A stretch of DNA of 64,000 bases. Source: a virus. Its lineage: Duplodnaviria > Heunggongvirae > Uroviricota > Caudoviricetes. The notes beneath the pieces were generated by a model. It ran no database searches. It was not told the origin of the DNA and saw nothing but the letters and a program-made list of their open reading frames with translations. Shown piece by piece: positions 1-64,000 of the stretch. Numbering within the stretch: the first letter of the stretch is position 1; each line of letters begins with the position of its first letter. The stretch covers positions 1 to 64,000 of the IMG/VR virus record IMGVR_UViG_3300032116_000094. One strand, 5' to 3'. Made by a program: the position numbers and the translations under genes.

Positions 1-177
1 GAAGTATACTATAACTATGAATTTAGAGACAAAATTTGTAAGTTAATTCGTTTAAAAAAGGTTGATTTTGAAATACTTCTGAGCAAATGGGTTGAAGATA
101 CCTTTCAAATGAAGGTTAAGACCATCGCTTCCGAGTATCCTTTCGCCTCAAAGCTGTTGAAGATACCAACCAAATAA
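1..177 (+). CDS. Array-A paralog, 3' partial (5' end upstream of window)
   Basis: In frame from nt 1. Nt 1-128 are identical to 343-470 of unit 190..516. Unique tail AS EYPFASK then LKIPTK*, stop TAA 175-177. Confidence 0.6.
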   Translation, partial: EVYYNYEFRDKICKLIRLKKVDFEILLSKWVEDTFQMKVKTIASEYPFASKLLKIPTK

Positions 178-189
178 AATCCAAATAAC

Positions 190-516
190 ATGAGCAAAGA
201 AGAATATTATAGTAAAATAAAAAAAATTGTTTACCGAAAGTTTGACGAACTGGAAGTGGTTGAACGTAACGATGGAGACGACATATATCTTCATTATAAA
301 AATAATAGATATGCTGAAATCCTAATTAAGAAAAAATCAGGTGAAGTATACTATAACTATGAATTTAGAGACAAAATTTGTAAGTTAATTCGTTTAAAAA
401 AGGTTGATTTTGAAATACTTCTGAGCAAATGGGTTGAAGATACCTTTCAAATGAAGGTTAAGACCATCGACGTAACCGATGTATTGCTCTATTTTCTGGT
501 TGAAGATACCAACTAA
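190..516 (+). CDS. Array-A paralog unit 1 (~108 aa; conserved body + unique C-terminal tail)
   Basis: ORF. N-term MSKEEYYSKIKK. WVEDTFQMKV motif. Tail KTIDVTDVLLYFL then VEDTN*. Confidence 0.7.
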   Translation: MSKEEYYSKIKKIVYRKFDELEVVERNDGDDIYLHYKNNRYAEILIKKKSGEVYYNYEFRDKICKLIRLKKVDFEILLSKWVEDTFQMKVKTIDVTDVLLYFLVEDTN

Positions 517-532
517 ATAAAAACTAAATGAT

Positions 533-862
533 ATGAGCAAAGAAGAATATTATAATAAAATAAAAAAATTAATTTACAGAAAGTTTGATGAACTAGAGGT
601 ATTCAAAAGTACTAATGGAAAGAAAATATATCTTCATTATAAAAATAGTGAATATGCAAATATCCTAATTAATAAAAAATCAGGTGAAGTATACTATCAT
701 TATAATTTTAGAGACAAATTTTTTTATACAATTCGTTTAGAAAATGCTGATTTTCAAATATTCTTGAAAGGATGGATTGAAAATACCTTTCAAATTAAGG
801 TAAGTCACCCTGCTGTAATCCCAAGCCACCTGATTCGTTGGTTGAAGATACCAACTAAATAA
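533..862 (+). CDS. Array-A paralog unit 2
   Basis: ORF. MSKEEYY N-term. Tail SHPAVIPSHLIRW then LKIPTK* (R2 read in a different frame). Confidence 0.7.
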   Translation: MSKEEYYNKIKKLIYRKFDELEVFKSTNGKKIYLHYKNSEYANILINKKSGEVYYHYNFRDKFFYTIRLENADFQIFLKGWIENTFQIKVSHPAVIPSHLIRWLKIPTK

Positions 863-874
863 AATTTAGATAAC

Positions 875-1189
875 ATGAGCAAAGAAGAATATTATAGTAA
901 AATAAAAAGATTCGTTTATAAAAGGTTTAATGAGCTGGAAGTTATTGACCGTAATAATGGAAATTTTTTGTATCTTGGTTATAAAAACAAAGGTTATGCT
1001 GAGATTGTGATCGATAAAAACTCAGGTTTGGTTTACTACTATACTGGATTCAAAGATAAAATTAATAAGATGGTTCCGTTGAAAATGCGTGATTTTGAAA
1101 TTCTTTTGGATAGATGGGTTGAAGATACCTTTAAAATAAAAGTGATCAATACCCTGTGGTACAGTAATTATTCATGGTACCGAATTTGA
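875..1189 (+). CDS. Array-A paralog unit 3
   Basis: ORF. Tail INTLWYSNYSWYRI*. Stop falls inside R2 (third frame). Confidence 0.7.
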   Translation: MSKEEYYSKIKRFVYKRFNELEVIDRNNGNFLYLGYKNKGYAEIVIDKNSGLVYYYTGFKDKINKMVPLKMRDFEILLDRWVEDTFKIKVINTLWYSNYSWYRI

Positions 1190-1218
1190 AGATACATCCC
1201 AAATAAAATTTATATAAC

Positions 1219-1551
1219 ATGAGCAAAGAACAGTATTATAATAAAATAAAAATATTCATTTACAGAAAGTTTGAAGAACTGGAAGTGGTTGAACGTGATA
1301 AAGGAAATGTTTTGTATATTCGTTATAATAATGAAATATATGCCCAGATATTAATTGAAAAAAAATCAGGTAAGGTTTACTACTCTTATAGGTTAAGTAA
1401 AAAAATGTATAAAATAATCCCGTTGGAAACGACTGATTTTGAGTTATTTTTGAGCAAATGGATTGAAAATACTTTTCAAGTGAAGGTAAAACAAATCTTA
1501 CATGGCAAAAAAACACGATCACGTGCTTGGCTAAAAATACCTTTAAAATAA
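1219..1551 (+). CDS. Array-A paralog unit 4
   Basis: ORF. MSKEQYY N-term. First ~90 nt identical to unit 1564..1902. Tail KQILHGKKTRSRAW then LKIPLK. Confidence 0.7.
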   Translation: MSKEQYYNKIKIFIYRKFEELEVVERDKGNVLYIRYNNEIYAQILIEKKSGKVYYSYRLSKKMYKIIPLETTDFELFLSKWIENTFQVKVKQILHGKKTRSRAWLKIPLK

Positions 1552-1563
1552 AATTTAGATAAC

Positions 1564-1902
1564 ATGAGCAAAGAACAGTATTATAATAAAATAAAAATAT
1601 TCATTTACAGAAAGTTTGAAGAACTGGAAGTGGTTGAACGTGATAAAGGAAATTATTTGTATCTTCGTCACAAAAATGACGAATTCGTTCAAATCATGAT
1701 TGATAAAAAATCTAGTTTGGTTTACTACTATACTAAATTCAGAGATAAAATTAATAAGATAGTTCGGTTGGAACAGACTGATTTTGAAATTCTTTTGAAG
1801 AGATGGGTTGAAGATACATTTAAAATAAAGGTGATCAATATCAAGATGAGGTTTTCACGGTGGAGCCCGATGGATGAACATAACTTTAAGATAAAATTTT
1901 AA
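1564..1902 (+). CDS. Array-A paralog unit 5
   Basis: ORF. Tail INIKMRFSRWSPMDEHNF then KIKF. Confidence 0.7.
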   Translation: MSKEQYYNKIKIFIYRKFEELEVVERDKGNYLYLRHKNDEFVQIMIDKKSSLVYYYTKFRDKINKIVRLEQTDFEILLKRWVEDTFKIKVINIKMRFSRWSPMDEHNFKIKF

Positions 1903-1906
1903 TAAA

Positions 1907-2221
1907 ATGAGTAAAGAAGAGTATTATAGTAAAATAAAAAGATTTGTTTACCGAAAGTTTAATGAATTGGAAGTGGTTGAACGTAATCTTGGCGATGCTT
2001 TGTTTCTTCGTTATAATAATGAACCATATGCTCAGATCCGAATTAATATAAAATCGGGTAATGTTTACTATTATCGTAACTTTAGAAACAAATTTATTAA
2101 GGTAATTCATATGGAAAATAGTGATTTTGAAATACTTTTGGGCAAATGGATTGAAGAAACCTTTCAAATTAAGGTTAGCGACATTATACCCCAAAAATAC
2201 ACCATTATACTCATTGATTGA
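1907..2221 (+). CDS. Array-A paralog unit 6
   Basis: ORF. Tail SDIIPQKYTIILID. Confidence 0.7.
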   Translation: MSKEEYYSKIKRFVYRKFNELEVVERNLGDALFLRYNNEPYAQIRINIKSGNVYYYRNFRNKFIKVIHMENSDFEILLGKWIEETFQIKVSDIIPQKYTIILID

Positions 2222-2250
2222 AGATACCTTCCAAATAAAAACTAAGTAAC

Positions 2251-2589
2251 ATGAGCAAAGAAGAATATTATAGTAAAATAAAAAGATTTGTTTACAGAAA
2301 GTTTGATGAACTGGAAGTAACTGAACGTAATAAACGAAATGACTTGTATCTTCATTATAAAAATAACGAATATGCTGAAATCCTAATTAAGAAAAAATCA
2401 GGTGAAGTATACTATAACTATAACTATGAACTTAGTGACAAATTTTTTATGACAATTAATTTAGAAAAGGTTGATTTTGAAATACTTCTGGGCAGATGGG
2501 TTGAAGATACCTTTCAAATGAAGGTGAATCACACCCATGAGTGCGTACTCGTGATCGAGCATATGATGTTGAAGATACCTTTCAAATAA
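2251..2589 (+). CDS. Array-A paralog unit 7
   Basis: ORF. Tail NHTHECVLVIEHMM then LKIPFK. Confidence 0.7.
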   Translation: MSKEEYYSKIKRFVYRKFDELEVTERNKRNDLYLHYKNNEYAEILIKKKSGEVYYNYNYELSDKFFMTINLEKVDFEILLGRWVEDTFQMKVNHTHECVLVIEHMMLKIPFK

Positions 2590-2601
2590 AATTTAGATAA
2601 C

Positions 2602-2937
2602 ATGAGCAAAGAAGAATATTATAGTAAAATAAAAAGATTTGTTTACCGAAAGTTTGACGAACTGGAAGTGATTCATAGTAGTCATAACAATGATTTGTAT
2701 ATTCGCTATAAAAATGATAAATATGCACAGATCGTAATCGGAAAAACAACTGGGTTTATTTTTTATTATTATGAATTTAAAGACAAAATTTGTAATATCA
2801 TTCAGTTGGAAACGCGTGATTTTAAAATACTTTTAGAACGATGGGTTCAAGATACTTTTCAAATAAAAGTGGAGCTCACTGTTAAAATTGATTACATGAG
2901 CGGTCTGCTCGTTGAAGATACCAATAAAATAACTTAA
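2602..2937 (+). CDS. Array-A paralog unit 8
   Basis: ORF. Tail ELTVKIDYMSGLL then VEDTNKIT. Confidence 0.7.
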   Translation: MSKEEYYSKIKRFVYRKFDELEVIHSSHNNDLYIRYKNDKYAQIVIGKTTGFIFYYYEFKDKICNIIQLETRDFKILLERWVQDTFQIKVELTVKIDYMSGLLVEDTNKIT

Positions 2938-2942
2938 ATGAC

Positions 2943-3272
2943 ATGAGTAAAGATAGGTTATATAAAGGAATAAAAAATATCATTTATCGGGAAATTGATT
3001 CGCTGCAAGTTAGCGAACGTAATGATGGAATTTACGTTTATCTTCATTATAAAAATCCTGACCGTGCTCAGATTGTAATTGAAAAAAATTCGGGTTGGGT
3101 TTTCTATTATTATAGATTCAAAGACAAAATTTTTAAGAAAATTCCGCTGGAAAACCGTGATTTTGAAATACTTTTAGAGCAATGGGTTGAAGATAAATTT
3201 CAAATAAAAGTGACCGGCATCTGGAGATCGAAGTTTCTTTCAATGGCTGCATTGAATATACCTCCCAAATAA
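2943..3272 (+). CDS. Array-A paralog unit 9
   Basis: ORF. MSKDRLY N-term. Tail TGIWRSKFLSMAAL then NIPPK. Tail is near-identical to the next unit. Confidence 0.7.
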   Translation: MSKDRLYKGIKNIIYREIDSLQVSERNDGIYVYLHYKNPDRAQIVIEKNSGWVFYYYRFKDKIFKKIPLENRDFEILLEQWVEDKFQIKVTGIWRSKFLSMAALNIPPK

Positions 3273-3284
3273 AAATTAAATGAT

Positions 3285-3614
3285 ATGAGCAAAAAGGAAT
3301 ATTATAGTAAAATAAAAAGATTTGTTTACAGAAGGTTTGATGAACTGGAAGTGGCTGAAGGTGATAATGGGAATATTTTGTGTTTTGGTTATAAAAACAA
3401 AGGTTATGCGGAGATTGTGATCTATAAAAACTCAGGTCGGGTTTTCTATTCTAAAAGATTCAGAGACAAAATTAATAAGATATTTCGGTTTGAAGAGATT
3501 GATTTTAAAATTTTTTTGAAGAAATGGGTTGAAGATAAATTTAAAATAAAAGTGACCGGCGTCTGGATATCGAAGTTTCTTTCAATGGCAGCATTGAATA
3601 TGCCACCCAAATAA
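3285..3614 (+). CDS. Array-A paralog unit 10
   Basis: ORF. Tail TGVWISKFLSMAAL then NMPPK (recent duplicate of unit 9 tail). Confidence 0.7.
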   Translation: MSKKEYYSKIKRFVYRRFDELEVAEGDNGNILCFGYKNKGYAEIVIYKNSGRVFYSKRFRDKINKIFRFEEIDFKIFLKKWVEDKFKIKVTGVWISKFLSMAALNMPPK

Positions 3615-3626
3615 AAATTAAATGAC

Positions 3627-3971
3627 ATGAGTAAAGAAAAATATTACAACAAAATAAAAAGATACATTTACAGAAAGTTTGAGGAACTGGAGGTATTCGA
3701 AAGTAATGATGGAAATTATTTGTATCTTCGTTACAAACATGCTGAATTTGCTAAAATAGTGGTTAATAAAAGCTTACTTAAAGTTTCCTACTATACTGGA
3801 TTCAGAGATAAAATTAATAAGATAGTTCCGTTGGAAAAACGTGATTTTGAAATTCTATTGAAGAGATGGATTAAAGATACATTTCAAATGAAGATGAAAA
3901 ATGCCAACGCGATAAAGTACGCAGAGGTGCTGCTAGTCGTTGAAGATACTTTTAAAATAAAATTTAGATAA
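3627..3971 (+). CDS. Array-A paralog unit 11
   Basis: ORF. Tail KNANAIKYAEVLLV then VEDTFKIKFR (R2 read in frame a through to KFR*). Confidence 0.7.
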   Translation: MSKEKYYNKIKRYIYRKFEELEVFESNDGNYLYLRYKHAEFAKIVVNKSLLKVSYYTGFRDKINKIVPLEKRDFEILLKRWIKDTFQMKMKNANAIKYAEVLLVVEDTFKIKFR

Positions 3972-3972
3972 C

Positions 3973-4296
3973 ATGAGCAAAGAACAGTATTATAATAAAA
4001 TAAAAAGGTACATTTACAGAAAGTTTGATGAACTGGAAGTGATTAATAAAGGAGCTTATGTGTATCTTCGTTATAAAAACGATGATTATGCCGACATCCT
4101 AATTCGAAAAGAATTAGGTTATGTTTACTATTATTCTGGATTTAAAAAGAAAATTATTAATATAACCCGGTTGGAGACACGTGATTTTGAAATACTTCTG
4201 TACAGATGGATTGAAAATACCCTTCAAATAAAGGTTAATGAGATCTATTCTAAGGGTGGAGAAACCTTCGACAGATTTGAGATTCCTTTCAAATAA
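3973..4296 (+). CDS. Array-A paralog unit 12
   Basis: ORF. Tail NEIYSKGGETFDRFE then IPFK. Confidence 0.7.
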   Translation: MSKEQYYNKIKRYIYRKFDELEVINKGAYVYLRYKNDDYADILIRKELGYVYYYSGFKKKIINITRLETRDFEILLYRWIENTLQIKVNEIYSKGGETFDRFEIPFK

Positions 4297-4308
4297 AATT
4301 TTAATGAT

Positions 4309-4638
4309 ATGAAAAAAGAAGAATATTATAATAAAATAAAAAGATTGGTTTATAGAAAGTTTAACGAACTGGAATTGGTTGAACGTAATAATCGAAATGA
4401 GTTGTATCTTCGTTATAAAAATGGTGACTCCGCTCAAATCATGATCAATAAAAACTCAGGTTGGGTTTACTATTTTAGAAGATTCAGATACAAAATTGAT
4501 AACATGATTCGGTTGGAACAGGATGATTTTGAAATACTTCTAACTAAATGGGTTGAAGATACCTTTAAAATAAAGGTGATCAACACCCATTGCACCGGGT
4601 TCGTTCACCAATTTCCGTTGAAGATACCTTTAAAATAA
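4309..4638 (+). CDS. Array-A paralog unit 13 (followed by a second repeat-spacer module)
   Basis: ORF. Tail INTHCTGFVHQFP then LKIPLK. Downstream 4617-4716 holds another full repeat plus an unrelated spacer. Confidence 0.7.
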   Translation: MKKEEYYNKIKRLVYRKFNELELVERNNRNELYLRYKNGDSAQIMINKNSGWVYYFRRFRYKIDNMIRLEQDDFEILLTKWVEDTFKIKVINTHCTGFVHQFPLKIPLK

Positions 4639-4716
4639 AGGTGATCAACACCATACAGCGGCTGTACTCAAATATATTGCAGGTTGAAGATACCCTTCAA
4701 ATAAAATTTAAATAAC
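4552..4716 (+). repeat. Repeat-spacer-repeat-spacer-repeat module at the 3' end of unit 13
   Basis: gttgaagatacctttaaaataaaggtgatcaaca occurs exactly twice (4552-4585, 4617-4650). A degenerate third copy is at 4683-4706. Intervening segments of 31 and 32 nt are unrelated. Confidence 0.85.
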
Positions 4717-5046
4717 ATGAGCAAAGAACAGTATTATAATAAAATAAAAAAATTCGTGTACAGAAAGTTTGACGAACTGGAAGTGAGCAAACGTAATCTT
4801 GGAAACGATATATTTCTTCATTATAACAATGCGAAATATGATCAGATCCTAATTCAAAAAAAATCGGGTTATATTTACTATCAATCTAAATATAGAGATA
4901 AAATTATTAAACCAATAGCATTGGAAAATGTTGATTTTGAAATACTTTTAAAGCGATGGGTTGAAGATACCTTTCAAATGAAAGTTAATGACACCGGGCT
5001 CAAGTATATGAGCAACGCCACAGAGTTAAAGAAACCTCCCAAATAA
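4717..5046 (+). CDS. Array-A paralog unit 14
   Basis: ORF. Tail NDTGLKYMSNATE then LKKPPK. Confidence 0.7.
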   Translation: MSKEQYYNKIKKFVYRKFDELEVSKRNLGNDIFLHYNNAKYDQILIQKKSGYIYYQSKYRDKIIKPIALENVDFEILLKRWVEDTFQMKVNDTGLKYMSNATELKKPPK

Positions 5047-5058
5047 AAATTAAATGAT

Positions 5059-5403
5059 ATGAGTAAAGAAGACTATTACAGCAAAATAAAAAGATACATT
5101 TACAGAAAGTTTGAGGAACTGGAGGTATTTGAAAGTAGTGATGGAAATGAGATATACCTTTATTATAAAGGTGAAAAATATGCTGAGATCCGAGCTAAAA
5201 GAACTGTAGGTGAACTAATCTATTATTATGGGTTTAGCAACAAAATTATTAAGCCAATTCCTATAGAAAATCGTGATTTTGAAATACTTTTGAGGGTATT
5301 TATTGAAGATACATTTCAAATGAAAGTTAATGAAATCTATGGCTGGGATGGACACAAGACTATCACCGCGTTAAGAATACCTTACAGGTTAAAAGATAAC
5401 TGA
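5059..5403 (+). CDS. Array-A paralog unit 15
   Basis: ORF. Tail NEIYGWDGHKTITA then LRIPYRLKDN. Confidence 0.7.
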   Translation: MSKEDYYSKIKRYIYRKFEELEVFESSDGNEIYLYYKGEKYAEIRAKRTVGELIYYYGFSNKIIKPIPIENRDFEILLRVFIEDTFQMKVNEIYGWDGHKTITALRIPYRLKDN

Positions 5404-5404
5404 T

Positions 5405-5737
5405 ATGAATAAAGAAAAATATTATAATAAAATAAAAAAGTACATTTACAGAAAGTTTAATGAATTAGAAGTTATTGAACGTGATAATGGGAACGACATA
5501 TATCTTCGGTATAAAAATGATGATTATGCTAAGATCCTAGTTAAAAGAAATTCAGGTGAAGTAATTTATTATTATAGATTTAGAAGCAAAATTCTTAAGC
5601 CAATCCCTATAGAAAAGCGTGATTTTGAAATACTTTTGAGCAGATGGGTTGAAGATAAATTCAAAATTAAGGTTAACTATATCCTAATTTTGTCTCCAGG
5701 GTCATTCACAATCAGGTTAAAAATACCTCCCAAATAA
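5405..5737 (+). CDS. Array-A paralog unit 16
   Basis: ORF. MNKEKYY N-term. Tail NYILILSPGSFTIR then LKIPPK. Confidence 0.7.
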   Translation: MNKEKYYNKIKKYIYRKFNELEVIERDNGNDIYLRYKNDDYAKILVKRNSGEVIYYYRFRSKILKPIPIEKRDFEILLSRWVEDKFKIKVNYILILSPGSFTIRLKIPPK

Positions 5738-5749
5738 AAATTAAATGAT

Positions 5750-6064
5750 ATGAGAAAAGAAAAATATTATAATATAATAAAAAAGTACATCTACAGAAAG
5801 TTTGATGTACTGGAAGTGGTTAAACGTAATGATGGCAATACTTTGTATCTTCGTTATAAAAATAACGAATATGCTGAAATCATAATTAATAAAAAATTTG
5901 GCGAAGTATACTATTATTCTGAATATAAGAAGAAAATTTGTTATATGATTGGCATTAATCAGGTTGATTTTGAAATACTTTTGAAGAGCTGGGTTGAAGA
6001 AACCTTTCAAATGAAGGTGAGTTACACCTCAGGAAGTTTTGGTGTTAATTGGCTTGTTCGTTGA
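5750..6064 (+). CDS. Array-A paralog unit 17
   Basis: ORF. Tail SYTSGSFGVNWLVR. Confidence 0.7.
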   Translation: MRKEKYYNIIKKYIYRKFDVLEVVKRNDGNTLYLRYKNNEYAEIIINKKFGEVYYYSEYKKKICYMIGINQVDFEILLKSWVEETFQMKVSYTSGSFGVNWLVR

Positions 6065-6093
6065 AGATACCTTTCAAATAAAAATTAAATGAT

Positions 6094-6423
6094 ATGAGCA
6101 AAGAAGAATATTATAGTAAAATAAAAAAAATCATTTACAGAAAGTTTGACGAACTGGAAGTGGTTAAACGTAATAGAGGAAATAATTTGTATCTTCGTTA
6201 TAAAAATGAAGAATACGCTCAGATTCGAATTAATAAAAAATCAGATTTTGTTTACTATTCTTATACTTTAAGTGACAAAATTTGTAAGATATTTCAGTTG
6301 GAAAAGCGTGATTTTGAAATAATCTTAAGGGCCTGGATTGAAGATACCTTTAAAATTAAACAAATACTTATCCAAAGATGTAATGTGCTGCTGTCATCAA
6401 CGTTGTACATACCTTTGAAATAA
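6094..6423 (+). CDS. Array-A paralog unit 18
   Basis: ORF. Tail QILIQRCNVLLSSTLY then IPLK. Confidence 0.7.
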   Translation: MSKEEYYSKIKKIIYRKFDELEVVKRNRGNNLYLRYKNEEYAQIRINKKSDFVYYSYTLSDKICKIFQLEKRDFEIILRAWIEDTFKIKQILIQRCNVLLSSTLYIPLK

Positions 6424-6435
6424 AAATTCAATGAT

Positions 6436-6777
6436 ATGAGCAAAGAAAAGTATTATAATAAAATAAAAAGATTCATTTATAAAAGGTTTAATGAATTGGA
6501 ACTGATTGAACGTAATAATGGAGAGTATTTGTATCTTCGTTATAAAAATGAAGAATACGCTCAAATCAAGATTAATAAAAAATCAGGTAGGGTTCTTTAT
6601 TATTTTAGATTCAGAAACAAAATTTGTAAGACAATTAGTTTGGAAAAGACTGATTTTGAAATACTTCTGAGCAAATGGGTTGAAGATACCTTTCAAATAA
6701 AAATGATCAGCACCGCTGTACGGACACTGAAACAATCAATGTTGGTTGAAAATACCAACCAAATAAAACTTAAATGA
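6436..6777 (+). CDS. Array-A paralog unit 19
   Basis: ORF. Tail ISTAVRTLKQSML then VENTNQIKLK. Confidence 0.7.
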   Translation: MSKEKYYNKIKRFIYKRFNELELIERNNGEYLYLRYKNEEYAQIKINKKSGRVLYYFRFRNKICKTISLEKTDFEILLSKWVEDTFQIKMISTAVRTLKQSMLVENTNQIKLK

Positions 6778-6778
6778 T

Positions 6779-7093
6779 ATGGATAAAGAAGAATATTATA
6801 ATAAAATAAAAAGATTCATTTATAAAAGGTTTAATGAATTGGAAGTGATTGAACATAATAACGGAAATCTTATATATCTTCATTATAAAAATGAAGGTCA
6901 TGTTGAGGTCATAATTCAAAAAGAATTTGGTAGTGTTTTAAATTACTATAAATTCAGACAAAAAATTTGTAAAATGGTTGACTTGAAAGTGGTTGATTTT
7001 GAAATACTTTTGAACAGATGGGTTGAAGATACCTTAAAAATAAAGGTTGTACGCAACTCAGAATTTGACTTTAAAGTTGTGTTTTCTGGTTGA
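6779..7093 (+). CDS. Array-A paralog unit 20
   Basis: ORF. MDKEEYY N-term. Tail VRNSEFDFKVVFSG. Confidence 0.7.
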   Translation: MDKEEYYNKIKRFIYKRFNELEVIEHNNGNLIYLHYKNEGHVEVIIQKEFGSVLNYYKFRQKICKMVDLKVVDFEILLNRWVEDTLKIKVVRNSEFDFKVVFSG

Positions 7094-7122
7094 AGATGCC
7101 TCCAAAATAAAACTTAAATGAT

Positions 7123-7422
7123 ATGGATAAAGAAGAGTATTATAATAAAATAAAAAATTGGGTGTACAGGAAGTTTGATGAGCTTGAACCACACAAAATT
7201 TATAGTGAGGACACAATATGCCTTCGTTATAAAAATAATAAATATACTCAGATCATAATTAACAAAAAATTAGGCGATGTAGTCTATTATACAGACTACA
7301 GAAACAAAATTTGTAAGCCTATTAGATTGCTACGAGATGATTTTGATATCCTTCTGAGCGAATGGATTGAAGATAGATTTAAAATCAAGGTTACTGACAT
7401 GGCCGGTAGATACTTTTTATAG
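7123..7422 (+). CDS. Array-A paralog unit 21
   Basis: ORF. Tail TDMAGRYFL. Confidence 0.65.
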   Translation: MDKEEYYNKIKNWVYRKFDELEPHKIYSEDTICLRYKNNKYTQIIINKKLGDVVYYTDYRNKICKPIRLLRDDFDILLSEWIEDRFKIKVTDMAGRYFL

Positions 7423-7465
7423 TTGATGAACGTTAAATATGCCTCCAAAATAAAACTTAAATAAT

Positions 7466-7804
7466 ATGGATAAAGAAAAATATTATAATAAAATAAAAAA
7501 ATGGATATATGAAAAGTTCAATGGGCTGAATATATATGAAAGTTATAATGGAAGCACAATATATCTTCATTATAAAAATGATGACCAAGTTCAGATCAAA
7601 ATTAGAAAAAATAGTGGCATAATTCAGTATTATAATGGTTTTATGGATAAAATTATTAAACCAATTTCTTTGAATCCTAATGATTTCGAAATACTCCTAG
7701 GCAGATGGGTTGAAGAAAAGTTTAAAACAGATGTTATTCACATCCGGTCTATTGGTGTTGTGCGTGTTCTGTTTGTTGAACATAAATTCAAAAGGAAAAT
7801 TTAA
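7466..7804 (+). CDS. Array-A paralog unit 22
   Basis: ORF. Tail IHIRSIGVVRVLF then VEHKFKRKI. Confidence 0.65.
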   Translation: MDKEKYYNKIKKWIYEKFNGLNIYESYNGSTIYLHYKNDDQVQIKIRKNSGIIQYYNGFMDKIIKPISLNPNDFEILLGRWVEEKFKTDVIHIRSIGVVRVLFVEHKFKRKI

Positions 7805-7815
7805 TTAAATTAATC

Positions 7816-8127
7816 ATGGATAAAGAAAAATTTTATAATAAAATAAAAATTTGGATATACAGAAAGTTTGATGAACTGGAAGTTAGTGAAAGCTCCGATG
7901 GGACAATAATATGCCTTCGTTACAAAGATAATGCTTACATTCAGGTCAGTATTGAAAAAACATACAACCAAATTATCTATAATGCCGCTTTCAGGGACAA
8001 TATTTCTAAGCTGATTCGATTGCAAAAGCGTGACTTTGAAACACTTCTAAGCAATTGGATTAAAAAGACCTTTAAAATGAAAGTGGCCACCATCATTCCG
8101 GGGTATACAGGTACATTATGTTATTGA
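7816..8127 (+). CDS. Array-A paralog unit 23
   Basis: ORF. Tail ATIIPGYTGTLCY. Confidence 0.65.
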   Translation: MDKEKFYNKIKIWIYRKFDELEVSESSDGTIICLRYKDNAYIQVSIEKTYNQIIYNAAFRDNISKLIRLQKRDFETLLSNWIKKTFKMKVATIIPGYTGTLCY

Positions 8128-8162
8128 AAAAACCTTTCAACTAAAAGTTAAATTATAATAAT

Positions 8163-8480
8163 ATGAGTAAAGAAGAATATTATGATAGAATAAAAAAATG
8201 GCTTTATATTAAGTTTGATGAACTGAAAGTAATTGAAAGCCTTAATGGAAATAACTTATTTTTTAAATATAAAAATCAAAAATATTGTGATATACGAATT
8301 CAAAAAAATTCAGGTATAGTTTTTTATTATTATATGTTTAGTGAGAAATTTTTTAACAGGATTCGTTTGAAAGAGGCTGATTTTGAAATAATTCTGAGCA
8401 AATGGATTGAAGATAGATTTAAAATTAAGGTAACTAAAATGGTTAAAAGGATCGTCGGAAGAGAAATCATTGTTGATTGA
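8163..8480 (+). CDS. Array-A paralog unit 24
   Basis: ORF. Tail TKMVKRIVGREIIVD. Confidence 0.65.
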   Translation: MSKEEYYDRIKKWLYIKFDELKVIESLNGNNLFFKYKNQKYCDIRIQKNSGIVFYYYMFSEKFFNRIRLKEADFEIILSKWIEDRFKIKVTKMVKRIVGREIIVD

Positions 8481-8517
8481 TACCTTTCAAGTGATGGCTA
8501 ATAATAAATAATACGGC

Positions 8518-8835
8518 ATGGATAAAGAACAATATTATAATAAAATAAAAAATTGGTTATCTAACAAGCTTGATAAGCTGTACATAATTGAAACCTCTGA
8601 AGGTACTTTATACCTATATAAAAAGAATGATGATTTTCCTCAGCTCCGGATTCATAAAAGTTCAGGCTTAGTTTGTTATTATATTGGATTCGCAAACGAT
8701 CTGCTTAAAAAGGTTCCAATGGGTATTATTGATTTTGAAATAATTCTGGGTGCATATATTGAAGATATTCTTGAAATTAAGGTGACTGTAATTTCCCCCC
8801 TTCCAACGGTGTATGATGTTGATGATAAATTCTAA
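8518..8835 (+). CDS. Array-A paralog unit 25
   Basis: ORF. Divergent body. Tail TVISPLPTVYDVDDKF. Confidence 0.65.
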   Translation: MDKEQYYNKIKNWLSNKLDKLYIIETSEGTLYLYKKNDDFPQLRIHKSSGLVCYYIGFANDLLKKVPMGIIDFEIILGAYIEDILEIKVTVISPLPTVYDVDDKF

Positions 8836-8857
8836 TTAACAGTATAAATATTTAAAT

Positions 8858-9172
8858 ATGGATAAAGAACAATATTATAATAGAATAAAAAAATGGGTTT
8901 ATGGAAAGTTTGATGAACTGGAAGTGATTAAAAGAAAGAAAGGGAGTAACGTGTATCTTCGTTATAAAAATGGCGAATATACTCAGGTTGAAATTGATAA
9001 AAAATTTGGTCATGTTTACTATTATTATGAATTCAGCGAGAAAATTTGTAAACATCTTCGCATTGAAAAGCATGACTTTGAAATACTTTTGAAAAGATGG
9101 GTCGAAGAGACCTTTCAAATGAAGGTGGATAATGTCATAATTTGTGTAGTACGTAGCCGCCCGATAGCTTAA
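8858..9172 (+). CDS. Array-A paralog unit 26
   Basis: ORF. Tail DNVIICVVRSRPIA. Confidence 0.65.
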   Translation: MDKEQYYNRIKKWVYGKFDELEVIKRKKGSNVYLRYKNGEYTQVEIDKKFGHVYYYYEFSEKICKHLRIEKHDFEILLKRWVEETFQMKVDNVIICVVRSRPIA

Positions 9173-9198
9173 TAAAGGTAAACTATAAATCTTTAAAT

Positions 9199-9525
9199 AT
9201 GGATAAAGAGCAATATTATAATAGCATAAAAAAATTGTTATATAAAAAGTTCGACGAGCTAAAATTATATGATAACCCTAATGGGCTTGTAAGTTATTTA
9301 CATTACGATAGAGATGATTACGCTCAGATCCTAATTTTTAAACACACAGGCCGAGTTTTTTATTATCATGGTTTCGCAAAGAAACTTTTTAAGTTTATTC
9401 GACTAGAATATGAAGATTTTGAAATACTCTTGGGTAGATGGGTTGAAGAAAAATTTAAAATACATGTGAAAAGTATCAGACAGACAACAGATGTCCGCAT
9501 ACCTGGTTTTAACTCTAATTTTTAA
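9199..9525 (+). CDS. Array-A paralog unit 27
   Basis: ORF. Tail KSIRQTTDVRIPGFNSNF. Confidence 0.65.
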   Translation: MDKEQYYNSIKKLLYKKFDELKLYDNPNGLVSYLHYDRDDYAQILIFKHTGRVFYYHGFAKKLFKFIRLEYEDFEILLGRWVEEKFKIHVKSIRQTTDVRIPGFNSNF

Positions 9526-9530
9526 ATGGC

Positions 9531-9824
9531 ATGTATAAAGAAAAATATCATAATAGCATAAAAAAATGGGTTTATAGCAAATTTGATGAACTGCACGTAA
9601 TCTCAAACTGTGAAGAAAATTTATATTTCGGTTATAAAAATGATTCTTTTTTTGTTATACGAATTTATAAAGCCACAGGTAATGTTTATTATACACATCG
9701 CTTGAGAGACCTAGTTAGTAAAAAACTTGCCTTAAATATCATTGATTTTGAGATTCTTTTACGTAGATGGATTGAAAGTAAATGTGAAATTAAAATAAAT
9801 AAAATCATTGACCTCCTTTTTTAA
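9531..9824 (+). CDS. Array-A paralog unit 28
   Basis: ORF. MYKEKYH N-term. Short tail NKIIDLLF. Confidence 0.6.
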   Translation: MYKEKYHNSIKKWVYSKFDELHVISNCEENLYFGYKNDSFFVIRIYKATGNVYYTHRLRDLVSKKLALNIIDFEILLRRWIESKCEIKINKIIDLLF

Positions 9825-9870
9825 TTTGTACATATCCCCCCCATTTTAGCTCCCCCAATTTATTTTTAAT

Positions 9871-9904
9871 TATTTGAATTTGTTAATTTTATCCTGTACC
9901 TTTG
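9871..9904 (+). promoter_or_regulatory. Internal Bacteroidetes-type promoter inside array A
   Basis: TTTG at 9873-9876. ~20-nt spacer. TAccTTTG at 9897-9904. ATG at 9914. Preceded by an unusual C-rich tract (9830-9860). Confidence 0.45.
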
Positions 9905-9913
9905 TTCTTTACT

Positions 9914-10219
9914 ATGAACGAAGATAAGCTATATACTATAACTCAAAAATGGTTACAAAGGAAACTTAGTAATCTGGTCGTATCTGAAGATATCGAAAAA
10001 ATATCACTTAAGCGTAAAGGTGATACTGACTCAACTATTGTGATCTATAAAAATCGTAATCTTGTTTGTTATTTAGGAGGATATAGAAATAAACTTACTA
10101 GTATGTTACCAATGAAAATCAGCCTATTTAATTTCTTATTGAAGAATTGGGTTAAAGATAATTATAACATTGAAATAATAGAAGTTTCCTCTAGTGCTAG
10201 CATGTACAATCATGGATAA
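9914..10219 (+). CDS. Array-A paralog, divergent subfamily (no duplicated R2)
   Basis: ORF 9902..10219. Start moved to ATG 9914 (MNEDKLYTI) because a TAccTTTG -7 box lies at 9897-9904. Motif NWVKDNYNIEI. Confidence 0.55.
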   Translation: MNEDKLYTITQKWLQRKLSNLVVSEDIEKISLKRKGDTDSTIVIYKNRNLVCYLGGYRNKLTSMLPMKISLFNFLLKNWVKDNYNIEIIEVSSSASMYNHG

Positions 10220-10553
10220 AGAAAAGCTATATAACATAGCCGGAAAATGGATTAATAATAAGTTCGATACTCTGGTGAAAGAACAAGACAATGAGCCATC
10301 TTGCATTACTCTGTGTTCTTGTCTCAACAATAAGACTATTATTCGAATTTACAAAAGTGATGGTTGTGTATGTTATAACGTAGATTACATGAAAAAAATA
10401 ATTAAGTTATTCCCCATGCAAATCGAAGATTTCGAATTACTGCTAAAAAAATGGGTACAATATAAATTTGATATTAAAGTAACTGAAGTCATAGCTTTTG
10501 ACTTGTTAATAGTTAACCCCCAAGTTAGTTATATGATTTATGCTCAAAGATAA
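10212..10553 (+). CDS. Array-A paralog, divergent subfamily
   Basis: ORF 10194..10553. Family-type start MDKEKLYNIAGKW at 10212. Overlaps previous stop by 8 nt. Confidence 0.55.
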   Translation: MDKEKLYNIAGKWINNKFDTLVKEQDNEPSCITLCSCLNNKTIIRIYKSDGCVCYNVDYMKKIIKLFPMQIEDFELLLKKWVQYKFDIKVTEVIAFDLLIVNPQVSYMIYAQR

Positions 10554-10836
10554 ATTATACCGTGTGGCTCAAAAATGGACCTACAGGAAGTTTAATAACC
10601 TGGGTGTATGGGAATCTGATCATGTTGTAGAACTTCGCCATGACGACGATCCTCGCATTACTATTCACATTTATAAAGAGCTTGAAAGGGTTTTTTATTA
10701 CGAAGATTACATGCAAAGGATCATTAATGTATTCCCCATGCAAATAGAAGACTTCGAATTGCTTTTATGTCAATGGATTGACGAAAAATTTAAAGTTAAA
10801 ATAAATAACATATATAGAATGAGATTCCGGCCATAA
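10540..10836 (+). CDS. Array-A paralog, divergent subfamily
   Basis: ORF. MLKDKLYRVAQKW..QWIDEKFKVKI. Overlaps previous unit by 14 nt. Confidence 0.55.
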   Translation: MLKDKLYRVAQKWTYRKFNNLGVWESDHVVELRHDDDPRITIHIYKELERVFYYEDYMQRIINVFPMQIEDFELLLCQWIDEKFKVKINNIYRMRFRP

Positions 10837-10873
10837 TATGAAGATGTTATATTTATTAAGATAAAAGATTATT

Positions 10874-11179
10874 ATGGATGATAAATTATATCTAGCGGCA
10901 AGAAGGGTTCTTTATAAGAAATTTGATGTGTTGTTCGTGAGAGAAGATGAGGATAAAATAGACCTTAGCCCTTACGACGACGAATATTCTGTAATTAGAA
11001 TATATAAAAAGTTCGGCATTGTTTATTATATGACAGATTTCAAGAAAAAAGTCATTCAAAAATTTCCGGTACCAAACGTTGATTTTGAAATACTTTTAAT
11101 TATGTGGGTCGAACATAAATTCGGAATTAAAGTTAAAAAAGTCAACAGCTACAGTTGGTATTTAAATGCTTTACTTTGA
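10874..11179 (+). CDS. Array-A paralog, divergent subfamily
   Basis: ORF. MDDKLYLAARR..DFEILLIMWVEHKFGIKV. Confidence 0.6.
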   Translation: MDDKLYLAARRVLYKKFDVLFVREDEDKIDLSPYDDEYSVIRIYKKFGIVYYMTDFKKKVIQKFPVPNVDFEILLIMWVEHKFGIKVKKVNSYSWYLNALL

Positions 11180-11221
11180 AGATATATTTCAGGCTATTGA
11201 ATCTTAAAAACATTTGCCAAT

Positions 11222-11521
11222 ATGAGTAAACTAAAATTTTATGTTAAAGCCGGGAGATGGTTTTATAATCAGTTTGAAAAGTTGACAATTGTCACTGAAC
11301 GCAAAGTTTTACATCTTCACACATATATTGATTTTAAATGCGATATTCGAATTTATCTAAATTATGGTGAAGTATTTTACGATGTAAATTATATGCACAA
11401 GTTGTTTAAACTGTTCCCGATATCACAATCCGACTTTGACACTATTTTAGCCAATTGGGTTGAAAATAAATTCAATATAAATGTGCGAATTATCCGGCCA
11501 TTCAATGAATCGGTTTATTAA
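11222..11521 (+). CDS. Array-A paralog, divergent subfamily
   Basis: ORF. ..SDFDTILANWVENKFNINV. Confidence 0.6.
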   Translation: MSKLKFYVKAGRWFYNQFEKLTIVTERKVLHLHTYIDFKCDIRIYLNYGEVFYDVNYMHKLFKLFPISQSDFDTILANWVENKFNINVRIIRPFNESVY

Positions 11522-11530
11522 AATAGTATT

Positions 11531-11830
11531 ATGAGTAAAGAACTATTATATCTTAAAACCAGGAGATGGTTTTACAAGAAATTTGATCAGTTGATTGTGA
11601 CTGTAGATGAAGATAATATAAATCTCAGTAGTAAAGATAATAAATCGAAATTTGTTCGGATTTATATATATGATGATGAGATTTTGGTATATTATTATAT
11701 TAGATTCAAATATCAGTTAACTAAAATAATACCATTAGAAAGATTGGACTTTGAATTTTTCTTGAAAGAATGGATCGAAGATAAATTCGGCCTAAAAATC
11801 GATTATGTATATGAAAGTGATTATAAGTAA
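11531..11830 (+). CDS. Array-A paralog, divergent subfamily
   Basis: ORF. Near-duplicate of 11857..12156. Ends ..WIEDKFGLKIDYVYESDYK. Confidence 0.6.
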   Translation: MSKELLYLKTRRWFYKKFDQLIVTVDEDNINLSSKDNKSKFVRIYIYDDEILVYYYIRFKYQLTKIIPLERLDFEFFLKEWIEDKFGLKIDYVYESDYK

Positions 11831-11856
11831 TATGGCCCAATCAAAGTATATGTTAT

Positions 11857-12156
11857 ATGAGCGAAAATAAGTTATATATTAAAGTCATAAGATGGTTTTA
11901 CATGAAATTTGATCAGTTGATTGTGACCGCAGATGAAAATCGTATAATCCTCAGTAGTAAAGATAATAAATCGAAATTTGTTCGGATTTATATATATGAT
12001 GATGAGATTTTGGTATATTATTATGCCGGATTCAGATATTATTTAACTAAAATAATACCATTAGAAACATCGGATTTTGAATTGTTCTTGGTAAAATGGA
12101 TCGAAGAGAAATTCGGCCTAAAAATCGATGATGTACGTGAAAGTGATTATAACTAA
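11857..12156 (+). CDS. Array-A paralog, divergent subfamily
   Basis: ORF. Near-duplicate of previous unit, including the shared intergenic block tatggcccaatcaaagtatatgttatATG. Confidence 0.6.
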   Translation: MSENKLYIKVIRWFYMKFDQLIVTADENRIILSSKDNKSKFVRIYIYDDEILVYYYAGFRYYLTKIIPLETSDFELFLVKWIEEKFGLKIDDVRESDYN

Positions 12157-12182
12157 TATGGCCCAATCAAAGTATATGTTAT

Positions 12183-12467
12183 ATGAGCGAAAATAAGTTA
12201 TATCTTAAAACCAGGAGATGGTTTTATAACCAATTTGATAAGTTGAAAGAATCTGAGGACACTGAAAAAATAGTGCTTAGGGATAAGCATGAGTTTTCTG
12301 TGGTCCGTATATATAAATCGGAAAAAGAAGCATTTTATTTCGTATTCTTCAGGTATGATCTGGTTAGTGTTATCCCTATTAAAAATGCAGATTTTGAAAT
12401 GTTTCTGAGAGAATGGATCGAAGATAAATTCAAAATAAAACTAACTAAAATGCACGTCAAAATCTAA
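12183..12467 (+). CDS. Array-A paralog, divergent subfamily
   Basis: ORF. ..DFEMFLREWIEDKFKIKL. Confidence 0.6.
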   Translation: MSENKLYLKTRRWFYNQFDKLKESEDTEKIVLRDKHEFSVVRIYKSEKEAFYFVFFRYDLVSVIPIKNADFEMFLREWIEDKFKIKLTKMHVKI

Positions 12468-12480
12468 GAAACACAGGATC

Positions 12481-12780
12481 ATGAAGAATGAAAAATCATA
12501 TATTAAAATCAGGAAATGGTTTTATCACAAGTTTGATATGCTGACGTTTTATACTACCAATGAAAAAATAAATCTTTTTGATATAGAAGAAGATTCTGTT
12601 ATACGAGTATATTTGATAAACAATGAAGGTGAAATCTTTTATTATGAAGATTTTATGCTTGATCTAGTTAAAATTATACCAATAAGTATCAACGACTTCG
12701 AACTGTTTTTAACATCCTGGATCGAAGATAAATTTAAAATAAAAGTAATTAAGATACACGCAAGTTCAATATCACAATAG
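12481..12780 (+). CDS. Array-A paralog, divergent subfamily
   Basis: ORF. ..DFELFLTSWIEDKFKIKV. Confidence 0.6.
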   Translation: MKNEKSYIKIRKWFYHKFDMLTFYTTNEKINLFDIEEDSVIRVYLINNEGEIFYYEDFMLDLVKIIPISINDFELFLTSWIEDKFKIKVIKIHASSISQ

Positions 12781-12819
12781 TCAAAAAATTTTTAAAATTA
12801 AACTAACAAATTAATTATT

Positions 12820-13125
12820 ATGGACAACCATAAATCATATCGTAGAACCATGAACTGGTTCTATTCCAGGTTTGACAAGCTGATTGTCATTGAAAACAAA
12901 AATAATATAGAGCTTTACAATAAAGATGATCGTGCCTCTATCGTCCGCATTCACTGGACCGGTGTTGTGTATTACTATAAAAGATTCAGAGATGATCTTA
13001 CTAAGATAGTCCCAGTATCAAAAGAAGACTTTGAAATGATTTTTAGTTCCTGGATTGAGAATAAATTTGAAATTCATATAAATACTATTAAAGAGGTTAC
13101 ATATAAACTTCATACACCAAAGTAA
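12820..13125 (+). CDS. Array-A paralog, divergent subfamily (last unit)
   Basis: ORF. ..DFEMIFSSWIENKFEIHI. Confidence 0.6.
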   Translation: MDNHKSYRRTMNWFYSRFDKLIVIENKNNIELYNKDDRASIVRIHWTGVVYYYKRFRDDLTKIVPVSKEDFEMIFSSWIENKFEIHINTIKEVTYKLHTPK

Positions 13126-13135
13126 TTATACTATT

Positions 13136-13187
13136 AGTATGAATAAAAAAAACGATTACCAGGTATTACCCTAGTAATCGTCATACT
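13136..13187. terminator. Long imperfect palindrome at the distal end of array A (candidate bidirectional terminator or recombination site)
   Basis: AGTATGA-A9-CGATTAC - loop 14 nt - GTAATCG-TCATACT. Two 7-bp stems. Lies between the convergent array end and the minus-strand gene 13206..13412. Confidence 0.35.
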
Positions 13188-13205
13188 ATGTTTATATAAT
13201 ATATT

Positions 13206-13412
13206 TTATGGTAAGCCAGACGCTGTGTAGATCTGATTTTGTAGTTCTGTCAATTTTCTTTGGCTTTCAATTGCAGTCATAAAACTCTCCGGAGTCAATT
13301 CATCGAGAGAGTTAATATTGAATTTCTGCGTTTTTATAGTAAAAACTTCATATCCGCTATTTGTTTTGGAGATAGTAATACCGTCTTCAATAAATTCTTT
13401 TAGTTCTTTCAT
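13206..13412 (-). CDS. Hypothetical small protein (68 aa)
   Basis: ORF 13206..13463 trimmed to the internal ATG (MKELKEF) so that it does not overlap the tRNA at 13433-13563. Confidence 0.4.
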   Translation of the reverse strand: MKELKEFIEDGITISKTNSGYEVFTIKTQKFNINSLDELTPESFMTAIESQRKLTELQNQIYTASGLP

Positions 13413-13432
13413 AAGAATAAGTTTTAAGTAAT

Positions 13433-13563
13433 CAGTCAGGGCAGGACTCGAACCTGCAACCATGTATGTGTAGCTCTACAAGCTGACCCGGTTTTCATCC
13501 ATCATAGAGCTACTACTCTTTTTCGGATTTAGACCGGGGCGTTACCAATTCCGCCACCTGACT
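13433..13563 (-). tRNA. Class-II tRNA (Ser-TGA-like) with ~33-nt insertion in the anticodon loop, plus an oversized variable region
   Basis: Minus strand AGTCAGG-TG-GCGGAATTGGTAACGCC-CCGGT-CT[AAATCC..GATGGA]TGAAA-ACCGG ... GCAGGTTCGAGTCCTGC-CCTGACT-G. The 7-bp acceptor pairs. The T-arm is GGTTCGAGTCC. Anticodon stem CCGGT/ACCGG is as in bacterial tRNA-Ser. No CCA encoded. Confidence 0.45.
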
Positions 13564-13618
13564 AAAATGGATTACAAAAATAAAGTTACTACTATTATAT
13601 CAAATAGTCAAATGTTTT

Positions 13619-14086
13619 TTATCGCTGAGTAAAAAAGTCTTTCAGGTCGACGGATTCTTGCTTCTCTGTACGAATAATGGCCACATCATAATTTTGTCCG
13701 TCAATAGCAAAAGTAATTACTTCTGTAGCGATATTGGCCAACGGTGATGTTTCAATGTCGCTATCTCTAGGAATCATTAGAACCGTAGTATTGTCCATAA
13801 CTTCGTCATCAGAATTAAGATATATAATCCTTCCTCCGCATGACGTGGGCGTCATAAGACCATCCATAACATGCATCCACATCGGCATACCTTTTATATG
13901 CTTATCATTATACATGTATGTGCGTTCCATTCTCCAGGGAAACATAAAAATATCTGGATCATCAGGAGTCTCATATAGATAGCTTGCATGAAGCATTACG
14001 TTAGAGTCACCAATTCTGATAATGTATTCATCATAATTGGTTTTTACTTTTTTGTTAGGTTCAAGGTCTGTGTATCTGGCAATCAT
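13619..14086 (-). CDS. Family-5 paralog (C-terminal-domain-only version)
   Basis: ORF. RYTDLEPN..TSCGG shared with 14875..15711 (RYTDLTPN..LKCGG) and 17240..17971. Confidence 0.5.
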   Translation of the reverse strand: MIARYTDLEPNKKVKTNYDEYIIRIGDSNVMLHASYLYETPDDPDIFMFPWRMERTYMYNDKHIKGMPMWMHVMDGLMTPTSCGGRIIYLNSDDEVMDNTTVLMIPRDSDIETSPLANIATEVITFAIDGQNYDVAIIRTEKQESVDLKDFFTQR

Positions 14087-14092
14087 TTTATT

Positions 14093-14854
14093 TTATGTTA
14101 AAATGGTGAAATCAAGATTTGAATTAGACAATATTGAAAATGTTGACACATTGGATCTTGTACATATTAATTTTCTTGTTTGTGATAAGGCAAAAACACT
14201 GAAAACAAGTTCTTTAATATGTTCTTCTATCAAGATTTGTGGGTTCTTTTTGCTAAAGAAAACCATAGAGTCTTCTGATGCTGTCCTATCGAAAAACAAA
14301 AGTTTTTCACCATATCGTTGTTTAAATTTGAAATACTCATTTTTAGAATCGGTTGCCAAAAATATATGATCAAACTCTTCCGCTTCAATAGCCTCAAATA
14401 TTTTATTAATATGAACTATAGGATGATGTAAAGTAATATCTGTCGTTCGGTAATGAACACCAATTGTTTTGCTTAAATCATAATTAATAAAACGATTATA
14501 CAATAATTTTTTAATATCACCATTTATTATATAATGCTTCGCTATTATCTGCTCTGTTTTTAATCTTAAATCATTGTCAAAATATGTTTGATATGTGTTG
14601 ATACCTGGCTGATAATACTCGATGTTCTCATACTTGTTATTTTTGTAGTCATCATGATCTTGTTTCTCAAACGCTACATCAAACATATTCCCCGAACCGT
14701 ACCCTGGCATATCCCACAAATCAAAATATAGTATTAAGTCTGAATTATAACCTTTATGATCATAATAAGTTACTAAGTTACCAACAGCTTCAGTTAAATA
14801 TGAGAAATAACCTCTGCGTGTCTCTTTTGCTCTAGCTGGTTTATAAAAACGCAT
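14093..14854 (-). CDS. Putative glycosyltransferase (fucosyltransferase-like)
   Basis: ORF 253 aa. VGVHYRTTD (HxRxxD) and FLATDS motifs resemble motifs I/II of GT11/GT23 fucosyltransferases. Weak. Confidence 0.35.
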   Translation of the reverse strand: MRFYKPARAKETRRGYFSYLTEAVGNLVTYYDHKGYNSDLILYFDLWDMPGYGSGNMFDVAFEKQDHDDYKNNKYENIEYYQPGINTYQTYFDNDLRLKTEQIIAKHYIINGDIKKLLYNRFINYDLSKTIGVHYRTTDITLHHPIVHINKIFEAIEAEEFDHIFLATDSKNEYFKFKQRYGEKLLFFDRTASEDSMVFFSKKNPQILIEEHIKELVFSVFALSQTRKLICTRSNVSTFSILSNSNLDFTILT

Positions 14855-14874
14855 TTTCTTATTTTTTTTATTTT

Positions 14875-15711
14875 TTATTCGAAAAGCTGATTAAGCTCAA
14901 TCGACGTTTTATCTTCAGGAGATACTATGCAACATTCATAAGTCGCACTTCCTAAGTTAAATAGTTTAACATTATGTGACAAGCTTTGAAGAACCATAGG
15001 TGTTTTGTCATTTTTGGGATAATAATTATGTGCAACATATAATGTATGTTGCGTCACATGTTGATTTAGATCTGTTATATCGAACAGAATGCCACCACAT
15101 TTAAGGTTTGTTAATGTACCAGTCAATGTATACATATGAATAGGCATTTCGTCCCTATAATACTTACTACCAACGTGTGTTGATGTTCTTACAACAGTAT
15201 ATGGTAGTCTTTTAATATCTAATTCAAACTCTGGCCCAATTAACTGTTTAGGGTATAACTTAATAACAATATTAGTGGTACCCAACCTAATAACAATAGC
15301 GTCATTTGCTGCTTTAACAAGTGTATTTGGCGTTAAATCCGTATACCGCATTTTTTTTGGCTCAGTAATTTCTGCCGGATTAACTTCAATGAATGTTAAA
15401 TTACTAACATCAACAGAAAACGATCTACCACCTGGGAATACAAGCTTAAACTCCATATCACGGATATGTTCTACACATAACGCAACATCGTGGCGTGTAA
15501 CACCATCAATAATTCCATTTATATGATAGTGCTTACCAACCTCAGGCATCTTAAGTTCAGAATATGTAAGGCTGGATAGTGGAACAAAGTAATGCATCCC
15601 CATTTGATATAAACTAACATGGGTCCTATAAACAGCTAAGCAATGAACTCTAAGCCCGGTCAAAGCTCCGCCGGTATCTGTTTTTATAAGATAAAATTTT
15701 CCTGCTTCCAT
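14875..15711 (-). CDS. Family-5 paralog (278 aa)
   Basis: ORF. TAtcTTTG box at 15718-15725 immediately upstream. Paralogous to 17240..17971 and 13619..14086. Confidence 0.6.
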   Translation of the reverse strand: MEAGKFYLIKTDTGGALTGLRVHCLAVYRTHVSLYQMGMHYFVPLSSLTYSELKMPEVGKHYHINGIIDGVTRHDVALCVEHIRDMEFKLVFPGGRSFSVDVSNLTFIEVNPAEITEPKKMRYTDLTPNTLVKAANDAIVIRLGTTNIVIKLYPKQLIGPEFELDIKRLPYTVVRTSTHVGSKYYRDEMPIHMYTLTGTLTNLKCGGILFDITDLNQHVTQHTLYVAHNYYPKNDKTPMVLQSLSHNVKLFNLGSATYECCIVSPEDKTSIELNQLFE

Positions 15712-15791
15712 GCAACAAAGATAAGACTATTATATGAAATTATAAAAAGTTTTTTTTTAAATTCTAGATATTTATTGTTAAAATAATAGTT

Positions 15792-16202
15792 ATGAAAAGA
15801 ACTATAAGGTTGACTGAAGATGATTTAACCAGGATTGTTAAAAAAGTAATTAATGAACAAAAAAACTTAGACGAGGCTTTTATTCGTAGTATATTCACTT
15901 CAGAAAATGATGAAATGTTAGAAAATATCTTTAAAATTATCAAAGATAATTTTAATCTAGATGATTTATCTCTATATCCTAATGGATATATGTATGAATA
16001 CAGAATTTTTGGAGGTTCTGCTGGAGTTTTAAGGGTGGTGAATGCTTGGTTATCTTTACCCCCAGACAGTAACATGATTGTATTATTAGATGGTAAGGAG
16101 ATTCGTTGCTCGTATATAATGGCCAGAAAAATATGGAATTTCTTTAAATCAAAATCAATTATTAAACCTATTAATAAGCCCAAAAGGATCGTAAAAAAAT
16201 GA
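15792..16202 (+). CDS. RLTEDDL N-module protein (136 aa)
   Basis: ORF. N-term MKRTIRLTEDDLTRIVKKVINEQKNLDEAF shared with 16262, 16752, 27016. Confidence 0.65.
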   Translation: MKRTIRLTEDDLTRIVKKVINEQKNLDEAFIRSIFTSENDEMLENIFKIIKDNFNLDDLSLYPNGYMYEYRIFGGSAGVLRVVNAWLSLPPDSNMIVLLDGKEIRCSYIMARKIWNFFKSKSIIKPINKPKRIVKK

Positions 16203-16230
16203 ACAATCGCCAATGATTGTGTTTTTTTTT
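16203..16230 (+). terminator. Rho-independent terminator
   Basis: ACAATC-gccaat-GATTGT hairpin followed by T9, directly after the stop at 16202. Confidence 0.6.
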
Positions 16231-16261
16231 ATTATAGATATTTATTATTAAAAAAATAATT

Positions 16262-16642
16262 ATGAAAAGAATTATAAGATTGACTGAAGATGATTTAACA
16301 AAAATTGTTAAAAAAGTCATTAATGAACAAAAAAAGTTAGACGAGGCTTTTTTTGATAAAAAAATAACTTCAGATGAGGATAAAAAATTAAGTGAGATAT
16401 TAGATTATATTGAAAACACATTTAATCCTAAAAATCTATCTGTAAAATCTAATTATTCTATCATCAAGTATAGGCTCCATGACGAAACATATTTAGAGAT
16501 TGAAGATACATCTATACCTGTTTTACTTATGAATAGTTTAATTGTTAGGTATGATAATAAAGTAATTGATTGCTCTTACAGCATGGCTAAAAAAATATGG
16601 AAATTCTTAGTCAAGAAATTTGATGAAATGGAAAATAACTAA
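16262..16642 (+). CDS. RLTEDDL N-module protein (126 aa)
   Basis: ORF. MKRIIRLTEDDLTKIVKKVINEQKKLDEAFF. C-terminal region ..CSYSMAKKIWKF similar to 15792 (CSYIMARKIWNF). Confidence 0.65.
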   Translation: MKRIIRLTEDDLTKIVKKVINEQKKLDEAFFDKKITSDEDKKLSEILDYIENTFNPKNLSVKSNYSIIKYRLHDETYLEIEDTSIPVLLMNSLIVRYDNKVIDCSYSMAKKIWKFLVKKFDEMENN

Positions 16643-16665
16643 TAACTATGTCCCCCACATAAAAA

Positions 16666-16697
16666 TGCACAATCGCCAATGATTGTGCATTTTTTTA
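16666..16697. terminator. Bidirectional rho-independent terminator (shares hairpin core with 16203-16230)
   Basis: TGCACAATC-gccaat-GATTGTGCA followed by T7. Lies between convergent genes. Confidence 0.6.
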
Positions 16698-16751
16698 TTG
16701 TATGATAATTATTGATTATCTTTTTTAAGAAATAAATTATGAAGTTTAAGG

Positions 16752-17150
16752 TTAACTTACGACTTCGAAAGCGTCTGCGTGATTATAGTGAAGCTGTACA
16801 AGATCTTCATATCTAGGCTTATATCCAGCTTTTTGATTCTTTTTTATATATTCTGGATGCGTGGTATCTTGACTATATAGAGCCTCTTTGTTTAGAGGCC
16901 TTAACTTCATCACGTTTCCGTCCATTCTCACAAACTCATACATTTCTCTTCCGTCTTTTATTACTTCTCCATCATCATCTACTCTCCATTTACGTTTTAT
17001 CTTTGTACCCGGTTCAAACGGAGGATTTTTCTTGTTTTTTCCTCCATATATACGATAATAATCCGTATGTTTTGATTTTTTTTCTTCGCTAATAATTCGT
17101 TTAACAATCCTTGTTAAATCATCTTCAGTTAGTCTTATAATTTTTTTCAT
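16752..17150 (-). CDS. RLTEDDL N-module protein (132 aa)
   Basis: ORF. MKKIIRLTEDDLTRIVKRIISEEKK. Confidence 0.65.
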   Translation of the reverse strand: MKKIIRLTEDDLTRIVKRIISEEKKSKHTDYYRIYGGKNKKNPPFEPGTKIKRKWRVDDDGEVIKDGREMYEFVRMDGNVMKLRPLNKEALYSQDTTHPEYIKKNQKAGYKPRYEDLVQLHYNHADAFEVVS

Positions 17151-17239
17151 AATTATTATTTTTAATAATAAATATCTTGATAAAAAAAAAACTACAATAA
17201 TTTACGGTTGTGCATTTTTTTTATCTACAAACCTCACAG

Positions 17240-17971
17240 TTACTTAATCTGATCAATGTCAACAATCTCAGAAAGATTAATCGCATCTGTATAATCACTT
17301 CTAAAAAGGCCTAGTGTAAAATTATCATTACCGATTTGTACTTTATTATAATGGTTTACAAGATCACCAAAATAATTAAGATCGCAATTAACGTCAGCAT
17401 CTAGCAATAATAATGTATAATCATCATCCGGATTACCTAGATATACATGAAATAACTTCGCCCCACAGGTTGTATATTTCAAGCTGCCTTTAGCATGAAG
17501 ACTCCAAGCGGGCATTTTATCAGCGTCGTAATAATCCTCAGGCAAAATAGATGATGTCCGAATAGGGCTAAACGGTAGACGATACTGTATCTTATCATTT
17601 TCATGACCATAGAGCATGTCAAACCAAAGAATCAAATTGGTATTACCAAATCGATACAAATAACCTTTCTTATTCTTGATAATCTTATTACCATGAATTT
17701 GCCCATATTCTAGCGGTTTTGGCTTCGCGTCATAGGTATACGACCACGTATATGCCGTGAACGCAGGTCCTTCAACTGTAGGTGTTGGTTCCGGTGTTGC
17801 TGGCGGCAAATTTACTTTATTGTATGTAATAGTTGATAGATCTATATCATAAGATACAACACCACATCTTAGAGTGCAAGTATTGTCGTTAACCTCAACA
17901 CAAAACACAAGTTTATTAGTGAGAAAATTGTGTGTGTGATTTGTTATATAATAATAGTTTCCAGCTACCAT
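17240..17971 (-). CDS. Family-5 paralog (243 aa)
   Basis: ORF. N-term MVAGNYYYI like MEAGKFYLI of 14875. C-term TTCGAKLF. Confidence 0.6.
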   Translation of the reverse strand: MVAGNYYYITNHTHNFLTNKLVFCVEVNDNTCTLRCGVVSYDIDLSTITYNKVNLPPATPEPTPTVEGPAFTAYTWSYTYDAKPKPLEYGQIHGNKIIKNKKGYLYRFGNTNLILWFDMLYGHENDKIQYRLPFSPIRTSSILPEDYYDADKMPAWSLHAKGSLKYTTCGAKLFHVYLGNPDDDYTLLLLDADVNCDLNYFGDLVNHYNKVQIGNDNFTLGLFRSDYTDAINLSEIVDIDQIK

Positions 17972-17991
17972 GATATTTTTTTGAAATATGT

Positions 17992-18378
17992 TTAATTTGT
18001 AAAAGATTCATCAACCCACCAATAATCACCATTGTCAATATCTATCAGATATATGTAACATTTATACTCTTCAGTATAACGGACTTCGACAATCTTACAA
18101 TCTTTTCCGAGATATTCCTCAATTCCTGTATTATCGTTTCGTCGATATAATATATGTGTTCTTAGAAGGCTACATATATTTTCTTTAGTTCTAACGCTGT
18201 CACCAACTGAATGTTGTGACGGAACACCGTCACAATGTGTAAGTAATTTTTCACTCATATAACCTGAGTTTTTAATTATATTAACAGAAAAAAAGATTAT
18301 TATAAATGTGAGAATTATACCAAGAATAACTATAATCTCCAGATATAGTTCTGTTAGTTCAAATCTCTTTAGTTTCAT
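17992..18378 (-). CDS. Hypothetical membrane-anchored protein (128 aa)
   Basis: ORF. N-terminal hydrophobic segment. TAtcTTTG box at 18386-18393 (leader ~8 nt). Confidence 0.5.
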   Translation of the reverse strand: MKLKRFELTELYLEIIVILGIILTFIIIFFSVNIIKNSGYMSEKLLTHCDGVPSQHSVGDSVRTKENICSLLRTHILYRRNDNTGIEEYLGKDCKIVEVRYTEEYKCYIYLIDIDNGDYWWVDESFTN

Positions 18379-18460
18379 GCTACAAAGATAATACGTTTAT
18401 TTAATCCATGCAAGTTTTTTTTTCTTTCCACTGAAATTTTCTATCCGTATTGCATTTTTA

Positions 18461-18883
18461 TCATTCGAAATTATATTTTACCTGGATGAAATCTTCATAT
18501 TCTAATCCGTGATCTTGACAAATCTCTTTAATACTTTCAAGATTTTTATTGATTTTATTCAATACTTTGTTAAATTTCTTGTTTGCTTCAACTAGTTCAT
18601 AAATTTCATCTTCTATAGAAGTACTATTATTAGTACTATCCCAGATCTCATGATATAAATAATTATCTCCGTCACCAACTTTAGCAAAAAATTGAATGAT
18701 CACACAATCATCTTCTTCTGTTTCCAAATCATATTCAACTTGAATATAACAGGGAAGCGAAGATACGAAAACTTCGTACACACAACCAATATTATCTGTA
18801 TCCAACAAATTAAATCGTGTCTTAGATGATTTAAGACATGATTCAATTTGTTCTTGAACATCATATTTTAACACTTCAGCCAT
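18461..18883 (-). CDS. Hypothetical acidic protein (140 aa)
   Basis: ORF. Acidic composition. Confidence 0.5.
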   Translation of the reverse strand: MAEVLKYDVQEQIESCLKSSKTRFNLLDTDNIGCVYEVFVSSLPCYIQVEYDLETEEDDCVIIQFFAKVGDGDNYLYHEIWDSTNNSTSIEDEIYELVEANKKFNKVLNKINKNLESIKEICQDHGLEYEDFIQVKYNFE

Positions 18884-18920
18884 TTTTTTAAAAATGTTAA
18901 GTTAATTGAGTAAAAGATTG

Positions 18921-18999
18921 TGACCAGGACAGGATTCGAACCTGTAAAACCAATGCAGTCTGTCTTATATGGTACGTCTGCCAATTCCGCCACCTGACC
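18921..18999 (-). tRNA. tRNA (identity unresolved; 5' half near-identical to tRNA at 13433-13563)
   Basis: GGTCAGG-TGGCGGAATTGGCAGACG... ACAGGTTCGAATCCTGT-CCTGGTC-A. Acceptor pairs with two G-U. Anticodon arm does not fold canonically by eye (possible small insertion). Confidence 0.45.
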
Positions 19000-19153
19000 A
19001 ATAAATAAATAATGCTCGATACGTTTCCGTAAGACCCGTGTATTCCTCAGCTCGTTTTGAGCCTCATTCGAGAGTAACTGATGCCTTTTGCGCTTTAAAG
19101 AATTCGGGACCTTCAGCAAACTTAATAGTTTGGTCTCCTACTTCATTATTATT

Positions 19154-19375
19154 TTATTTTGGGTTTTTATCTTTCTCAGATAATTTATCCTCCAGAATCG
19201 AAATATTCGTGTTAACTACTGATACAATCAAACCACATAAGCAACCTGTAAAGCAAAATGCATAAAAATACACATCTTTACCCTGCCCGATTTTTACCAA
19301 TGAGAAGAACATTACAAGATTGTAAAGCAGACCTTCAATAATTTTTAGCATTTTTTTTTGTTTTTTTTTGTTCAA
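19154..19375 (-). CDS. Small hydrophobic protein (73 aa)
   Basis: ORF with TM-like segment. Preceded by a structured leader and promoter at 19380-19525. Confidence 0.4.
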   Translation of the reverse strand: MNKKKQKKMLKIIEGLLYNLVMFFSLVKIGQGKDVYFYAFCFTGCLCGLIVSVVNTNISILEDKLSEKDKNPK

Positions 19376-19418
19376 CGATTAGGCTGTTTTCCGGCGGTCA
19401 CATTTAACCCCACTTACA

Positions 19419-19470
19419 CACCCCCTAGCGGAAGTGCGGGATTCGAACCCTATTGTGAAGCACCCCATCA
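19419..19470 (-). ncRNA. tRNA 3'-half-like element (T-arm GGGTTCGAATCCC nested in a GTGC/GCAC stem) within a 5' leader
   Basis: Minus strand GGGGTGC-TTCACAA-TAGGGTTCGAATCCC-GCACTTCC. No matching acceptor 5' strand or D/anticodon arms found. Confidence 0.3.
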
Positions 19471-19477
19471 CCCTTTA

Positions 19478-19525
19478 TTTAACACTGCAAAGATATATCC
19501 TTTATTTGATACTAGCAAATATTTT
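19478..19525 (-). promoter_or_regulatory. Bacteroidetes-type promoter (copy 1 of extended promoter family)
   Basis: Minus strand AAAAAATATTTGCTAGTATCAAATAAAGGATATATCTTTGCAGTG. TTTG then 19 nt then TAtcTTTG. Confidence 0.5.
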
Positions 19526-19729
19526 TTCAAGTTTAAACAAAAAATACAAATAACAAACACAATAACAATATAAATGCTATAAAAACAAACACATTCTCAA
19601 ATTCCTTTTGATATTTCTCATATACACTAATAGGTAATGCCATTGCAAAAAGCAAAATGAAAATTTCAATAAAAATGAAAATGAACAATAATGAGCAAGT
19701 ATTTTGGAAATTAAACATGATTGTTGGTT

Positions 19730-20131
19730 TTAAATTGAATTAATAATAGTTTCGATCCTTTCGTTAATCCGATTGAGTTTTTCACCGTAAGATTTGATCT
19801 TAGGATCATCATTAGCTTCTTTGGTTCTGGCAATATGCTTCTCAAGATCAATGTACTGATACGCTCTAGACCATTCATAGTGCTTCTGAATCCTGTCCTC
19901 CAAGATAGACTTTGCAATACTTAGCTCATTAAGTGACATCATTCCAAGCGAATGCCCAGGTTTATTCTCAGCAAACAAGCCATCATTCATAGCATATAGT
20001 TTATCATAAATATTCGACTTCTCAATGCCATATGCCATCAAGGCATTAATTATTAGAGACGATTCATCAGGTGTAAACATGTTATTGATTTTTTTTAAGA
20101 GAAAACATAAATTGCAATAAGAATAAAACAC
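19730..20131 (-). CDS. Hypothetical protein (133 aa)
   Basis: ORF. Confidence 0.5.
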   Translation of the reverse strand: MFYSYCNLCFLLKKINNMFTPDESSLIINALMAYGIEKSNIYDKLYAMNDGLFAENKPGHSLGMMSLNELSIAKSILEDRIQKHYEWSRAYQYIDLEKHIARTKEANDDPKIKSYGEKLNRINERIETIINSI

Positions 20132-20292
20132 GTATCAATCGTAGAGTCCAAAAACGCTTCTGTAGTTTTTTTACCCTTATCTTTCGCCATTAAGTAAGCG
20201 AACAAAATTATAAATAAAATTACTGCATCACTAAAAATTTCAGTCTTGATCATGATGTGATTTTTTTTAGATAACGCAACACGCGATTACCT

Positions 20293-20342
20293 TTGTTTGA
20301 TACTGCAAAGATATAACCATTATTTGAGACTACCAAATATTT
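20293..20342 (-). promoter_or_regulatory. Bacteroidetes-type promoter (copy 2, ~85% identical to 19478-19525)
   Basis: Minus strand AAAAATATTTGGTAGTCTCAAATAATGGTTATATCTTTGCAGTATC. Upstream of an unlisted ~51-aa ORF starting near 20254. Confidence 0.5.
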
Positions 20343-20346
20343 TTTT

Positions 20347-20913
20347 CTACGATTCAATTATCTCTAACAAATAATCACAAGAATTAGATAAATTATGCGA
20401 TAATTCATATTGTTTACCCATAATATAACCAAGCAAATCTTCTAATCGATCATCATATCCATCATATAAATTTTCCGCATCAATACTCAGCTCATCTATC
20501 TTTTTAAGATACAACTCAAGATCTTTTAAAACCTGCCTCTGAAAACTATCTATAAAGCTTACTAGCCTATAATCAGGCTGCAAATTATCCATAATTACAT
20601 TAATAGTCTCTTTTATCTTAACTATCTCACCCCGCAAAAAAGACGCATACCCGGCGTTTAATATTTTTCTATTAAAAGAGTCCTCCCGATTACTCACAAT
20701 GTCATCATCAACAAAATCATAATTAACATCTCTAACTATGAGATTGTTTTTATTGATGAACTCTAATATAGAGTTTGTTATAAAATATAATTTATATGCC
20801 GCTTTCTTAAGCGAACTAAGACTTTCTTCTTGCTCAAATATGACATTTTTAACTATATTGTTAAGCTGGGTTTCTGTTATTATTAACTTATTCATAATAA
20901 TATATATACTCAC
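20347..20913 (-). CDS. Hypothetical protein (188 aa), N-terminus weakly RLTE-module-like
   Basis: ORF. N-term ..LIITETQLNNIVKNVIFEQEE. Confidence 0.5.
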   Translation of the reverse strand: MSIYIIMNKLIITETQLNNIVKNVIFEQEESLSSLKKAAYKLYFITNSILEFINKNNLIVRDVNYDFVDDDIVSNREDSFNRKILNAGYASFLRGEIVKIKETINVIMDNLQPDYRLVSFIDSFQRQVLKDLELYLKKIDELSIDAENLYDGYDDRLEDLLGYIMGKQYELSHNLSNSCDYLLEIIES

Positions 20914-20964
20914 GCATAAAAAAAATGGGTCACGAAACTAATTCGTGACCCAAATAAAACTTAA

Positions 20965-21843
20965 CTACTTAATAAGTCCCCCCGGTAGCATAATACCGGT
21001 ATTCCCACTAAGAGAAGTTTGAGGAAGTGCCCCATCCCACTTGTCAATAAACATCGACTGGATAACCAAAGGAGATAGGGTTTGTTGTTTAAGACGCCTA
21101 GCTTCAGAATCAGCTTTCGCCGTGATAAGCATCGCCTCAGCATCCGCTTTAGCCGTAGCCAACTTTACAGCCGCTTGAGCATTCGCCTTCTCAACCTCAG
21201 CCTTGGCCGCATAAACCGTTTGCAAAGCTTCGTTCTTAGCCTGGTTGGTCCTTAGAATGCTCGATGGAGGCGTTACTCCTGTGACAAAATTATCAAGCAC
21301 AAAACCTACCCGCTTAAACCCAATACGAACAGAATCCTCCAGCATCCTCTGAACCCGAACCTTGTCATCCATCATAATAGTGTCCTTCAGTGACCCAATA
21401 ATTTCAGTAAATGAATTACGAATGATCGGAGTTAGAATGTACTGACCTACAGAACTCAAAAACTTGTCGTCTTCACCACTAGCCAAAAAAGAGTTATACC
21501 TGTGACAAATTCGAACAGCTTGCTCCCGATCAATCGAAAACGTGAATTGCGGATCTACTGTCCATTCACCATTTTCTTTCGATAGAACAACCGATTTTTC
21601 GAGGTCGATACTATACGATTGACTAGGAATCACGAATGACCTTGTGAGTGGAGAGAAGTCAACCGGAAAATATCCGGTCCAGACCTGATAATCTGATTCA
21701 CCATTCATACCCCCATTTGTCATCCATACACCAACTTGGTTGGGTTTGACGTAGGTTCGCATGATGAGGTTGAGTACCAGATACGAAAGAAGAATCACCC
21801 CGACCACAATGGCCGAGTACTTTACTGTGTTGCTTTTAAACAT
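20965..21843 (-). CDS. SPFH/band-7 (stomatin/prohibitin/HflKC-like) membrane protein
   Basis: ORF 292 aa. N-terminal TM segment. Ala-rich coiled coil AKAEVEKANAQAAVKLATAKADAEAML typical of SPFH proteins. Promoter TAccTTTG at ~21903-21914. Confidence 0.55.
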   Translation of the reverse strand: MFKSNTVKYSAIVVGVILLSYLVLNLIMRTYVKPNQVGVWMTNGGMNGESDYQVWTGYFPVDFSPLTRSFVIPSQSYSIDLEKSVVLSKENGEWTVDPQFTFSIDREQAVRICHRYNSFLASGEDDKFLSSVGQYILTPIIRNSFTEIIGSLKDTIMMDDKVRVQRMLEDSVRIGFKRVGFVLDNFVTGVTPPSSILRTNQAKNEALQTVYAAKAEVEKANAQAAVKLATAKADAEAMLITAKADSEARRLKQQTLSPLVIQSMFIDKWDGALPQTSLSGNTGIMLPGGLIK

Positions 21844-21928
21844 ATGATTTGAGTTTGTTTAGAAAAAAAAGATATCGAGATTTTGCTCTCGTTTTTTGAT
21901 ACCGCAAAGGTATGTATTTTATTTCTAA

Positions 21929-23347
21929 CTATCTAGGTGGATAATATGATTTTACAAAAGTTTTGATTTCATGATCAAAGATTTCTCCTTCATGCCATTC
22001 ACCTTGAAACCATTTTCCATCACGCCAAAATCCCATAACAAATGTTCCATAAAACCATCTACTATCTTTAAATGTGCCATTATGCCATGTACCATTATTC
22101 CATGTACTATAATTAAATATACCATCATGCCATGTACCATTATTCCATGTACTATCATTAGTAAATGTACCTTTATGCCATGTACCATCATTCCATCTAC
22201 TATTATTAGTAAATGTGCCATTAAGCCATCTGCCGTTTTCCCACCGGCTATCATTAAATATACCATTATGCCATGTACCATTATGCCATGTGCCACCAAA
22301 AAATTTGCCATCAATCCAATCTCCATCATACCACTCTCCTTCAAGAAATATTATTTTTAAATCGTCATCGTCATTGTTTTTATGCTGAACAGAAAACACA
22401 GCATTACTGAAAGATGCTTCCGCTAACCAAGGTGCTATAATAAAAAGTCTTTCAGGTGTTAAGTTTCCAAGTAACCTACTAGTTTGTTTAGATAATTTAT
22501 CAATCTTTCTCTGATAATATACGTCATTAACTATTGGAACCGCGTTATTTGAATCGTATAATTTACTATCTTGGACAAAAACCCCAGTTTTACCTTTCTG
22601 GCAATAATCAAAAATTCTTAACAACGTTTTGGGATAATTTTTATTATGTAAACCATATTTAGTAAAAGAGTCATATTCAACGCCATACAATATATCAGTT
22701 CTCTTGTCTATAGAATAATAAGGTTTTATTAAAATCCTAGCTATTGGTCTTTTAATATTAAGATCATGTCGTTTTATCAAATAAGACACAATAGTGCCTT
22801 GAGTTATGTCTAACGGGAGATATTTGTTATATTGAGAAACTTTATCATCTCTTATATTCATGCAGGAAGTCCAATTTCTATCTGTACTCATACCTACTAT
22901 GTCATATGGATGCTTGCTAATAACAATTAAATAATCGTCACCAATAGATAATAAACTTTTCTCCCCAGCATATTTTTTTAATAGATCAAGTGCCTCTTTA
23001 TCCCTTTTACCTAAAAAAGTTAAAACTTTACCAATATTGATAATATTTTTATCATTAAATTTTTTTACTTTTCCTTTGTAAAAATTTACAACCTCATAAC
23101 CTCTATATCCTAGAAATTTTGTAATAATAGGCTCACATTCCAGGATATGTTTATCATCAGAGTCGTTTTTAACGTCATCTAATGTGAAATATAATCTATC
23201 CCCAGATTTGTTTTTGTAATTAGCTATTTTTTTTAAGTTATCCCATACATTTTCTATTCTTTGATTAGCTAGCCGACGATCAAGCCCCATATAAGGCCTA
23301 ATCTCAGATGGTTTTAAAGCCTCAAAAAGTTGTTTTTTGTTCCGCAT
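21929..23347 (-). CDS. Protein with C-terminal tandem W-x-(N/D)-G 8-residue repeats (472 aa)
   Basis: ORF. C-term GTWHNGTWHNGIFNDSRWENGRWLNGTFTNNSRWNDGTWHKGTF... with ~14 repeats, MORN- or cell-wall-binding-like. The nucleotide repeats create spurious ORFs on both strands. Confidence 0.6.
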   Translation of the reverse strand: MRNKKQLFEALKPSEIRPYMGLDRRLANQRIENVWDNLKKIANYKNKSGDRLYFTLDDVKNDSDDKHILECEPIITKFLGYRGYEVVNFYKGKVKKFNDKNIINIGKVLTFLGKRDKEALDLLKKYAGEKSLLSIGDDYLIVISKHPYDIVGMSTDRNWTSCMNIRDDKVSQYNKYLPLDITQGTIVSYLIKRHDLNIKRPIARILIKPYYSIDKRTDILYGVEYDSFTKYGLHNKNYPKTLLRIFDYCQKGKTGVFVQDSKLYDSNNAVPIVNDVYYQRKIDKLSKQTSRLLGNLTPERLFIIAPWLAEASFSNAVFSVQHKNNDDDDLKIIFLEGEWYDGDWIDGKFFGGTWHNGTWHNGIFNDSRWENGRWLNGTFTNNSRWNDGTWHKGTFTNDSTWNNGTWHDGIFNYSTWNNGTWHNGTFKDSRWFYGTFVMGFWRDGKWFQGEWHEGEIFDHEIKTFVKSYYPPR

Positions 23348-23565
23348 AAAATATGTGAATATTATATGTAATAAATATTCACATATTTTAATTTATCTAG
23401 TTGTTGATTTTACGCGAGTATTTAATTTGCATTCTTGTGCAGAAGCAAATGTAATGAAAGGACCATCTCACACGGACAAGCCCAACAGTAGCGATACAAA
23501 TAATCGACTCAAAGAGCTCAACAAATGCAAGCCCAAAACTGGTAACTAAGAAGTTACTCCAAAAT

Positions 23566-23868
23566 TTAAAGAGAAGTTTGTTGACCATATCTAACAAGTT
23601 TATGTCGGCCATCAATGAGCCCCACGATAATCTCGTTTATGAACTCTTGTCCGGATGTGAATTGACTAGGAACGCCTTCTTCTTGATTAACCTGAAGGTA
23701 AAACAGGCTGTCTTCAGATTCAGTACCAAAATCAACATCTGTTGTGTCAGCAAGAGATGTCTCACCATTTAAAAGAATATCGATATAGCAATCTTTCGGA
23801 AAGCTATCCAATACCTGGTTTGTTTTGTGAAAACATTTAGGTGAAACTTGTGTGAATGTGTCAGTCAT
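23566..23868 (-). CDS. Hypothetical protein (100 aa)
   Basis: ORF. Promoter copy 3 at 23884-23930. Confidence 0.5.
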   Translation of the reverse strand: MTDTFTQVSPKCFHKTNQVLDSFPKDCYIDILLNGETSLADTTDVDFGTESEDSLFYLQVNQEEGVPSQFTSGQEFINEIIVGLIDGRHKLVRYGQQTSL

Positions 23869-23883
23869 GTCTTTTTTTTTCTT

Positions 23884-23930
23884 GATGCAAAGATATAGGG
23901 TTATTCTGAATCTACCAAATATTTTTTTAT
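23884..23930 (-). promoter_or_regulatory. Bacteroidetes-type promoter (copy 3 of extended family)
   Basis: Minus strand AAAAAAATATTTGGTAGATTCAGAATAACCCTATATCTTTGCATCAAG. ~17 nt to ATG at 23868. Confidence 0.5.
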
Positions 23931-24313
23931 TATTCTACTAATCGATTATGTAGATACAGCATAATGTCATCCAGGTTTTCACTGAAAAAAAGCCGAGCAC
24001 AGTTGTTTGTATCTGACGTAGTTCCGCTAACAGAATATAAAGATGAAGTAACAAGATAATTAATTAAATAAACAACTCCGCCAGAGTATGCACACGCAAA
24101 ATAATCCGTGATCGATAGATCTTTCTTAAGAAATGTATCAACATCTACCAATTTAGTAATTGGTAGGTTAGATTTTTTTACAGCATCAAAAAAGTACTCA
24201 TAAACACGCCTCTTTTCCGCAATAATAGTTAGTTTATCATACTCATTTTTAAGAGATTCCAGAGTTTCTTCTGCGATTCTAATTTGTTCTTCTATTTCAT
24301 TAATAGTTTGCAT
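23930..24313 (-). CDS. Hypothetical protein (127 aa)
   Basis: ORF. Confidence 0.5.
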   Translation of the reverse strand: MQTINEIEEQIRIAEETLESLKNEYDKLTIIAEKRRVYEYFFDAVKKSNLPITKLVDVDTFLKKDLSITDYFACAYSGGVVYLINYLVTSSLYSVSGTTSDTNNCARLFFSENLDDIMLYLHNRLVE

Positions 24314-24326
24314 GTGTTTTATTATT

Positions 24327-24599
24327 TTAGTTTTCGTTTAATTCACATTCTTTATCATATATTTTACACCAATAATCACGACCATGTGGTGTTTTACGCC
24401 AGTCGAAACCCGCAAGTATACAATCTGGGGGGTACTTTGAGTAACTAGATTTACTCTTAATATAATTCATTAAATCATTCGCCTCAACACTATCAGATCT
24501 AGACGATCTAAGCATATAGTTGTAATAACAAGAGATGGCATCTTCGGCCCAGGGTTTGCCCTGTTTTTTTGCTTCACAAAAATATTCAAGTATTTTCAT
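24327..24599 (-). CDS. Small paralog pair member A (90 aa)
   Basis: ORF 24327..24725 trimmed to MKILEYFCEAKKQGKPWAED. Paralog of 24586..24861. Confidence 0.5.
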   Translation of the reverse strand: MKILEYFCEAKKQGKPWAEDAISCYYNYMLRSSRSDSVEANDLMNYIKSKSSYSKYPPDCILAGFDWRKTPHGRDYWCKIYDKECELNEN

Positions 24600-24861
24600 G
24601 TAATAGATCAGTGTGATAAATATTATGCCAGTAATTGTAGCCTTCACTGGTCGATGCCCACTCGAAGGCATAAAATAAAATATCTCTAGTATTTGTAATA
24701 TCAACAGAACTATTAAATATATCATCTAAATCACTACGAGTTATTTTGCCCTTATCACGTCTAATATGTTTAATACGAGATTTATAAAAATTGTATATTG
24801 CCATATCAGCCCAAGATTTCCCTTCTTTTTTAGCTTTAACTAAATAATCTAATATTTTCAT
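24586..24861 (-). CDS. Small paralog pair member B (91 aa)
   Basis: ORF 24586..24963 trimmed to MKILDYLVKAKKEGKSWADM. Overlaps member A by 14 nt. Confidence 0.5.
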   Translation of the reverse strand: MKILDYLVKAKKEGKSWADMAIYNFYKSRIKHIRRDKGKITRSDLDDIFNSSVDITNTRDILFYAFEWASTSEGYNYWHNIYHTDLLHENT

Positions 24862-24974
24862 AATACAATTTTTAATAAGGTTGCAATATATAACCAAAAA
24901 TCTTTGAGCACTGTTCGATACAACCCGCACCAAATCAATGCTCAAAAATTTTTTAAACCACAAATCACACAGGA

Positions 24975-25238
24975 CTACACAGCATACTCAGCCTTTTCCA
25001 TCAATTCGAGCTTCATTTTAAAACTGTCAACTATTTCCTCAAGTTCTTCAATCGAATCATCAACATGTTCTTCAAGATCATACAAAGATGTCTTGAATTC
25101 ATAATACTCGTTTTCAAGGTCCTCAAGTTTGGAATTCATCTCATTTAGTTGTTCCTTCAGGTAATCATTTTCATCTTTAATGACTCCAAGTTCAATCTGA
25201 AGGGTTTCAATTTTCTCAATGATTTCTTTAATGTCCAT
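24975..25238 (-). CDS. Acidic coiled-coil protein (87 aa)
   Basis: ORF. Heptad-like E/L-rich sequence. TAccTTTG box at ~25263-25275. Confidence 0.5.
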   Translation of the reverse strand: MDIKEIIEKIETLQIELGVIKDENDYLKEQLNEMNSKLEDLENEYYEFKTSLYDLEEHVDDSIEELEEIVDSFKMKLELMEKAEYAV

Positions 25239-25307
25239 GTTTATTATTGTTTTTTTTTTGTTTCAACAAAGGTAAGGGCTTTTTAGGACCTGTGCAAGTT
25301 TTTTTTT

Positions 25308-26006
25308 TCAATGACGAAAAGAAGTTTTCTTGTCAAAACCGTGAGAAGTCAATTTCTCAACATCCGTTCTTTGATCAATAACTGCGATATCTTGCCGTTC
25401 AAGTAGCCAATTCGTGATTTTCAAGTACATTTCTTCAGCCGGAATGATGCTACTTATCTTCCAGTCAGATAAAACTGGATTTTTAAATGCACCACGATTA
25501 TTAGCAATAACAACAGGGCAATCCATAATGTTGTTCCAGTCCCTATACATCGAATGGTATTTTGGATTTTTGTTAGCACTGTTGAAATTATTGATGAATA
25601 TTTGTTTATATTCATCAAATGTTACCGGCTCAGTTAACACATACTCACGACTGAATATCTTATCCGATTTACTCGCTCTAAGGATAAGGCTAACAATCTT
25701 TCTAGAAGTGTTAGGTACGTAATAATATGTCCTTTTATTATTGTAGGTAATCTTTTGCTCATTGCATAAGTCAATGATATCTTCACCCATCAATAGTTTC
25801 TTATTGTTAACATCAACCAGAACATCAATAACAAGCCCGCAGATAAAGAATCTGTTCAACAGTAGATCTGTGACAAACATATTAATACCTCTATTCACAA
25901 ATTTAAATTCATACTCACAGTTCCTTTCATATCTAACAAGAGGATCTTCCCCCATGAAAGCCTTGCAGTAGTCGTAGTAGTCTTTATATTTAGAGTCGAT
26001 TATCAT
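25308..26006 (-). CDS. Hypothetical protein (232 aa)
   Basis: ORF. Promoter TTTG..TAccTTTG at ~26020-26060. Confidence 0.55.
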   Translation of the reverse strand: MIIDSKYKDYYDYCKAFMGEDPLVRYERNCEYEFKFVNRGINMFVTDLLLNRFFICGLVIDVLVDVNNKKLLMGEDIIDLCNEQKITYNNKRTYYYVPNTSRKIVSLILRASKSDKIFSREYVLTEPVTFDEYKQIFINNFNSANKNPKYHSMYRDWNNIMDCPVVIANNRGAFKNPVLSDWKISSIIPAEEMYLKITNWLLERQDIAVIDQRTDVEKLTSHGFDKKTSFRH

Positions 26007-26194
26007 GATCAGTTGTTTTAGACCACAAAGGTAAGACTAGTTTTTCAAATTACCAAAAAGAAAATAACAAAAAAATACTGCGACGGCACAAAATGCAAAA
26101 AATCCAAGAATTGCATACATAATCCACCAAAAGATGTCATATAGTTTTTGCATAAAATTTTTGTTCAACCAATTTTCCAACATAATATATTTTT

Positions 26195-26425
26195 TTAGTT
26201 TTCTTCAAAAAATTCAGCGATTAGATTCCCGGTATGATTACGAAAAACATTTGTCCCGTCAGAGTCAAACATAATGATCTTACCACTATCAGTTGCAAAC
26301 TCACAATAAATAGAATCCATTTTACCCTCTGAGTTCCAGCAAAGGCTGGTCACATTCTTAATACCGAAAGAGTTACCATGAATGTCTTTAACGATTACTT
26401 TTGGTTGCCTTTTAAATTTATTCAT
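26195..26425 (-). CDS. Hypothetical protein (76 aa)
   Basis: ORF. Confidence 0.45.
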   Translation of the reverse strand: MNKFKRQPKVIVKDIHGNSFGIKNVTSLCWNSEGKMDSIYCEFATDSGKIIMFDSDGTNVFRNHTGNLIAEFFEEN

Positions 26426-26436
26426 ACATTTAAATA

Positions 26437-26799
26437 TTAGATAATCACAATCTTATTATGGTAATTCGCATCATTGATAATATCATTAATCATACCCCAA
26501 ATAAACTCTTTAGTCAGATCTTCACCAAAGAACAAGATAGCTTCACAAGTGGCATGTCTGAGAAATAGTTTAAGTATACCTTTGTGTTCGAGATTAAGAT
26601 TATAGTATAACAACAAATCACACCCGATATATCCGGCAGGAACTTCATCCGTTGGTTCCTGCCGATACATTCCACTAACTATTTCTGCACCAACATTATA
26701 TGGAGATGCCTTAATAACACATATAACTTCTTTGATTTGTTCGCTTATATTTGGCGGTATTTCATTCTGAGTGTTAATTGTTAAAGTACTAATTACCAT
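26437..26799 (-). CDS. Hypothetical protein (~120 aa)
   Basis: ORF 26437..26847 trimmed to the internal ATG at 26799 to avoid a long overlap with 26789..26974. Confidence 0.45.
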   Translation of the reverse strand: MVISTLTINTQNEIPPNISEQIKEVICVIKASPYNVGAEIVSGMYRQEPTDEVPAGYIGCDLLLYYNLNLEHKGILKLFLRHATCEAILFFGEDLTKEFIWGMINDIINDANYHNKIVII

Positions 26800-26974
26800 G
26801 TTTAAGAAAGGCTGCCCAAAAAAGATAAATAAATGCCGTGACCGCAATAGAAATACCGCAACTAAGCATTACATGAAAAATAGTTTTGAAATGAAAGCTA
26901 AGAAATATTCCTAAAGTTAGTGCTAAAAAAACTGAAGGAAACAACCAAGGGTGCTGTTTATTTTTATTTTTCAT
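26789..26974 (-). CDS. Small membrane protein (61 aa)
   Basis: ORF. Hydrophobic. Confidence 0.35.
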   Translation of the reverse strand: MKNKNKQHPWLFPSVFLALTLGIFLSFHFKTIFHVMLSCGISIAVTAFIYLFWAAFLKHGN

Positions 26975-27015
26975 GTTGTTATGTTTTTTTAATTGTTTCT
27001 AGTTTGTCAGAAATA

Positions 27016-27555
27016 TTAATCAATATTATCCGCAAAGTCCATTTCAGTTTCTTTATATGGAGGAGTAGAATGAACAGGTAAGCCCATACCAGTAAATAAC
27101 TCATTACTCATGAGTTTATTATAAAGGTTTGGTGACATGGCTCCAGAAGGCTTTAAAGTTAAAAGAAACTTTATCCTAGTTAACTTTATCTTGTTCGCCA
27201 TTGTATTAACTATATAGTCATTTGATTCTTTGTATCTAATAGACTTTTCGATATTATCATTTAATACGTCTAGAAATTGTACATCTTTAACGTAAAAAGT
27301 ATTCTTACTTAAGCCACGTCCACGTGCTCCCGTAACAGCGTTAGCATCTTCTTTATTACAAAAAGCAATAATTTTTTTACCATTAGTTAGTTCATAAAGT
27401 AATCTATAACCTGTTAATTCATACATATTACCATCATGTATGAAATACGATCTACCTAAAATAACATCTTTTAAAGCTTCACGATCAGAATTCTCGTTAA
27501 TCACCTTTCTAATTAAATGTGTTAGTTCTGACTCTGTTAATCTTATCTTTTTCAT
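27016..27555 (-). CDS. RLTE N-module protein (179 aa)
   Basis: ORF. MKKIRLTESELTHLIRKVINEN. Promoter TTTG..TAccTTTG at ~27607-27650. Confidence 0.6.
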   Translation of the reverse strand: MKKIRLTESELTHLIRKVINENSDREALKDVILGRSYFIHDGNMYELTGYRLLYELTNGKKIIAFCNKEDANAVTGARGRGLSKNTFYVKDVQFLDVLNDNIEKSIRYKESNDYIVNTMANKIKLTRIKFLLTLKPSGAMSPNLYNKLMSNELFTGMGLPVHSTPPYKETEMDFADNID

Positions 27556-27646
27556 TTACAATTTTTTAATTATAAATATCATAAAGATGATGTTTTATTT
27601 CAGGCTACAAAGGTAAAATGTTTATACTAAACCAACAAATATTTTT

Positions 27647-27856
27647 TCAAAAAGATAGCACCATATTTTTAAAGTCATTACAAGCATTAAATCCTCTAAC
27701 ATACTCAGCGCGCATTTTTTCGTATATTAGCAGCTTATTTAGCTCAAACCATTCTTCAAATGGCATTTCATTATTTTTGCCGGCATTGTAAGCGTCCTCA
27801 AATTCATAAATAATCGTACTGTGATCAGAAAAAAATAAATCGATAGCGTCTTTCAT
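27647..27856 (-). CDS. Hypothetical protein (69 aa)
   Basis: ORF. Confidence 0.45.
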   Translation of the reverse strand: MKDAIDLFFSDHSTIIYEFEDAYNAGKNNEMPFEEWFELNKLLIYEKMRAEYVRGFNACNDFKNMVLSF

Positions 27857-27936
27857 AATAATGTATATTTTTTTGCTAAATAATATAAAATTACCACCAA
27901 CAGTTCAAGATATTTAAGTATTAATTTATATTTATC

Positions 27937-28503
27937 ATGTATACAAATAAAAAATATAAAAGTATGATAAGAACAATATCTAGCAGTTATTTGTCTAATT
28001 TTTCAACTACACCTATCAGATATGGTAGTTATGATCCTAAAACCCCTCAATATTATGACAATTATTGTGTGTATATTACCATTGATACCTGGAGTAATTT
28101 TATTACAACATTAGAAAATATGGATATCTTGAACAAGGATAGGTTTATTTTTCCAGATAAAGTATCCATACTTAATACTGTTCCATCTTACAAGAGTAAG
28201 TATAGGTCCGAATATTTGATCCCAGATAAATTTCAATTTAATTATAATTTAACTTTACATGATTTTGGCTTAGTACAATTACATAAAAACATGGAAGCAG
28301 GCACTATTACTATGTTTAATACATACCCAATAAGTATTCCAAATAATCTATATAACGCAAGTTATATTAAAATAATTGATGATATCAATGATGGCGATAT
28401 GGAATTTTATTATGAATCTTATTTAAAAAAACGATCAGATGTCTTTAATTATAAGTTTGACAACACTATGGGAAATAAATTGACGCTTATAACAAAAAAA
28501 TAA
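27937..28503 (+). CDS. Array-C paralog, subfamily a (188 aa)
   Basis: ORF. ..TWSNF..NLTLHDFGLVQL..PNNLYNAS shared with 28619, 29155, 29723. Confidence 0.6.
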   Translation: MYTNKKYKSMIRTISSSYLSNFSTTPIRYGSYDPKTPQYYDNYCVYITIDTWSNFITTLENMDILNKDRFIFPDKVSILNTVPSYKSKYRSEYLIPDKFQFNYNLTLHDFGLVQLHKNMEAGTITMFNTYPISIPNNLYNASYIKIIDDINDGDMEFYYESYLKKRSDVFNYKFDNTMGNKLTLITKK

Positions 28504-28618
28504 TATATGAATATATCGAAATTTAATGAATTTTATAACGAAGTTGTATTGTCGCGTGAATCAAATTTTATATTTGAAAAAGACAAGATTAATATTTTAT
28601 TAAAGCCAAAATAAAAGT

Positions 28619-29158
28619 ATGATAAAAATAACTAATTTAGAATTATTTAAGGGATTTTCCACTATACCTAGAACACAACGTAATGATCCGGAAGCTTTTT
28701 TTAGTAAAAAACATGCTGATATTTACATAAATACCTGGCTAAACTTTAATTCATATATTACACTTGCTAAACAGTACGGAGAACAGATGGGTAATGCTGA
28801 GATATATGGTCATCTAGAAATTTTTGGCGACGAGGATAGATATAGTAGAAAATACTTAAGAAGTAAAATATTTGCTGACAATTTATATATCGAACAATTA
28901 ACGTTAAAAAATTTAGGTTATATAAAATTACCTGAAAATTTTGTATCAGGTAGTATTTCATGCCAAAAAACGTTCTTAATTGATATGCCTAATAACTTGT
29001 ATAATGCTAGTAGAGTGCATTACTCTGGTACTCCAGAAGAAGAGGATGCGTTTCTGAAATATTATGAAGGTAATCTTAAAAAATTAGAAAATAAATTTAA
29101 CGTAAAAAAAGACTTAAGGCTTTTTCCTACAATTGATATTACAAATAAATTTTTATGA
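28619..29158 (+). CDS. Array-C paralog, subfamily a (179 aa)
   Basis: ORF. ..NTWLNFNSY..LTLKNLGYIKLPENF..DMPNNLYNAS. Confidence 0.6.
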   Translation: MIKITNLELFKGFSTIPRTQRNDPEAFFSKKHADIYINTWLNFNSYITLAKQYGEQMGNAEIYGHLEIFGDEDRYSRKYLRSKIFADNLYIEQLTLKNLGYIKLPENFVSGSISCQKTFLIDMPNNLYNASRVHYSGTPEEEDAFLKYYEGNLKKLENKFNVKKDLRLFPTIDITNKFL

Positions 29159-29721
29159 ATATAATAAATAAAAGTGATTTAGAATCTTTTATTCTAAATA
29201 ATGACGAACGTATAGAATATACTACAAATTTATGGCCATTATCTTACGCTGATGATAATATCATATATGTACCAATTAATATATGGTTAAGATATGTTAG
29301 TCATATCAATCGAATAATGATTTCTGATCCTAGCCTTCGTTTTTCAGTTGAAATACCTGAGCTAGATGCTCTCTATATACAGAATAACAATGAAAGAGGA
29401 CCTGGGTCTCTCGATATATCCTCAAATGAAGTCATAATGCCCGATCAATTTACAGTCAATTGTGATGTTTATTTATCAGATTTAGGTGATATTTCAATTC
29501 CTGATAATTTTATTATTAAAAATAAAACAATAGCCTGTGGTGATACACGTCTTAGGGAAATACCATTACATTTATTCGGTGCAGAAGTAATAAGTTTTTC
29601 ATGTGGTTTGCATACAACAGAAAATCTTAAAAACTATTACGACTCAACATTATTACCGCTTAAAAAATCATTAAACATCACGATAGAAAGTAAGTATAGG
29701 GTCACAGTTAAAAAAAGATAA
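29155..29721 (+). CDS. Array-C paralog, subfamily a (188 aa)
   Basis: ORF. ATGA overlap with previous gene. ..INIWLRYVSHIN..SDLGDISIPDNF. Confidence 0.6.
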   Translation: MNIINKSDLESFILNNDERIEYTTNLWPLSYADDNIIYVPINIWLRYVSHINRIMISDPSLRFSVEIPELDALYIQNNNERGPGSLDISSNEVIMPDQFTVNCDVYLSDLGDISIPDNFIIKNKTIACGDTRLREIPLHLFGAEVISFSCGLHTTENLKNYYDSTLLPLKKSLNITIESKYRVTVKKR

Positions 29722-29722
29722 A

Positions 29723-30235
29723 ATGAATATACCAGACTTTACATTATTTAAAACTTCTAATAACGAAACTGTTGATTGTTATTTTAGTTATCTGGACATA
29801 GATATTGAGGTATGGTTACGAATATGTAACTATATTAACGCTATTAGTACTGTCTCAAGTTTTACGGATGAGCCTTTCGACTATCATTTAAATATTACCT
29901 GCAAAAAATCTTTATATGAATATAAAGATACAGATATACTTCCAGATAATTTTAAATTATCACACAAGAAAAATTTGACTTTAGATAATTTTGGTTACAT
30001 CAAATTGCCCCAGTCTTTTAATATGTTTCATGGCACTATTATTCTTAATAATACTTATTTATTAGATTTACACGAACACTTATATTTCAGCAAATTTATA
30101 TATTTCAAGGCTGATACTGATGACTACATTAATGAATTAAGTAAATATAAGGACGAATATTTAATTCCTGCATCAAAAAAACTTAATTTTAAAATTACAT
30201 TATATGATGAGAGAACAGTTATTATTCAATGTTAA
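29723..30235 (+). CDS. Array-C paralog, subfamily a (170 aa)
   Basis: ORF. ..EVWLRICNYIN..LTLDNFGYIKLPQSF. Confidence 0.6.
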   Translation: MNIPDFTLFKTSNNETVDCYFSYLDIDIEVWLRICNYINAISTVSSFTDEPFDYHLNITCKKSLYEYKDTDILPDNFKLSHKKNLTLDNFGYIKLPQSFNMFHGTIILNNTYLLDLHEHLYFSKFIYFKADTDDYINELSKYKDEYLIPASKKLNFKITLYDERTVIIQC

Positions 30236-30256
30236 AAAAATGGCTAGCTGTGATTG

Positions 30257-30535
30257 CTAGCCATTTAAAATTGATAACTCTTTTATCTGATAAAAATTAT
30301 GTGTTATGTTAATTTCATCTGAGAGCTCAGACATAACCTCTATAGTAACATAAAAAACACCATCTAAGTAATAAGATTCGTCAAAAATTTGCATTTCAAC
30401 GACCTCATCATTATTAAATAAAAGTAAAGAGTCTGGATTAATCTTAATCGAAGAAACCTCAAAAACAATATCGGCTAACTTATCTTGTGTTGCCCAGGAA
30501 GGATGATGACGTCCATTTGAAAATTTAATTATCAT
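30257..30535 (-). CDS. Hypothetical protein (92 aa)
   Basis: ORF. Confidence 0.5.
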   Translation of the reverse strand: MIIKFSNGRHHPSWATQDKLADIVFEVSSIKINPDSLLLFNNDEVVEMQIFDESYYLDGVFYVTIEVMSELSDEINITHNFYQIKELSILNG

Positions 30536-30873
30536 AGTCTGTTTTTATTTTTCTTTTTTTTCTTATATCCGTCACCAAAATGTGACGAGTAAATTTCAGC
30601 AATATTTGAGATAATATGTTTGTGACTGTCTTTCATAGATGTCTCAAAATTCTTTTTCTCCACTGCTTTACCAACAACCTTGTTGTTTTTTATTTTAACC
30701 AAAATAAGCTTATCTTTGAACGGATCACTTTGTACGATTAAATAATGATCTTCATCAACCAAATATTTACTTTGGATAAACTTTCCTTTAAGATCCTCTT
30801 GTTCAACTGATTGTGAAATGGCGACAAAGCCATTATTACTTGATTTCCTGAAAATATTTTTAAATGCTAACAT
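30532..30873 (-). CDS. Hypothetical protein (113 aa)
   Basis: ORF. TAtcTTTG at ~30897-30904. Confidence 0.5.
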   Translation of the reverse strand: MLAFKNIFRKSSNNGFVAISQSVEQEDLKGKFIQSKYLVDEDHYLIVQSDPFKDKLILVKIKNNKVVGKAVEKKNFETSMKDSHKHIISNIAEIYSSHFGDGYKKKKKNKNRL

Positions 30874-31078
30874 ATCTTATATTTTTTTGTCCAACAAAGA
30901 TACGTGATTTCATTTTATATTTCAAAGAAAATTTATTTTTTTTTATTTAAACAAAGTTATGATATTGAGGTTATACATAATGAACGGTAGTGAATGACGT
31001 ATAACCGATAAATCATAACTAAAGCAATGTTTATAATACGATTTAATATATTTATGAAAGATAGAAAAACTATTAAAT

Positions 31079-31567
31079 ATGAATATTCTACCACAGATAG
31101 ACAACTTTAGAACTAAACCTAATTCTATTTTAGATGCTGAGCATACTATCACTCTTGATGATTGGTGTTTAGCATTAAATTATATGGAAACTATCGGGGG
31201 CAGTTTTACACATGACGGAATCATAAGGATTATGAAAGGTTCTGATCTTCCAAGTGATTCTATTTTAAATAAAAAATTGTTAATACCAAAAAATTTTACC
31301 TGTACAGAGAGAATCGTCCTTAGAAATTTAAAAATCGTAGAATTACCAGAAGATTTAACGATAACTGGGGTTGGGTTAATTCTTTTCGATACATTCTCTT
31401 TTTCAAAATTAGACTTAAATAAAATTAACTACATTTATATTGAAATATCAGGAGATCAACCAGATTACGATCTTGAAAAGATAGATAATTTTATTATGGA
31501 GCATTATGGCCCTAAGGCTGAAAAAGAATTCTTAGGAAGTTTGATTACATACACAATATTGTCATAG
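31079..31567 (+). CDS. Array-C paralog, subfamily b (162 aa)
   Basis: ORF. ..LALNYMETIGGSF.. shared YM..IGG.F motif with 32192, 32669, 33969. LRR-like LxxLxLxxLP segments. Confidence 0.55.
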   Translation: MNILPQIDNFRTKPNSILDAEHTITLDDWCLALNYMETIGGSFTHDGIIRIMKGSDLPSDSILNKKLLIPKNFTCTERIVLRNLKIVELPEDLTITGVGLILFDTFSFSKLDLNKINYIYIEISGDQPDYDLEKIDNFIMEHYGPKAEKEFLGSLITYTILS

Positions 31568-32137
31568 TATTTTATTCATAAATGACCGTATTGCTGATAT
31601 ATCCTCAAGAACAGGCTGACCGGATGCAAAATTTGGTATCTGATTAGATTGGTTGGGTAAGACAACTCTTGTACCGTCAACAAAATTTGAAGAGTCTTTA
31701 GGAAAAAATCTAGGAGCTTCTGAAGGAATGTTAGTCGTATTAGATACATGTATATGATTATAATGACCCTTAGTTTGCCACAATATAGCCTTAGGTATAT
31801 TATACTCTGACCCAGTATTTGTATATCCCATACTAACTAATGTTTTCACTAATAAATCACCCAATTCTTTAAATTCTTTAGGATTAGATCCCTGGCCAAT
31901 ACCATTAAGCCTAGATATATCAACAGCCATACCCTTTCCATGTCTACTAAGCCTATTAGTACCTTTAACATACTTAGAGTGATTACTAACCGCTGATGTT
32001 ATAATAGCGACAAAATCATGTCTAATATGAGTTCTGATATAGTCACAAGCATTTTTTAAATCTGTAACCAATGCAGGATTTATCTTGTCATTACTTACAA
32101 CATTATCTAATTTTAAAGAATTACTAATATTTACCAT
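31562..32137 (-). CDS. Putative zinc peptidase, M15/LAS family (peptidoglycan peptidase-like)
   Basis: ORF 191 aa. SRHGKGMAVDIS (SxHxxGxAxD) and HYNHIHVS (HxH) motifs. Confidence 0.5.
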   Translation of the reverse strand: MVNISNSLKLDNVVSNDKINPALVTDLKNACDYIRTHIRHDFVAIITSAVSNHSKYVKGTNRLSRHGKGMAVDISRLNGIGQGSNPKEFKELGDLLVKTLVSMGYTNTGSEYNIPKAILWQTKGHYNHIHVSNTTNIPSEAPRFFPKDSSNFVDGTRVVLPNQSNQIPNFASGQPVLEDISAIRSFMNKIL

Positions 32138-32191
32138 TAACTTTGTATTTATTAGTATAAATATCTCAAATTAGTAAAAAATAAACATGAT

Positions 32192-32665
32192 ATGGAATTT
32201 ATAACATTACCAGAATATAAATGTTTTTCAACTCAAAGTGATAAAAATTGCGATATATGGCAAAGAATGCTTGATTATATGCACGCCGTTGGCGGTAATT
32301 TCATTTATGACGGTTATGGTACCAGATTTGCTCCGGAATATTGTTTAAATATTGATAACGTATTATCTTCAGATTTAACAGAATTAAATTTTCCTGGGCA
32401 CATGATTATTAGGTCTCATGTTTTTGCTATTAAAGATGCCGGTAAATTACAACTGCCAGATAATACTACATTTGATGTAGATTTTTTGTATATTGAAAAT
32501 ACATTGGTTGTAAATATACCTGAAAATACTAAAGTTTTAGGTGAGATAGACTTTAACATGTCTCTTTTAGATGAAGAATACTTTACATACGACAAAGAAA
32601 ACCAAAAAATAATAACAGAAACGATTAACAATCTAAAAAAAATAGGCAAAGTAAATTTTATATAA
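32192..32665 (+). CDS. Array-C paralog, subfamily b (157 aa)
   Basis: ORF. ..MLDYMHAVGGNFIYDG. Confidence 0.55.
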   Translation: MEFITLPEYKCFSTQSDKNCDIWQRMLDYMHAVGGNFIYDGYGTRFAPEYCLNIDNVLSSDLTELNFPGHMIIRSHVFAIKDAGKLQLPDNTTFDVDFLYIENTLVVNIPENTKVLGEIDFNMSLLDEEYFTYDKENQKIITETINNLKKIGKVNFI

Positions 32666-32668
32666 AAA

Positions 32669-33100
32669 ATGGAGTTAATTTTACCTGATCTAGAATCATT
32701 TAAAACGGATGAAGAAGATTCACAATATTTAAACTTATTCAAATACATGAATAATATTGGTGGTATTTTTGTTGCAAAAACAGTTAATTTTGTAATAAAC
32801 CCCTGGAATTACGGTACAGAAACTGACCACTATAATTTATCTTTCCCTGGAACGCTAAAAGTACTTGGTAATGTAAAGTTTTATGATGCCGGGTTTATTA
32901 ATATAGGGTTTAAATTAGAAGTTTATGGTGATTTAATCGTTTCTGAAACAATATTTATTAATCCTGATATAAAAGTTATTAATGGACGTGTTAGGTATTT
33001 TATTAGTGCAGCAGATTGTAGGGCTAATGAATCTATTTGTCTAAAAAATGTAGATTATCTTTCTAAATTATCATCTGATTTTAGATATGAATTTGATTGA
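32669..33100 (+). CDS. Array-C paralog, subfamily b (143 aa)
   Basis: ORF. ..LFKYMNNIGGIFVAK. Confidence 0.55.
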   Translation: MELILPDLESFKTDEEDSQYLNLFKYMNNIGGIFVAKTVNFVINPWNYGTETDHYNLSFPGTLKVLGNVKFYDAGFINIGFKLEVYGDLIVSETIFINPDIKVINGRVRYFISAADCRANESICLKNVDYLSKLSSDFRYEFD

Positions 33101-33108
33101 AAAAATAT

Positions 33109-33139
33109 TTTGCGTTTTAATAAATTAGTTTTACCTTTG
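33109..33139 (+). promoter_or_regulatory. Bacteroidetes-type promoter for 33165..33899
   Basis: TTTG at 33109-33112. 19-nt spacer. TAccTTTG at 33132-33139. ~25 nt to ATG. Confidence 0.5.
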
Positions 33140-33164
33140 CGGTTCACAAATAAAAAAAACAACG

Positions 33165-33899
33165 ATGAAGTATATTGACGTCAAACAAAAACTGCAAGAT
33201 AAAGGTTTTAATCCAGAGTATGTACAAACTGGAGGTTATCTAGGTATCCTTTCATTTGTAAACCCTAATATTGAAGGTGAAATTATGGTTCATTTTGTTG
33301 ATCCAGAGGATGAAAATTCTATACCTGAAGAGATCGATTACATGGATAGTGAATTTCTTCATAATATCCCCGTAAAAGTTGTCACATTGCTTATCGATAA
33401 CCTAAATATCCCATACATGTCAGATGACATTCTTGACATTTATGGTGACAGGCACAATAACATTATTACTCTACTTAATGATGATATTGACAAGTACCTA
33501 GATACTTGCCTCAATATTGTTTGTGATCATGAGTATTTTTTGAATTTCATTGTTAGATATAACAATGAAGCTAACTCTTTCTTGATGAAAGTATTGAGCT
33601 TAAAAAATCAAATTGTTGCAGATGGACAATACAAGTTTTGTTTTTTCGCGACAAATGGTAATGAAAATAGTGTCTGCCCTTCAGTTGAAGCTCGATATTC
33701 CCTAGAACATGATACCTTCGTTCTATTTTTCACAATGGATACAATTTCATTTAAGAAAGAAGTCGGGATATCTGCTATAGGCGATCAATATATGTTTGAT
33801 ATTGATCATAATATTGAAGATATAAAAGAGACTTTTAACTCACAACTTGCTAATTGGCTTAGTCATAAAGAAACATGGCCTGATTATGTTTACGCATAA
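33165..33899 (+). CDS. Hypothetical acidic protein (244 aa)
   Basis: ORF. Confidence 0.55.
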   Translation: MKYIDVKQKLQDKGFNPEYVQTGGYLGILSFVNPNIEGEIMVHFVDPEDENSIPEEIDYMDSEFLHNIPVKVVTLLIDNLNIPYMSDDILDIYGDRHNNIITLLNDDIDKYLDTCLNIVCDHEYFLNFIVRYNNEANSFLMKVLSLKNQIVADGQYKFCFFATNGNENSVCPSVEARYSLEHDTFVLFFTMDTISFKKEVGISAIGDQYMFDIDHNIEDIKETFNSQLANWLSHKETWPDYVYA

Positions 33900-33968
33900 T
33901 CAGGTTTTTTATTATTTTTATACCATGTTCGGATATTTATAAAAATAATACTAAGAAAATTTATTTTT

Positions 33969-34433
33969 ATGATACATAGACTACCCTCACTAAGATATTT
34001 TTTATATGATGATGATGGGCCTGGACATGAAAACTCAACTATAAGCTACGCTAGATCTGAATATAACAAAGCTCTGCCTTTAGCTGTTGAATACATGGAT
34101 AACATAGGCGGTAAGTTTGAAACAAAAGAAAATATCGGGATATATAAGAAAAAAATTAACACAGGAAGATTGTACTCTGTCCATAGCTTATATTTAGGAA
34201 TAAATGCTGAGCAAGACTCGTTTCCTAATATAGAAATTGTTAATAAGTATATCATAATCGATATAAACGGCAATATTAAACATTTAAATAATATTACTCA
34301 TTGTGAGCAAATTATATGCAATAATGTTATATTGTTAGATATAACAGATAATTGGTCCGAAACAAACTCAAACTATCCTTTTAAATATGAAATAAACGGA
34401 AAAATTGTCAATTGCAAAAAAGCTATTAAGTAA
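33969..34433 (+). CDS. Array-C paralog, subfamily b (154 aa)
   Basis: ORF. ..AVEYMDNIGGKFETK. Confidence 0.55.
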   Translation: MIHRLPSLRYFLYDDDGPGHENSTISYARSEYNKALPLAVEYMDNIGGKFETKENIGIYKKKINTGRLYSVHSLYLGINAEQDSFPNIEIVNKYIIIDINGNIKHLNNITHCEQIICNNVILLDITDNWSETNSNYPFKYEINGKIVNCKKAIK

Positions 34434-34499
34434 TAGCCCCCCTGATGTTCTTATATATAAAATGGACGCAGATTAGTTTCTGCGTCCATTGTTTTTTTA

Positions 34500-34859
34500 C
34501 TATGAATATTTTTTAAGTATTTCATTAAAAAAATCAGAAGATATACTTTTTAGGCTACACTCCTCATACTCCGGCATACAAGATATTTCTAAAACAGTTT
34601 TACCTTTATATTTCAGCATGACCAATGTTTCATCTTCACTGTTTTTCAGATTTGATCTAATGTCAAGATCTAAATTTGTTTTCAAATCATCAAAGCATTC
34701 ATCTTTATCACAGATTTTTTCTGTTATGTCATCTATTAAACCCACAGAGTTGTCTGGATACCCTAAATGATCAACGTATTCTTTTATAAATTTAACTAAT
34801 TCAACATTTTTAGCTTCAATCTTCCTTTCTTGAAATAACTCAACCAATAAATTTTTCAT
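34500..34859 (-). CDS. Hypothetical acidic protein (119 aa)
   Basis: ORF. Confidence 0.5.
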   Translation of the reverse strand: MKNLLVELFQERKIEAKNVELVKFIKEYVDHLGYPDNSVGLIDDITEKICDKDECFDDLKTNLDLDIRSNLKNSEDETLVMLKYKGKTVLEISCMPEYEECSLKSISSDFFNEILKKYS

Positions 34860-34871
34860 AATATTTTATTT

Positions 34872-35696
34872 TTAAACTTGGCTAGATTCCTTAAGCATTT
34901 CGTAAGCCCTAGCTAACCTTGTTAAACCAATACCTCCACCAAATCGCTCAAAGAAATTTAAACTAAGAAATTCTTCCAATTCTTTCTCAACTCGTTCTCT
35001 ACCAAATAATTCAAAAAGTTTATTGGCATATGCCCCATCCATTATGTTATAGAACATTTGCCTCATATAATTAACGTCACAAGATCTTTCCGCAGATCCA
35101 ATTGTTTCCTGCCCATAAAGGATAATATCTATCTTATTAAATAGATCATTTCCAGCATGTTTCATATTCCAAAATGGAGATGTCCTGTATGGAAATTTCT
35201 CTAAAGATATAACATTACCAAGTTCTTTCCACATCCTAGATTCGTGCTCATCCTCTAAAATAGGAACCCCTCCGTATTCATCACACATATCGTCATAGTT
35301 TCTACTAACCGGGCTAGAAAATCCTAGATAATCTAGAAGTTCAGCCTCCAATTTTTTAAGCTCAGCAAATCCCCCCTTTGACTCAAATTCAAACATAGGG
35401 AAAATTTTCTCATGTCTTCCAGGGATCGGGTTTTTCTCATTACGGTATGATGTGGAGACGCAAAACACACCTGGCCAATCAGGGTTCTTCAGAAGCTCAT
35501 ATTCAAGCCACATTTGACCCGTTTGTGGTAGAGGCCATACTACTCCATCGTATTCAAAAGTCGCCACAGAGTGGGGATTTTCGCACGCAGCGAGTATTGA
35601 TAATCTGGACTGAGTAGGTACCTCAATCCATCCTTTAGATAAAAAGAAAGATCTCATTTTAGAGACTAGTTCGTGATATGTTTTTGTTTGTTTCAT
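34872..35696 (-). CDS. AsnA-like / truncated class-II aminoacyl-tRNA-synthetase catalytic core (AsnRS/AspRS-type), no anticodon-binding domain
   Basis: ORF 274 aa. Motif 2-like YRNEKNPIPGRHEKIFPMFEFE. ETIGSAER. Motif 3-like FERFGGGIGLTRLARAYE. Confidence 0.55.
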   Translation of the reverse strand: MKQTKTYHELVSKMRSFFLSKGWIEVPTQSRLSILAACENPHSVATFEYDGVVWPLPQTGQMWLEYELLKNPDWPGVFCVSTSYRNEKNPIPGRHEKIFPMFEFESKGGFAELKKLEAELLDYLGFSSPVSRNYDDMCDEYGGVPILEDEHESRMWKELGNVISLEKFPYRTSPFWNMKHAGNDLFNKIDIILYGQETIGSAERSCDVNYMRQMFYNIMDGAYANKLFELFGRERVEKELEEFLSLNFFERFGGGIGLTRLARAYEMLKESSQV

Positions 35697-35742
35697 TTTA
35701 TTTATTTAGATCAAAAATAATAAATAAATGATGGTTTGTAAA

Positions 35743-36669
35743 TCATAACTGCTCAATTAATTCAGGTTTCCCAACAACTAGACTATATCTATTATGAAGA
35801 TTAGAATTGGTTGCTACTGTAATATACATTAAAACTAAGGTCATATATATATGTTCAACTAACTCATTTTTAGTTTTCTTAAAATATTCATAATTAAATA
35901 TTTCCGGCCTATTTGTTAATAGGTTATATTTAACATTTATTTCTGAATTTTTAACTACCATATCTGTTATCACAATATATTTAGTTAGATTTCTATTACT
36001 TGAAACATCAATAAACTTCTTGCTCATAACATGTTTTTTAAATTGTTCAAAAAAATACATAGTTAAATTATGTATTATCACATATATTTCTGTTGTTCTT
36101 TGTTTTAACGCAAATTCTAAATCAAATGTAGTTGCCTGTCTGATAATATGTTTTAATTGTTTACCATAAAAAGATTTCGACATAATATTAGGATCACTAT
36201 GATATTTGTTAATATTTTGAATAATATTAACATTATTGTAGGCAATATAATTTATTTCCCCCCCAATTTCACGGCATACGTATTTTTTATCCCTACCTTT
36301 ATACCACTCACCAACTACAATTCCCGAAATAAATGGAAATCCACACAAACCTAATAATAAAGATTCATTAGTACTTACAGGAAAAACTAATTTAGACCCA
36401 AAAATATCTTTTTCTGTTATTTTTGAACGAGGAATACCTTTCACTCTGGATAATTCTGTTAAATAACGATATCTGAGCGTGAAAATAAATGGAGGTAAAT
36501 CAAATATCTTATCCAAAGAAAATGTCTCAACTAACTTTATAAAAGTTCTATAAGGATAACTACTCATGTCAATCATAGCTAAAGAAAATTCTTCTGAGCT
36601 TAATTCAGAGAATCTCTTTTCTATTAGAGAATATACTTTAAATTCTAAATCAGAAATTTTAGGCTTCAT
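35743..36669 (-). CDS. Array-B paralog (308 aa)
   Basis: ORF. Shared family motifs (..Y.YL.LLS.KLN.P...IT..D.., W...G.GYKYV, NG.FYY). Confidence 0.6.
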   Translation of the reverse strand: MKPKISDLEFKVYSLIEKRFSELSSEEFSLAMIDMSSYPYRTFIKLVETFSLDKIFDLPPFIFTLRYRYLTELSRVKGIPRSKITEKDIFGSKLVFPVSTNESLLLGLCGFPFISGIVVGEWYKGRDKKYVCREIGGEINYIAYNNVNIIQNINKYHSDPNIMSKSFYGKQLKHIIRQATTFDLEFALKQRTTEIYVIIHNLTMYFFEQFKKHVMSKKFIDVSSNRNLTKYIVITDMVVKNSEINVKYNLLTNRPEIFNYEYFKKTKNELVEHIYMTLVLMYITVATNSNLHNRYSLVVGKPELIEQL

Positions 36670-36685
36670 TAGTTTGTTGTGGTTT

Positions 36686-37582
36686 TTATATATAATTGAC
36701 TGCGCATCGATAATTGTAATTCAAAAACTCAGTTTTCTTTATAAGGAATTCTTTGTATTGGCGATCAAGATATTGTTGACCAGAATATAAGCTAATTTTA
36801 TCCATAAATTTATTTATTTTACGGCAATAAAAATTTACTGTTCTATCTTCATGATTTACAACAACATTATCTAAAATAATACTAAAAACGTCTTTTAATT
36901 TAATATGAACTAAACGTGCATCATCACTTTTTATGTAAGTTTTAAAGTCATCAGTGATTGTTCTTAATATAACAGCTACAATATAATCGAAGTCAGCATC
37001 CGAACTTTGGTTTAAAACTATATTAAGATCATTCTTTTTGCATTTTGCAATAATACACTGTTTATTATTCATTACATCATATATATTATAGTATTTAGTA
37101 AAAAGATCATTTTCATGAAAAACCATGTTATTAAATGAAACTAAATTTATCATCCCCGTAGGATTTCTACCAACATATTTAAACCCATTTTTTCTATGCT
37201 CCCATTTGGAATGAAAATTATCAGACATAATAGGAAACCCAAATGCAACCAGTTCTCCTATTACCGAATAACCAACATTAATGTTAAGGACATTATTTAT
37301 TATATCATCAACGGTAATCTGACTTAGGCTTTTATTCAATTTTTCGGATAATAAAGTTAAATAATAGTATCGCATATAAAACAATTTGGTAGGATACCCT
37401 GTACTATCTTCAACATTTAAAGTCTCCATTAATTTTACAAATCTGGTATATAATTTACCTCCACTAATAAAACTAGCATATCCTGGGGCATATTTAAACA
37501 TCATTTTTTTTGGATCATACCCCATAAATTTATTAAATGTTCTATATAAATTAGGTTCAAAACTGAATATCTTTGGTTCCAT
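36686..37582 (-). CDS. Array-B paralog (298 aa)
   Basis: ORF. Family motifs. Confidence 0.6.
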   Translation of the reverse strand: MEPKIFSFEPNLYRTFNKFMGYDPKKMMFKYAPGYASFISGGKLYTRFVKLMETLNVEDSTGYPTKLFYMRYYYLTLLSEKLNKSLSQITVDDIINNVLNINVGYSVIGELVAFGFPIMSDNFHSKWEHRKNGFKYVGRNPTGMINLVSFNNMVFHENDLFTKYYNIYDVMNNKQCIIAKCKKNDLNIVLNQSSDADFDYIVAVILRTITDDFKTYIKSDDARLVHIKLKDVFSIILDNVVVNHEDRTVNFYCRKINKFMDKISLYSGQQYLDRQYKEFLIKKTEFLNYNYRCAVNYI

Positions 37583-37603
37583 ATTTTTATTTAATAATTT
37601 TTA

Positions 37604-38527
37604 CTACGTATTAAAATTTAAGTTAATATTTAAATTATATAACTCACTTAATTTTGATTTACTATAAACATAGTCAGAATATTGTTTATAAATACCATGC
37701 CACCAGGTACTCTTAATATTATCTATAAGCTGATCATCATAATCATCTGGAGCACTAACTATATTTATGTTTACTGTCATTTTTTTAGCCCTTGAATCTA
37801 CTTCAAATGTTGCATTCGCGGAATAAAAAAAATCCCACTCACGATAAAAACCCGTAACACCAAAATGATCCTTAGCATTATCACAGAAAGACTCCGTAAG
37901 GTTTTCACTAATTGCCCCAATTATATCCCGATTTTTTGTGTTTAATATAACCCTAAGATCCTCTTGTTTACAAGGAACTATACCATTAAGCCAGATAACT
38001 ACATCAAATAATTCTTCATCGTAATAAAAAATACCATTTTCAAGAATAATACCAAGTAAAATATTATCTGAAGTTCTAGCTACATATCTTTTTGATTTTA
38101 TATCCCAAGAACCGACAATACTTTTATTAGATGGAGATTTAAAAATCCATATTTTTTTTGCTGTAAAAGGAAATCCCCCCCGGATAATTCCAAACATTTC
38201 CTCAGCATAAAATGTGGGAATTTGTATTGGCTTTGCATTATAAACGTCAGACTCTGTTATTTCGTTTACAGGTTTATTTAATTTTTGTGATAGTAATTTT
38301 AAATAGATATAACGAGAAACCGCCATATTAATCGTAAAAGACTGAAATTTATAGCTAGGCATTTTTAGTTTTTCAAGACGTCTGGTCATCCTATGAATAA
38401 CAACGCCTAAACTAAAACTATCAGACATTATGTTTTGGTTAAAATCTTCTAGGTATATTTTAAGTTCTCTTTCAATCAATACTCTAAGAGCTTTCTCTAA
38501 TGGAGAAATTGTAAGCATTATTTTCAT
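37604..38527 (-). CDS. Array-B paralog (307 aa)
   Basis: ORF. Family motifs. Confidence 0.6.
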   Translation of the reverse strand: MKIMLTISPLEKALRVLIERELKIYLEDFNQNIMSDSFSLGVVIHRMTRRLEKLKMPSYKFQSFTINMAVSRYIYLKLLSQKLNKPVNEITESDVYNAKPIQIPTFYAEEMFGIIRGGFPFTAKKIWIFKSPSNKSIVGSWDIKSKRYVARTSDNILLGIILENGIFYYDEELFDVVIWLNGIVPCKQEDLRVILNTKNRDIIGAISENLTESFCDNAKDHFGVTGFYREWDFFYSANATFEVDSRAKKMTVNINIVSAPDDYDDQLIDNIKSTWWHGIYKQYSDYVYSKSKLSELYNLNINLNFNT

Positions 38528-39465
38528 ACATCAATAACCGTCTTAAAATTAAATTTATATGTACTCCATAATCTACTATCACAATCTGCGTTTAGTTTAA
38601 TTTGGGTTAGAAAATATTCAGTAATCTTATTTTCAAAATTTTTATCTTTTTTTATTTTTAAAAAGATATCTTCTAAATCAACAGTATTTTTGTTTACCTC
38701 ACGTCTAACCTTATTCTTATCTACGGATACGTGCAGTGTAATATTCAGATCTTTTAAACGAACTTTTTCTAGTGTTAAATCTAATAATATAGTTTCACCA
38801 TCAATGAAATAATAATGCTCAAAATTTTTAAGTTCAGTGTATAGAAATTTTTTAATACAATCTATAAATTTAGTTTTTACTAAACCCAAAATAGACTCAT
38901 AATTTAAATTAGGTAGTTTGCTAATTGCAGCCATATCTGAATGGCTAACAGGTATAATAAATAAAGATTTAAGTTCTATAAAAATACTTGTGTTAACTAA
39001 ACCATAGTACCCATAATGTTTTACGCCATTATAAAGATAAACGATGTCATTAGTATCAGTATCCCGAATAATATATTTATACCCATTTCCCTCGTCAACC
39101 CAATTCGATTTATATTTTTCACTTAAAAACTTAATTTTAAATTTTATTAGTTGAGCTGTCATTTCATTATCAGCGTCTATATTATATATCTCCGCATTAA
39201 TAATATCATCTATTGTTAATTTAGATATCTTTTTTTTGCGTATCTGGGATAAAACTGTTAAAGCAAAATATACTATGTAACACTTACGTGACGCGCTATT
39301 AAACTTATTTGGTATACCAAAATATTTTAATATACGAGATATATGATCATGCAACTCATCTCCAGATATAAGATCATATAATTTAGGACCACCTAAAGTA
39401 AGACCTATCTGTTTGTCTATGGTGTTAAATATAACAATATCTTGCTTGGTTAATCCTTCTAACAT
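38524..39465 (-). CDS. Array-B paralog (313 aa)
   Basis: ORF. Family motifs. 4-nt overlap with previous. Confidence 0.6.
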   Translation of the reverse strand: MLEGLTKQDIVIFNTIDKQIGLTLGGPKLYDLISGDELHDHISRILKYFGIPNKFNSASRKCYIVYFALTVLSQIRKKKISKLTIDDIINAEIYNIDADNEMTAQLIKFKIKFLSEKYKSNWVDEGNGYKYIIRDTDTNDIVYLYNGVKHYGYYGLVNTSIFIELKSLFIIPVSHSDMAAISKLPNLNYESILGLVKTKFIDCIKKFLYTELKNFEHYYFIDGETILLDLTLEKVRLKDLNITLHVSVDKNKVRREVNKNTVDLEDIFLKIKKDKNFENKITEYFLTQIKLNADCDSRLWSTYKFNFKTVIDV

Positions 39466-39493
39466 AATTTTTTAATACTATATTTATAAATAT

Positions 39494-40432
39494 CTACTCA
39501 TTGAGTAGTAGAGAAAAAACTAAAGTTCCCAAATTTAATACTTTACTTTTTGGGCTATATTTATAATAAACCTCAAAAACCAATGGCAATAGTTCATGCC
39601 TTAAATTAGTTTTAACCTCATCGTCAATCGGATCAGTTGTAAAGTGAAACTTTAAATCTTTTTTATTAAAAACTATTTTAGATAACCTAACATTAAAAGG
39701 ATAGTTTTCGAATATCAAAGCAAACCTGCGTATCTTAATAATCTTTTTGTACAATCTTTCAACTCGTTTAGCTTCAAGCTCAAGAAGCTTATTGCGCACT
39801 CCATCATAATCTAAATCAAGTTTTTCAATAACTTTCAAATCGTATGCATTCGCACTAACGTATTTTTTGCTAAATTCTGGAGAAACCTCTGATGAGGTAT
39901 AAAATTCGTTTACGTATTGTACCCCGTTAGAAAATATAGATACAAGATTAGTTCTACTATAGTAGTATAAATATTTTAACCCTTTAGATTTATCCCAGAG
40001 TCCAGATGAATCATAATGACCACGTGTAGAGCGAAAAGGAAATAAATAATACAAACAAATATTATCCATGAAACCTTCATTGATTATAATTTGTTCCGAA
40101 TTCGAGATATCAGTAAACGTCAATTCACTTCTACTTTTACCCAGCTTATATGCTATCTGTGTAGCAATAAGATACTTATAAAAGTAATAAGTTTCATAAT
40201 TACTATTCGGTTTTAACCCAAGAAACTTACTTTGCTTGTAAAAAACCACCCTAATATTATAATTTAAAGACAGAATATCTTTCGTAGTGTAAAAAAATAT
40301 ATCAAAAATTCCTGGGGGGATATCATACGGTTTAAGTCTTCTTTCCGAAAGAAATTTTTTAATATAAGCACGTAGTGATTTATCAATTAAATCAAAAGCT
40401 CTTACTTCGAAATTACTAAAATATTTGGCCAT
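39494..40432 (-). CDS. Array-B paralog (312 aa)
   Basis: ORF. Family motifs. Confidence 0.6.
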   Translation of the reverse strand: MAKYFSNFEVRAFDLIDKSLRAYIKKFLSERRLKPYDIPPGIFDIFFYTTKDILSLNYNIRVVFYKQSKFLGLKPNSNYETYYFYKYLIATQIAYKLGKSRSELTFTDISNSEQIIINEGFMDNICLYYLFPFRSTRGHYDSSGLWDKSKGLKYLYYYSRTNLVSIFSNGVQYVNEFYTSSEVSPEFSKKYVSANAYDLKVIEKLDLDYDGVRNKLLELEAKRVERLYKKIIKIRRFALIFENYPFNVRLSKIVFNKKDLKFHFTTDPIDDEVKTNLRHELLPLVFEVYYKYSPKSKVLNLGTLVFSLLLNE

Positions 40433-41346
40433 TATATATATTTTTTACCATTTATGTATATACTAGTTTCGCCAGAATCTAACAAACGGCTATGAAAGAT
40501 GAAAGCACTACGTTGTAAATTATTCATTACATGAAGAAGCGTTTTAGCCACATTATTTAATAATTCATCTGTTTTTATTTTTGATTTAAAATAAAAATTT
40601 ATATTTTCTTTTCCGGAGTAATCAATTTTAATTAGCTTGGACTGAGTTTCTGCAAGATATTTTATATATTTTCCATCTTCATGTACTTCATACATACGTT
40701 TCAATTCTTTTATACTTAATTTCTTTATTTTATCTATATAACCACTATAATCTAAATCATAGGTTTCTATAACTTCAAGATCACGGATTGAACAAGGTCT
40801 AGCAAAATCACTAAAAATACTTGGGATAGTGAAATTATATGTATCATAATTATAGTAGAACTCCCCATTTGTATATATAAACCAAAGTCCTGAACTATAA
40901 ACTTTATACTTAAGACCATTCTTGTTAACCCAAACAGCTTTCATATCATCCCCAGTGAAAGGTATCAAATTAGCAATTGCTGCTGTCGCCCACTCGTTAT
41001 CTTTTACTAAGATATCTTTCGCATTTATAATATCCTTTTGTGTCAAATAATTTATGTGCTTATCTAACTTTGCCGCTATTTCTGAGCAAAGTATATATTT
41101 GACATATAAAACGGTTAAATCACCTTGTATTCCAAAAAATTTAGCTTTTTTAATGAAAATTTCTTCCGATTTTTGAGCAAAACCTGCTGATAGGTAAATA
41201 TATCGATATAAATCGAAACTAATTTTCAGTTTTCTAACTGGATTATAATACTGAAAAGTCTTCGCAGCTTCATATAATGACTCTTCAACTTTTTTTAAAA
41301 AAAATATTTCACGACTATTAAATACTATGCCCATAATTATAAACAT
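40432..41346 (-). CDS. Array-B paralog (304 aa; start may be internal)
   Basis: ORF. Family motifs. 5' end overlaps the upstream paralog by ~29 nt. Confidence 0.55.
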   Translation of the reverse strand: MFIIMGIVFNSREIFFLKKVEESLYEAAKTFQYYNPVRKLKISFDLYRYIYLSAGFAQKSEEIFIKKAKFFGIQGDLTVLYVKYILCSEIAAKLDKHINYLTQKDIINAKDILVKDNEWATAAIANLIPFTGDDMKAVWVNKNGLKYKVYSSGLWFIYTNGEFYYNYDTYNFTIPSIFSDFARPCSIRDLEVIETYDLDYSGYIDKIKKLSIKELKRMYEVHEDGKYIKYLAETQSKLIKIDYSGKENINFYFKSKIKTDELLNNVAKTLLHVMNNLQRSAFIFHSRLLDSGETSIYINGKKYI

Positions 41347-42262
41347 TAATACCGTTTATGTTTAACCGAACCCTAGAGTATGAAAAGTTAGATAAGTTAC
41401 CTATGTTATTATATGACATATGAATAAAAGTTGCAATGCCGTCTCCAAGTTTATGTATACTTTTTTCCGATAAATTAGAAATATCACGGTTAAGTGGTGT
41501 TTTAAGATCAACGATTAATATTTTATCTAATATTTTAAAATCATCCAAAACCAACCCTTCATCTTTAAAATTAGCATCAAATTTCAGTTGCTCTGTCAAA
41601 AATTTTTTTAATTTTTTAAAATTTAATTTTGTAAGATAATCAACTAACTCTTCATGGCTAAAATCATGATTCATAATTATATTTAATTCACGAGCAGTCG
41701 ATTTTTCTTTATTTGGTAAATATGTCCCAATATATGGGGGACTTGAATGATTAAATACGTTATCATTATAATAATATACCCCATTAGTATAAACTAGAGC
41801 TAAATTTTGATTTTTTTTAACAACATATTTTAAGCCATTAACTTCAACCCAATTTGAGATAAATGATTTTGATCTGCTTGGCACCAATAACGATATTGCC
41901 GGTAAAAAATCAGGCCTTGATACAAGGATAGGTGTAAAATTAATTACATCTGACATTGTTAGATCTTTAACCGGTTTATTATTTCTTGCAGCAATCTCTG
42001 AATACAAAAGATATTTGACAATCTCTCGTCGTGGATTAACATTATAATAACCCAATTTATTTAATAACTTCATAAGTTCTTTAAATGAAAATTGACTAAA
42101 ATCAGGTAAATAAATATAATCATCATATATTTTTGTGAGGAAACTAGGATTTATATACTTCTCCGGCGGGCTATCACCAAAATATTTGCGATAAATATGA
42201 TTAATATATTTATTAATTATACCATAAGAAATAACATCTCTATTATTTAATAATCTTTCCAC
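41318..42262 (-). CDS. Array-B paralog (314 aa)
   Basis: ORF. Family motifs. Confidence 0.6.
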   Translation of the reverse strand: MERLLNNRDVISYGIINKYINHIYRKYFGDSPPEKYINPSFLTKIYDDYIYLPDFSQFSFKELMKLLNKLGYYNVNPRREIVKYLLYSEIAARNNKPVKDLTMSDVINFTPILVSRPDFLPAISLLVPSRSKSFISNWVEVNGLKYVVKKNQNLALVYTNGVYYYNDNVFNHSSPPYIGTYLPNKEKSTARELNIIMNHDFSHEELVDYLTKLNFKKLKKFLTEQLKFDANFKDEGLVLDDFKILDKILIVDLKTPLNRDISNLSEKSIHKLGDGIATFIHMSYNNIGNLSNFSYSRVRLNINGINVYNYGHSI

Positions 42263-42325
42263 AACCCGCTTTTAATTTTTAAATGTTTATGTATATACTT
42301 ATCAAGATACTCATATAGTGCGGTT

Positions 42326-43255
42326 TCACTTTTTGTTATTAGATTTTCCATATATTTTAATTTCTACGTTTATTTCATATTTATTCGGAATATCAAGAGC
42401 ATATTCATATGGCTCCCCCATTATAGATTTTAATAATCTATCTTTCACTACATCCTCAAAATAAGCTTTAGATCCTGAAGTTATTGAATTTTTCTCAGAA
42501 GTAATTTTAAAATTAAAGCCATTTTTTGTTTTTTTAACTTCATTGACTAAAAATTTTTCAGAAACATGGCCAGCTATATTAACGGTTATAGACCCAAAGT
42601 ATACCTGGAAATATTCATATACTTTTTTATGAACAAATTTTTTAACTTGTTCCAAAGTATAGTCATTTTCGGCAATATAATTTATTAAACTTGGTCCAAC
42701 AGAAATAAGGTTAAATTTTTTTGCAATATTATCAAAAGGAATATTTGGTGCAAAATAATAGTATTCTCCATTTGAATATACAAATGATGCCTGATCTTCG
42801 ATAGAATTGTTATAATAAACATAATTATTGCCTTTATCCTTAATCCATTTGGATGCTCCAACAGCTCCTTGAGCTGTTTTAAATGGAATTTTAGAAATTA
42901 AAAGAGCCGGAATAAATGAAACTACAGTTTTTTGTTGCGGCAGTTTCATTAAATCATTAATATCTATTTCTGAATAATTTTTACCAAATAAATTTTTTAT
43001 CGTTGAAAAATGTATGTATCTACCAAAATAATAATTAAACATCATCCCTGCTGTAGATACCCCCAATCTAGATAAAACAGATTTAAACGTTTTCATAATA
43101 AATTCTCTATTCACAATGTTATTAACATATGCACTAGCCATATCACCAATAAATTCGTCAGCCATAGATGGAGCATATAACATAAATTTTTGATAAATTA
43201 ACCTATCAGCCGCACTAAAAAGTGTTATATCAAATTTAGATAAAACTCTACTCAT
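42326..43255 (-). CDS. Array-B paralog (309 aa)
   Basis: ORF. Family motifs. Confidence 0.6.
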   Translation of the reverse strand: MSRVLSKFDITLFSAADRLIYQKFMLYAPSMADEFIGDMASAYVNNIVNREFIMKTFKSVLSRLGVSTAGMMFNYYFGRYIHFSTIKNLFGKNYSEIDINDLMKLPQQKTVVSFIPALLISKIPFKTAQGAVGASKWIKDKGNNYVYYNNSIEDQASFVYSNGEYYYFAPNIPFDNIAKKFNLISVGPSLINYIAENDYTLEQVKKFVHKKVYEYFQVYFGSITVNIAGHVSEKFLVNEVKKTKNGFNFKITSEKNSITSGSKAYFEDVVKDRLLKSIMGEPYEYALDIPNKYEINVEIKIYGKSNNKK

Positions 43256-43256
43256 A

Positions 43257-44156
43257 TTACTCTACTTCAATTATAAAATTTAATTTTGATATATCTATCA
43301 AATTACGATAAATTCTTATTATGTAAGAATTAATAAGAGCAACTTTTATCGCTCCGCCGTTTATTAGTTCTTCATATAAACTGTTAGTAAGATATTGGCC
43401 TATAACTTTAAACTTAAATTTAAATGTCCTCTTAGAGAAAGATACGCCAATAATTTTTAAATCCACATTTTTTTCAGAAAGAGTTCTCGCTGTCAATAAT
43501 AAATCGATATATGTTTTAGCTTTTCGACCCATACTAATTATTGCTGCTTTTTCGATATCTGCTGAACGATTATCATATATAATCGACATCTCAGGATCAT
43601 TCACTAAACGGATGTCTGGCCCAAGATTTGATGTGTCAAATTCTTGCCAGTCAGGAAAAGCTATTTTATTCCTATAAAGAATACCTCCAGAATAAATCCA
43701 AGAAATAATCCGGCTCCCATTTATATCAGTAATTACAACATATTTTTGTCCTTTAAAATTTACCCATTTACCTATAGATTTAAGTGTAAATGGTACTTTA
43801 AAAAAAATCGCAGCAGAAACTGCTGACTGATTATGCATAAAACCAGGACCACGTATATGACTTTCCATAAAATCTTCTTGAGTTAAAGATTTACGGTTTT
43901 TATTATGTTTATAACAAACATGTGAGCTAAAAATATATTTAAAAAACATAAATCCAAAGTTATCTCTTTGATAACCAAAAAAAGGTATTTTTTTTAAAAA
44001 AGCATTTTTTATCTCATCATGATATTTGTTATACATAGAAAGCATATCTTTCTGCTGGTCATTTTGAAAGACAATATTAGATAATACATTTTCACTAATG
44101 TATTTATCTATGCTTTCAAATGCAACTATTTCCCTTTTTGTGAAAAATTCTGGCAT
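43257..44156 (-). CDS. Array-B paralog (299 aa)
   Basis: ORF. Family motifs. Confidence 0.6.
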   Translation of the reverse strand: MPEFFTKREIVAFESIDKYISENVLSNIVFQNDQQKDMLSMYNKYHDEIKNAFLKKIPFFGYQRDNFGFMFFKYIFSSHVCYKHNKNRKSLTQEDFMESHIRGPGFMHNQSAVSAAIFFKVPFTLKSIGKWVNFKGQKYVVITDINGSRIISWIYSGGILYRNKIAFPDWQEFDTSNLGPDIRLVNDPEMSIIYDNRSADIEKAAIISMGRKAKTYIDLLLTARTLSEKNVDLKIIGVSFSKRTFKFKFKVIGQYLTNSLYEELINGGAIKVALINSYIIRIYRNLIDISKLNFIIEVE

Positions 44157-44167
44157 AAAAATATTGA

Positions 44168-45127
44168 TTAGAATTTAATATTTATATCTGACAAATCTAT
44201 AGAATCCGCACTAAAAACACTTGTATTTAAATCATACCCATGTTTATCAAATTGAATTAAAAAATACACCTTATCATGCACCCTATTTTTAATAGCAATT
44301 TTTTCATCTAGGCTAAGATCCTTAGGGTTAATTTTTGAGTTGTTTTCAGCATCTATTATATTGATTATTTTTATATCAAAAATAATTTTTTCATTTTCAT
44401 TTCTTATACTAGTAAATTTAAAGTAAATATCCGTATCTTCATCTGGTGGGGCTGAAATATAATATCTGTTTTGCTGATCATCCCCTAACTTAAACCCTTT
44501 AGTAAAATCAACAGCAAGTTGATCGTATATGGCTTTTTTAAATGAATTATCTTTGTCAATTTTACTATTAATAACGGTCTCTAACTCAAATAACGTAACA
44601 TGACGAGTTTCGTCAGTTATTCCTTTCGGTAACTTTATATTACGGCCAAAAGTATTTACCGTGTTGTATTTTAACTTATATTTCTCATTATTTACATAAG
44701 CAAAAAAAGGCACCACATCACTAAACCTTTTTTCATAACATACATATTTAAGCCCAGTATCTGATTGATTAATCCAGCGGCTTATTGTAGAAGCGTCTAC
44801 ACAATCATACTCTAAAAAATTTAGAATAAATGCATTTTGTAACTCGCGATTTCTAATTTTAAATTTTTGACCAATCAAATCTTTAAAATCAAGATCAATT
44901 AATTTTTTATTTCTATTTTTTGCTATTATATTATAACACAAATATTTAATACCATAATAGTCGTCAGAATTAGGGTACAAAATCCCGAAATATCTTAAAT
45001 ATTTGCGAACGAATAATATCATTCCAAAATAATTTTCATTAGACACTGAAAACAGATCCTTGTTTTTTAATTTTTTATCTAAATAACTAAATAATTTAAT
45101 TTCGAAGTCCGATACTAACTTAATCAT
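44168..45127 (-). CDS. Array-B paralog (319 aa, most divergent)
   Basis: ORF. Weaker family similarity. Confidence 0.5.
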   Translation of the reverse strand: MIKLVSDFEIKLFSYLDKKLKNKDLFSVSNENYFGMILFVRKYLRYFGILYPNSDDYYGIKYLCYNIIAKNRNKKLIDLDFKDLIGQKFKIRNRELQNAFILNFLEYDCVDASTISRWINQSDTGLKYVCYEKRFSDVVPFFAYVNNEKYKLKYNTVNTFGRNIKLPKGITDETRHVTLFELETVINSKIDKDNSFKKAIYDQLAVDFTKGFKLGDDQQNRYYISAPPDEDTDIYFKFTSIRNENEKIIFDIKIINIIDAENNSKINPKDLSLDEKIAIKNRVHDKVYFLIQFDKHGYDLNTSVFSADSIDLSDINIKF

Positions 45128-45177
45128 ACAAATTATATAATAGCAAATTAGCCCCCATTTTAGGTGGGGGCTTTCAG

Positions 45178-45498
45178 TTAATTAACATCAACAAAAGAAT
45201 TAGGAAACATTTTACACGCTCTGAGATAATTCTCCAATAATGGGATAAATTCTTTGTAAGCAGTTTTTATCTTCTCATCTTCTGAGTTTATATAAACGTC
45301 TTCTTGTTCTTTTAATTTATCTAGGCCACTGCTTATAGGTTTTATCAATTCTCTGGCAGCTTTTATTCCAACCGCATTAGGTTTCCAAAGAATTCTATAA
45401 AGGCCAACATTTGTCGCAATTTCACATAAATTTCTAGATAATTTTGTTGAAAAAACCGTATCTTGGTTTTTTGATGTTAAACACAATGTTTGTTCCAT
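45178..45498 (-). CDS. Hypothetical protein (106 aa)
   Basis: ORF. Confidence 0.5.
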   Translation of the reverse strand: MEQTLCLTSKNQDTVFSTKLSRNLCEIATNVGLYRILWKPNAVGIKAARELIKPISSGLDKLKEQEDVYINSEDEKIKTAYKEFIPLLENYLRACKMFPNSFVDVN

Positions 45499-45501
45499 AA
45501 T

Positions 45502-45939
45502 TTAACTTAGGTATTTTAGTTTATACAAGGTAGAATATATTAATTCCAATATAGTATCTACCTGATTTTGAAGATAAGAATCTTTTATCTCTTTCCTGGA
45601 TATTTCGATGTTATCTGCTAGGCCTTTAAAATAAGAGATTACTTGTTCTGAACTACTGTAATTCTCAATACCTTCACAGTCAAAACTTCCAATTATGCCG
45701 TATTTCCCTTGATAAGATTCAACAAATCCATCAATTAAATCACCAATACCCTCATAATATGAGCCCAACGCCTTGTGCTCTGCATATGATTTTGTTTGTA
45801 AATGAAAAACATGAGATTGATTCCTGGATGTTAATATATCCGATACAAACATATCAACACCTTCAGTTTTTGTTATTTTAACAGTGTCTTGCTCGCCGAT
45901 CAATGAATTGATCAAGTCAGCCTTCGTAAATTTGCTCAT
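45502..45939 (-). CDS. Hypothetical protein (145 aa)
   Basis: ORF. Confidence 0.5.
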   Translation of the reverse strand: MSKFTKADLINSLIGEQDTVKITKTEGVDMFVSDILTSRNQSHVFHLQTKSYAEHKALGSYYEGIGDLIDGFVESYQGKYGIIGSFDCEGIENYSSSEQVISYFKGLADNIEISRKEIKDSYLQNQVDTILELIYSTLYKLKYLS

Positions 45940-45972
45940 AATAGTATTTTTTTATATAAATATCTGAAGAAA

Positions 45973-46662
45973 TTATTTATCCAACCCGTGAGCGGATAAT
46001 GTGTATTTAAAAGGATTTCCTGGTATATTTTTAATGCACTCAAGCATCTTATCAGCAACCATGTGGATCTCAAGCTGAGCTGTTTTATCGGCTCTAAGCA
46101 TATAAAAATGATAAAATGATCTCCAGTTAAAAGATGTATCCAATGTCAGCATAGAGTTCATTGTCCTAAAGAAACGAGAGCTTTCCTTTGCCCTTTTTCT
46201 TGTCAATACAGGTGTTAGTTCACTGGCGGATCTGTGATATAAAAAGTTCCCCAATTCAGTATAAACTCTAAGCATATCTGCCCAAGTTTCAACTGAAACT
46301 TTATTCATATCCAAATAAGGAATATCACTGATGTCATTTATTTTAACTCCCTCCCAATCTTCAGGAATGTAAAATTTGTCTGTGAGTTCTTTGTATCTTG
46401 CAGACTCACCATTTACCGAAACGCCAATCCTGTGCTTTAATGTGTGGATGTGTGAGGCCTGTTCCACCTCTATATTAAAGTGGAATAGTGATTTCTCAAA
46501 AGGTGTTTCATGTTTATGCTCTGCTAGATATTTCAATAGATCTGGCATCCTTTCAAGTTTCTCATCTGTGATTTCTCTGTCTGTGGATGTCCAAGCACTT
46601 TGAGCATGGGTTTTATCGCTACCATAGTAGCCAATAAGTTCTACTGTAATCTTTCTGTTCAT
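45973..46662 (-). CDS. thyX: Flavin-dependent thymidylate synthase ThyX-like
   Basis: ORF 229 aa. KHRIGVSVNGESARY resembles the ThyX RHR..S..RY signature. Size fits ThyX. Confidence 0.55.
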   Translation of the reverse strand: MNRKITVELIGYYGSDKTHAQSAWTSTDREITDEKLERMPDLLKYLAEHKHETPFEKSLFHFNIEVEQASHIHTLKHRIGVSVNGESARYKELTDKFYIPEDWEGVKINDISDIPYLDMNKVSVETWADMLRVYTELGNFLYHRSASELTPVLTRKRAKESSRFFRTMNSMLTLDTSFNWRSFYHFYMLRADKTAQLEIHMVADKMLECIKNIPGNPFKYTLSAHGLDK

Positions 46663-47018
46663 AGTAAATATTCAATTGAAAAAATGTTAATGTCATCTTC
46701 CGAAAACTCGTTGTTTGCGTATTTTACACACGAGTTGATGGGTTTGTCTAAAGATACATAAAAACTATGGTATGTTAAAGCACCTCTAAACACTATTAAT
46801 AAATTTTTAAGCTGATCTATCTCATAATCAACTAAATATGAATTTGGCATGTTCTGGAAATAATCGTTATTGACGAATATTTTTATAAACCATAATTTGG
46901 TTAGGTCTTCTAAGGCCCCATGCGTTTTATGTACTGAAAATAGTGTATGATACTGGTATACAAACCTTTGCACTAAATGAAATAGTACTAACTCCGAAAC
47001 TGATAATTTGACTTTCAT
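46659..47018 (-). CDS. Hypothetical protein (119 aa)
   Basis: ORF. ATGA overlap with thyX-like gene. Confidence 0.5.
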   Translation of the reverse strand: MKVKLSVSELVLFHLVQRFVYQYHTLFSVHKTHGALEDLTKLWFIKIFVNNDYFQNMPNSYLVDYEIDQLKNLLIVFRGALTYHSFYVSLDKPINSCVKYANNEFSEDDINIFSIEYLL

Positions 47019-47255
47019 ATAAAAAAATAGCTTTTACGCTTATTTAGTGCGTAAAAGCTATTAAGTAAATAGTTGCTAAAATCTACTTATTAAATAATTC
47101 CTCTTCTCCAAACAACGTAATTAAAACTTCTTGTGCAATATCCGCTAGTTCTTTTGCCGGATCAGCGTTTTTCGTTCTAATAACCTCGTCCAGAACTTCA
47201 CCATAACAACCTAATTTTTCTGATCTCCAAAGTAATTCTTCAAAAAGCCTGTCAT

Positions 47256-47543
47256 TCATTTTGTACCTATAATTAAATCGTCGAAATTTATATTGGGGTT
47301 TTTATTATTCTTAATATCTCCAGAATTAACAATTCTCGCAATGTTAATTATCTCAGAATGGCATACAGATATTTTATCTCTTAAATTTTCAGTCATTTGA
47401 TATTGTTCAGATTCAATAACTTGCCACAAATTTTCACAAATTACTGACATCTCATGTAACTTAGTTTTAAGATCTTCCCCATCCTGAGATGGCTCTCTAA
47501 CGAGAGTCGCTAATTGTTCCGTTGTTATTATAATTTTGGCCAT
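47256..47543 (-). CDS. Hypothetical protein (95 aa)
   Basis: ORF. Confidence 0.5.
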   Translation of the reverse strand: MAKIIITTEQLATLVREPSQDGEDLKTKLHEMSVICENLWQVIESEQYQMTENLRDKISVCHSEIINIARIVNSGDIKNNKNPNINFDDLIIGTK

Positions 47544-47558
47544 ATTAAATAAATATCA

Positions 47559-47825
47559 CTAATCAGATCTTTTAAGACCATAGTTACAAATAAAAAAATT
47601 AACATTGCTTTCAGCAATATATTTTGGCCATTTTTTTAATTTCTGCACATGTTTAATTGCCTCTTGTTTAAACGATTTTTCTTTTTCTTCGGTTATAGTC
47701 CAATCATGATACCATGCATCTTGCCTATTTACTACGTCATCGTAAGTAACATTGACTTCAGCATGTTTAAACATCATGTTAACAAGATCTTTTATGATAT
47801 TATCGTTATCCATTATTAATGTCAT
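47559..47825 (-). CDS. Hypothetical protein (~88 aa)
   Basis: ORF 47559..47882 trimmed to the internal ATG to avoid overlap with the phosphoesterase gene. Confidence 0.4.
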   Translation of the reverse strand: MTLIMDNDNIIKDLVNMMFKHAEVNVTYDDVVNRQDAWYHDWTITEEKEKSFKQEAIKHVQKLKKWPKYIAESNVNFFICNYGLKRSD

Positions 47826-48414
47826 TAAAGTTAAAAATGTATTGTTCAAGTTCATCGAGGCAGATAAATCTAACACCATCAATTATTTCATTCAAAGAAT
47901 GATGATGATGTCCGAAGATCCAAAAATCCGGTTTATGATCATCAAGCATAGCTTGTAGTGCTTGCCTGGTTGTAGATTTATCCGTATAACCAAATAGCAT
48001 ACTCATAATTCTTTGTGGGCAATCATGAGATACTACTATTTTAGGTTTAATTTTAAGATAGTTATCAACAACTTGTAGGCTTTCAGCGTAACTCATCTCT
48101 TCATTACTGAAGAAAGTTTTACCTTCAACCCTATGATGTTTGTCAATAGAATCAGCACCTCTAACTGTAAAAATTGAATATTCCTCAAAGTATTTGCTAT
48201 TGCCTGTTGACGGATATTCGTCTTTTACGGCCATAGGCATATAGTCGTGATTACCAGGATTAATCCAATGATTAGGTCCAATATTTTTGATATGCCAAGT
48301 CCATTCTTTTTTAAAACCAAAATCACCAACACATATGGACATGTGACAATCTTTGATTGCTTTTTTGTATTTTCTCAGCTCACCATGAGCATCTCCAATT
48401 ATCTTTATTTTCAT
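47806..48414 (-). CDS. Metallophosphoesterase (calcineurin-like phosphoesterase)
   Basis: ORF 202 aa. Motifs GDAHG, GDFG, GNHD, GHHHH in canonical order. Confidence 0.75.
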   Translation of the reverse strand: MKIKIIGDAHGELRKYKKAIKDCHMSICVGDFGFKKEWTWHIKNIGPNHWINPGNHDYMPMAVKDEYPSTGNSKYFEEYSIFTVRGADSIDKHHRVEGKTFFSNEEMSYAESLQVVDNYLKIKPKIVVSHDCPQRIMSMLFGYTDKSTTRQALQAMLDDHKPDFWIFGHHHHSLNEIIDGVRFICLDELEQYIFNFNDINNG

Positions 48415-48415
48415 A

Positions 48416-48709
48416 TCACACTTTTTGTTCTAGGCCTGAACGTAGGTTTTCAAGTATAATTTCACCATCAGTAAGTTTAGCTATGACTGAGGTGGAAACT
48501 ATACAATTTTTTAATACAACATTTGGAATGTTGATAAGAAAATCCTCCCCATTAAAAAATCTCAGGTGGTTTTCTCCATTTAGACACCCATCAATAGATT
48601 TAAGGAATAGTTTAAATTGCGTAGGATTTAAAAATGTCTCATCGCAAATCAGACCAAATTTTTCGTGAATTATTTTTACTCGGCAAATTTTTGTTGTGTC
48701 CATGTTCAT
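48416..48709 (-). CDS. Hypothetical protein (97 aa)
   Basis: ORF. TAtcTTTG at ~48722-48729. Confidence 0.5.
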   Translation of the reverse strand: MNMDTTKICRVKIIHEKFGLICDETFLNPTQFKLFLKSIDGCLNGENHLRFFNGEDFLINIPNVVLKNCIVSTSVIAKLTDGEIILENLRSGLEQKV

Positions 48710-48764
48710 TTTTTTTGATAGGACAAAGATACAAAATCTTTTCTGAATAAATAAAATATTCTAC

Positions 48765-49352
48765 CTAAATTTTTAACCCAGGAATAAATCTTGCTGTTAT
48801 ATGATCTTTAAAAGACGACCAGCTTTCAAATTTAACTCTAACACCTTTTTCTTGTACATATTTTTCAATACAATATCGGAAAAATTTATCTCTTTTATTT
48901 ATTGCTTCTTTATAGTCATTTTCAGTATATGGTGATAATGAATTTTTAAACATAAATTTTATGGCTTTTAAAAATTCTTTATCCCAAATAAATAAAGGCT
49001 TATAAATAATTGATTTAATACAAATAAAAGATTTTAAATTTTGATATGTTTTAATAACTGAATAACGACCCATAAGGTAATCTAAAAGCCAAATTATATT
49101 AGACGCTAATTTGAAAGGATGATTGTTTTTTGTTAATTTATATTTTCTACCAACACTTCTTAAGTCAACTAGTACGTCATATGTTAACTCTAAACGATTA
49201 GAATCATCTTCAACCTCAATAAATAATACATCTATTATATACTCAAACCCATCGACAGAAAAGGTTGAATAAACTCTATTATCATCAGCTAAATAAGTAC
49301 TATAATTTGACGGCTGAGAAAATGTCTCATATATCAATTGCCTCTTTCTCAT
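48765..49352 (-). CDS. Hypothetical protein (195 aa)
   Basis: ORF. Confidence 0.5.
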   Translation of the reverse strand: MRKRQLIYETFSQPSNYSTYLADDNRVYSTFSVDGFEYIIDVLFIEVEDDSNRLELTYDVLVDLRSVGRKYKLTKNNHPFKLASNIIWLLDYLMGRYSVIKTYQNLKSFICIKSIIYKPLFIWDKEFLKAIKFMFKNSLSPYTENDYKEAINKRDKFFRYCIEKYVQEKGVRVKFESWSSFKDHITARFIPGLKI

Positions 49353-49650
49353 ATTTATATAAATACTCTAAATTACGCAAATATTCTTCAATATTTGATA
49401 AAGTGCTTTCTAATCGATTACCCTTTAGAAAAGTAAATCCTAACCTTGATTTACAAATCAATATATTTGATCCATCTGAGAAGTTAATGAAATTAGAACC
49501 TCGATTTATAACATAAATCTTGCCTGATTTTCCGACATAAAAATCATCTACTTTGAATCCGGAGATTACCAATAATTGTGCTTTAGTTCTGAAATCCATT
49601 TTTTTAATTTTAAATGTTACAAAAGAAATGACCAGCAGAGTGCCGGTCAT
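49327..49650 (-). CDS. Hypothetical protein (107 aa)
   Basis: ORF. 26-nt overlap with previous. Confidence 0.45.
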   Translation of the reverse strand: MTGTLLVISFVTFKIKKMDFRTKAQLLVISGFKVDDFYVGKSGKIYVINRGSNFINFSDGSNILICKSRLGFTFLKGNRLESTLSNIEEYLRNLEYLYKYEKEAIDI

Positions 49651-49699
49651 TATAACTAAGCCACAAATTTATGGCAATTTTCTAAAATGAGGTAATAAA

Positions 49700-50540
49700 A
49701 AATAAAAAGCTGAGATTACACTTTTTAACAGTTGCCTTTATAAGGATTATTGGTTCCCTTAATATCCACTAACATCTTTTGGATGGTAGCAACCAATGCC
49801 GACTTTTATGTGAGTCACACATTCTTGACGCTACTCTCTCTCTTACTAATCTATTCTCTTCAATCCGGCAAGACTGACTAAGCTTTCGAGGGCCTAGAGA
49901 TATTTTGTAAGAATACATAACAACTTGCGGTCATTATATGCCACGAACTGCTCGTGACTATGTAGGCATTTCTTTTCGTAGCGTCCGGTAGACACTTTTG
50001 CTATAATTATTCAGTAGTTATTCATTCTAAACATAAATAATGAACTTTTTTAGTTAAGTTGTGGATAAAATCAAGTTGCGGTCTACCGTCAAAGCTATCT
50101 AACCTTTTGAGTTAAATAATACTTTACAACTCGATATGATGTCCCCATCATCATGCTTCAAGACATCTCTTCGATACAGACTGGTAATCTGTAAGGAGCG
50201 TAATACCAGCACCACCTGAAATACTACATTACCTTTCGGTTTTAAGACACCTATTACATTGGATACCGCAATAATTAGACTGGATATTCCTAATCTCTTG
50301 CAAGAACCCTATGAGTTAATCTTATTGGTCTTCCGACCTCAACCCCGCAATCCACATTTACGGGATTATTACTCCATTTCGCCTACACCGTCGGCCTCAA
50401 CTACTGAGGAATAATAATATCTCACTTGTGTGCTCAAGCTCGGTAACAAGCCGCAGTAGTATGTTTTTAGCATACTAACCACTTTATCCTGCTTTCGCAG
50501 TTTATTTAATGACCACACACGGCCAATATCTTCTATCAAA
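49700..50540. other. ORF-free, GC-elevated ~0.85-kb block (candidate structured ncRNA or decayed gene)
   Basis: No ORF >=60 aa in any frame across ~840 nt in an otherwise gene-dense region. Composition visibly GC-richer than surroundings. Directly abuts the 3' end of tRNA-Met. Confidence 0.3.
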
Positions 50541-50551
50541 GAACTAATTTG

Positions 50552-50623
50552 TGGCGGAGCCTGGACTCGAACCAGGACCTTTAGGTTATGAGCCTAATGA
50601 AGTAACCCTTTTTCCACTCCGCA
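50552..50623 (-). tRNA. tRNA-Met (anticodon CAT; initiator/elongator/Ile2 not distinguishable)
   Basis: Minus strand TGCGGAG-T-G-GAAAAAGGGTTACTTCA-TTAGG-CTCATAA-CCTAA-AGGT-CCTGGTTCGAGTCCAGG-CTCCGCC-A. Clean anticodon stem-loop with CAT. T-arm. Acceptor pairs 2-7. 1:72 mismatch. No CCA. Confidence 0.6.
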
Positions 50624-50899
50624 ATATAACGAACAATAAATATCAATATTTATCAGATTAGTCAAGTAGTTTTTAAGAAAAATTTACAACAACATGATAT
50701 TTATTCAAGATAAACCAAAACCAGGAAAATCTTTTACTTTGTAACATTTCTTCTATAACAGGTTGTAATTCACGATCACTACTAATAACAAGTTGTTTTT
50801 TTGGTATACAATTATCTAAATAATTTCCCAAAGTGTCAACATCTTCTCTATCATTTATTTTACTTATAAAACCCAGTAAAAATTGTAAATTTCATATGT

Positions 50900-51289
50900 T
50901 TATACGGGTGTTGTATTTTGAGGTGTGGTAATATAATTATAAGCAAACGTTAATAATTCTTCAAGCCTGTCATCAGGTAATTGATTATACATTGCCTGAT
51001 ATAACATAAAAGATTTAGTCCGTTCATTAACTTCAGTTCTTAGTAAATAATCTAATCTATCTCTAAAATTAAATTTAGAAACATTTTCAACATGTTCGTG
51101 CGGAACTGAGGCTATATCTAAATATTTATATTGTAAAATCTCTACAGGCCATTCGCCCGTTGGTAACGAATCTAAAATTGCTTTATAATTACGAATATTT
51201 AAATCGTATGAATTTACTTCGAGCTCTCTACTTACAGTATTTATTGCTAATGTTTTTAATTTTTGCTCTTCGCTAACAGAATTTATCAT
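50900..51289 (-). CDS. Hypothetical protein (129 aa)
   Basis: ORF. Confidence 0.5.
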   Translation of the reverse strand: MINSVSEEQKLKTLAINTVSRELEVNSYDLNIRNYKAILDSLPTGEWPVEILQYKYLDIASVPHEHVENVSKFNFRDRLDYLLRTEVNERTKSFMLYQAMYNQLPDDRLEELLTFAYNYITTPQNTTPV

Positions 51290-51314
51290 TTTTTTGTTTT
51301 TTTATTTTTTTTAT

Positions 51315-52511
51315 TTATGCAAATGAATTTGCAAGATCTAATGATGTTCTAGTTGGTTCTTGAGCAGGTAATGCCAATTTATATGCTATATTACCTGAAA
51401 CTCCATTTGCCCCCCAAACATAAACGTTAGCTTTTGGTGTTGTGTCTCCTGCTGTTATAATATACCTATCATTAATTCCAAACCATTTGATAATTCTAGG
51501 ATTGGTGCCTGGAAGAGTTGTTGTAAGAGTTATTTCTGTACCGAAACCATAATCAGCATTATTTGAACCAGTCCAATTATAAATTCTAAAAACTGGTGGT
51601 GAATTAAATGCTAACGCCACATACTTCTGATCTGAACTGAAAGCTGCTGATACAGATGTTATAAATGTGGTTGGATTTATATATCTTGTACCAACACCAT
51701 TACCTGTCCAAGGGAAAATACACACAGTTGCAACAGGAGTGTTTGTTGTTGTTGTGGAAGCTATTAACATATCACCTTTAGGTGAAAATTTAACATCTCT
51801 AAAATCACCACCTGAAGTATCTATCACTATTTTTGTACCATAAGCCAAAGGAGATCCTGAAACAGGGTATATATTTAATGCCCCATCGTTTGTTGCTGAT
51901 GTGGCCCCTATAGCTAAATAATTACTATCTGGATGCCAACCGCAACAAAGGCAAAATGTCGCACTTGTTGGGAATGACCCTGGATTTGAAAGTTTTGTAC
52001 CTAACGGAGGATTTGATGTAGAACCTGTTACATTATATGATGCAAAGCAATTACTATCAGCAATAGGAATTGTTAGAACATTACCATCCGGGCTAAACCT
52101 GAGTTTATTAACAGTACTTGTGATTACTGTTGTGATATCTGATGGATTAGTTAATAGTGTTCCAAGTGGGGACGTCCCTCCTGTTAATGAATACATATTT
52201 AGGCGTGGTGATGAAAGCCCGCCTAACGCCAAAATACTATTTGATGGATGAAAATCAATTCCTTGAGTATAATTAATATTGAACGAACCTGGCACAGCTA
52301 TTCTTGTACTAAAACCAAATGTTCCGGTTTGGCCCGTCATATTATATAAGTTAAACCCTTCCCCCACTGTAGTATCATTGTTCGCCCAACAAATATAGGC
52401 GGGAGGATTTTGAACATTCGCCCCACCCAAATATTCACTACGCTCTCTAGTAACAGAATTAACTGTTGTTATAGCTGTGAAAAAAACTCCACCGATTTTA
52501 CTTATTGTCAT
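51315..52511 (-). CDS. G/T/S/N-rich beta-propeller-like repeat protein (PD40/YVTN-like repeats)
   Basis: ORF 398 aa. Recurring FSPDGNVL, FHPSNSILA, WHPDSNYLA, FSPKGDMLIA, FSSDQKYVALA blocks. Structural or receptor-binding candidate. Confidence 0.5.
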   Translation of the reverse strand: MTISKIGGVFFTAITTVNSVTRERSEYLGGANVQNPPAYICWANNDTTVGEGFNLYNMTGQTGTFGFSTRIAVPGSFNINYTQGIDFHPSNSILALGGLSSPRLNMYSLTGGTSPLGTLLTNPSDITTVITSTVNKLRFSPDGNVLTIPIADSNCFASYNVTGSTSNPPLGTKLSNPGSFPTSATFCLCCGWHPDSNYLAIGATSATNDGALNIYPVSGSPLAYGTKIVIDTSGGDFRDVKFSPKGDMLIASTTTTNTPVATVCIFPWTGNGVGTRYINPTTFITSVSAAFSSDQKYVALAFNSPPVFRIYNWTGSNNADYGFGTEITLTTTLPGTNPRIIKWFGINDRYIITAGDTTPKANVYVWGANGVSGNIAYKLALPAQEPTRTSLDLANSFA

Positions 52512-52921
52512 TTTTTAATAGATAATGCTTTAAATATAAGATGTGTTAATTCATCACTAATTGGCGACGGTAATTTTTTTGGCGAAAAATATCCGCACTG
52601 AGTGTGCTCAAATCCATCCTTAGCTTTTTTTAAATCAGGTATAATTGGTTTGTCGTATTCAACCCAATAAATATATACCACACTATCTAAATATCCTCGT
52701 CTACTTATATTTTTTATTTTATCCAAAAAAAATATTTCTTTATCTAGATCAATATCTGTTTCTTCATAAAATTCGCGATATGCTGCCTGAATAGGCGTTT
52801 CATTATCCTCAATTTTACCAGAAGGAACTGACCATTCATTAGGACGTGAAGCATCTGGACTTCTTTTACATAAAAGAATTTTGCCTTTACTTTTTAAAAT
52901 TATTCCCGAATATTCATTCAT
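52508..52921 (-). CDS. NUDIX hydrolase
   Basis: ORF 137 aa. Nudix box SGKIEDNETPIQAAYREFYEETDI (Gx5Ex7REUxEExxU). Confidence 0.75.
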   Translation of the reverse strand: MNEYSGIILKSKGKILLCKRSPDASRPNEWSVPSGKIEDNETPIQAAYREFYEETDIDLDKEIFFLDKIKNISRRGYLDSVVYIYWVEYDKPIIPDLKKAKDGFEHTQCGYFSPKKLPSPISDELTHLIFKALSIKK

Positions 52922-52979
52922 AATTAAGTAATATAACTATTATATATATTATTTTTAAAAAGTAAAATATTTATTATTA

Positions 52980-53324
52980 ATGTTATTAAAAATAAATAAT
53001 AATAAATTTAATGTTAAATTAGCCATTAGCCCTGATGAAAGAAGTGAGGGTATGATGAATAAAAAGTTTAATGAAGAATATAATGGAATGCTTTTTGTTG
53101 AAGATGAAAGTGATGTCCATTGTTTCTGGATGAAAAATTGCATAATATCTCTAGATATTATTTTTATACAAAAAGGTACAATTACCAAAATACACGAGAA
53201 CTGCCCCCCCTGTGTTACAGATAGCTGTGAAACATATTGTGGTTACGGAAATTTAGTTCTAGAAGTTGCCGGTGGCACTTGCGCAAAACTAGGAATTAAG
53301 AAAGGTGATAAGATGACCTCATAA
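52980..53324 (+). CDS. DUF192-family protein
   Basis: ORF 114 aa. LAISPDERSEGMM..GMLFVEDESDVHCFWMKNCIISLDIIFI..CPPC..YVLE-like order matches the DUF192 (COG1430) pattern. Confidence 0.65.
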   Translation: MLLKINNNKFNVKLAISPDERSEGMMNKKFNEEYNGMLFVEDESDVHCFWMKNCIISLDIIFIQKGTITKIHENCPPCVTDSCETYCGYGNLVLEVAGGTCAKLGIKKGDKMTS

Positions 53325-53371
53325 CACCTAAATAATCAATTAAATTTTACTGGTGACAAATAATAACACGC

Positions 53372-53971
53372 ATGATAACTTCATGTAAAAAAAAACATTT
53401 GCCTATGAAACAACTAAAAAACATTTTAACGATTACTGTCGCATTATTTATCGGATTTACTATTGGTTACTATAAAAAAATATCTGAATTATTAACGAAT
53501 AAGCCCGTTCCAAAAGTTATCCAACATCAAAAAGATGATTCCCCAATTTCAATTAAGATGTATAATACCATCCGCGAGAAATCAAGAGAGTATCAGATAC
53601 CTACATACATTGCATTCAACATAGCGTACCTGGAAACCAGGTATAGAGGCCCGTTCGATTCAAAATATAACCCAGCATTAATTTCATCAGTAGGAGCTGT
53701 GGGTCCAATGCAATTAAGAGAATCAACAGCAGAATTTATTACTAAAAGAGATATAGATAACGAACAACTTAAAAACGACATATCTCTTAATGTAGAAATT
53801 AGCATGAAACTTTTAAAATATCTTTACGATAGATACGGATCATGGGAAATAGCGTGTAGCTACTATAACACAGGTAAGGCCAAAAAAAATAGTTTCGGAT
53901 CTTATTGTGTAGAAAATGTTGACTACACATATAAATGGGAAAATTATAATAAAACCATTTTCACGCCATAA
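53372..53971 (+). CDS. Lytic transglycosylase (SLT domain), N-terminal TM/signal
   Basis: ORF 199 aa. ..YLETRY..ISSVGAVGPMQL..SYYNTGK resembles the SLT catalytic E-S/T..GLMQ..AYN.G pattern. Start may be internal (MKQLKNILTI at ~53405). Confidence 0.6.
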   Translation: MITSCKKKHLPMKQLKNILTITVALFIGFTIGYYKKISELLTNKPVPKVIQHQKDDSPISIKMYNTIREKSREYQIPTYIAFNIAYLETRYRGPFDSKYNPALISSVGAVGPMQLRESTAEFITKRDIDNEQLKNDISLNVEISMKLLKYLYDRYGSWEIACSYYNTGKAKKNSFGSYCVENVDYTYKWENYNKTIFTP

Positions 53972-54549
53972 TATACACCATCTCTATATTCTATTAGATA
54001 ATATACATTTAACCCCCCCCTATTTCTTCCCCTTATATTAGCCAAATATTCGGCGTCTAATGGACTATCATGTATCGAGAGTACGACACCAAAGGGTGTT
54101 ATTAATATCGCCCTGTAAGCCAAGCTACGGCTAAAATTAACGATGCTATCCTGAACGACAATAGTATCGTTACCAGGGTGATCAGGAAACCTACAGCCCC
54201 TAACGATATATTTGTAATGGCTAAAATATACAAGCCCATTAAAGTCATAATCGGCTTTCTTTAGGTATACTGTTCCAATAGAATCAAAATTTAAAATGTA
54301 TGTCTCTGAGTAAGATAGAGAGTCATATGGGGGATCAAAAACATAATCCTCAGGTATTGTGCTGTAGTCGCAAGTCGTACTATCAATAACGTATACTACG
54401 CCATTCTGCCTTAAAGTACCACCTAAGTGCTGCTCGTTAGTTAGATGCAAAGTATCACCCCTACAAACAAAAATTGTCGTATCAACAGCTTGTGCTAATG
54501 ATACGACAAAGTTTGTTACAAATAGAATTATAGTTATAAATGTCTTCAT
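53944..54549 (-). CDS. Secreted hypothetical protein (201 aa)
   Basis: ORF. N-terminal signal peptide MKTFITIILFVTNFVVSLAQA. Confidence 0.55.
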   Translation of the reverse strand: MKTFITIILFVTNFVVSLAQAVDTTIFVCRGDTLHLTNEQHLGGTLRQNGVVYVIDSTTCDYSTIPEDYVFDPPYDSLSYSETYILNFDSIGTVYLKKADYDFNGLVYFSHYKYIVRGCRFPDHPGNDTIVVQDSIVNFSRSLAYRAILITPFGVVLSIHDSPLDAEYLANIRGRNRGGLNVYYLIEYRDGVYYGVKMVLL

Positions 54550-54752
54550 AATTATAACTATCGCAAAAAATCAATTAAGACGTTTTTGGCGGATAAACTT
54601 TAGGCCTACGTCTAGGTTTGTAAGACTTTTTTTTAACCGGCTTAGCCAAAAGCTCTGTCTCAGAAAAATCCTTCACATAGTTATTCGTAATAGGATTAGT
54701 TCGGTTAAATAGTTTTGAAAATGTTTTTTTAAAAAATTCTAGGATCATAATA

Positions 54753-54974
54753 TTATTTTGTTTCTTTTAATTTGTTAATCTTTCGAGAAAGATACCATAC
54801 AGCTTTCTCCAAATCTTCAATTTCTTTACTTGGATCTTTCTTGCCGGATCTAACTATGTATTTCAAAGCATTTCCATTGTGGAAGTCTAAATTGTAGTGT
54901 TCTATGATTTTAATTACTTCAAATGGATTGTCCGCACCCCCATAGTGCTCCGGGTGATCTACGTTTTTATTCAT
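54753..54974 (-). CDS. DUF3310-like phage-associated small protein
   Basis: ORF 73 aa. HPEHY..GNALKYIVRSGKK..DLEKAVWYL pattern typical of phage DUF3310 proteins. Confidence 0.5.
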   Translation of the reverse strand: MNKNVDHPEHYGGADNPFEVIKIIEHYNLDFHNGNALKYIVRSGKKDPSKEIEDLEKAVWYLSRKINKLKETK

Positions 54975-54978
54975 ATAT

Positions 54979-55740
54979 TTAAGTTAATTTTTTGATTTCA
55001 TTAATCTTAACCGACTGCATAATATATGACATAACTTTACGCTTAAAAAGCGGTGCCAATGTCTCTTCTATTGGGAAACTTTGGGGTATTTTAACAAAAA
55101 ATACCGGTGCTTTTCGTTTATTCTTTGTTATCAACTTTGTTGAGTTAGAAATATGATAGTCCAGATCATATGACTTAGAGTCCCCAGAAAATATCAAATT
55201 TAAGTCAGTATTGTTCTCCGCGATAGTAAATACATTTTTGGTTATTAGATACTCCCAAATATATACATTATTATCCGTTTCATCAACATAAACTATCACA
55301 CCAAAGTTATAATTTTTTATGTTATTTTTATTCCTCTTAGGAATTAATTCGATATTATCATAGATATACGACCAATAATGCCTAACTATCTCAAAATACT
55401 CATAAATTTTCATAGTAGAAAATTTAACTGAGTTAATAATTTCTATCTGCTCAACCTCGTTAAATTCTGGCAATTCTTTAAAACTCAAATCTTGTAATAT
55501 AACTTCATCATCGTATGATTTAAATTTTTTATCAGTATAAACCATCATATGTTCGTGCATGATAGCGTGTAGATTAGCTAAGTGCAACGATATTTCTATA
55601 AATGTTGGATACAATTTGTGCTCATTTATTAATGCATCAATTTTTTTTAGATACCCCAATAAAACATACTGCTTATGTTCAAAGTCTATCGGCTCCTGGA
55701 TAACCCAATCTGTATCCATAATAAATTTAATTTTACTCAT
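54979..55740 (-). CDS. Hypothetical protein (253 aa)
   Basis: ORF. Confidence 0.55.
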   Translation of the reverse strand: MSKIKFIMDTDWVIQEPIDFEHKQYVLLGYLKKIDALINEHKLYPTFIEISLHLANLHAIMHEHMMVYTDKKFKSYDDEVILQDLSFKELPEFNEVEQIEIINSVKFSTMKIYEYFEIVRHYWSYIYDNIELIPKRNKNNIKNYNFGVIVYVDETDNNVYIWEYLITKNVFTIAENNTDLNLIFSGDSKSYDLDYHISNSTKLITKNKRKAPVFFVKIPQSFPIEETLAPLFKRKVMSYIMQSVKINEIKKLT

Positions 55741-55784
55741 AAATCATATTCTAGTTCATAATGATAAATAATATTTTACTAATT

Positions 55785-57080
55785 TTAAAGTGAACCGCCA
55801 TCTTCATAATATATATGATATCCAACTCTATTAATAACAGAATAACCTAAAGGCCCTTCACCATGTAAAATATATTGTTCTTCGCCGTCACTTCGAAGAA
55901 CATCCATAACCCAAGCATTTTTATCTACAAATCCAGCTATAAATTTGGAATCATAGCCCATTTCCTTTAAAAAGCTAACCGGGTCATCTTTTATACTATC
56001 CAACCAGTTAGAGACATAGTTCTCAATAGCCTCTTCAGAATAAGTTTTTTCCTCTTCAATTGATTCTATTTCAGACTCTATCTCGGTTAACCTATCTCTA
56101 AGTTCCTCTATTTCATCTTCATCTTCCAATTCACCAATTTTATACTCTATTGTTTCTGCTTCACTTCTTAATATGTCAATTTCATTCATCTGACTTTCAG
56201 TTAGTTCCATATCATCCTCATCTAAATAAGATTCCGGAGACTCTCTAACCCATTCATCTATGGTACCCTCAAAAGAATCTCTAACTTCATCACCGTCAAC
56301 ATAATAATCAAGATCCATATTTGACATATCCATATCATCATATAAGCTATTAATATTTTCTGTCGCATATTGTGTACATTCGTCATCAGTAAGTACTATG
56401 AATGTCTTATCATAGGCAGTAGTGTTCTCACCTTCAATCACAATATAATAGTCACGATTCGAACCATATCTAACTGGGAAGATAGAATATAATCCAAAAT
56501 TATTTTCGTGCAATTCATAAATCTCATTTTCAATTTCATCAATACGTTCTTTCAATTCTCCGTAAATAATGTTATCTTCACCAATACTTTCTAATCGACC
56601 TTGTAATTCTTCTAAATTAGTTTCTAAGGCTAATATCTTGTCTTGATATTCAGGGTCAATTATGTTCTCATCAACAAAATACTCATATAACGCATTAACT
56701 TTATTACTTTCTTCTGTATCATTTTCTATATTAAATAGACCTCTAACTTCATATAATTTCAGCTGTTCAAGACGGTCTTGCTTAATTTTACGTAATCTTT
56801 TACGCTCTAAAGGTGTATTTGAATCTGATGTATATCTACCAACCTTAATGTGACTGATGTTTGAAATATTGGTATTACTAATATTTAAGTAACCCTTAAC
56901 TTCAATAATACCTTCTAAGTTATCAATATTTGAACGACTTAAATCTAGACTGTCTGTTATTATAATATTTTTATTCCTTATCTTTGGTAACTTAAGCACT
57001 AATCTTGGATTACCCCCAGCAAATTTTAATAATTTACGATATTCTGCACTGGTTAATGATATAGTTTCTTTATCTTCCAT
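55785..57080 (-). CDS. Large acidic coiled-coil protein (431 aa)
   Basis: ORF. Long D/E-rich heptad-like central region. Confidence 0.55.
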   Translation of the reverse strand: MEDKETISLTSAEYRKLLKFAGGNPRLVLKLPKIRNKNIIITDSLDLSRSNIDNLEGIIEVKGYLNISNTNISNISHIKVGRYTSDSNTPLERKRLRKIKQDRLEQLKLYEVRGLFNIENDTEESNKVNALYEYFVDENIIDPEYQDKILALETNLEELQGRLESIGEDNIIYGELKERIDEIENEIYELHENNFGLYSIFPVRYGSNRDYYIVIEGENTTAYDKTFIVLTDDECTQYATENINSLYDDMDMSNMDLDYYVDGDEVRDSFEGTIDEWVRESPESYLDEDDMELTESQMNEIDILRSEAETIEYKIGELEDEDEIEELRDRLTEIESEIESIEEEKTYSEEAIENYVSNWLDSIKDDPVSFLKEMGYDSKFIAGFVDKNAWVMDVLRSDGEEQYILHGEGPLGYSVINRVGYHIYYEDGGSL

Positions 57081-57173
57081 CGAATTTTCAATTTAATCTT
57101 TTTTGCTCTATTTATATATTTATAAATATAAATATTATTGCAATAAATAAACTAACACTAAAACAAATTAAAT

Positions 57174-57326
57174 ATGGGATGCGGATGCAAAAACAAAGGC
57201 AATAATGCCGAACAACCAACAACTAACAGTACAACAACAAATACTCAACAGGCAACAAAGAGTGTAACAGAAAAGTTAAAAGAAGATATCCAACGTACTG
57301 TTAAAAAATACTATAACAATAGATAG
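57174..57326 (+). CDS. Small Cys-rich N-terminus ORF (50 aa), unlisted in ORF track
   Basis: ATG 57174, stop TAG 57324-57326. MGCGCKNKGNNAEQPTT... Followed directly by a strong terminator. Confidence 0.25.
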   Translation: MGCGCKNKGNNAEQPTTNSTTTNTQQATKSVTEKLKEDIQRTVKKYYNNR

Positions 57327-57334
57327 TATAAAAA

Positions 57335-57362
57335 AACCGCAATAATTGTTGCGGTTTTTTTT
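57335..57362. terminator. Bidirectional rho-independent terminator
   Basis: AACCGCAA-taattg-TTGCGGTT hairpin flanked by an A-run upstream and T8 downstream. Confidence 0.65.
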
Positions 57363-57417
57363 ATGTTATATTTATACTTATTTTTTTTTAATGTAAAATT
57401 ATAAAAAAATAATAATC

Positions 57418-58137
57418 ATGAGATTATCAAATAACATAACAAAACAAACTATCGTTAATTTATTGGCTGAATATATCTTAAATGAATTAGGCCCAGACAC
57501 AGCAACTCAGATAACAGTCATAGATCAAGGTAATTTTTTCGTCATATTAGGATGTACTAACACAAAAAAGAGTTTAAAACTCACAGAAATATTTATTCAA
57601 TTTACCGATAAGTATTCAGATTTAATATCTGAAGCTAACTATCCAAAAGAACTAAGTTTTGTAAATTTTATTCGGGCATCTAATGAAGACGATTTAGTAA
57701 CTTCTTGCGAAATAAATCTATACAATACTGAAAGGCCTTCAATCAACACAATTTGCGTACCTGCCGGTTTGATCCCCATTCATACTCCAGATCTTTTGTC
57801 CTCCCAATTCCCACATGGTTATGGGTTAAAAACTAACAGAGCATTATTATTATACTTTGAATATATTGCATATAATATAATGGACGGCACAAACACATCT
57901 GAGATGTGTATTTCTTTTCATAAAGAAAATGAATTCGAAGATAAATTACAGGTCAAGTCTGTATCTCTTAGAGACAATGAAAAAATAAAGTCCGCAATAC
58001 TAGATTTATTCGATCTAGATTACACTAAATTTATTAGTGAATATAATTCATATGATTTTACAGGCGAGGTATTAAACCCCATGATGGAGAAACCCTGGTT
58101 GAAAAAAGAAATTGATACTATTGATCTATTAATCTAG
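57418..58137 (+). CDS. Hypothetical protein (239 aa)
   Basis: ORF. Confidence 0.55.
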   Translation: MRLSNNITKQTIVNLLAEYILNELGPDTATQITVIDQGNFFVILGCTNTKKSLKLTEIFIQFTDKYSDLISEANYPKELSFVNFIRASNEDDLVTSCEINLYNTERPSINTICVPAGLIPIHTPDLLSSQFPHGYGLKTNRALLLYFEYIAYNIMDGTNTSEMCISFHKENEFEDKLQVKSVSLRDNEKIKSAILDLFDLDYTKFISEYNSYDFTGEVLNPMMEKPWLKKEIDTIDLLI

Positions 58138-58422
58138 TATCAATTTCTTTTTTATTATTTCTATCCCTTCATCTATACCATGATAATGTTGATCCGGAGC
58201 ATATAGTTCGCTATCAAGATTACCTTTTTCGTCTGTCTTTATTATCATAAAAGATGGCACATATTCGTTCCCACCCACAGCCTCAACGAATAATTCGAAT
58301 TCATCCGGATAAAGATCAATATCTCTATCGTGAAAAGAGATATTATTCTCTGTCAACATATCTTTCATCATCGTGCAGTATGGACACGATTTCATTGTAA
58401 ATAAAACTAGTTCTCCCCCCAT
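58129..58422 (-). CDS. Glutaredoxin
   Basis: ORF 97 aa. CPYC active site after a beta-strand start (LVLFTMKSCPYCTMMK). Confidence 0.8.
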   Translation of the reverse strand: MGGELVLFTMKSCPYCTMMKDMLTENNISFHDRDIDLYPDEFELFVEAVGGNEYVPSFMIIKTDEKGNLDSELYAPDQHYHGIDEGIEIIKKKLILD

Positions 58423-58730
58423 ATTGTCGCCATTTTAGTTATTTCTTCTTTAGACGTTATTCCTATTTTAGATTTTACTTCTTTACCTGAGTAAAATCCT
58501 TTAATTACCGGAACACTTCTTATACCCAAAGACATTGATAATTCTATATCAGTATCTACATCAAAAGTATACAATTTAGTTTCGTTACCCTCATTCTCAA
58601 GTTTTTCCATAACTTCCTCAAAAACAGGTTTAAGAACTTTACATGGCCCACACCATTGAGCATAAAACTCAACAAGGATTTTTTTATCTGAGTTTAGTAA
58701 CTCTTTTAACTTATCAGGACTAATATCCAT
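58407..58730 (-). CDS. Thioredoxin
   Basis: ORF 107 aa. WCGPC active site (FYAQWCGPCKVLKP). 16-nt overlap with glutaredoxin gene. Confidence 0.85.
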   Translation of the reverse strand: MDISPDKLKELLNSDKKILVEFYAQWCGPCKVLKPVFEEVMEKLENEGNETKLYTFDVDTDIELSMSLGIRSVPVIKGFYSGKEVKSKIGITSKEEITKMATIWGEN

Positions 58731-59118
58731 AATTTTTACTTTTATTTAGTTTATTTATCAGAATTTTTACAAATTCTAAATTTTCTTGCTGAAATATTAT
58801 TGTTAACGAATACCAAGAATTTTCATCCGAATTCCAATCTTTACCCATACTAGGGTTTGCCGGTACTCTACTCAAATATAAATATATATTTTTACCAAAT
58901 TCTAAAATATATTCATAGCCAACGATTTTAGAGTCATTATCCGAACTTTGCTGATATTGAGCTACAACTATTTTAAATTTATCTAATTCAAATATAGATT
59001 TGTTAAACGTACCATTTATCGTAATGGTTGAATAGTCGTATTTCGACTCTTTATTTATTTTTTTTAAAAATTTTTTCAAAAAACTCATAATGAAAAATTT
59101 GGGAGGATATTTTTGCAT
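58720..59118 (-). CDS. Hypothetical protein (132 aa)
   Basis: ORF. 11-nt overlap with thioredoxin gene (operon-like). Confidence 0.5.
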   Translation of the reverse strand: MQKYPPKFFIMSFLKKFLKKINKESKYDYSTITINGTFNKSIFELDKFKIVVAQYQQSSDNDSKIVGYEYILEFGKNIYLYLSRVPANPSMGKDWNSDENSWYSLTIIFQQENLEFVKILINKLNKSKNYGY

Positions 59119-59151
59119 ATCCCCCCATTTAAGCGGTTAACTTACAGTTTA

Positions 59152-59919
59152 TTATTGAAGATATTCTTCAGCCATCTTCCAAAGACCTGTATTAATATTG
59201 TTGATGAGTTTAATGTCTGTCAAAAATCGAACAGAAGTACGTCTCTGAGTTCCGGTGGAATATGTGATACCTCCGCGTACAAAGTTTTCCTGAAGTGTAT
59301 TAAATGTGTTCCAGAGATTAGGAACAACATCTTCATTCCTATTGGGCTTTACAAGTCTTTCAGGTGAAAGATTTTCAGGAATCCTTTCTTCTGGCCACCT
59401 TAGACTCATTGCTTTTCTAGCAAATTCATGTCGTTCATCATCAGTCATAATCCTTGACATCATTTCTTTGACATTTCCCTCAATCATTGGTAGCATTTCA
59501 GCGAAATTATCTGTAAGTTTTCGAACTTCAGATACATCGAAGTACTTGTGCTTCAAAGTAATTGTACCACTAAGTGATGTGGGCACTGTCAGACCATTAG
59601 AACAAGCCAGGCGGAAAAGACCAGCTTTAACTGAAAGAATGTTGCTACCATCATGTGAGTTAGATATTACAGCCTCAAACAGGCTATCACCAACAACTTT
59701 TGGAACACTTCCGTTCCTGAGCCTAATCTCATGCCTAGAATATTGGCCCCTACCAGTTTGTTTTGCACTAAAGATGTCCCATCCCTCAGCACTAAACTTC
59801 TCAAGAATATCTATTGTTGGGACGAAAACATACTTGCTCGAAAGCTTTGGCGATGGTGAGGTTGTGAAAATAGACGGAACGTTAGTTCTGAGTGTTTCAA
59901 ATTCAATTGGTGCTGCCAT
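59152..59919 (-). CDS. DUF932-like (phage/plasmid-like) protein; GC-richer than neighbours
   Basis: ORF 255 aa. ..AVISNSHDGSNILSVKAGLFRLACSNGL.. resembles the conserved core recalled for DUF932/TIGR03299 proteins. TAtcTTTG at ~59944-59951. Composition visibly less AT-rich. Confidence 0.4.
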   Translation of the reverse strand: MAAPIEFETLRTNVPSIFTTSPSPKLSSKYVFVPTIDILEKFSAEGWDIFSAKQTGRGQYSRHEIRLRNGSVPKVVGDSLFEAVISNSHDGSNILSVKAGLFRLACSNGLTVPTSLSGTITLKHKYFDVSEVRKLTDNFAEMLPMIEGNVKEMMSRIMTDDERHEFARKAMSLRWPEERIPENLSPERLVKPNRNEDVVPNLWNTFNTLQENFVRGGITYSTGTQRRTSVRFLTDIKLINNINTGLWKMAEEYLQ

Positions 59920-59978
59920 GTGTCGTTGTTTTTTAATTGTGCTGCAAAGATACGATAATCGTATTCACAATTGCAAAT

Positions 59979-60260
59979 TTAATTTGAAGAAAAATTAAAG
60001 TTTTTTCCTGAGACCGAAAATTTAACAATTTTAAAGCTATCAGGCGGATTTTCAAACCTAACATTAGATATTGACTCTAATTGTTTAATAGTTAACGTTG
60101 GATCACCGTTATTATTATAATTTTTGTTTGCGATTTCACGAACTTTATCAAAAAATATTTCGTGCTCCATATCGCCAACTATTTTCTCAAATAACTCTAA
60201 ATTTTTTTCAAAAAAGTTTTTAACCCCAGATAAGTATATATCGACCTCAATTTTACTCAT
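59979..60260 (-). CDS. Hypothetical protein (93 aa)
   Basis: ORF. Confidence 0.45.
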   Translation of the reverse strand: MSKIEVDIYLSGVKNFFEKNLELFEKIVGDMEHEIFFDKVREIANKNYNNNGDPTLTIKQLESISNVRFENPPDSFKIVKFSVSGKNFNFSSN

Positions 60261-60444
60261 ATTATTATTCTCAATTTACTTTAATATAACAATTAAATAT
60301 ATTTAATGTTATATGAAAACTAAAGGATGTACAAGCTGTAAAGAAAAAAACTACAACTCTAATTTTGGTGAAATAGCTTTAGCTATATACTTAGCCGGAA
60401 CAATTATCTTAGGAAATATAGTGATAATTAAGTATATTATTAAC

Positions 60445-60957
60445 TTAATTAAGTAGCATATAAAATCCAAGACTACCACCATTTCGATTAATATCCGATA
60501 GTGATGTAACATACATTCCTTTAACAAAGAATTTTTCACTAAAGTTAGAATATATTACCACTTTATAGTCACCATCATAAAGTCTAAAATTTCTATAATT
60601 CTGATAACCTATGGCCAGTTTACAAAAATTAGCGTTTAGTCCAACTTCAAAATCGCTGGCAGTACCTATTAGTCCTCTAATAAATAGGTTTTCCCTGGTA
60701 TATTCAACGCCAACTAGAGTACTAAAAATTCTCCAACGATCCGATTCAACATTGTTTTTTAGAACTAGATCTACATTTGAATTACATTCAACTATTGGCT
60801 TGAAATATTCAAATTTATTTTCAAATTCAGCTCTAAAGGTGAAATTTGCGGTAGGAACTCTAGGACCGATTCCGCCGGTGAAACAAACATATTTATTAGA
60901 TTGTGAATAACCAAAAATTGGTAAAAAAATTAGAAATACTTTAAAAAAAATTTTCAT
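60445..60957 (-). CDS. Secreted/outer-membrane beta-barrel-like protein
   Basis: ORF 60445..60990 trimmed to MKIFFKVFLIFLPIFGYSQS (Bacteroidetes-style signal peptide). Alternating hydrophobic pattern. Confidence 0.45.
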   Translation of the reverse strand: MKIFFKVFLIFLPIFGYSQSNKYVCFTGGIGPRVPTANFTFRAEFENKFEYFKPIVECNSNVDLVLKNNVESDRWRIFSTLVGVEYTRENLFIRGLIGTASDFEVGLNANFCKLAIGYQNYRNFRLYDGDYKVVIYSNFSEKFFVKGMYVTSLSDINRNGGSLGFYMLLN

Positions 60958-61026
60958 GCTTTTATATTGTGTTTTATGTGTAAATGACATTTTTTTTAAT
61001 TTTTAACAACACAAAAAATATTATAT

Positions 61027-61671
61027 ATGGATAAAAAATACTCTGTAGTTGTTTTTAAAAACAAAAAACTAAGAAAAATATTAAAAAGGTTTAAGACTAA
61101 AGATGGTGCGAATAAATTTTATGAAAAGAAACTATCTGATAGCAATTCTATTATTTTTGATAAAAAAATAGAAAATGGAAGAGCGGTTTATTTTGAATTG
61201 GCATTAATTTCAAATGAAAAAAGTGATGACATTATATATAAATCAGATGACTTAGGTCGAAATATTCCTGTCATATCTGAAAATGACAATTTTTCTATAA
61301 AAAAAATTGCTGACTTTAAATTAATTGAAAAAATCCAAAAAATAAATAGCCAGGAAAAATTAACTCTAGTCCAAATTGTTAATTCATACCTCAAAGGTAA
61401 TTCAATTAAATTAATTTCCAAACTAAATAATAAAATTATTATCCAGGATGATGATTCTTTTATTCTATTTAGCTGTAAATCAAATGATGATGCTGATCGT
61501 TTTATTTCTACACTTGAAGATTACTTACTAAATACCAATAAAAAAAATGCAATACTAGTACGAGATACTGATATTGCACAAAAAAAATATTTGTATGATA
61601 TGTTTGAAAAACTAGGATATAGTAGAGATATGTTGTATAGAGTATCAACTACTCATTTAAAACAAAAATGA
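61027..61671 (+). CDS. Hypothetical protein (214 aa)
   Basis: ORF. Confidence 0.55.
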   Translation: MDKKYSVVVFKNKKLRKILKRFKTKDGANKFYEKKLSDSNSIIFDKKIENGRAVYFELALISNEKSDDIIYKSDDLGRNIPVISENDNFSIKKIADFKLIEKIQKINSQEKLTLVQIVNSYLKGNSIKLISKLNNKIIIQDDDSFILFSCKSNDDADRFISTLEDYLLNTNKKNAILVRDTDIAQKKYLYDMFEKLGYSRDMLYRVSTTHLKQK

Positions 61672-61873
61672 ATTCAATGTTAGATATAACAATTTTAAAC
61701 ATTTTATCTTCATTACCAATAACATTGGTAAGTTCATTAATAGTTGAATTAAAATCATCCTTTGACACTTCAAAAACAACTGTTTTATTACCGGTATATA
61801 GCTGATCCAGTCCTTCTGAGATTAAAGCTAATTTACCTAAAATCCCATCAAAACTTTTTTTATCTTTGTCCAT
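61649..61873 (-). CDS. Hypothetical protein (74 aa)
   Basis: ORF. Confidence 0.35.
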   Translation of the reverse strand: MDKDKKSFDGILGKLALISEGLDQLYTGNKTVVFEVSKDDFNSTINELTNVIGNEDKMFKIVISNIEFIFVLNE

Positions 61874-62025
61874 AAGGTATGTTGTTTAGGTTCTTCGTCC
61901 AAAATTTGTGATTTCTTCAATCCAGCCAAAGATTTTGCAAATTCTTGCTTTTCTTTTTCAAGCTCGGCTTGGTCTTTTTGTTTTTCACTGTTCAGCCAGT
62001 TCTGTAGTTTCTGTAATCTGCTCAT
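61837..62025 (-). CDS. Hypothetical small protein (62 aa)
   Basis: ORF. K/E-rich. Confidence 0.3.
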   Translation of the reverse strand: MSRLQKLQNWLNSEKQKDQAELEKEKQEFAKSLAGLKKSQILDEEPKQHTLWTKIKKVLMGF

Positions 62026-62410
62026 TGTTTATTTTTGTAGTATCTTTCTTTATATCAAAAGTTAGATTGTATAAATCGCTTATTGGGTATTTACTGAAAA
62101 AGGTATCCAGCTCATTTTTTTTCTGCACCAATAACAATTCTTTTGCTTCATTTTCCTTATTATATTGAATAAGACCTTTAATATTGTCAAATTGTGATTC
62201 CATTGATAAATCATTTAATTCACAAAAAAAAGAAAAAGTCCTGTAGCCTTCAGAAATTTGTTTCTGTTCTGCAACTGTTTCTTTGTCAACAAATTTCTTA
62301 ATGAGTTTCCATTTTTCCGGGAAAGAGACATCTATGCTCAAAAACTTATCCAATTTCCTTATAGAAATTAAATAAGGTAAAATTTGCTCTAAATTTTCAT
62401 ATAATTTCAT
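61985..62410 (-). CDS. Hypothetical protein (141 aa)
   Basis: ORF. Confidence 0.5.
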   Translation of the reverse strand: MKLYENLEQILPYLISIRKLDKFLSIDVSFPEKWKLIKKFVDKETVAEQKQISEGYRTFSFFCELNDLSMESQFDNIKGLIQYNKENEAKELLLVQKKNELDTFFSKYPISDLYNLTFDIKKDTTKINNEQITETTELAEQ

Positions 62411-62584
62411 TGCTAGTAAATAACGTAGGTTATTATGTATGATAACATCATACCATAGAAAATTAATTCTGTGTTTGTTAACTTAACATGTTTCGCCGGT
62501 GTACTAAGTATTGAAAATATAATGATAGCAAACAATCTTATAATTGCCAATATCGAAAAAACAAGTATGTAAAACAAACAAAGA

Positions 62585-62767
62585 TTAATCATTTTTATTC
62601 TTTCTTTCTTCTAAGATTGTTTTTCTTAATGCTAACATATCTTCCTTAATTTCAAGGGCAAGCTTCCTAGCTCTGGTTCCAGCACTATCATTACCTTGAC
62701 TAAACTTACGAAGTTCCATTGATATAGTCTCAGTTTTAGCTTTTAATTCATTAATAAATTTTTCCAT
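62585..62767 (-). CDS. Hypothetical small protein (60 aa)
   Basis: ORF. Confidence 0.35.
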   Translation of the reverse strand: MEKFINELKAKTETISMELRKFSQGNDSAGTRARKLALEIKEDMLALRKTILEERKNKND

Positions 62768-62804
62768 AATTAATTCTATTTAAATTTATGTTTATTGTAA
62801 AGAT

Positions 62805-63251
62805 TTATCTTATAATATTTTTGTCCAACAATTTATAAAATCTCAAACATAAGTCTAATTCATATTTGGTATGAGGCTTGTAGTGATCAAAAATGCCTGA
62901 GAAATACCGAATTATTTCATTTTTTAACTTGGCTTCATCATGAGAATAATAAATCTCTAAGAAAAGAGTTTTAAAATATTCATAATGCTCACCTTCTTCT
63001 CTGAAATAGATGTTTTCTTTCTTAAAATTTTGAATGGTATTGTTCCAGCACCATTTAAAATGGTTAATGTTATCGTTTAATGATGTCGTGATCCTTGTCT
63101 CAACAGGAACAGAGGTTCCTCCAAGATATGTTTTTTTTATTAGATTAGTAAGAGAGATTAAAAAATCTAAAAAAAGTTCACTTTTTTCTGGTATTAAGTT
63201 ATTAACGCTTAACCAGGTTTCGATATCTTCTTTAGTTATGTTTTTCGCCAT
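62805..63251 (-). CDS. Hypothetical protein (148 aa)
   Basis: ORF. Confidence 0.5.
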   Translation of the reverse strand: MAKNITKEDIETWLSVNNLIPEKSELFLDFLISLTNLIKKTYLGGTSVPVETRITTSLNDNINHFKWCWNNTIQNFKKENIYFREEGEHYEYFKTLFLEIYYSHDEAKLKNEIIRYFSGIFDHYKPHTKYELDLCLRFYKLLDKNIIR

Positions 63252-63317
63252 TTAAAAAAAAATTCCATAGATAAGTCTATGGAATTAATATAATAAAAAA
63301 AATAATTAAATTAAATA

Positions 63318-63998
63318 CTATTGTGTTGGTTTTGTGTAATTTGTTAAAACATTAATTCTATTGAACTCTTCATGTAATATTGTCTTTTCAGACTCATTTT
63401 TAGATTCTAACTTAGCTAATATATCCTGAGATGTCTTTTTAGTTTTAGCTTTACCTAAAGCACCCTTAGGCCCTAATTTACTACCAGCATAATCTATAGG
63501 TGTAGGATATCTTTTATATGACGCATTTTTTTGTTCCTGGCCGTAATAGTTGTTTTTATAATTTTTCATCATTCTCTCACCCAATTCACTTTCAACCGCA
63601 TTTGCATATTTTTGAGAATTACCTGATTTAGCATCACCTTTTAAATATCTCGCTATTCTCTCATCATCAAAATGTATTTCATCTGGTATTAAATTTGTCA
63701 TACCAGGATGTGAAAATGCGTCAACATATTCATCAACAGCATCTGAAGGGATATAGGCTTTCTTATCCATTTTAGCTAATTCACCATTACCCTTTGGAAA
63801 TCCTTTAGGGTTTGGATCAAATTTACCTTTAGATCCATCTTTAAGGTACTCATTCATTTTTTTAGCAACATCCTTAATAGCCTGGTTGTTTTCCTGCTTA
63901 GATTTTTTTAAAACTTTCTCTGTCTCAGCTAAACCTTTTGCTTTTTTTTGCTCAGAAACAATATTATATATCAAAAATCTAAGTTCAGATTCTGTCAT
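63318..63998 (-). CDS. Hypothetical protein (226 aa) with RLTE-module-like N-terminus
   Basis: ORF. N-term MTESELRFLIYNIVSEQKK. Start ATG at 63998, just inside the window. Confidence 0.5.
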   Translation of the reverse strand: MTESELRFLIYNIVSEQKKAKGLAETEKVLKKSKQENNQAIKDVAKKMNEYLKDGSKGKFDPNPKGFPKGNGELAKMDKKAYIPSDAVDEYVDAFSHPGMTNLIPDEIHFDDERIARYLKGDAKSGNSQKYANAVESELGERMMKNYKNNYYGQEQKNASYKRYPTPIDYAGSKLGPKGALGKAKTKKTSQDILAKLESKNESEKTILHEEFNRINVLTNYTKPTQ

Positions 63999-64000
63999 TT

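What the first reader, a model, noticed from the sequence alone, without database searches (positions are those of the whole stretch)
4552..4716. One unit carries repeat-spacer-repeat-spacer-repeat with an exact 34-nt repeat and unrelated 31/32-nt spacers
gttgaagatacctttaaaataaaggtgatcaaca occurs twice with 100% identity (4552-4585 and 4617-4650). A degenerate third copy lies at 4683-4706 before the next ATG (4717). The intervening segments are unrelated: cccattgcaccgggttcgttcaccaatttcc, and ccatacagcggctgtactcaaatatattgcag, which contains an ACAGC-g-GCTGT hairpin. Repeat and spacer sizes and the degenerate terminal repeat match CRISPR geometry. No cas gene is in the window, and the repeat is coding (VEDTFKIKVINT). 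A simple tandem duplication would give similar spacers, which is not what is seen. It is therefore either an insertion-with-duplication event or unequal crossover between R2 of one unit and R1 of another. Either way, the repeats act as modules that move tails between units.
Basis: seen in the sequence. Interest (0 to 1): 0.85.

Follow-up and report, generated by a model that had tools for sequence, protein, structure and literature searches.

The report
Translated repeat-spacer tails in viral genes
The CRISPR-looking repeat-spacer-repeat-spacer-repeat is real, but it is the protein-coding tail of one gene in a roughly 52-copy viral gene family whose members, and more than 1,200 distant relatives, all end in 36-base repeats separated by about 30 bases of unrelated sequence that are gained, lost and swapped as modules.

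Summary
A 36-nt repeat is exact at 4552-4587 and 4617-4652, and a degenerate copy lies at 4683-4716. The spacers are 29 and 30 nt and unrelated. The sequence is identical in 8 independent assemblies.

It is not special to unit 13. All 29 plus-arm units examined and 6 minus-arm units of this tandem family, in a large uncultivated virus (probably a jumbo phage), end in repeat(36)-spacer(28-33)-terminal repeat. Three units carry two spacers.

Every CRISPR test that could be run failed:
- No cas gene, no Rfam repeat family, no matching repeat in 185,579 genomes, and no protospacers.
- The spacers are kept free of stop codons in the gene's frame (1 of 29 has one; 12.4 expected).
- The repeat encodes the end of a confidently folded domain.

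Distant homologs (HHalign probability 96%) carry 2-9 such modules in frame. In these, 96% of spacers are exactly 10 aa. Related arrays share distal spacers in colinear order and differ mostly next to the gene body.

Best explanation: a modular hypervariable C-terminal tail whose repeats act as recombination handles. Unit 13 joins two tail modules, and the second is silent because spacer A shifts the frame.

Unexplained: spacer GC is 41-44%, the same at all codon positions, against 27-31% in the gene bodies. A dedicated insertion mechanism is not excluded.

The parts
1..13125 (+). Tandem array of 38 complete units plus one partial unit of a roughly 100-114 aa ORFan gene family (unit about 342 nt). 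With upstream units seen in L001/L002/L012, the family has about 52 copies in two divergent arms.
   Evidence: no Pfam or NCBIfam family; AlphaFold mean pLDDT 87 for unit 13
4309..4638 (+). ORF of unit 13 (109 aa): conserved alpha/beta domain, then VEDTFKIKVINT (repeat copy 1), tail HCTGFVHQFP (spacer A), then LKIPLK* read from repeat copy 2 in a shifted frame.
4552..4587 (+). Repeat copy 1 (36 nt), in frame. It encodes residues 82-93, from the end of helix a3 to the start of strand b5.
4588..4616 (+). Spacer A (29 nt, GC 52%). It is translated as the variable tail, and its length shifts the frame of what follows.
   Evidence: no other copy in the window, held loci or IMG/VR
4617..4652 (+). 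Repeat copy 2 (36 nt), 100% identical to copy 1. It is read as LKIPLK*, with stop TAA at 4636-4638.
4653..4682 (+). Spacer B (30 nt), a silent, untranslated second tail module. It is open in the frame set by copy 2.
   Evidence: only chance-level 21-nt matches in metagenomes
4683..4716 (+). Terminal degenerate repeat R' (22 of the first 23 nt match). It abuts the ATG of unit 14 at 4717 and carries stop codons in all three frames.
433..8157 (+). The 3' ends of units 1-23 lie in this span. Each has R (always in frame) followed 64-69 nt later by R'. R' is read in frame 0 (VEDT..), frame +2 (LKIPxK*) or frame +1 (immediate TGA), depending on spacer length (28-33 nt).
91..189 (+). R-S-R' of the partial unit 0 at the window edge. 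This unit is absent from the 277-kb assembly L001.

Best explanation
The feature is the 3' end of gene 13 in a tandem family of small viral proteins.

Architecture. Each protein has a conserved alpha/beta domain of about 81 residues. Its last 12 codons, W-VEDTF(K/Q)IKVxxx, form a 36-nt repeat R. Next comes a variable segment S of about 30 nt, translated as a roughly 10-residue tail. Last comes a second, decaying copy of R (R'), which ends at the next gene's ATG. In distant relatives the same R+S module is iterated 2-9 times in frame. The family therefore has a modular tail: a constant 12-residue segment alternating with a hypervariable 10-residue segment.

How unit 13 arose (inferred). The repeats are the only homology inside the tail, so they serve as recombination handles. 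Gene conversion or crossover tracts that start in the conserved body stop at the heterologous S. Tracts that span R to R' move a whole tail. Out-of-register pairing of an R' with an R adds or deletes modules. Unit 13 would be an out-of-register product: the R' of one unit recombined with the R of the next, deleting about 277 nt of gene body and leaving R-A-R-B-R'.

Consequence. Spacer A is 29 nt, so translation leaves the frame and stops in copy 2. Tail B is a silent cassette. A 65-nt R x R deletion would fuse it to the body in frame.

Shown versus inferred.
- Shown: the architecture, that the tail is translated, the mosaic pattern, and module gain and loss in relatives.
- Inferred: that homologous recombination alone generates the modules, and that the variable tails are specificity or evasion peptides in virus-host conflict.
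For: 1. Universality. R(36)-S(28-33)-R' occurs in 29 plus-arm and 6 minus-arm units, and three units have two spacers.
2. Coding. Only 1 of 29 first spacers has a stop in the gene's frame, against 12.4 expected and a minimum of 5 in 2000 shuffles. The other five frames carry stops in 9-14 spacers. The AlphaFold model (mean pLDDT 87) places R at the end of helix a3 running into strand b5.
3. Mosaicism. u0/u1 have the 3' body half and R 100% identical but a random-level spacer. u-3/u-2 have R and R' 100% identical and unrelated spacers. u9/u10 have tails 93% identical but bodies only 68-74%. Contig L011 joins the u19 body to the u0 tail, with the crossover inside the shared block that includes R.
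4. Copy number. Unit number differs between assemblies: u0, u-2 and u4 are absent in some, and L012 has an extra unit whose spacer carries an 11-nt deletion.
5. Homology. The window family and the VEEVLNxKVxTT family align at HHalign probability 96.3%, E 1.5e-9, with R aligned to R.
6. Relatives. Among the 120 best of 1236 homologs, 480 of 499 spacers are exactly 10 aa, with 2-7 spacers per protein. Syntenic genes in genomes whose flanks are about 88% identical share two spacers at 28/30 and 29/30 nt, while the other spacers are unrelated and differ in number. Shared spacers are colinear in 40 of 41 array pairs.
7. A parallel case. L044 gene 1 has a frameshifted repeat, then a stop, then a silent spacer and a terminal repeat, just as in unit 13.
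8. Unrelated spacers exclude a simple 65-nt tandem duplication.
Against: 1. No strain was found with an intact gene body between spacers A and B. All 8 assemblies already carry the double.
2. Spacer composition is not what a fast-evolving tail in an AT-rich genome should show. GC is 44% and flat across codon positions (0.45/0.42/0.45), against 27% in bodies (GC3 0.27). In relatives it is 41.5% and flat, against 31%. R', which is decaying, has fallen to 22% GC.
3. Spacer length is held to 28-33 nt here and to exactly 30 nt in 96% of cases in relatives. Lengths of 27 or 33 nt would also keep the frame.
4. Turnover looks polar. The body-proximal spacer is shared in 31% of related array pairs and the distal-most in 58%. 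Repeats are most alike near the body and degenerate distally. This resembles polarised addition. Conversion tracts that start in the body could also produce it.
5. Recombination only redistributes spacers. It does not explain where thousands of unrelated spacers come from.
6. The unit copy-number differences and L011 could be assembly collapse of near-identical repeats.
Confidence: 0.55

Rival explanations
1. Active, ruler-based insertion. An integrase-like or templated process adds one 36-nt repeat copy plus about 30 nt of non-genomic sequence next to the gene body, as in CRISPR adaptation or ectopic 'neo-CRISPR' integration. Unit 13 is then a unit that has acquired a second spacer, and recombination only deletes modules.
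For: - Three independent units show an exactly or nearly identical 36-nt duplication with a new 29-31-nt insert.
- Spacer length is tightly held: 28-33 nt here, and exactly 30 nt in 96% of 499 spacers in relatives.
- Spacer composition is flat at 41-44% GC and unlike the genome.
- Turnover is biased toward the body-proximal end and the terminal repeats are degenerate.
- Off-target Cas1-Cas2 integration is discussed in the literature (titles listed; the papers were not read).
Against: - No cas, integrase or reverse-transcriptase gene was found among about 45 ORFs tested in the window and its flank. The precomputed Pfam annotation of the 10-kb flanks of relatives shows none either.
- The repeat is absent from 185,579 genomes and from Rfam.
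- No source sequence was found for any tested spacer.
- Spacers are depleted of in-frame stops, which needs additional selection after insertion.
- There is no turnover among 8 assemblies of this virus.
- R is an ancestral coding segment: units 24-38, most of which have no recognisable R', keep the motif at the protein level.
Confidence: 0.18
2. Ordinary protein tandem repeat. The 22-residue repeat units diverge only by point mutation under diversifying selection, without module exchange.
For: - The tail is translated, and homologs have an in-frame 22-aa period.
- Some spacer pairs do diverge by point changes: u-4/u2 differ at about a quarter of positions (76% identity) and u9/u10 at 2 of 29.
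Against: - In syntenic genes of genomes about 88% identical, shared spacers are 93-97% identical while neighbouring spacers are unalignable and differ in number.
- Proteins with almost identical bodies differ by whole spacers, for example P0119, P0133 and P0156.
- Flanks that are 100% identical surround unrelated spacers.
- GC3 of the spacers does not match the genome.
Confidence: 0.08
3. A genuine CRISPR mini-array, or an RNA decoy of a host CRISPR repeat, carried by the virus and used with host Cas proteins.
For: - 36-nt repeats, about 30-nt unique spacers and a degenerate last repeat.
- The FKIKV variant of the repeat contains the palindrome ACCTTTAaaaTAAAGGT.
- The repeat starts with GTTG and contains CAAC, which I recall as typical of Bacteroidota type II-C and VI-B repeats. 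That is memory, not a test.
Against: - Repeats and spacers lie inside ORFs, and the spacers are selected to stay open.
- The palindrome and the CAAC are absent from the other repeat variants.
- There is no Rfam CRISPR-DR hit at E up to 10.
- The exact 26-mer has 0 hits in 185,579 genomes. A loose version of the same shape gave 20 single hits, about the roughly 17 I estimate by chance from the collection size, and no arrays.
- No cas genes were found and no protospacers.
- The arrays are interrupted by 243-nt gene bodies.
Confidence: 0.03
4. Programmed translational bypass or frameshift. Ribosomes take off in R and land on the matching codons of R', skipping the spacer, as in T4 gene 60 or the mitochondrial 'byp' elements. 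That would explain why R' is conserved whatever its frame.
For: - R and R' share 23 nt, and R' is conserved as DNA in all three frames.
- In its own frame R' is usually open and ends 1 nt before the next ATG (read from the sequences printed).
- The spacers are richer in GC than their surroundings.
Against: - The spacers lack the stop codon that drives take-off, and they are kept open in frame.
- The spacers have no excess structure.
- In relatives all modules are simply in frame and translated.
- The LK[IV]P ending, which is the frame +2 reading of R', is conserved at the protein level in distant homologs.
Confidence: 0.03

Closest known systems
CRISPR arrays (including virus-borne mini-arrays and ectopic 'neo-CRISPR' integration)
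   Same: - 36-nt direct repeats, unique spacers of about 30 nt, n spacers with n+1 repeats, and a degenerate last repeat.
- In relatives: colinear shared spacers, a conserved distal end and a variable proximal end, and loss of single modules.
   Different: - The repeats and spacers are protein-coding and translated.
- The repeat is the 3' end of a conserved domain.
- No cas genes, no repeat family in Rfam or in genomes, and no protospacers.
- In the window the 'array' restarts after every 243-nt gene body.
Cassette systems that swap variable ends through short conserved homology (orphan toxin-immunity modules of CDI/Rhs loci, pilE/pilS, vlsE silent cassettes). This comparison rests on my own knowledge.
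   Same: - A conserved sequence precedes each variable module and acts as a recombination handle.
- Silent downstream modules, like spacer B, can replace the expressed one.
- The result is mosaic genes.
   Different: - The modules are only 10 residues long.
- There is no toxin, pilin or lipoprotein domain.
- The handle is repeated within one ORF, and many complete genes sit in tandem.
- No dedicated recombinase is known.
Tandem-repeat proteins with constant and variable parts (leucine-rich repeats and lamprey VLRs, TAL effectors, streptococcal M proteins). This comparison rests on my own knowledge.
   Same: - A fixed period (22 aa) with a conserved segment and a variable segment.
- Repeat number varies between alleles.
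- The repeats evolve in concert.
   Different: - The variable segment is a contiguous 10-residue block that is completely unalignable between units, and its codon composition is flat.
- The repeat region has no confident predicted structure (pLDDT below 40).
MIMIVIRE-type repeats inside a giant-virus ORF. This comparison rests on my own knowledge.
   Same: Short repeats within a viral ORF that invited a CRISPR-like reading, with a protein-level reading as the alternative.
   Different: In MIMIVIRE the repeated element itself matches a virophage. Here the repeats are the gene's own coding motif, and the unique parts match nothing found so far.

Membership tests
CRISPR array | Three or more near-identical direct repeats of 23-55 nt, regularly spaced by unique spacers of similar size | tested here: met
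   Repeats of 36, 36 and 34 nt with spacers of 29 and 30 nt. This is a match of geometry only.
CRISPR array | Non-coding locus transcribed and processed into crRNAs | tested here: not met
   The repeat and spacer lie in ORF 4309-4638. Only 1 of 29 spacers has an in-frame stop, against 12.4 expected. R maps to helix a3 and strand b5 of a model with mean pLDDT 87. RNA processing itself cannot be tested here.
CRISPR array | cas genes in cis or elsewhere in the genome | tested here: inconclusive
   About 45 ORFs of the 64-kb window and its flank gave no cas hit in Pfam or PADLOC. The remaining roughly 200 kb of the 277-kb contig could not be fetched.
CRISPR array | The repeat belongs to a repeat family seen in canonical arrays | tested here: not met
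   Rfam gave no match at E up to 10. The 26-mer has 0 hits in 185,579 genomes. The loose pattern gave 20 single hits, about the roughly 17 I estimate by chance, and no arrays.
CRISPR array | Spacers match mobile elements (protospacers) | tested here: not met
   38 spacers against 50,697 phage records gave no match. IMG/VR scans of 4 spacers gave none. One metagenome scan gave two 21-nt matches at chance level. The collection scans needed exact words, so the test is weak.
CRISPR array | Strain-to-strain spacer turnover biased toward the leader end | tested here: inconclusive
   There is none in this virus: 8 assemblies are identical. In distant homologs the proximal spacer is shared in 31% of array pairs and the distal-most in 58%. 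The pairs are not independent.
Tandem multigene family under concerted evolution and unequal crossover | Head-to-tail paralogs with mosaic identity tracts and copy-number variation | tested here: met
   About 52 units. Tract pattern. Unit differences between assemblies, which could partly be assembly collapse.
Tandem-repeat protein with a hypervariable insert (the VEEVLNxKVxTT family found here) | Homologous N-terminal domain followed by modules of a 12-aa repeat plus about 10 variable aa | tested here: met
   HHalign probability 96.3%, with R aligned to R. The window units carry 1-2 modules and the relatives 2-9.
Diversity-generating retroelement | Template repeat and variable repeat pair differing at adenines, with a nearby reverse transcriptase | tested here: not met
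   The spacers cannot be aligned to one another or to anything in the window. No reverse-transcriptase domain was found in the ORFs tested.
Programmed translational bypass (T4 gene 60 type) | Matched take-off and landing codons, a stop after take-off, and a structured gap | tested here: not met
   Matching codons exist (R and R'), but there is no stop after R and no excess structure. Ribosome behaviour cannot be tested here.

The most novel reading that the evidence does not exclude
The repeat-spacer tails are built by a dedicated, polarised process with a length ruler. It duplicates the 36-nt repeat next to the gene body and inserts about 30 nt of sequence that does not come from the viral genome. 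The result is a heritable array that is translated into a string of unique 10-residue peptides: a virus-encoded, protein-level counterpart of CRISPR adaptation, or a peptide library generator. Unit 13, u-1 and m5 would be units caught after a second acquisition.
Probability: 0.15. Interest if true: 0.95.

Novelty: new variant of a known kind. Interest (0 to 1): 0.6.

Why it matters
As a CRISPR candidate the finding fails. That is useful in itself, because CRISPR finders that rely on dissimilar spacers would call these loci.

What remains is an undescribed and widespread architecture. More than 1,200 protein clusters from large aquatic viruses have it, there is no Pfam family for them, and the motif is absent from the searched literature. 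In these genes a coding 36-nt repeat alternates with unrelated 30-nt segments whose composition looks random. The modules turn over with CRISPR-like colinearity and polarity.

If recombination alone explains this, it is a clean natural example of cassette shuffling that generates peptide diversity in viruses. If it does not, there is an unknown sequence-insertion mechanism to find. Both outcomes are testable with existing metagenomes.

Tried and rejected
1. Assembly artefact. Rejected: the region is identical in 8 assemblies.
2. Structured RNA or terminator in the spacers. Rejected: summed MFE equals that of shuffles, z = 0.17.
3. R' as a sigma-70 promoter. Promoter-like sites are not enriched (104 against 87.6 +/- 9.6) and none maps to R'.
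4. R' as the upstream signal of each gene. The first unit of the plus arm has no R' before its ATG.
5. Unusual synonymous-site conservation in R. Per-codon entropies in R equal those of the body.
6. Mimicry of a host CRISPR repeat. Nothing was found in genomes or Rfam.
7. Spacers copied from the virus's own genome. No match of 17 nt or more in 51 kb of window or in the loci of relatives.
8. Population variation in spacer number in this virus. None was seen. L010 looked variant, but its gaps are runs of N. L003 has two microhomology deletions unrelated to R.
10. Structure of the repeat tail. The model is low-confidence, pLDDT below 40.
11. High tail GC as a property of R-S-R' only. Tails of units 24-38, most of which have no recognisable R', are also raised (36.5% against 28%), so the effect is partly a property of the tail itself.
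12. Literature search for the motif and for coding CRISPR-like arrays. Nothing relevant was found.
Full report
**1. The observation**

- The exact repeat is 36 nt rather than 34: GTTGAAGATACCTTTAAAATAAAGGTGATCAACACC at 4552-4587 and again at 4617-4652.
- With 36-nt repeats the spacers are 29 nt (4588-4616) and 30 nt (4653-4682). They are unrelated.
- The third copy (4683-4716) matches 22 of its first 23 nt, then diverges, and ends at the ATG of the next gene (4717).
- A 23-nt core pattern with up to 3 mismatches occurs 31 times in the window against none in 100 shuffles. All matches are on the + strand between 91 and 9123.
- Window 4290-4730 is 100% identical in seven other contigs assembled independently from different samples. 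The structure is real and fixed in this virus.

**2. Context**

Gene array.
- Window 1-13125 is a head-to-tail array of 38 complete genes of about 100-114 aa, with a unit length of about 342 nt.
- The array continues upstream of the window. A second arm points the other way, behind a 210-aa ORFan gene. In total there are about 52 paralogs.

Source.
- The window is 100% identical to a JGI contig over 15 kb. It is 99.7% identical to part of a 277,584-nt ENA contig.
- Part of the locus lies on a 103-kb IMG/VR viral contig.
- GC is about 30%.
- Neighbouring genes include ThyX, a metallophosphatase, an SLT transglycosylase, DUF932, an SPFH protein and a tRNA-Met. Some match PHROG families and proteins of jumbo and Flavobacterium phages.
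- I take it to be a large uncultivated virus, probably a jumbo phage.

The protein family.
- It has no Pfam or NCBIfam model.
- An AlphaFold model of unit 13, built with the 38 paralogs as the alignment, is confident (mean pLDDT 87). The order of elements is a1, b1-b4, a2, a3 (residues 71-86), b5 (92-96).

**3. The repeat-spacer tail is the rule, not an exception**

In each of the 29 plus-arm units u-5 to u23 and in 6 units of the other arm, the last 12 codons of the conserved domain form a 36-nt block R. These codons read W-VEDTF(K/Q)(I/M)KVxxx and are always in frame. After R comes a segment S of 28-33 nt. After S comes a second copy R' that abuts the next ATG. The S lengths are 1x28, 10x29, 9x30, 5x31, 5x32 and 1x33.

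R' shares its first 23 nt with R. In some classes the similarity extends over most of the 36 nt.

Because S varies in length, R' is read differently in different units:
- in frame 0 it reads VEDT..IK..*;
- in frame +2 it reads LKIPxK*;
- in frame +1 it gives an immediate TGA.

R' has stops in all three frames.

Three units have two spacers:
- unit 13 (this finding);
- u-1, just upstream of the window, with a different R variant duplicated exactly over 36 nt;
- m5 in the other arm, where the two copies are 35/36 identical.

In all three, translation stops in the middle repeat, so the second spacer is silent.

**4. Is it CRISPR?**

Only the geometry fits. Against it:
- About 45 ORFs of the window and its flank give no cas or defence hit.
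- Rfam gives nothing at E up to 10.
- The repeat 26-mer is absent from 185,579 species-representative genomes.
- A loose version of its shape gave 20 single matches, about the roughly 17 I estimate by chance from the collection size, and no arrays.
- 38 spacers find nothing in 50,697 phage records. Spacers A and B are absent from IMG/VR.
- One metagenome scan returned two unrelated contigs that share only 21 nt with spacer B, about what chance predicts.
- The spacers do not match the rest of the window.
- The spacers are translated. Only 1 of 29 first spacers has a stop in the gene's frame, against 12.4 expected (minimum 5 in 2000 shuffles). The other five frames have stops in 9-14 spacers.
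- R encodes the end of helix a3 and the start of strand b5.

The spacers have no excess RNA structure (z = 0.17). R is no more conserved at synonymous sites than the rest of the gene. R' is not a promoter-like site. The first gene of the arm has no R' in front of it.

**5. Evidence for recombination at the repeats**

Pairwise identities by segment show mosaics.
- u0/u1 are 100% identical over the 3' half of the body and R, yet their spacers are at random level (0.57; shuffles average 0.50).
- u-3/u-2 have R and R' both 100% identical, and unrelated spacers of different length.
- u9/u10 share R-S-R' (93% spacer identity), while their bodies are only 68-74% identical.

So the body and the tail have separate histories, and the boundaries lie at the edges of S.

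Assemblies also differ by whole units. u0 is missing from L001, u-2 from L009 and u4 from L010. L012 has an extra unit whose spacer carries an 11-nt deletion. One contig joins the u19 body to the u0 tail within the shared block that includes R. Some of these differences could be assembly collapse.

In this setting, pairing of an R' with the R of the next unit deletes about 277 nt of gene body and gives exactly R-A-R-B-R'. The register is automatic, because the left edge of the middle repeat is an S/R' junction and its right edge is an R/S junction.

I could not find the ancestral state, that is, a body between A and B. The alternative of insertion with duplication of R therefore remains open.

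**6. The wider family**

An exhaustive profile search with the 38 paralogs found only 73 representative sequences. One of them (P0072) led to a much larger group: 1,236 proteins at E of 1e-3 or better.

These proteins have a homologous N-terminal domain. HHalign gives probability 96.3% and E 1.5e-9, with the window's WVEDTFKIKVINT aligned to WVEEVLNCKVTTT. The domain is followed by an in-frame string of [12-aa repeat VEEVLN.KV.TT][10 variable aa] and ends in a degenerate repeat.

Repeat and spacer structure.
- Among the 120 best homologs, my parser found 2-7 spacers per protein. Two genes in IMG/VR contig L047 have 8 and 9 repeats, so 7-8 spacers each.
- 480 of 499 spacers are exactly 10 aa, and 358 of those 480 are distinct.
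- At DNA level the repeats next to the body are nearly identical and identity falls toward the distal end. Examples: 1.00, 0.97, 1.00, 0.81, 0.56; and 1.00, 0.92, 0.89, 0.94, 0.86, 0.89, 0.78, 0.69, 0.78.

Turnover between related genomes.
- Syntenic genes in two genomes with flanks about 88% identical share two spacers (28/30 and 29/30 nt) in the same order. They differ by unrelated spacers and in spacer number.
- Proteins with almost identical bodies differ by single whole spacers, for example P0119, P0133 and P0156.
- Over 104 array pairs that share some but not all spacers, the body-proximal spacer is shared in 31% and the distal-most in 58%. Order is colinear in 40 of 41 pairs with two or more shared spacers. 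The pairs are not independent, so this is suggestive only.

Other points.
- One relative (L044 gene 1) has a frameshifted repeat, then a stop, then a silent spacer and a terminal repeat. That is the same state as unit 13.
- Other distant homologs end in L(K/R)(I/V)P.., which is the frame +2 reading of R' in the window.
- The repeat tail has no confident predicted structure (pLDDT below 40).
- These genes sit in viral contigs of 126 and 208 kb.
- No Pfam family fits them, and the motif does not occur in the searched literature.

**7. What remains unexplained**

Spacer composition.
- In the window, GC is 44% and flat across codon positions (0.45/0.42/0.45). Bodies are at 27% (0.35/0.20/0.26), and R' has decayed to 22%.
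- In relatives, spacers are at 41.5% and flat (0.43/0.40/0.42), against 31% in bodies.
- Tails of units 24-38, most of which have no recognisable R', are also raised (36.5% against 28%).

The spacers therefore look like near-random sequence filtered only for the absence of stops. They are not the AT-rich sequence expected from a freely drifting tail.

Together with the fixed 30-nt length and the apparent polarity, this keeps a dedicated insertion or diversification mechanism alive. I put it at 0.15-0.2. Recombination redistributes spacers but does not create them.

**8. Verdict**

- The CRISPR reading is rejected.
- Unit 13 is a two-module instance of a family-wide, translated repeat-spacer tail.
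- The most likely origin is out-of-register recombination between repeats (confidence about 0.55). The second tail is silent.
- Function (inferred): display of hypervariable C-terminal peptides on a small conserved domain, diversified by cassette exchange, presumably in virus-host conflict.
- I found no prior description of the architecture. I rate it a new variant of a known kind (modular, recombination-shuffled repeat proteins) and of moderately high interest.

Noticed in passing
window 35743-45127 (- strand): A second tandem array: ten ORFs of about 300-319 aa that are distant paralogs of one another (24-34% identity between neighbours). One of them was scanned and gave no Pfam, PHROG or PADLOC hit. 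The adjacent ORF 34872-35696 is unrelated; its C-terminus (GGGIGLTRL) looks like a class II aminoacyl-tRNA synthetase or AsnA motif, from memory.
   Followed up: partly
L001 5064-5473 and L002 1-201 (just upstream of window position 1): Unit u-1 has the same R-S-R-S-R' structure as unit 13, with a different repeat variant (gttgaagatacctttcaaatgaaggtgaatcacacc, twice and exact) and spacers of 31 and 30 nt. Its ORF stops at the start of the middle repeat.
   Followed up: yes
L012 5456-5625 (equals the L001 minus arm): A third double unit (m5) lies in the divergently oriented arm of the array. Its two repeat copies are 35/36 identical and its spacers are 31 and 30 nt.
   Followed up: yes
window 1-189 against L001 5285-5473; also L009, L010, L012: Assemblies differ by whole units. 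Unit 0 is absent from the 277-kb contig, u-2 from L009 and u4 from L010. L012 has an extra unit whose spacer is a copy with an 11-nt internal deletion (32 nt reduced to 21). This is either real copy-number polymorphism or collapse of near-identical repeats by the assemblers.
   Followed up: partly
L011 1079-1704: A short NCBI metagenome contig joins the body of unit 19 to the tail of unit 0 and the start of unit 1. The switch lies inside an identical stretch of about 47 nt (DFEILLSKWVEDTFQ). The contig then runs into unrelated sequence. It is either a recombinant or a chimeric assembly.
   Followed up: partly
L035 2354-3490; L044 3198-4341; L047 393-2073: In other large viral genomes, distant homologs occur singly or as adjacent pairs with 3-8 in-frame repeat-spacer modules. 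L044 gene 1 carries a silent module after a frameshifted repeat.
   Followed up: yes
window 13151-13182: A strong terminator-like hairpin (13 pairs followed by a T run, on the - strand) lies between the end of the array (13125) and the convergent ORF 13206-13463.
   Followed up: no
L012 6360-6749, 8235-9640 and 10406-11353: Beyond the minus arm lie a 129-aa Trp/Gly-rich repeat protein (GIWKHGIWENGIWDGGFW...) and two more small tandem paralog families (159/146/152 aa and 158/152 aa). This genome is rich in tandem paralog arrays.
   Followed up: no
window 50551-50623 (-), 45973-46662 (-), 47806-48414 (-), 53372-53971 (+), 59152-59919 (-), 20965-21843 (-), 51315-52511 (-): Recognisable genes in an otherwise ORFan window: tRNA-Met, ThyX, a calcineurin-like phosphoesterase, an SLT transglycosylase, DUF932 (homologs in jumbo phages and a Flavobacterium phage), an SPFH/Band 7 protein and a WD40 protein.
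   Followed up: partly
L003 6168-6176 and 8564-8566 (equal to window 6234-6376 and 8774-8894): One JGI contig has two deletions (142 and 120 nt) relative to the window, at very short microhomologies. Neither involves R or R'.
   Followed up: partly
window 58722-58737: A 16-nt exact match to the AT-rich spacer of unit u-5. It is probably chance, given the composition.
   Followed up: no

What the first reader, a model, noticed from the sequence alone, without database searches (positions are those of the whole stretch)
13433..13563. tRNA-Ser(TGA)-like gene with an insertion in the anticodon loop (131 nt total)
A perfect 7-bp acceptor (AGTCAGG/CCTGACT), class-II D-arm, CCGGT/ACCGG anticodon stem and T-arm are all present. 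Between C32-T33 and the TGAAA that would complete a CT-TGA-AA loop lies ~33 nt (AAATCCGAAAAAGAGTAGTAGCTCTATGATGGA), itself able to form ATCC/GGAT and AGAG/CTCT stems. The variable region is also unusually long (~30 nt, with an AGCT-tgtag-AGCT hairpin). This is atypical for a bacterial or phage tRNA. Possible explanations are an archaeal/eukaryal-style small intron at a non-canonical position, a permuted or split tRNA, a pseudogene, or a tRNA-embedded regulatory element.
Basis: partly seen in the sequence, partly recalled or inferred. Interest (0 to 1): 0.65.

Follow-up and report, generated by a model that had tools for sequence, protein, structure and literature searches.

The report
Phage tRNA-shaped RNA with pseudoknotted insert
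The odd "tRNA-Ser with an insertion" is real, but it is most likely not an intron-bearing tRNA: it looks like a conserved phage RNA with an intact tRNA top half, whose insert pairs with its over-long variable region, and it belongs to a large family of expanded tRNA-like genes in freshwater phages that I could not find described.

Summary
A 131-nt tRNA-like gene lies on the minus strand at 13563..13433 (Rfam tRNA 42.5 bits). It has a perfect acceptor stem, D arm and T arm. Its tRNA-Ser(UGA) anticodon arm is split after U33 by 33 nt, and its variable region is 30 nt.

The intron reading is not supported:
- No BHB motif, ribozyme or group I core is present.
- Two homologues of the whole RNA occur in unrelated phage contigs (GC 49% and 40%, against 30% here). 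Both have C33, so excision cannot rebuild a normal anticodon loop.
- The insert and variable region are the best conserved parts.
- Insert positions 51-59 pair with variable-region positions 86-94. This 9-bp pseudoknot helix shows two compensatory changes and one wobble change.

The gene also belongs to a large family of phage tRNA-like genes. IMG/VR gave more than 119 loci, with up to 7 copies per array. Members share a tRNA-Leu-type top half (AGUCAGG acceptor) and carry expanded middles 9-139 nt long. They sit beside normal tRNA sets and are nearly absent from bacterial genomes.

My best reading is a non-decoding, tRNA-scaffolded structured RNA. Its function is unknown and nothing has been tested experimentally. 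Covariation for this class rests on three sequences.

The parts
13433..13563 (-). Whole tRNA-like gene 't1' (131 nt; RNA position p = window 13564 - p)
   Evidence: Rfam RF00005 at 42.5 bits; sequence; homologues L296:5333..5202 and L312:7086-7217.
13557..13563 (-). Acceptor 5' strand AGUCAGG (positions 1-7). It pairs with 13434-13440 (CCUGACU). Discriminator G73 is at 13433.
   Evidence: 7/7 pairs. The 1-72 pair changes A-U to G-C in L296. The first 16 nt match the family consensus 16/16.
13539..13554 (-). D arm, tRNA-Leu type (GCGG AAUUGGUAA CGC), with G18 G19
   Evidence: Rfam alignment. The same D arm is annotated tRNA-Leu in many phages.
13533..13537 (-). Anticodon-stem 5' strand CCGGU (27-31), followed by C32 U33. 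The partner ACCGG (72-76) is at 13488-13492.
   Evidence: Identical to canonical phage tRNA-Ser(UGA) arms. G29-C74 becomes G-U in both homologues. U31 becomes A in L312.
13498..13530 (-). 33-nt insert (positions 34-66) between U33 and the UGA triplet
   Evidence: Unique in the window. The core is identical in L296 and differs at 2 compensated positions in L312.
13524..13528 (-). Basal helix of the insert, 5' strand AUCCG (36-40). It pairs with UGGAU (63-67) at 13497-13501.
   Evidence: MFE fold. A36-U67 becomes C-G in L296.
13505..13513 (-). Pseudoknot helix, 5' strand GUAGCUCUA (51-59), inside the insert
   Evidence: 9/9 complementary to positions 86-94. A stem this long appears in 12/1000 shuffles. 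Two compensatory changes and one wobble change in L312, 27/27 cells paired.
13470..13478 (-). Pseudoknot helix, 3' strand UAGAGCUAC (86-94), inside the variable region
   Evidence: The competing local hairpin 80-84/88-92 loses a pair in L312 and shows no compensatory change.
13458..13487 (-). 30-nt variable region (77-106), including a 12-nt single-stranded tail ACAUACAUGGUU
   Evidence: Identical in L296.
13441..13457 (-). T arm GCAGG UUCGAGU CCUGC (107-123)
   Evidence: Rfam alignment. The 49-65 pair is G-C here, A-U in L296 and G-U in L312.
13575..13582 (-). TATTTTTG, a match to the Bacteroidota -7 promoter element TAnnTTTG, ending 11 nt upstream of position 1 (inferred; weak)
   Evidence: Read. 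The motif occurs upstream of 17/150 family genes against a 3.5% background, with its most frequent spacing 4 nt from the gene start (8 of 18 motif occurrences). No sigma-70 promoter or terminator flanks the gene.
18921..18999 (-). Second family member 't2' (79 nt). It has the same first 18 nt, a 23-nt anticodon-arm region instead of 17, and A73.
   Evidence: Rfam tRNA at 36.4 bits; shared 18-mer; homologue at L136:4252-4325.

Best explanation
t1 is a phage-encoded, non-decoding tRNA-like RNA.

Anatomy (shown):
- Its top half (acceptor stem, D arm with G18G19, T arm) is an intact tRNA elbow and acceptor of the tRNA-Leu type.
- Its bottom half was derived from a tRNA-Ser(UGA) anticodon arm and has been rebuilt into a larger structured domain.
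- The 33-nt 'insert' is kept in the RNA. Its base forms a 5-bp helix (36-40/63-67).
- Its 3' half (51-59) pairs with the over-long variable region (86-94). This 9-bp helix is pseudoknotted with respect to the anticodon stem.
- The same RNA occurs in three unrelated phage genomes.
- It is one class within a large family of tRNA-like genes with a constant AGUCAGG-type top half and diverse expanded middles. These genes sit in phage tRNA arrays beside complete sets of ordinary tRNAs.

Mechanism (inferred):
- The tRNA top half serves as a natural scaffold. It would give RNase P 5' processing, 3' trimming with CCA addition, and a stable L-shaped fold.
- The pseudoknotted bottom domain is the specific working part. 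It probably binds or mimics something in the tRNA world of the host, for example as a decoy or competitor for a tRNA-binding enzyme. Alternatively it could be an aminoacylated carrier that cannot decode.
- The partner is unknown.
For: Structure and origin:
- Rfam tRNA hit and fold.
- The split arm equals a canonical phage Ser(UGA) arm, and t1 is the only one of 155 genes with that property.

Homologues:
- L296 (GC 49%; DnaB, DnaA-HTH and methylase module) shares no other similarity with the window by tblastx.
- L312 comes from a 123-kb contig (GC 40%) and lies inside an array of at least 7 family genes.
- Identities are 92%, 90% and 88%.

Conservation pattern:
- All 10 differences between t1 and L296 avoid the insert core and the variable region. 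P = 0.0016, or 0.011 after removing the 22 nt fixed by the search pattern.

Covariation:
- Changes on both sides at 1-72, 49-65 and 36-67, and at two pairs of the 51-59/86-94 helix, plus one wobble change there.
- 99% of cells are paired. 1/500 shuffles reach the observed values. Slid controls give 29-44% paired and no double changes.
- The local-hairpin alternative scores lower.

Loss of decoding features:
- U33 is C in both homologues, and A31-A72 is a mismatch in L312.

Family:
They gave 152 unique genes of 60-190 nt.
- ARAGORN accepts only 28 of them, mostly poorly.
- Only 2 of 129 have a simple canonical anticodon arm.
- The arrays also hold ordinary tRNA-Leu and tRNA-Ser(UGA) genes with other acceptor stems.
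- Subfamilies keep structured middles with compensatory changes. Within subfamilies the middle diverges no faster than the D arm.
- Only 23 hits in 185,579 species genomes, all on MAG contigs and mostly in Bacteroidota bins.
Against: - No expression, processing or aminoacylation data exist.
- Covariation for the t1 class rests on three sequences. Two of them were found with patterns taken from the insert, so conservation of the pattern-specified bases is by construction.
- t1 itself still has C32-U33 and UGA-A37-A38 around the insert, a perfect 5-bp stem and G73. It therefore could be a spliceable tRNA-Ser even if its homologues are not.
- The pseudoknot and the local hairpins exclude each other, and nested folding rates them within 2.8 kcal/mol. 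The RNA may switch between them.
- The family was collected with a 23-nt 3' motif, so constancy of the T arm and acceptor is partly by construction.
- No partner protein recurs next to the genes (best cluster 14/119 loci, terminase-like by eye, no domain search run).
- No antisense target was found in the window.
Confidence: 0.6

Rival explanations
1. It is an intron-containing tRNA-Ser(UGA). The 33 nt are removed between U33 and U34 by a protein endonuclease plus an RNA ligase (phage or host), or by an unrecognised self-cleaving fold. The product is a ~98-nt class II tRNA that reads UCA, which would be useful to a 30% G+C phage.
For: - Excision rebuilds exactly CCGGU-CUUGAAA-ACCGG, the arm of canonical phage tRNA-Ser(UGA).
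- G73 and a long variable region fit Ser identity (established knowledge of bacterial SerRS recognition).
- ARAGORN in intron mode accepts the gene.
- Position 33/34 is where some anticodon nucleases cut (own knowledge).
Against: - No BHB motif can form (by hand).
- No ribozyme or group I hit at E <= 10.
- No RNA ligase, kinase-phosphatase or splicing endonuclease domain was found among the 65 window ORFs scanned.
- Both homologues have C33, and L312 also breaks the 31-72 pair, so excision gives no U33 loop.
- The insert is more conserved than the tRNA body, and it covaries with the variable region, which would remain in the mature tRNA.
- The variable region carries an extra 12-nt tail.
- IMG/VR scans for other Ser(UGA) arms split in this way found none.
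Confidence: 0.12
2. It is a decaying tRNA pseudogene: a former tRNA-Ser(UGA) disabled by one or two insertions and drifting, with no function.
For: - Phage tRNA arrays contain many degenerate tRNA-like genes.
- The insert sits where it abolishes decoding.
- Default ARAGORN rejects the gene.
Against: - The RNA is 88-92% identical in three phages whose genomes differ by up to 19 points in G+C. L296 shares nothing else detectable with the window (tblastx); L312 was not compared.
- Seven stem substitutions between t1 and L296, and nine between t1 and L312, all keep pairing except the one at the 31-72 pair in L312.
- The insert and the variable region are the most conserved parts.
- G+C is 50% in a 31% background.
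Confidence: 0.07
3. It is a cis-acting processing signal only. The tRNA-like top half recruits RNase P and 3' processing enzymes to cut the polycistronic transcript between the 155-aa and 68-aa genes (tRNA punctuation). The released RNA has no role of its own.
For: - The gene lies 55 nt after one co-oriented ORF and about 20 nt before the next, with no sigma-70 promoter or terminator between them.
- Exactly the parts that RNase P and CCA-adding enzymes read (acceptor, T arm, elbow) are the constant parts of the family (enzyme specificity from established knowledge).
Against: - Punctuation would not need a 60-nt conserved, covarying pseudoknot domain.
- In L312 and many IMG/VR loci the genes sit in tRNA arrays rather than between ORFs.
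- Subfamily-specific middles are conserved.
Confidence: 0.12
4. It is a protein-binding kink-turn or box C/D-like element, or a miniature tmRNA, carried in a tRNA frame. AUGAUGG with CCGA resembles box C and box D. A 9-codon ORF (AUG AUG GAU GAA AAC CGG GUC AGC UUG UAG) runs from the insert into the variable region.
For: - Weak C/D snoRNA matches cover 13472-13511 (snoZ163 at 14.9 bits, E = 1.6; sR3 at 8.7 bits, E = 7.1).
- CCGAAAAAG and CUAUGAUGG are kept in all three homologues.
- Relatives of this phage encode true tmRNAs.
Against: - The E-values are at chance level and far below the gathering scores.
- Four extra A residues prevent a standard k-turn (by hand).
- Conservation of those two motifs in L312 is by construction of the search pattern.
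- There is no G3-U70 alanine identity pair (it is U3-A70), and ARAGORN calls no tmRNA.
- The ORF is short enough to be chance.
Confidence: 0.05

Closest known systems
Canonical bacterial/phage class II tRNAs (tRNA-Ser(UGA), tRNA-Leu)
   Same: 7-bp acceptor stem, D arm with G18G19, T arm with UUCGA loop, a 5-bp anticodon stem identical to tRNA-Ser(UGA), and a discriminator base. It passes the Rfam tRNA gathering score.
   Different: The stretch enclosed by the anticodon stem is 40 nt instead of a 7-nt loop. The homologues have C33. The variable region is 30 nt and pairs with the insert. The D arm is of Leu type while the anticodon arm is of Ser type.
Intron-containing tRNAs (archaeal/eukaryal BHB introns; bacterial group I introns in anticodon loops)
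   Same: An intervening sequence inside the anticodon loop, whose excision in t1 would restore a canonical loop.
   Different: No BHB motif. The position is 33/34, not 37/38. At 33 nt it is far too short for group I, and there is no Rfam hit. The insert is more conserved than the flanks and covaries with a region outside the loop.
tmRNA
   Same: A tRNA-like acceptor and T-arm domain combined with pseudoknotted RNA in place of a decoding anticodon arm. tmRNAs are encoded by relatives of this phage.
   Different: 131 nt rather than about 350-400 nt. It keeps a full D arm and an anticodon stem. It has no G3-U70 pair and no recognised tag frame. Neither ARAGORN nor Rfam calls it a tmRNA.
Phage T4 stable RNAs 'species 1 and 2' (rnaC, rnaD) in the T4 tRNA cluster (own knowledge, not tested here)
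   Same: Small stable RNAs of unknown function encoded among phage tRNA genes, with tRNA-like termini processed by the tRNA machinery.
   Different: No sequence comparison was made. The present family has a fully conserved tRNA-Leu-type top half, is multi-copy, and is highly diversified.
Bacterial Y RNA-like YrlA tRNA mimics, and engineered 'tRNA scaffold' RNAs (Chen et al. 2014, PMC4201824, listed; scaffolds from own knowledge)
   Same: tRNA elbow and acceptor features are used as a stable frame, while another module replaces the anticodon arm. Engineered scaffolds insert the cargo precisely into the anticodon stem, as seen here.
   Different: YrlA is permuted (its acceptor is closed by a loop) and works with Rsr/Ro60. 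Here the 5' and 3' ends are those of a normal tRNA and no partner is known. A permuted YrlA-like element does occur elsewhere in the window (about 19385-19475).

Membership tests
tRNA (Rfam RF00005) | Score at or above the curated gathering threshold, with the full cloverleaf | tested here: met
   42.5 bits against 29, model positions 1-71. L296 homologue scores 33.1 bits.
tRNA (functional decoder) | 7-nt anticodon loop with U33 and a purine at 37 | tested here: not met
   40 nt lie between the stem strands. Default ARAGORN gives no call. The homologues have C33, so excision cannot give U33.
tRNA-Ser identity (bacterial) | Long variable arm free to contact SerRS, G73, and charging by SerRS | not testable with these tools
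   G73 is present in t1 and L296, and A73 in L312. The variable region is predicted to be paired with the insert. Aminoacylation would need an assay.
Archaeal/eukaryal-type tRNA intron | Bulge-helix-bulge (3-nt bulge, 4-bp helix, 3-nt bulge) placing both splice sites | tested here: not met
   By hand on the fold. Positions 32-35 (CUAA) against 65-68 (GAUG) give 1 of 4 pairs. The internal loops are symmetric 4x4, not staggered bulges. No arrangement puts 33|34 and 66|67 in opposed bulges.
Archaeal/eukaryal-type tRNA intron | Splicing endonuclease and RNA ligase available | tested here: inconclusive
   No such Pfam domain among 65 window ORFs. However, the window is only 64 kb of a genome seen on contigs in the 0.2-1 Mb size class, and the host is unknown.
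Group I intron in a tRNA anticodon loop | Catalytic core P3-P9 (about 200 nt or more) | tested here: not met
   The insert is 33 nt, and there is no Intron_gpI hit at E <= 10. The same model does find a true group I intron in L162.
Small self-cleaving ribozymes (hammerhead, twister, pistol, hatchet, HDV-like and others in Rfam) | Match to a family covariance model | tested here: not met
   No such match at E <= 10 in 13350-13650. No canonical CUGAUGA...GAAA hammerhead core by eye.
tmRNA | G3-U70 pair, tag reading frame, and detection by ARAGORN or Rfam | tested here: not met
   The 3-70 pair is U3-A70. There is no ARAGORN tmRNA call and no Rfam tmRNA hit.
Box C/D k-turn RNA | RUGAUGA and CUGA boxes forming a k-turn; model match | tested here: inconclusive
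   AUGAUGG and CCGA are present. Hits are at chance level (E = 1.6 and 7.1, 14.9 and 8.7 bits against gathering scores of 39 and 41). The loop geometry is non-standard.
Phage 'AGUCAGG' expanded tRNA-like family (defined here) | Acceptor AGUCAGG/CCUGACU, a GUGGCGGAAUUGG D arm and an ACAGGUUCGAAUCCUGU-type T arm | tested here: met
   16/16 identity to the 5' consensus and 21/25 to the 3' consensus. The t1 homologue in L312 lies inside an array of at least 7 members.
Phage 'AGUCAGG' expanded tRNA-like family (defined here) | Expanded, non-canonical region between the D arm and the T arm | tested here: met
   The t1 middle is about 80 nt. The family median is 54 nt (range 9-139), and 102/152 exceed 40 nt.

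The most novel reading that the evidence does not exclude
Freshwater (probably Bacteroidota-infecting) phages carry a large family of natural 'tRNA-scaffold' RNAs that I could not find described. Each has a constant tRNA-Leu-type top half that the host tRNA maturation machinery would process. That top half is fused to dozens of different structured cargo domains placed in the anticodon and variable region. t1 is one such class, with an insert-to-variable-arm pseudoknot, and it has been exchanged between unrelated phages. The cargo domains would be a diversified toolkit acting on host tRNA-binding proteins or defence systems.
Probability: 0.4. Interest if true: 0.85.

Novelty: new variant of a known kind. 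Interest (0 to 1): 0.7.

Why it matters
- Annotation: genes that pipelines file as tRNA, pseudo-tRNA or nothing in phage tRNA arrays would turn out to include a large, diversified class of structured non-coding RNAs.
- Biology: phages would be using the tRNA fold as a processing and stability frame for other RNA modules. That is the strategy engineers adopted for recombinant RNA expression.
- Research use: the family would give many compact, naturally selected RNA domains for structural and functional study. t1 offers a tRNA body with a pseudoknot that bridges the anticodon loop and the variable arm.
- Method: it warns against reading every interruption of a tRNA gene as an intron.
- Context: the family co-occurs with GOLLD RNA, tmRNAs and other tRNA mimics in the same phage group. 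This points to a rich and largely unexplored RNA biology in huge freshwater phages.

Tried and rejected
1. Cultured phages. Similarity searches of t1 and of 12 kb around it found only generic T-arm matches or nothing. The family's 5' and 3' consensus sequences gave only generic tRNA-Leu or T-arm similarity.
2. IMG/VR scans for the exon-insert junction and for Ser(UGA) arms split by 15-50 nt found no other split Ser arm. Hits were coding-sequence chance matches, normal tRNA-Ser genes, or a tRNA 3' fragment in L111.
3. The single metagenome scan returned two chance matches and did not even contain this phage.
4. The 155-aa neighbour has no homologues and no related IMG/VR loci.
5. The 253-aa neighbour has 13 homologues, but only one relative (L136) keeps a tRNA-like gene downstream. 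That gene has the same acceptor stem but a different D arm and middle, and it lies inside a ~750-nt non-coding block. It is therefore not a useful orthologue.
6. Hammerhead, k-turn and BHB models built by hand did not fit.
7. A search for antisense targets of the t1 middle in the window found nothing better than E = 0.05.
8. A search for a recurrent neighbouring protein across 119 family loci gave no association; the best cluster covered 14 loci and looks terminase-like by eye (no domain search run).
9. Relaxed Rfam scans of 11 family loci found no known aptamer or ribozyme inside the expanded middles.
10. I considered that the 274-aa class II aaRS-core ORF, or the adjacent array of ~305-aa paralogues, might be dedicated charging enzymes. 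The ORF is single, is not related to the array, and resembles AsnRS/AsnA only weakly. This stays a lead only.
11. I decided against building a covariance model, because the pseudoknot cannot be represented and BLAST had already shown no further t1-class members in the loci held.
Full report
**1. The observation**

The gene is on the minus strand, window 13563..13433, 131 nt. I number the RNA so that position p corresponds to window coordinate 13564 - p.

- Rfam's tRNA model matches exactly these ends at 42.5 bits (gathering score 29; E = 1.2e-5 for the 64-kb window). It places a 38-nt insertion in the anticodon loop and a long variable region.
- Acceptor stem AGUCAGG/CCUGACU has 7/7 pairs.
- The D arm carries G18G19.
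- The anticodon stem is CCGGU/ACCGG.
- The T arm is GCAGG-UUCGAGU-CCUGC.
- The discriminator is G73. No CCA is encoded.
- The single-sequence MFE fold is -46.4 kcal/mol, z = -2.95. It draws the insert as a rod: a 5-bp helix 36-40/63-67 and a 5-bp hairpin 45-49/54-58, separated by 4x4 internal loops.
- Default ARAGORN does not call the gene.
- With intron search on, ARAGORN calls 'tRNA-Val(aac)' with a 38-nt intron and a mismatched stem. That is a poorer solution than a 33-nt insert between U33 and U34 of a Ser(UGA) loop.
- That split is not a subjective resemblance. The exact 17-mer CCGGTCT|TGAAAACCGG of tRNA-Ser(UGA) is recovered around the insert (intact examples).
- The gene has 50% G+C in a ~31% background.
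- It is identical in five other complete metagenomic copies of the same phage.

**2. Context**

- The window is AT-rich phage DNA. It encodes ThyX, an SLT lytic transglycosylase, DUF932, NUDIX, thioredoxin/glutaredoxin and Metallophos domains.
- A GOLLD RNA (231.5 bits) lies about 420 nt downstream of a tRNA-Met gene.
- There are two long arrays of tandem paralogous ORFs.
- The same sequence occurs in freshwater-lake assemblies, on contigs in the 0.2-1 Mb size class. This is therefore a huge phage.
- t1 lies 55 nt after a co-oriented 155-aa ORF and about 20 nt before a 68-aa ORF. No sigma-70-type promoter or terminator lies between them.
- A TAnnTTTG element, the Bacteroidota -7 box, ends 11 nt upstream.
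- A second odd tRNA-like gene, t2 (18999..18921; Rfam 36.4 bits), shares the first 18 nt with t1. Its anticodon-arm region is 23 nt.

**3. Tests of the intron idea on t1 alone**

- A bulge-helix-bulge cannot be drawn. With the anticodon stem as the outer helix, the required central helix 32-35/65-68 has 1 of 4 pairs. The internal loops are symmetric rather than staggered bulges.
- A relaxed Rfam scan of 301 nt (E <= 10) finds no hammerhead, twister, pistol, hatchet, HDV-like or group I match. It gives only chance-level C/D-box hits over AUGAUGGAUGAAA.
- The insert is unique in the window.
- No RNA ligase or splicing endonuclease domain is seen among the 65 ORFs scanned. The window is only part of the genome.
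- IMG/VR scans for other Ser(UGA) arms split by 15-50 nt found none.

**4. A large family**

*How it was found.* The 253-aa neighbour has relatives. One of them, L136 (77% identity), carries a 120-nt tRNA-like gene at the corresponding place. It has the same acceptor stem but a different D arm and a 37-nt rod-like 'anticodon arm' with no usable loop. I then searched IMG/VR with the shared 3' end, CAGGTTCGANTCCTGYCCTGRYY.

*What the genes look like.*
- They read AGUCAGG-UGGCGGAAU(U)GGUAGACGC ... middle ... ACAGGUUCGAAUCCUGU-CCUGACU-A.
- They are 60-190 nt long.
- Positions 8-16 were not constrained by the search, yet they are 62-96% conserved. t1 matches them 16/16.
- The D arm is the generic tRNA-Leu D arm.

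*How far they depart from normal tRNAs.*
- Of 152 unique genes, ARAGORN accepts 28, most with mismatched stems or loops of 6, 8 or 9 nt.
- Only 2 of 129 have a simple canonical anticodon arm in constrained folds.
- The region between the D arm and the T arm has a median of 54 nt (range 9-139). It exceeds 40 nt in 102 genes.
- Only 24 of 86 arms at the anticodon position have a normal span.
- Some genes also carry a covarying hairpin in the D loop (L224, L228).

*Diversity and constraint of the middles.*
- The middles fall into 132 similarity clusters.
- Within small subfamilies they keep hairpins through compensatory changes.
- Within subfamilies they diverge no faster than the D arm: 21% against 18% over 36 pairs. 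These pairs were selected for alignable middles.

*Where the genes sit.*
- Rfam sees nothing but 'tRNA' in these genes, even at relaxed thresholds.
- They lie inside tRNA arrays that also contain ordinary tRNA-Leu and tRNA-Ser(UGA) genes with other acceptor stems. They are therefore not the decoding set.
- In one genome per species of GTDB the motif occurs only 23 times. All hits are on MAG contigs, and roughly half are binned with Bacteroidota.
- No cultured phage carries the motif.
- TAnnTTTG is enriched just upstream: 17/150 against a 3.5% background.
- No protein family recurs next to the genes.

**5. True homologues of t1**

Scans with pieces of the insert found two homologues:
- L296:5333..5202, on an 8.3-kb contig with 49% G+C that encodes DnaB, a DnaA-type HTH and a DNA methylase.
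- L312:7086-7217, on a 123-kb contig with 40% G+C, inside an array of at least seven family genes.

tblastx finds no similarity between L296 and the window other than this RNA gene. The three RNAs are 88-92% identical.

*(a) The decoding features decay.* U33 is C in both homologues. In L312, U31 is A, which breaks the 31-72 pair. No excision can then produce a 7-nt loop with U33.

*(b) The 'insert' and the variable region are the most conserved parts.* The 10 differences between t1 and L296 all lie elsewhere. P = 0.0016, or 0.011 after discounting the 22 nt fixed by the search pattern.

*(c) Stems covary.*
- 1-72: A-U to G-C.
- 49-65 in the T stem: G-C, A-U and G-U.
- 36-67 at the base of the insert: A-U to C-G.
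- 29-74: G-C to G-U.

*(d) The insert pairs with the variable region.* The 9-nt segment 51-59 (GUAGCUCUA) is perfectly complementary to 86-94 (UAGAGCUAC).
- In t1 alone, a perfect Watson-Crick stem of 9 bp or longer appears in 12 of 1000 dinucleotide shuffles.
- L312 has five substitutions in these two segments, and all keep the pairing. A53-U92 becomes G-C, G54-C91 becomes A-U, and U56-A89 becomes U-G. That gives 27/27 cells paired.
- These L312 positions were not specified in the search pattern.
- The same substitutions weaken the competing local variable hairpin, which gets one mismatch and two new wobbles and shows no compensatory change.
- For the whole pseudoknotted model, 99% of cells pair. 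Five pairs change on both sides. Only 1 of 500 column shuffles reaches the observed values. Slid controls give 29-44% pairing and no double changes.

With three sequences this is suggestive rather than conclusive.

**6. Interpretation**

*Shown:*
- t1 is an RNA gene under purifying selection for a tRNA top half plus an enlarged bottom domain.
- That domain contains the former Ser(UGA) anticodon stem, a basal insert helix, and a long-range helix to the variable region that crosses the anticodon stem.
- The RNA is shared by unrelated phages.
- It belongs to a family whose members mostly cannot decode.

*Inferred:*
- The top half is retained because it gives RNase P and 3'-end/CCA maturation and a stable fold. 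The anticodon arm is dispensable for those enzymes (established knowledge).
- The bottom domain is the specific effector.
- Nested folding puts the helix-swapped conformer only 2.8 kcal/mol above the cloverleaf-like fold. A switch between the two is possible.

I put 0.6 on this 'tRNA-scaffolded, non-decoding structured RNA' reading. The rivals are a spliced tRNA-Ser (0.12), a purely cis-acting processing signal (0.12), a pseudogene (0.07), and a k-turn or mini-tmRNA reading (0.05). The biological role (decoy, competitor, charged carrier or other) is unknown. I found no antisense target and no partner gene.

**7. Relation to known systems and novelty**

The closest known things are:
- tmRNA (tRNA-like domain plus pseudoknots);
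- the T4 'species 1 and 2' stable RNAs in its tRNA cluster (own knowledge);
- YrlA tRNA mimics (PMC4201824);
- engineered tRNA scaffolds.

t1 fails defining features of a decoding tRNA, of BHB and group I introns, of the known small ribozymes, and of tmRNA (see the membership table). Six of my full-text searches for phage tRNA introns, phage tRNA-like RNAs and non-canonical phage tRNAs found no description of such a family. The GOLLD and ROOL papers mention only proximity to tRNA islands. The library is incomplete, so prior description cannot be excluded. I rate it a new variant of a known kind (tRNA-like non-coding RNA), with interest 0.7.

**8. Caveats**

- There are no expression data.
- The t1 class has three sequences, two of them found with insert-derived patterns.
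- The family was collected through a fixed 3' motif and a capped scan.
- Pseudoknot energetics were not computed.
- t1 itself, unlike its homologues, still has U33 and UGA, so splicing of this particular copy is not excluded.

Noticed in passing
window 49707-50134 (-) and 50551-50623 (-): A complete GOLLD RNA (Rfam 231.5 bits, model 1-416) lies about 420 nt downstream of a tRNA-Met(CAU) gene that has a U1-C72 mismatch. This is the arrangement reported for the marine env-38 GOLLD.
   Followed up: partly
window 18921-18999 (-): Second atypical tRNA-like gene (t2; Rfam 36.4 bits; missed by the whole-window scan). It has the same first 18 nt as t1 and a 23-nt anticodon-arm region. Its homologue at L136:4252-4325 has a 6-nt loop.
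   Followed up: partly
window ~19385-19475 (-); L136 ~4160-4245: Permuted tRNA-like element: a T arm (GGGUUCGAAUCCC), then CACUUCC-GCUA-GGGGGUG (an acceptor stem closed by a tetraloop), then a D-like segment. It is conserved in L136 with compensatory changes (CAUUUCC/GGAGGUG). The topology resembles YrlA. No Rfam hit.
   Followed up: partly
window 190-13125 (+) and 35743-45127 (-): Two long tandem arrays of paralogous ORFs: about 40 copies of ~100-114 aa and 10 copies of ~300-319 aa. None of the copies scanned (two of the ~100-aa array, two of the ~300-aa array) has a Pfam match. Invariant W, Y and D positions in the ~300-aa set.
   Followed up: partly
window 34872-35696 (-): A 274-aa ORF with a class II aminoacyl-tRNA synthetase catalytic core (PF00152 at 33 bits, cutoff 25; motif 2 YRNE..RH and motif 3 GGGIGLTRL by eye). 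It has no anticodon-binding domain and only weak AsnRS/AsnA similarity. It is unrelated to the neighbouring array. This is intriguing in a phage rich in anticodon-less tRNA-like RNAs, but no link has been shown.
   Followed up: partly
L136 5850-6600; L294 and L295: The tRNA-like gene of the relative L136 lies in a ~750-nt G+C-richer non-coding block. Its upstream part (CCTTGAGAAAG...ACACAGAGG..TCTCA) is also found upstream of a 79-nt family member in L294 and L295. This may be a larger unknown structured RNA with an embedded tRNA-like unit. There is a weak skipping-rope hit at L136:6427-6497 (25.2 bits against 36.7).
   Followed up: no
L138, L139, L147 (tmRNA); L141 (ClpP); L138, L141, L151 (ClpB-like): Relatives of this phage encode a 399-nt tmRNA (tag GNTFAKLSALSLIKEEAAVAA) together with ClpB-like, ClpP and HSP20 genes.
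   Followed up: no
L143, L145, L146 (minus strand, e.g. L143 ~2330-2380 in reverse-strand coordinates): A 51-nt mini tRNA-like unit made of an acceptor stem and a T arm only (GGGGAUA ... CUUGGUUCGAAUCCAAG UAUCCUC A), lying between lysis genes.
   Followed up: no
L162 7609-8193 (-); L171 4124-4186 (+): In other family-bearing phage contigs, a group I intron (97.8 bits) abuts or interrupts a tmRNA gene (49.2 bits). A 'freshwater-1' RNA (70.1 bits, just under its gathering score of 72) sits inside a tRNA array.
   Followed up: no
window 13478-13504 (-), RNA positions 60-89: A short reading frame, AUG AUG GAU GAA AAC CGG GUC AGC UUG UAG, runs from the insert into the variable region. It was seen by eye and is probably chance.
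   Followed up: no

What the first reader, a model, noticed from the sequence alone, without database searches (positions are those of the whole stretch)
13619..63998. Gene content suggests a large phage or prophage-like accessory region of an AT-rich Bacteroidetes host
ThyX-like, NUDIX, thioredoxin plus glutaredoxin, metallophosphoesterase, SLT transglycosylase, M15-type peptidase, DUF3310-, DUF932- and DUF192-like genes and an AsnA-like aaRS core co-occur with tRNA genes. Small overlapping genes are tightly packed on both strands. Dozens of unrecognisable ORFs accompany them. There are no ribosomal or central-metabolism genes in 64 kb. This set is typical of large (jumbo) phages rather than of a bacterial core chromosome. 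Paralog expansions of this size are rare in phages, which makes the region interesting whichever way it resolves.
Basis: inference. Interest (0 to 1): 0.6.

Follow-up and report, generated by a model that had tools for sequence, protein, structure and literature searches.

The report
Jumbo Bacteroidota phage with giant paralog arrays
The region is part of the genome of an uncultured giant (at least 277 kb) virus of Bacteroidota bacteria, which is ordinary as a kind of thing, but nearly half of the 122 kb examined consists of tandem copies of its own private gene families (52 and 33 copies), more than a 2021 survey of jumbo phages reports.

Summary
Profile searches confirm ThyX, NUDIX, thioredoxin, glutaredoxin, metallophosphoesterase, SLT, DUF3310, DUF932, DUF192 and a class II aaRS-like core. 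The M15 peptidase rests on a motif only. There is one normal tRNA (Met) plus one aberrant tRNA-like gene.

The window joins at 100% identity to an IMG/VR viral contig on its left and to metagenome contigs on its right. Marker genes about 108 kb apart, on either side of it, both list a 277,584-bp longest contig. Syntenic relatives are 233-295 kb IMG/VR viral genomes. No relative turned up in 185,579 bacterial genomes, in plasmids or among isolated phages.

The flanks carry SbcCD, primase, an RpoD-like sigma factor, amidase, holin, ClpP-like protease and a 19-21 tRNA island. No cellular core genes were seen. No capsid, portal or terminase gene was found in the roughly 150 kb I could reach.

A Bacteroidota host is independently supported. 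Only 1 of 132 genes has a Shine-Dalgarno-like motif, positions -14 to -11 are A-rich, and TTTG-N18-21-TAnnTTTG promoters are enriched.

Extras: a full-length GOLLD RNA lies behind tRNA-Met. Tandem families A (52 copies, no known fold match) and E (33 copies) are exceptionally large.

The parts
190..13125 (+). Family A tandem array. There are 38 copies in the window and 52 in the genome. Each is about 105 aa: a conserved 100-aa core plus a variable C-terminal tail.
13433..13563 (-). Aberrant tRNA-like gene. It has a 33-38 nt insertion that extends the anticodon stem, a long variable arm, and its own promoter at 13575-13604(-).
   Evidence: Rfam tRNA 42.5 bits. Fold. ARAGORN -i calls it Val(aac) plus an intron. 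Its identity is unresolved.
13619..17971 (-). Family D paralogs (13619-14086, 14875-15711, 17240-17971) interspersed with small ORFs. Two of those ORFs carry the shared N-terminal motif MKxIIRLTEDDL (16262-16642 on the + strand, 16752-17150 on the - strand).
20965..21843 (-). SPFH/Band 7 membrane-scaffold protein.
   Evidence: PF01145 4.3e-7. phrog_200 6.1e-33.
21929..23347 (-). 472-aa protein with about 15 C-terminal repeats of a GTWHNGxF-like 8-mer. Function unknown.
   Evidence: Sequence read. No Pfam hit. A relative at 46% identity over a partial stretch lies in a 152-kb IMG/VR contig.
27937..34433 (+). The + strand island. It holds family C paralogs (four certain at 27937-30235, and possibly 31079-31567, 32192-32665, 32669-33100 and 33969-34433).
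31562..32137 (-). Putative LAS/M15-type zinc peptidase, supported by motifs only.
   Evidence: SxHxxGxAxD and HxH read directly in the sequence. No profile or PDB sequence hit.
34872..35696 (-). Stand-alone class II aaRS-like catalytic core with no anticodon-binding domain. It belongs to a phage gene family.
   Evidence: PF00152 4.5e-8. phrog_29758 2.9e-98. It is 55-56% identical to the 'tRNA ligase' of Prochlorococcus phages P-SSM2, P-SSM5 and P-SSM7, and 46-50% identical to huge phages LR756501 and LR756508. It scores 17.7 bits against the AsnA equivalog cut-off of 389.
35743..45127 (-). Family B tandem array: ten ORFs of about 300 aa. Eight are linked by HMM. The ORFs at 42326-43255 and 44168-45127 are linked only by shared invariant residues in the alignment.
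45502..45939 (-). DUF5856 protein, annotated in PHROGs as a starvation-inducible (Dps-like) regulator.
   Evidence: PF19174 2.6e-23. phrog_858 4.7e-28.
45973..46662 (-). ThyX, the flavin-dependent thymidylate synthase.
47806..48414 (-). Calcineurin-like metallophosphoesterase.
49707..50551 (-). GOLLD RNA. The conserved 3' domain is at 49707-50134. The ORF-free stretch 50135-50551 is presumed to be the variable 5' domain.
   Evidence: RF02032 231.5 bits against a gathering score of 150, model positions 1-416 of 416. The 5' stretch is 70% identical at nucleotide level to huge phage LR745206.1.
50552..50623 (-). tRNA-Met (CAT), immediately upstream of GOLLD.
51315..52511 (-). 398-aa beta-propeller/WD40-like protein.
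   Evidence: Weak WD40 hits. phrog_19311 1.4e-8.
52508..52921 (-). NUDIX hydrolase.
52980..53971 (+). DUF192 protein (52980-53324) and SLT lytic transglycosylase with an N-terminal transmembrane segment (53372-53971).
54753..54974 (-). DUF3310 protein. PHROGs labels this family 'nucleotide kinase'.
58129..58730 (-). Overlapping thioredoxin (58407-58730) and glutaredoxin (58129-58422) pair.
   Evidence: The pair is conserved in a 257-kb relative.
59152..59919 (-). DUF932 protein.
   Evidence: PF06067 1.9e-23. phrog_12094 2.3e-41.
61027..63998 (-). Block conserved in all relatives. It includes an Hc1-like 60-aa protein at 62585-62767.
   Evidence: 35-55% amino-acid identity, in the same order, in L016-L023. 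Hc1 comes from the precomputed Pfam table.
13575..33139 (.). Cluster of Bacteroidetes-type promoters (TTTG-N18-21-TA(T/C)CTTTG), 4-60 nt upstream of start codons. Examples: 13575-13604(-), 19488-19519(-), 20306-20337(-), 23888-23919(-), 26026-26057(-), 27608-27639(-), 30895-30926(-), 33109-33139(+). Others lie at 59945-59977(-) and 61392-61422(-).

Best explanation
The whole window, 13619-63998 included, is a stretch of the genome of an uncultured jumbo tailed phage of at least about 277 kb that infects a member of the Bacteroidota. It is not integrated in a chromosome.

The stretch is the phage's accessory or host-takeover region.

Shown:
- The genes are read mainly leftward (74 of 93).
- At least a dozen carry promoters with the Bacteroidetes primary-sigma consensus (-33 TTTG, -7 TAnnTTTG).
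- Their start sites lack Shine-Dalgarno sequences and have adenine-rich -14..-11 stretches.
- Recognisable products: dTMP synthesis (ThyX), nucleotide-pool hydrolysis (NUDIX, metallophosphoesterase), redox carriers (thioredoxin, glutaredoxin), a Dps-like DUF5856 protein, an SPFH membrane scaffold, cell-wall enzymes (SLT, probable LAS peptidase), a phage-type aaRS-like ligase, DUF932 and DUF3310.
- There is a tRNA-Met-GOLLD RNA unit.
- The rest is dominated by lineage-restricted gene families amplified in tandem.

Inferred:
- Those promoters are recognised by unmodified host RNA polymerase, so this is early expression.
- The start sites are tuned to translation by Bacteroidota ribosomes.
- The tandem families grew by unequal recombination and are kept as diversifying proteins that interact with the host or its defences.
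For: Same genome as a viral contig: window 1-389 equals the end of IMGVR_UViG_3300031963_000042 (103,208 bp) at 100% identity.

Size:
- An LRR gene about 37 kb left of the window (P0207) and a 778-aa member (P0127) of the >=90%-identity cluster of the SbcC gene about 6 kb to its right both list a 277,584-bp longest contig.
- Window protein 62805-63251 occurs on contigs in the 0.2-1 Mb class.

Relatives:
- SbcC is 53-58% identical in IMG/VR contigs of 232,874, 256,029 and 294,914 bp.
- The order of genes 61027-63998 is conserved in relatives.
- The series Hc1 - Trx - Grx - DUF3310 - DUF192 - NUDIX is conserved in a 257,166-bp contig.

Phage-type flanks:
- SbcC/SbcD (phrog_77 8e-44), RpoD-like sigma factor (phrog_351 1e-50) and Amidase_2.
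- DnaG-type primase, exonuclease and a RuvC-like protein.
- Phage_holin_10, HNH and a ClpP-like protease.
- 19-21 tRNAs within 6 kb.

Other phage signals:
- GOLLD at 231.5 bits behind tRNA-Met. GOLLD is known from phages and prophages near tRNAs (PMC12286853).
- The aaRS-like gene belongs to phage family phrog_29758.

Not found elsewhere: no relative in GTDB genomes, plasmids or isolated phages at DNA level.

Host:
- 1 of 132 genes has an SD-like 4-mer, against a 5.9% background. Positions -14..-11 are 63-71% A.
- The bipartite promoter occurs 14 times against 3.6 expected, with 0 of 100 shuffles reaching 14. The sites are mostly intergenic and correctly oriented.
- Both features are described as Bacteroidetes hallmarks in PMC6847099.
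- The best ClpP and GOLLD 5'-region matches are to huge phages of 634 kb and above and to Lak phages. These are predicted to infect Bacteroidetes (PMC7162821).
Against: No major capsid, portal, terminase or tail gene was identified in the window or in about 90 kb of flanks and relatives' flanks.

Membership in IMG/VR is an automated call, not proof.

The ClpP-like protein matches 'head maturation protease' PHROGs (4.7e-34). Its closest database relatives, however, are annotated as ordinary ClpP, so it is not a clean structural marker.

That the two markers sit on the same 277,584-bp contig is inferred from identical 'longest contig' values. It was not seen directly.

Some flank genes are also common in giant viruses of eukaryotes: SET domain, FkbM methyltransferases, caspase-like protease, LRR.

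No CRISPR spacer or co-occurrence evidence for the host was available.
Confidence: 0.85

Rival explanations
1. It is a prophage or genomic island integrated in the chromosome of an AT-rich Bacteroidota bacterium.
For: The Bacteroidetes-type promoters and SD-less start sites would also fit host DNA. No virion genes were seen in the sequence reached.
Against: About 58 kb on the left and about 30 kb on the right contain no cellular core gene, integrase or att-like junction. Two scans of 185,579 species genomes found no close relative. Contigs and relatives of 233-295 kb are filed as viral in IMG/VR. A 19-21 tRNA island together with GOLLD is typical of large lytic phages.
Confidence: 0.05
2. It is a jumbo phage whose host is not Bacteroidota, for example an AT-rich freshwater alphaproteobacterium or a cyanobacterium.
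For: The aaRS-like gene is 55% identical to those of Prochlorococcus myophages. The best isolate match to SbcC is a Microcystis phage at 27%. A GC content of 28-32% also fits other streamlined aquatic bacteria.
Against: The -33/-7 TTTG/TAnnTTTG promoter is specific to the Bacteroidetes primary sigma factor. It is enriched fourfold and correctly placed. Shine-Dalgarno motifs are below background. The gene matches to cyanophages are single shared accessory genes, not synteny.
Confidence: 0.07
3. It is a giant virus of a eukaryote (Nucleocytoviricota) or another non-phage large element such as a megaplasmid.
For: The genome is AT-rich and has very large tandem multigene families. Flanks and relatives carry SET domain, FkbM methyltransferases, a caspase-like protease and LRR proteins.
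Against: It carries a bacterial RpoD-like sigma factor, DnaG-type primase, SbcCD, peptidoglycan hydrolases (SLT, Amidase_2), a phage holin, GOLLD and bacterial-type promoters. There was no plasmid match. No replication, partition or conjugation genes were seen.
Confidence: 0.03

Closest known systems
Freshwater Bacteroidetes-infecting huge phages of 293-331 kb ('bS21 phages', Chen et al. 2022, PMC9723584)
   Same: Genome size class, GC content (their phages 31-34%, their outgroup 27%), about 91-95% coding density, 5-25 tRNAs, standard genetic code and predicted Bacteroidetes hosts. The window's genome is at least 277 kb, 28-32% GC and 91% coding, with at least 20 tRNAs.
   Different: No sequence comparison was possible. 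No bS21, capsid or terminase gene was seen in the parts I reached. The IMG ids of my relatives are not in their held supplements. Membership is therefore untested.
Mahaphage-clade huge phages (LR745206, LR756501-4, Lak phages; Al-Shayeb et al. 2020, PMC7162821)
   Same: ClpP-like protein is 39-55% identical, the aaRS-like core 50% identical, and the GOLLD 5' region 70% identical at nucleotide level. [quoted passage not shown]
   Different: Those genomes are 540-735 kb. SbcC is only 25-29% identical. The clade is defined by terminase and capsid trees, which I could not test.
T4-like cyanomyophages P-SSM2, P-SSM5 and P-SSM7
   Same: They share the stand-alone aaRS-like 'tRNA ligase' (55-56% identity).
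   Different: No DNA similarity and no synteny. The promoter and translation signals differ. No gp23-type capsid gene was seen here.
Lineage-specific expansion in Bacillus phage G (about 35 zinc-ribbon copies), called 'unprecedented' in a survey of 224 jumbo phages (PMC7824862)
   Same: One small protein family is massively amplified within a single jumbo phage genome.
   Different: This genome has two larger or comparable families (52 and 33 copies) in strict tandem arrays, plus families of 8-10, 4 and 4 copies. Family A has a confidently predicted fold with no PDB match, rather than a zinc ribbon.
GOLLD env-38 RNA (PMC12286853)
   Same: A GOLLD directly downstream of a tRNA-Met in an environmental sequence. 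The 3' domain matches the full model.
   Different: No sequence comparison with env-38 was made. The nanocage assembly shown for env-38 is not tested for this copy.

Membership tests
Jumbo tailed phage (Caudoviricetes, genome above 200 kb) | Genome longer than 200 kb | tested here: met
   Markers on both sides of the window each list a 277,584-bp longest contig. A window protein occurs on 0.2-1 Mb-class contigs. Relatives are 233-295 kb. That both markers share one contig is inferred.
Jumbo tailed phage (Caudoviricetes, genome above 200 kb) | Virion hallmark genes: HK97-fold capsid, portal, large terminase | tested here: inconclusive
   None was found in the window or in about 90 kb of flanks and relatives' flanks. 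More than half of the genome could not be reached. One small window protein hit a PHROG labelled 'portal protein' (5e-10) and was not identified.
Jumbo tailed phage (Caudoviricetes, genome above 200 kb) | Called viral by an independent pipeline, and free of cellular core genes | tested here: met
   There is a 100% overlap with an IMG/VR contig. No core genes appear in the Pfam tables of the flanks.
Phage of Bacteroidota | Genes lack Shine-Dalgarno sequences and have adenines at -14..-11 | tested here: met
   1 of 132 genes has an SD-like 4-mer against a 5.9% background. Adenine is 63-71% at -14..-11. Criteria come from PMC6847099.
Phage of Bacteroidota | Promoters with -33 TTTG and -7 TAnnTTTG | tested here: met
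   14 observed against 3.6 expected, with 0 of 100 shuffles as high. They sit upstream of genes in the right orientation.
Phage of Bacteroidota | Direct host link (CRISPR spacer, Hi-C, isolation) | not testable with these tools
   No spacer database or sample data were available.
Prophage or chromosomal island | Flanking host genes, an integrase, or presence in bacterial genomes | tested here: not met
   No host genes or integrase were seen within about 58 kb on the left and about 30 kb on the right. No close relative exists in 185,579 species genomes.
GOLLD RNA (Rfam RF02032) | Covariance-model score above the gathering threshold over the whole model, next to a tRNA | tested here: met
   231.5 bits against 150, model positions 1-416 of 416. 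The tRNA-Met lies 417 nt upstream.
ThyX | Equivalog model score above the cut-off | tested here: met
   TIGR02170 scored 95.2 against 87.9.
Asparagine synthetase A or asparaginyl-tRNA synthetase | Match to the AsnA equivalog, or a full aaRS with an anticodon-binding domain | tested here: not met
   NF005055 scored 17.7 bits against a cut-off of 389. The protein is 274 aa and covers only the catalytic core. It is a member of phage family phrog_29758.
Peptidase M15 (LAS zinc peptidases) | Profile match and the zinc-ligand motifs | tested here: inconclusive
   The motifs SxHxxGxAxD and HxH are present. There was no Pfam, PHROG, NCBIfam or PDB sequence match.

The most novel reading that the evidence does not exclude
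This phage lineage carries the largest tandem multigene families yet described in a bacteriophage: 52 copies of family A and 33 of family E, with 46% of a 122-kb stretch made of paralogs. The families are lineage-restricted, and the one modelled confidently (family A) has no known fold match. They would be a phage counterpart of the 'genomic accordion' multigene families of poxviruses, ASFV and giant viruses. They would be amplified by unequal recombination and diversify under conflict with host defences, or to extend host range.
Probability: 0.3. Interest if true: 0.75.

Novelty: new member of a known kind. Interest (0 to 1): 0.5.

Why it matters
As a classification the result is ordinary. 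The window is an accessory region of an uncultured jumbo phage of Bacteroidota, a kind already known from lake and gut metagenomes.

It matters for three side reasons:

1. It shows that host phylum can be read directly from promoter and translation-start signals in a phage fragment.
2. It places a complete GOLLD RNA, a nanocage-forming RNA of unknown function, in a defined jumbo-phage context with conserved neighbours. That gives a system in which its role could be studied.
3. The tandem families exceed the expansion that a survey of 224 jumbo phages called unprecedented. This suggests that gene amplification, well known in large eukaryotic viruses, can also shape phage genomes on a large scale.

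Tried and rejected
DNA similarity. Megablast of 44 kb of the window found nothing against 50,697 phage records, and megablast of 19 kb found nothing against 72,556 plasmids.

Hunt for capsid, portal and terminase genes. I walked outwards with all 8 viral-contig scans, 2 metagenome scans (both empty), 3 protein searches and 6 contig look-ups.
- The left walk met further paralog arrays, ORFans, a caspase-like protease, LRR proteins, ClpP, HNH, a holin and a tRNA island.
- The right walk met recombination and replication genes, a sigma factor, sugar and methyl transferases, a SET domain and three unassignable 730-770 aa proteins.
- tblastn of five large flank proteins against isolated phages gave nothing useful.

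Unresolved PHROG hit. One window protein matched a PHROG labelled 'portal protein' (5e-10). It is not any of the proteins above 400 aa, so it is unlikely to be a real portal.

M15 peptidase. No profile or PDB sequence hit was obtained.

Links to published work. I could not link my IMG ids to the published bS21 phage set. I could not establish the sampling environment from the literature.

Considered and rejected:
- Recoded stop codons. All three stops are used.
- Assembly artefact as the source of the arrays. The arrays are 100% identical in independent assemblies.

Full report
**What is in the sequence.** The window is 28-36% GC. A greedy ORF call gives 132 genes. Of these, 93 lie in 13619-63998, with a median of 141 aa, 91% coding density and 27 overlaps; 74 are on the - strand. 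All three stop codons are used.

- ThyX
- a calcineurin-like phosphoesterase
- NUDIX
- DUF192
- SLT
- DUF3310
- glutaredoxin and thioredoxin
- DUF932
- a class II aaRS catalytic core

They also add an SPFH/Band 7 protein and a DUF5856 (Dps-like) protein.

The supposed M15 peptidase (31562-32137) has the SxHxxGxAxD and HxH zinc-ligand motifs. No Pfam, PHROG, NCBIfam or PDB sequence match supports it.

ARAGORN finds a single tRNA (Met). Rfam adds a 131-nt tRNA-like gene at 13433-13563(-), whose anticodon loop carries a 33-38 nt insertion that folds as an extension of the stem. ARAGORN in intron mode calls it Val(aac), whereas I read it as Ser-like. Its identity is open.

**An unexpected RNA.** Rfam finds a full-length GOLLD RNA at 49707-50134(-), scoring 231.5 bits against a gathering score of 150 and matching model positions 1-416 of 416. 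It lies 417 ORF-free bases downstream of tRNA-Met. GOLLD is described as encoded in phages and prophages, often near tRNAs. The env-38 example that forms a 14-mer nanocage also lies downstream of a tRNA-Met (PMC12286853).

**Where the window comes from.**
- Window proteins occur on many metagenome contigs, some in the 0.2-1 Mb class.
- Window 52805-64000 is 100% identical to an 89-kb ENA contig, and window 1-10516 to a JGI contig.
- Window 1-389 is 100% identical to the end of IMGVR_UViG_3300031963_000042, which is 103,208 bp. That contig continues the genome to the left.
- An LRR gene about 37 kb left of the window and the >=90%-identity cluster of the SbcC gene about 6 kb to its right (member P0127) each list a 277,584-bp longest contig. 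I infer, but did not see, that this is one contig.
- SbcC relatives at 53-58% identity lie on IMG/VR contigs of 232,874, 256,029 and 294,914 bp.
- The order of window genes 61027-63998 is conserved in relatives at 35-55% identity.
- A 257-kb relative keeps the series Amidase_2 - Hc1 - Trx - Grx - DUF3310 - DUF192 - NUDIX.
- Nothing similar exists in 185,579 species genomes, in plasmids or, at DNA level, in isolated phages.

**Flanks.**

To the right:
- an Hc1-like protein, Amidase_2, an RpoD-like sigma factor and an SbcC/SbcD pair
- then an exonuclease, a DnaG-type primase and a RuvC-like resolvase
- in relatives, three unassignable proteins of about 750 aa, a SET domain, FkbM methyltransferases and an acetyltransferase

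To the left:
- more paralog arrays, ORFans, a caspase-like protease and LRR proteins
- then a ClpP-like protease, an HNH endonuclease, a Phage_holin_10 protein and 19-21 tRNA genes within 6 kb

The ClpP-like protein is most similar to those of huge phages of 634 kb and above and of Lak phages. No cellular core gene and no integrase appear anywhere.

I did not find a capsid, portal or terminase gene in about 150 kb.

**Host.** Two intrinsic signals point to Bacteroidota.

First, only 1 of 132 genes has a GGAG/GAGG/AGGA motif at -20..-4, against 5.9% at random positions. Positions -14..-11 are 63-71% adenine.

Second, the bipartite motif TTTG-N18-21-TAnnTTTG occurs 14 times against 3.6 expected, and 0 of 100 shuffles reach 14. 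The sites sit 4-60 nt upstream of start codons in the right orientation, usually as TA(T/C)CTTTG behind an A-tract.

Baez et al. (PMC6847099) describe exactly these features as characteristic of the phylum: no SD, adenines at -14 to -11, and -33/-7 TTTG/TANNTTTG with no G at the NN positions.

The shared genes with huge phages predicted to infect Bacteroidetes (PMC7162821) agree with this.

The promoters cluster in 13.5-34 kb, so I infer that this part is transcribed early by host polymerase.

**Paralog families.** I joined the left contig and the window into one 122-kb sequence.
- An HMM finds 52 family A genes: 8 inverted plus 44 direct, 38 of them in the window.
- Family E has 33 genes of about 150 aa.
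- Family B has 8 HMM-linked genes (35743-44156); the alignment suggests two more, extending the array to 45127.
- Families C and D have 4 genes each.

Together these make up 46% of the stretch.

Family B also has no fold assignment.

A survey of 224 jumbo phages called a roughly 35-copy expansion in Bacillus phage G unprecedented (PMC7824862).

**The aaRS-like gene.** It is not AsnA (17.7 bits against a cut-off of 389) and it lacks an anticodon-binding domain. It belongs to phage family phrog_29758 (2.9e-98). It is 55-56% identical to the 'tRNA ligase' of Prochlorococcus phages P-SSM2, P-SSM5 and P-SSM7, and 46-50% identical to genes of huge phages.

**Verdict.** 'Prophage or island' is disfavoured.

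The entity is a new, undescribed member of a known kind. The closest described groups are the freshwater Bacteroidetes huge phages of Chen et al. 2022 and the Mahaphage clade, but membership in either could not be tested.

The most interesting content is not the phage identity. It is the scale of the tandem families and the GOLLD-tRNA-Met unit.

Noticed in passing
window 49707-50623 (-): A full-length GOLLD RNA (RF02032, 231.5 bits) lies directly downstream of tRNA-Met. Between them is a 417-nt ORF-free presumed 5' domain that is 70% identical at nucleotide level to the 634-kb uncultured phage LR745206.1. The layout is the same as published for GOLLD env-38.
   Followed up: partly
window 13433-13604 (-): A tRNA-like gene (Rfam 42.5 bits) has a 33-38 nt insertion in the anticodon loop that folds as an extended stem. 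It also has a long variable arm and its own Bacteroidetes-type promoter. Default ARAGORN misses it, intron mode calls it Val(aac), and I read it as Ser-like. It could be a short tRNA intron or a tRNA-like decoy.
   Followed up: partly
window 190-13125 (+), continuing to about -5.9 kb on L026/L030: Family A has 52 tandem copies (8 inverted, 44 direct) of a protein of about 105 aa. The predicted fold is confident (pLDDT 89), with no PDB match and almost no homologues outside this lineage. Median dN/dS is 0.57. Several assemblies break inside this array.
   Followed up: yes
L030 8235-19637 and L031 (about -7.8 to -25.7 kb left of the window): A second tandem array, family E, has 33 copies of a protein of about 150 aa with no family assignment.
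   Followed up: partly
L039 14932-20660 (about 52-58 kb left of the window): A tRNA island of 19-21 genes covers most amino acids. It sits next to a ClpP-like protease, an HNH endonuclease and a Phage_holin_10 gene.
   Followed up: partly
window 16262-16642(+), 16752-17150(-), 27016-27555(-); also 20347-20913(-) and two genes on the left flank: Otherwise unrelated proteins share an N-terminal helix motif, MKKIIRLTE(S/D)(D/E)LxxIVKxVIxE. It could be a common targeting or assembly tag.
   Followed up: no
window 21929-23347 (-): A 472-aa protein ends in about 15 consecutive 8-residue repeats of the type GTWHNGxF. It has no Pfam assignment. Its central domain recurs at 46% identity in an unrelated 152-kb IMG/VR contig (L008).
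   Followed up: no
L001 4243-5043 (about 5 kb right of the window): The phage encodes its own RpoD-like sigma factor with regions 2-4 (NF004208 1.6e-56). It lies next to SbcCD. It may redirect host polymerase away from the host-type promoters seen in the window.
   Followed up: no
L032 12573-13316 and 18791-20656; L025 5182-5571: The same genome, or close relatives, carry a caspase-like Peptidase_C14, two LRR paralogues of about 620-650 aa and a SET-domain protein. These gene types are more familiar from giant viruses of eukaryotes.
   Followed up: no
window, unidentified small ORF: A pooled PHROG scan reported one window protein matching phrog_15528, labelled 'portal protein' (5e-10).
   Followed up: partly
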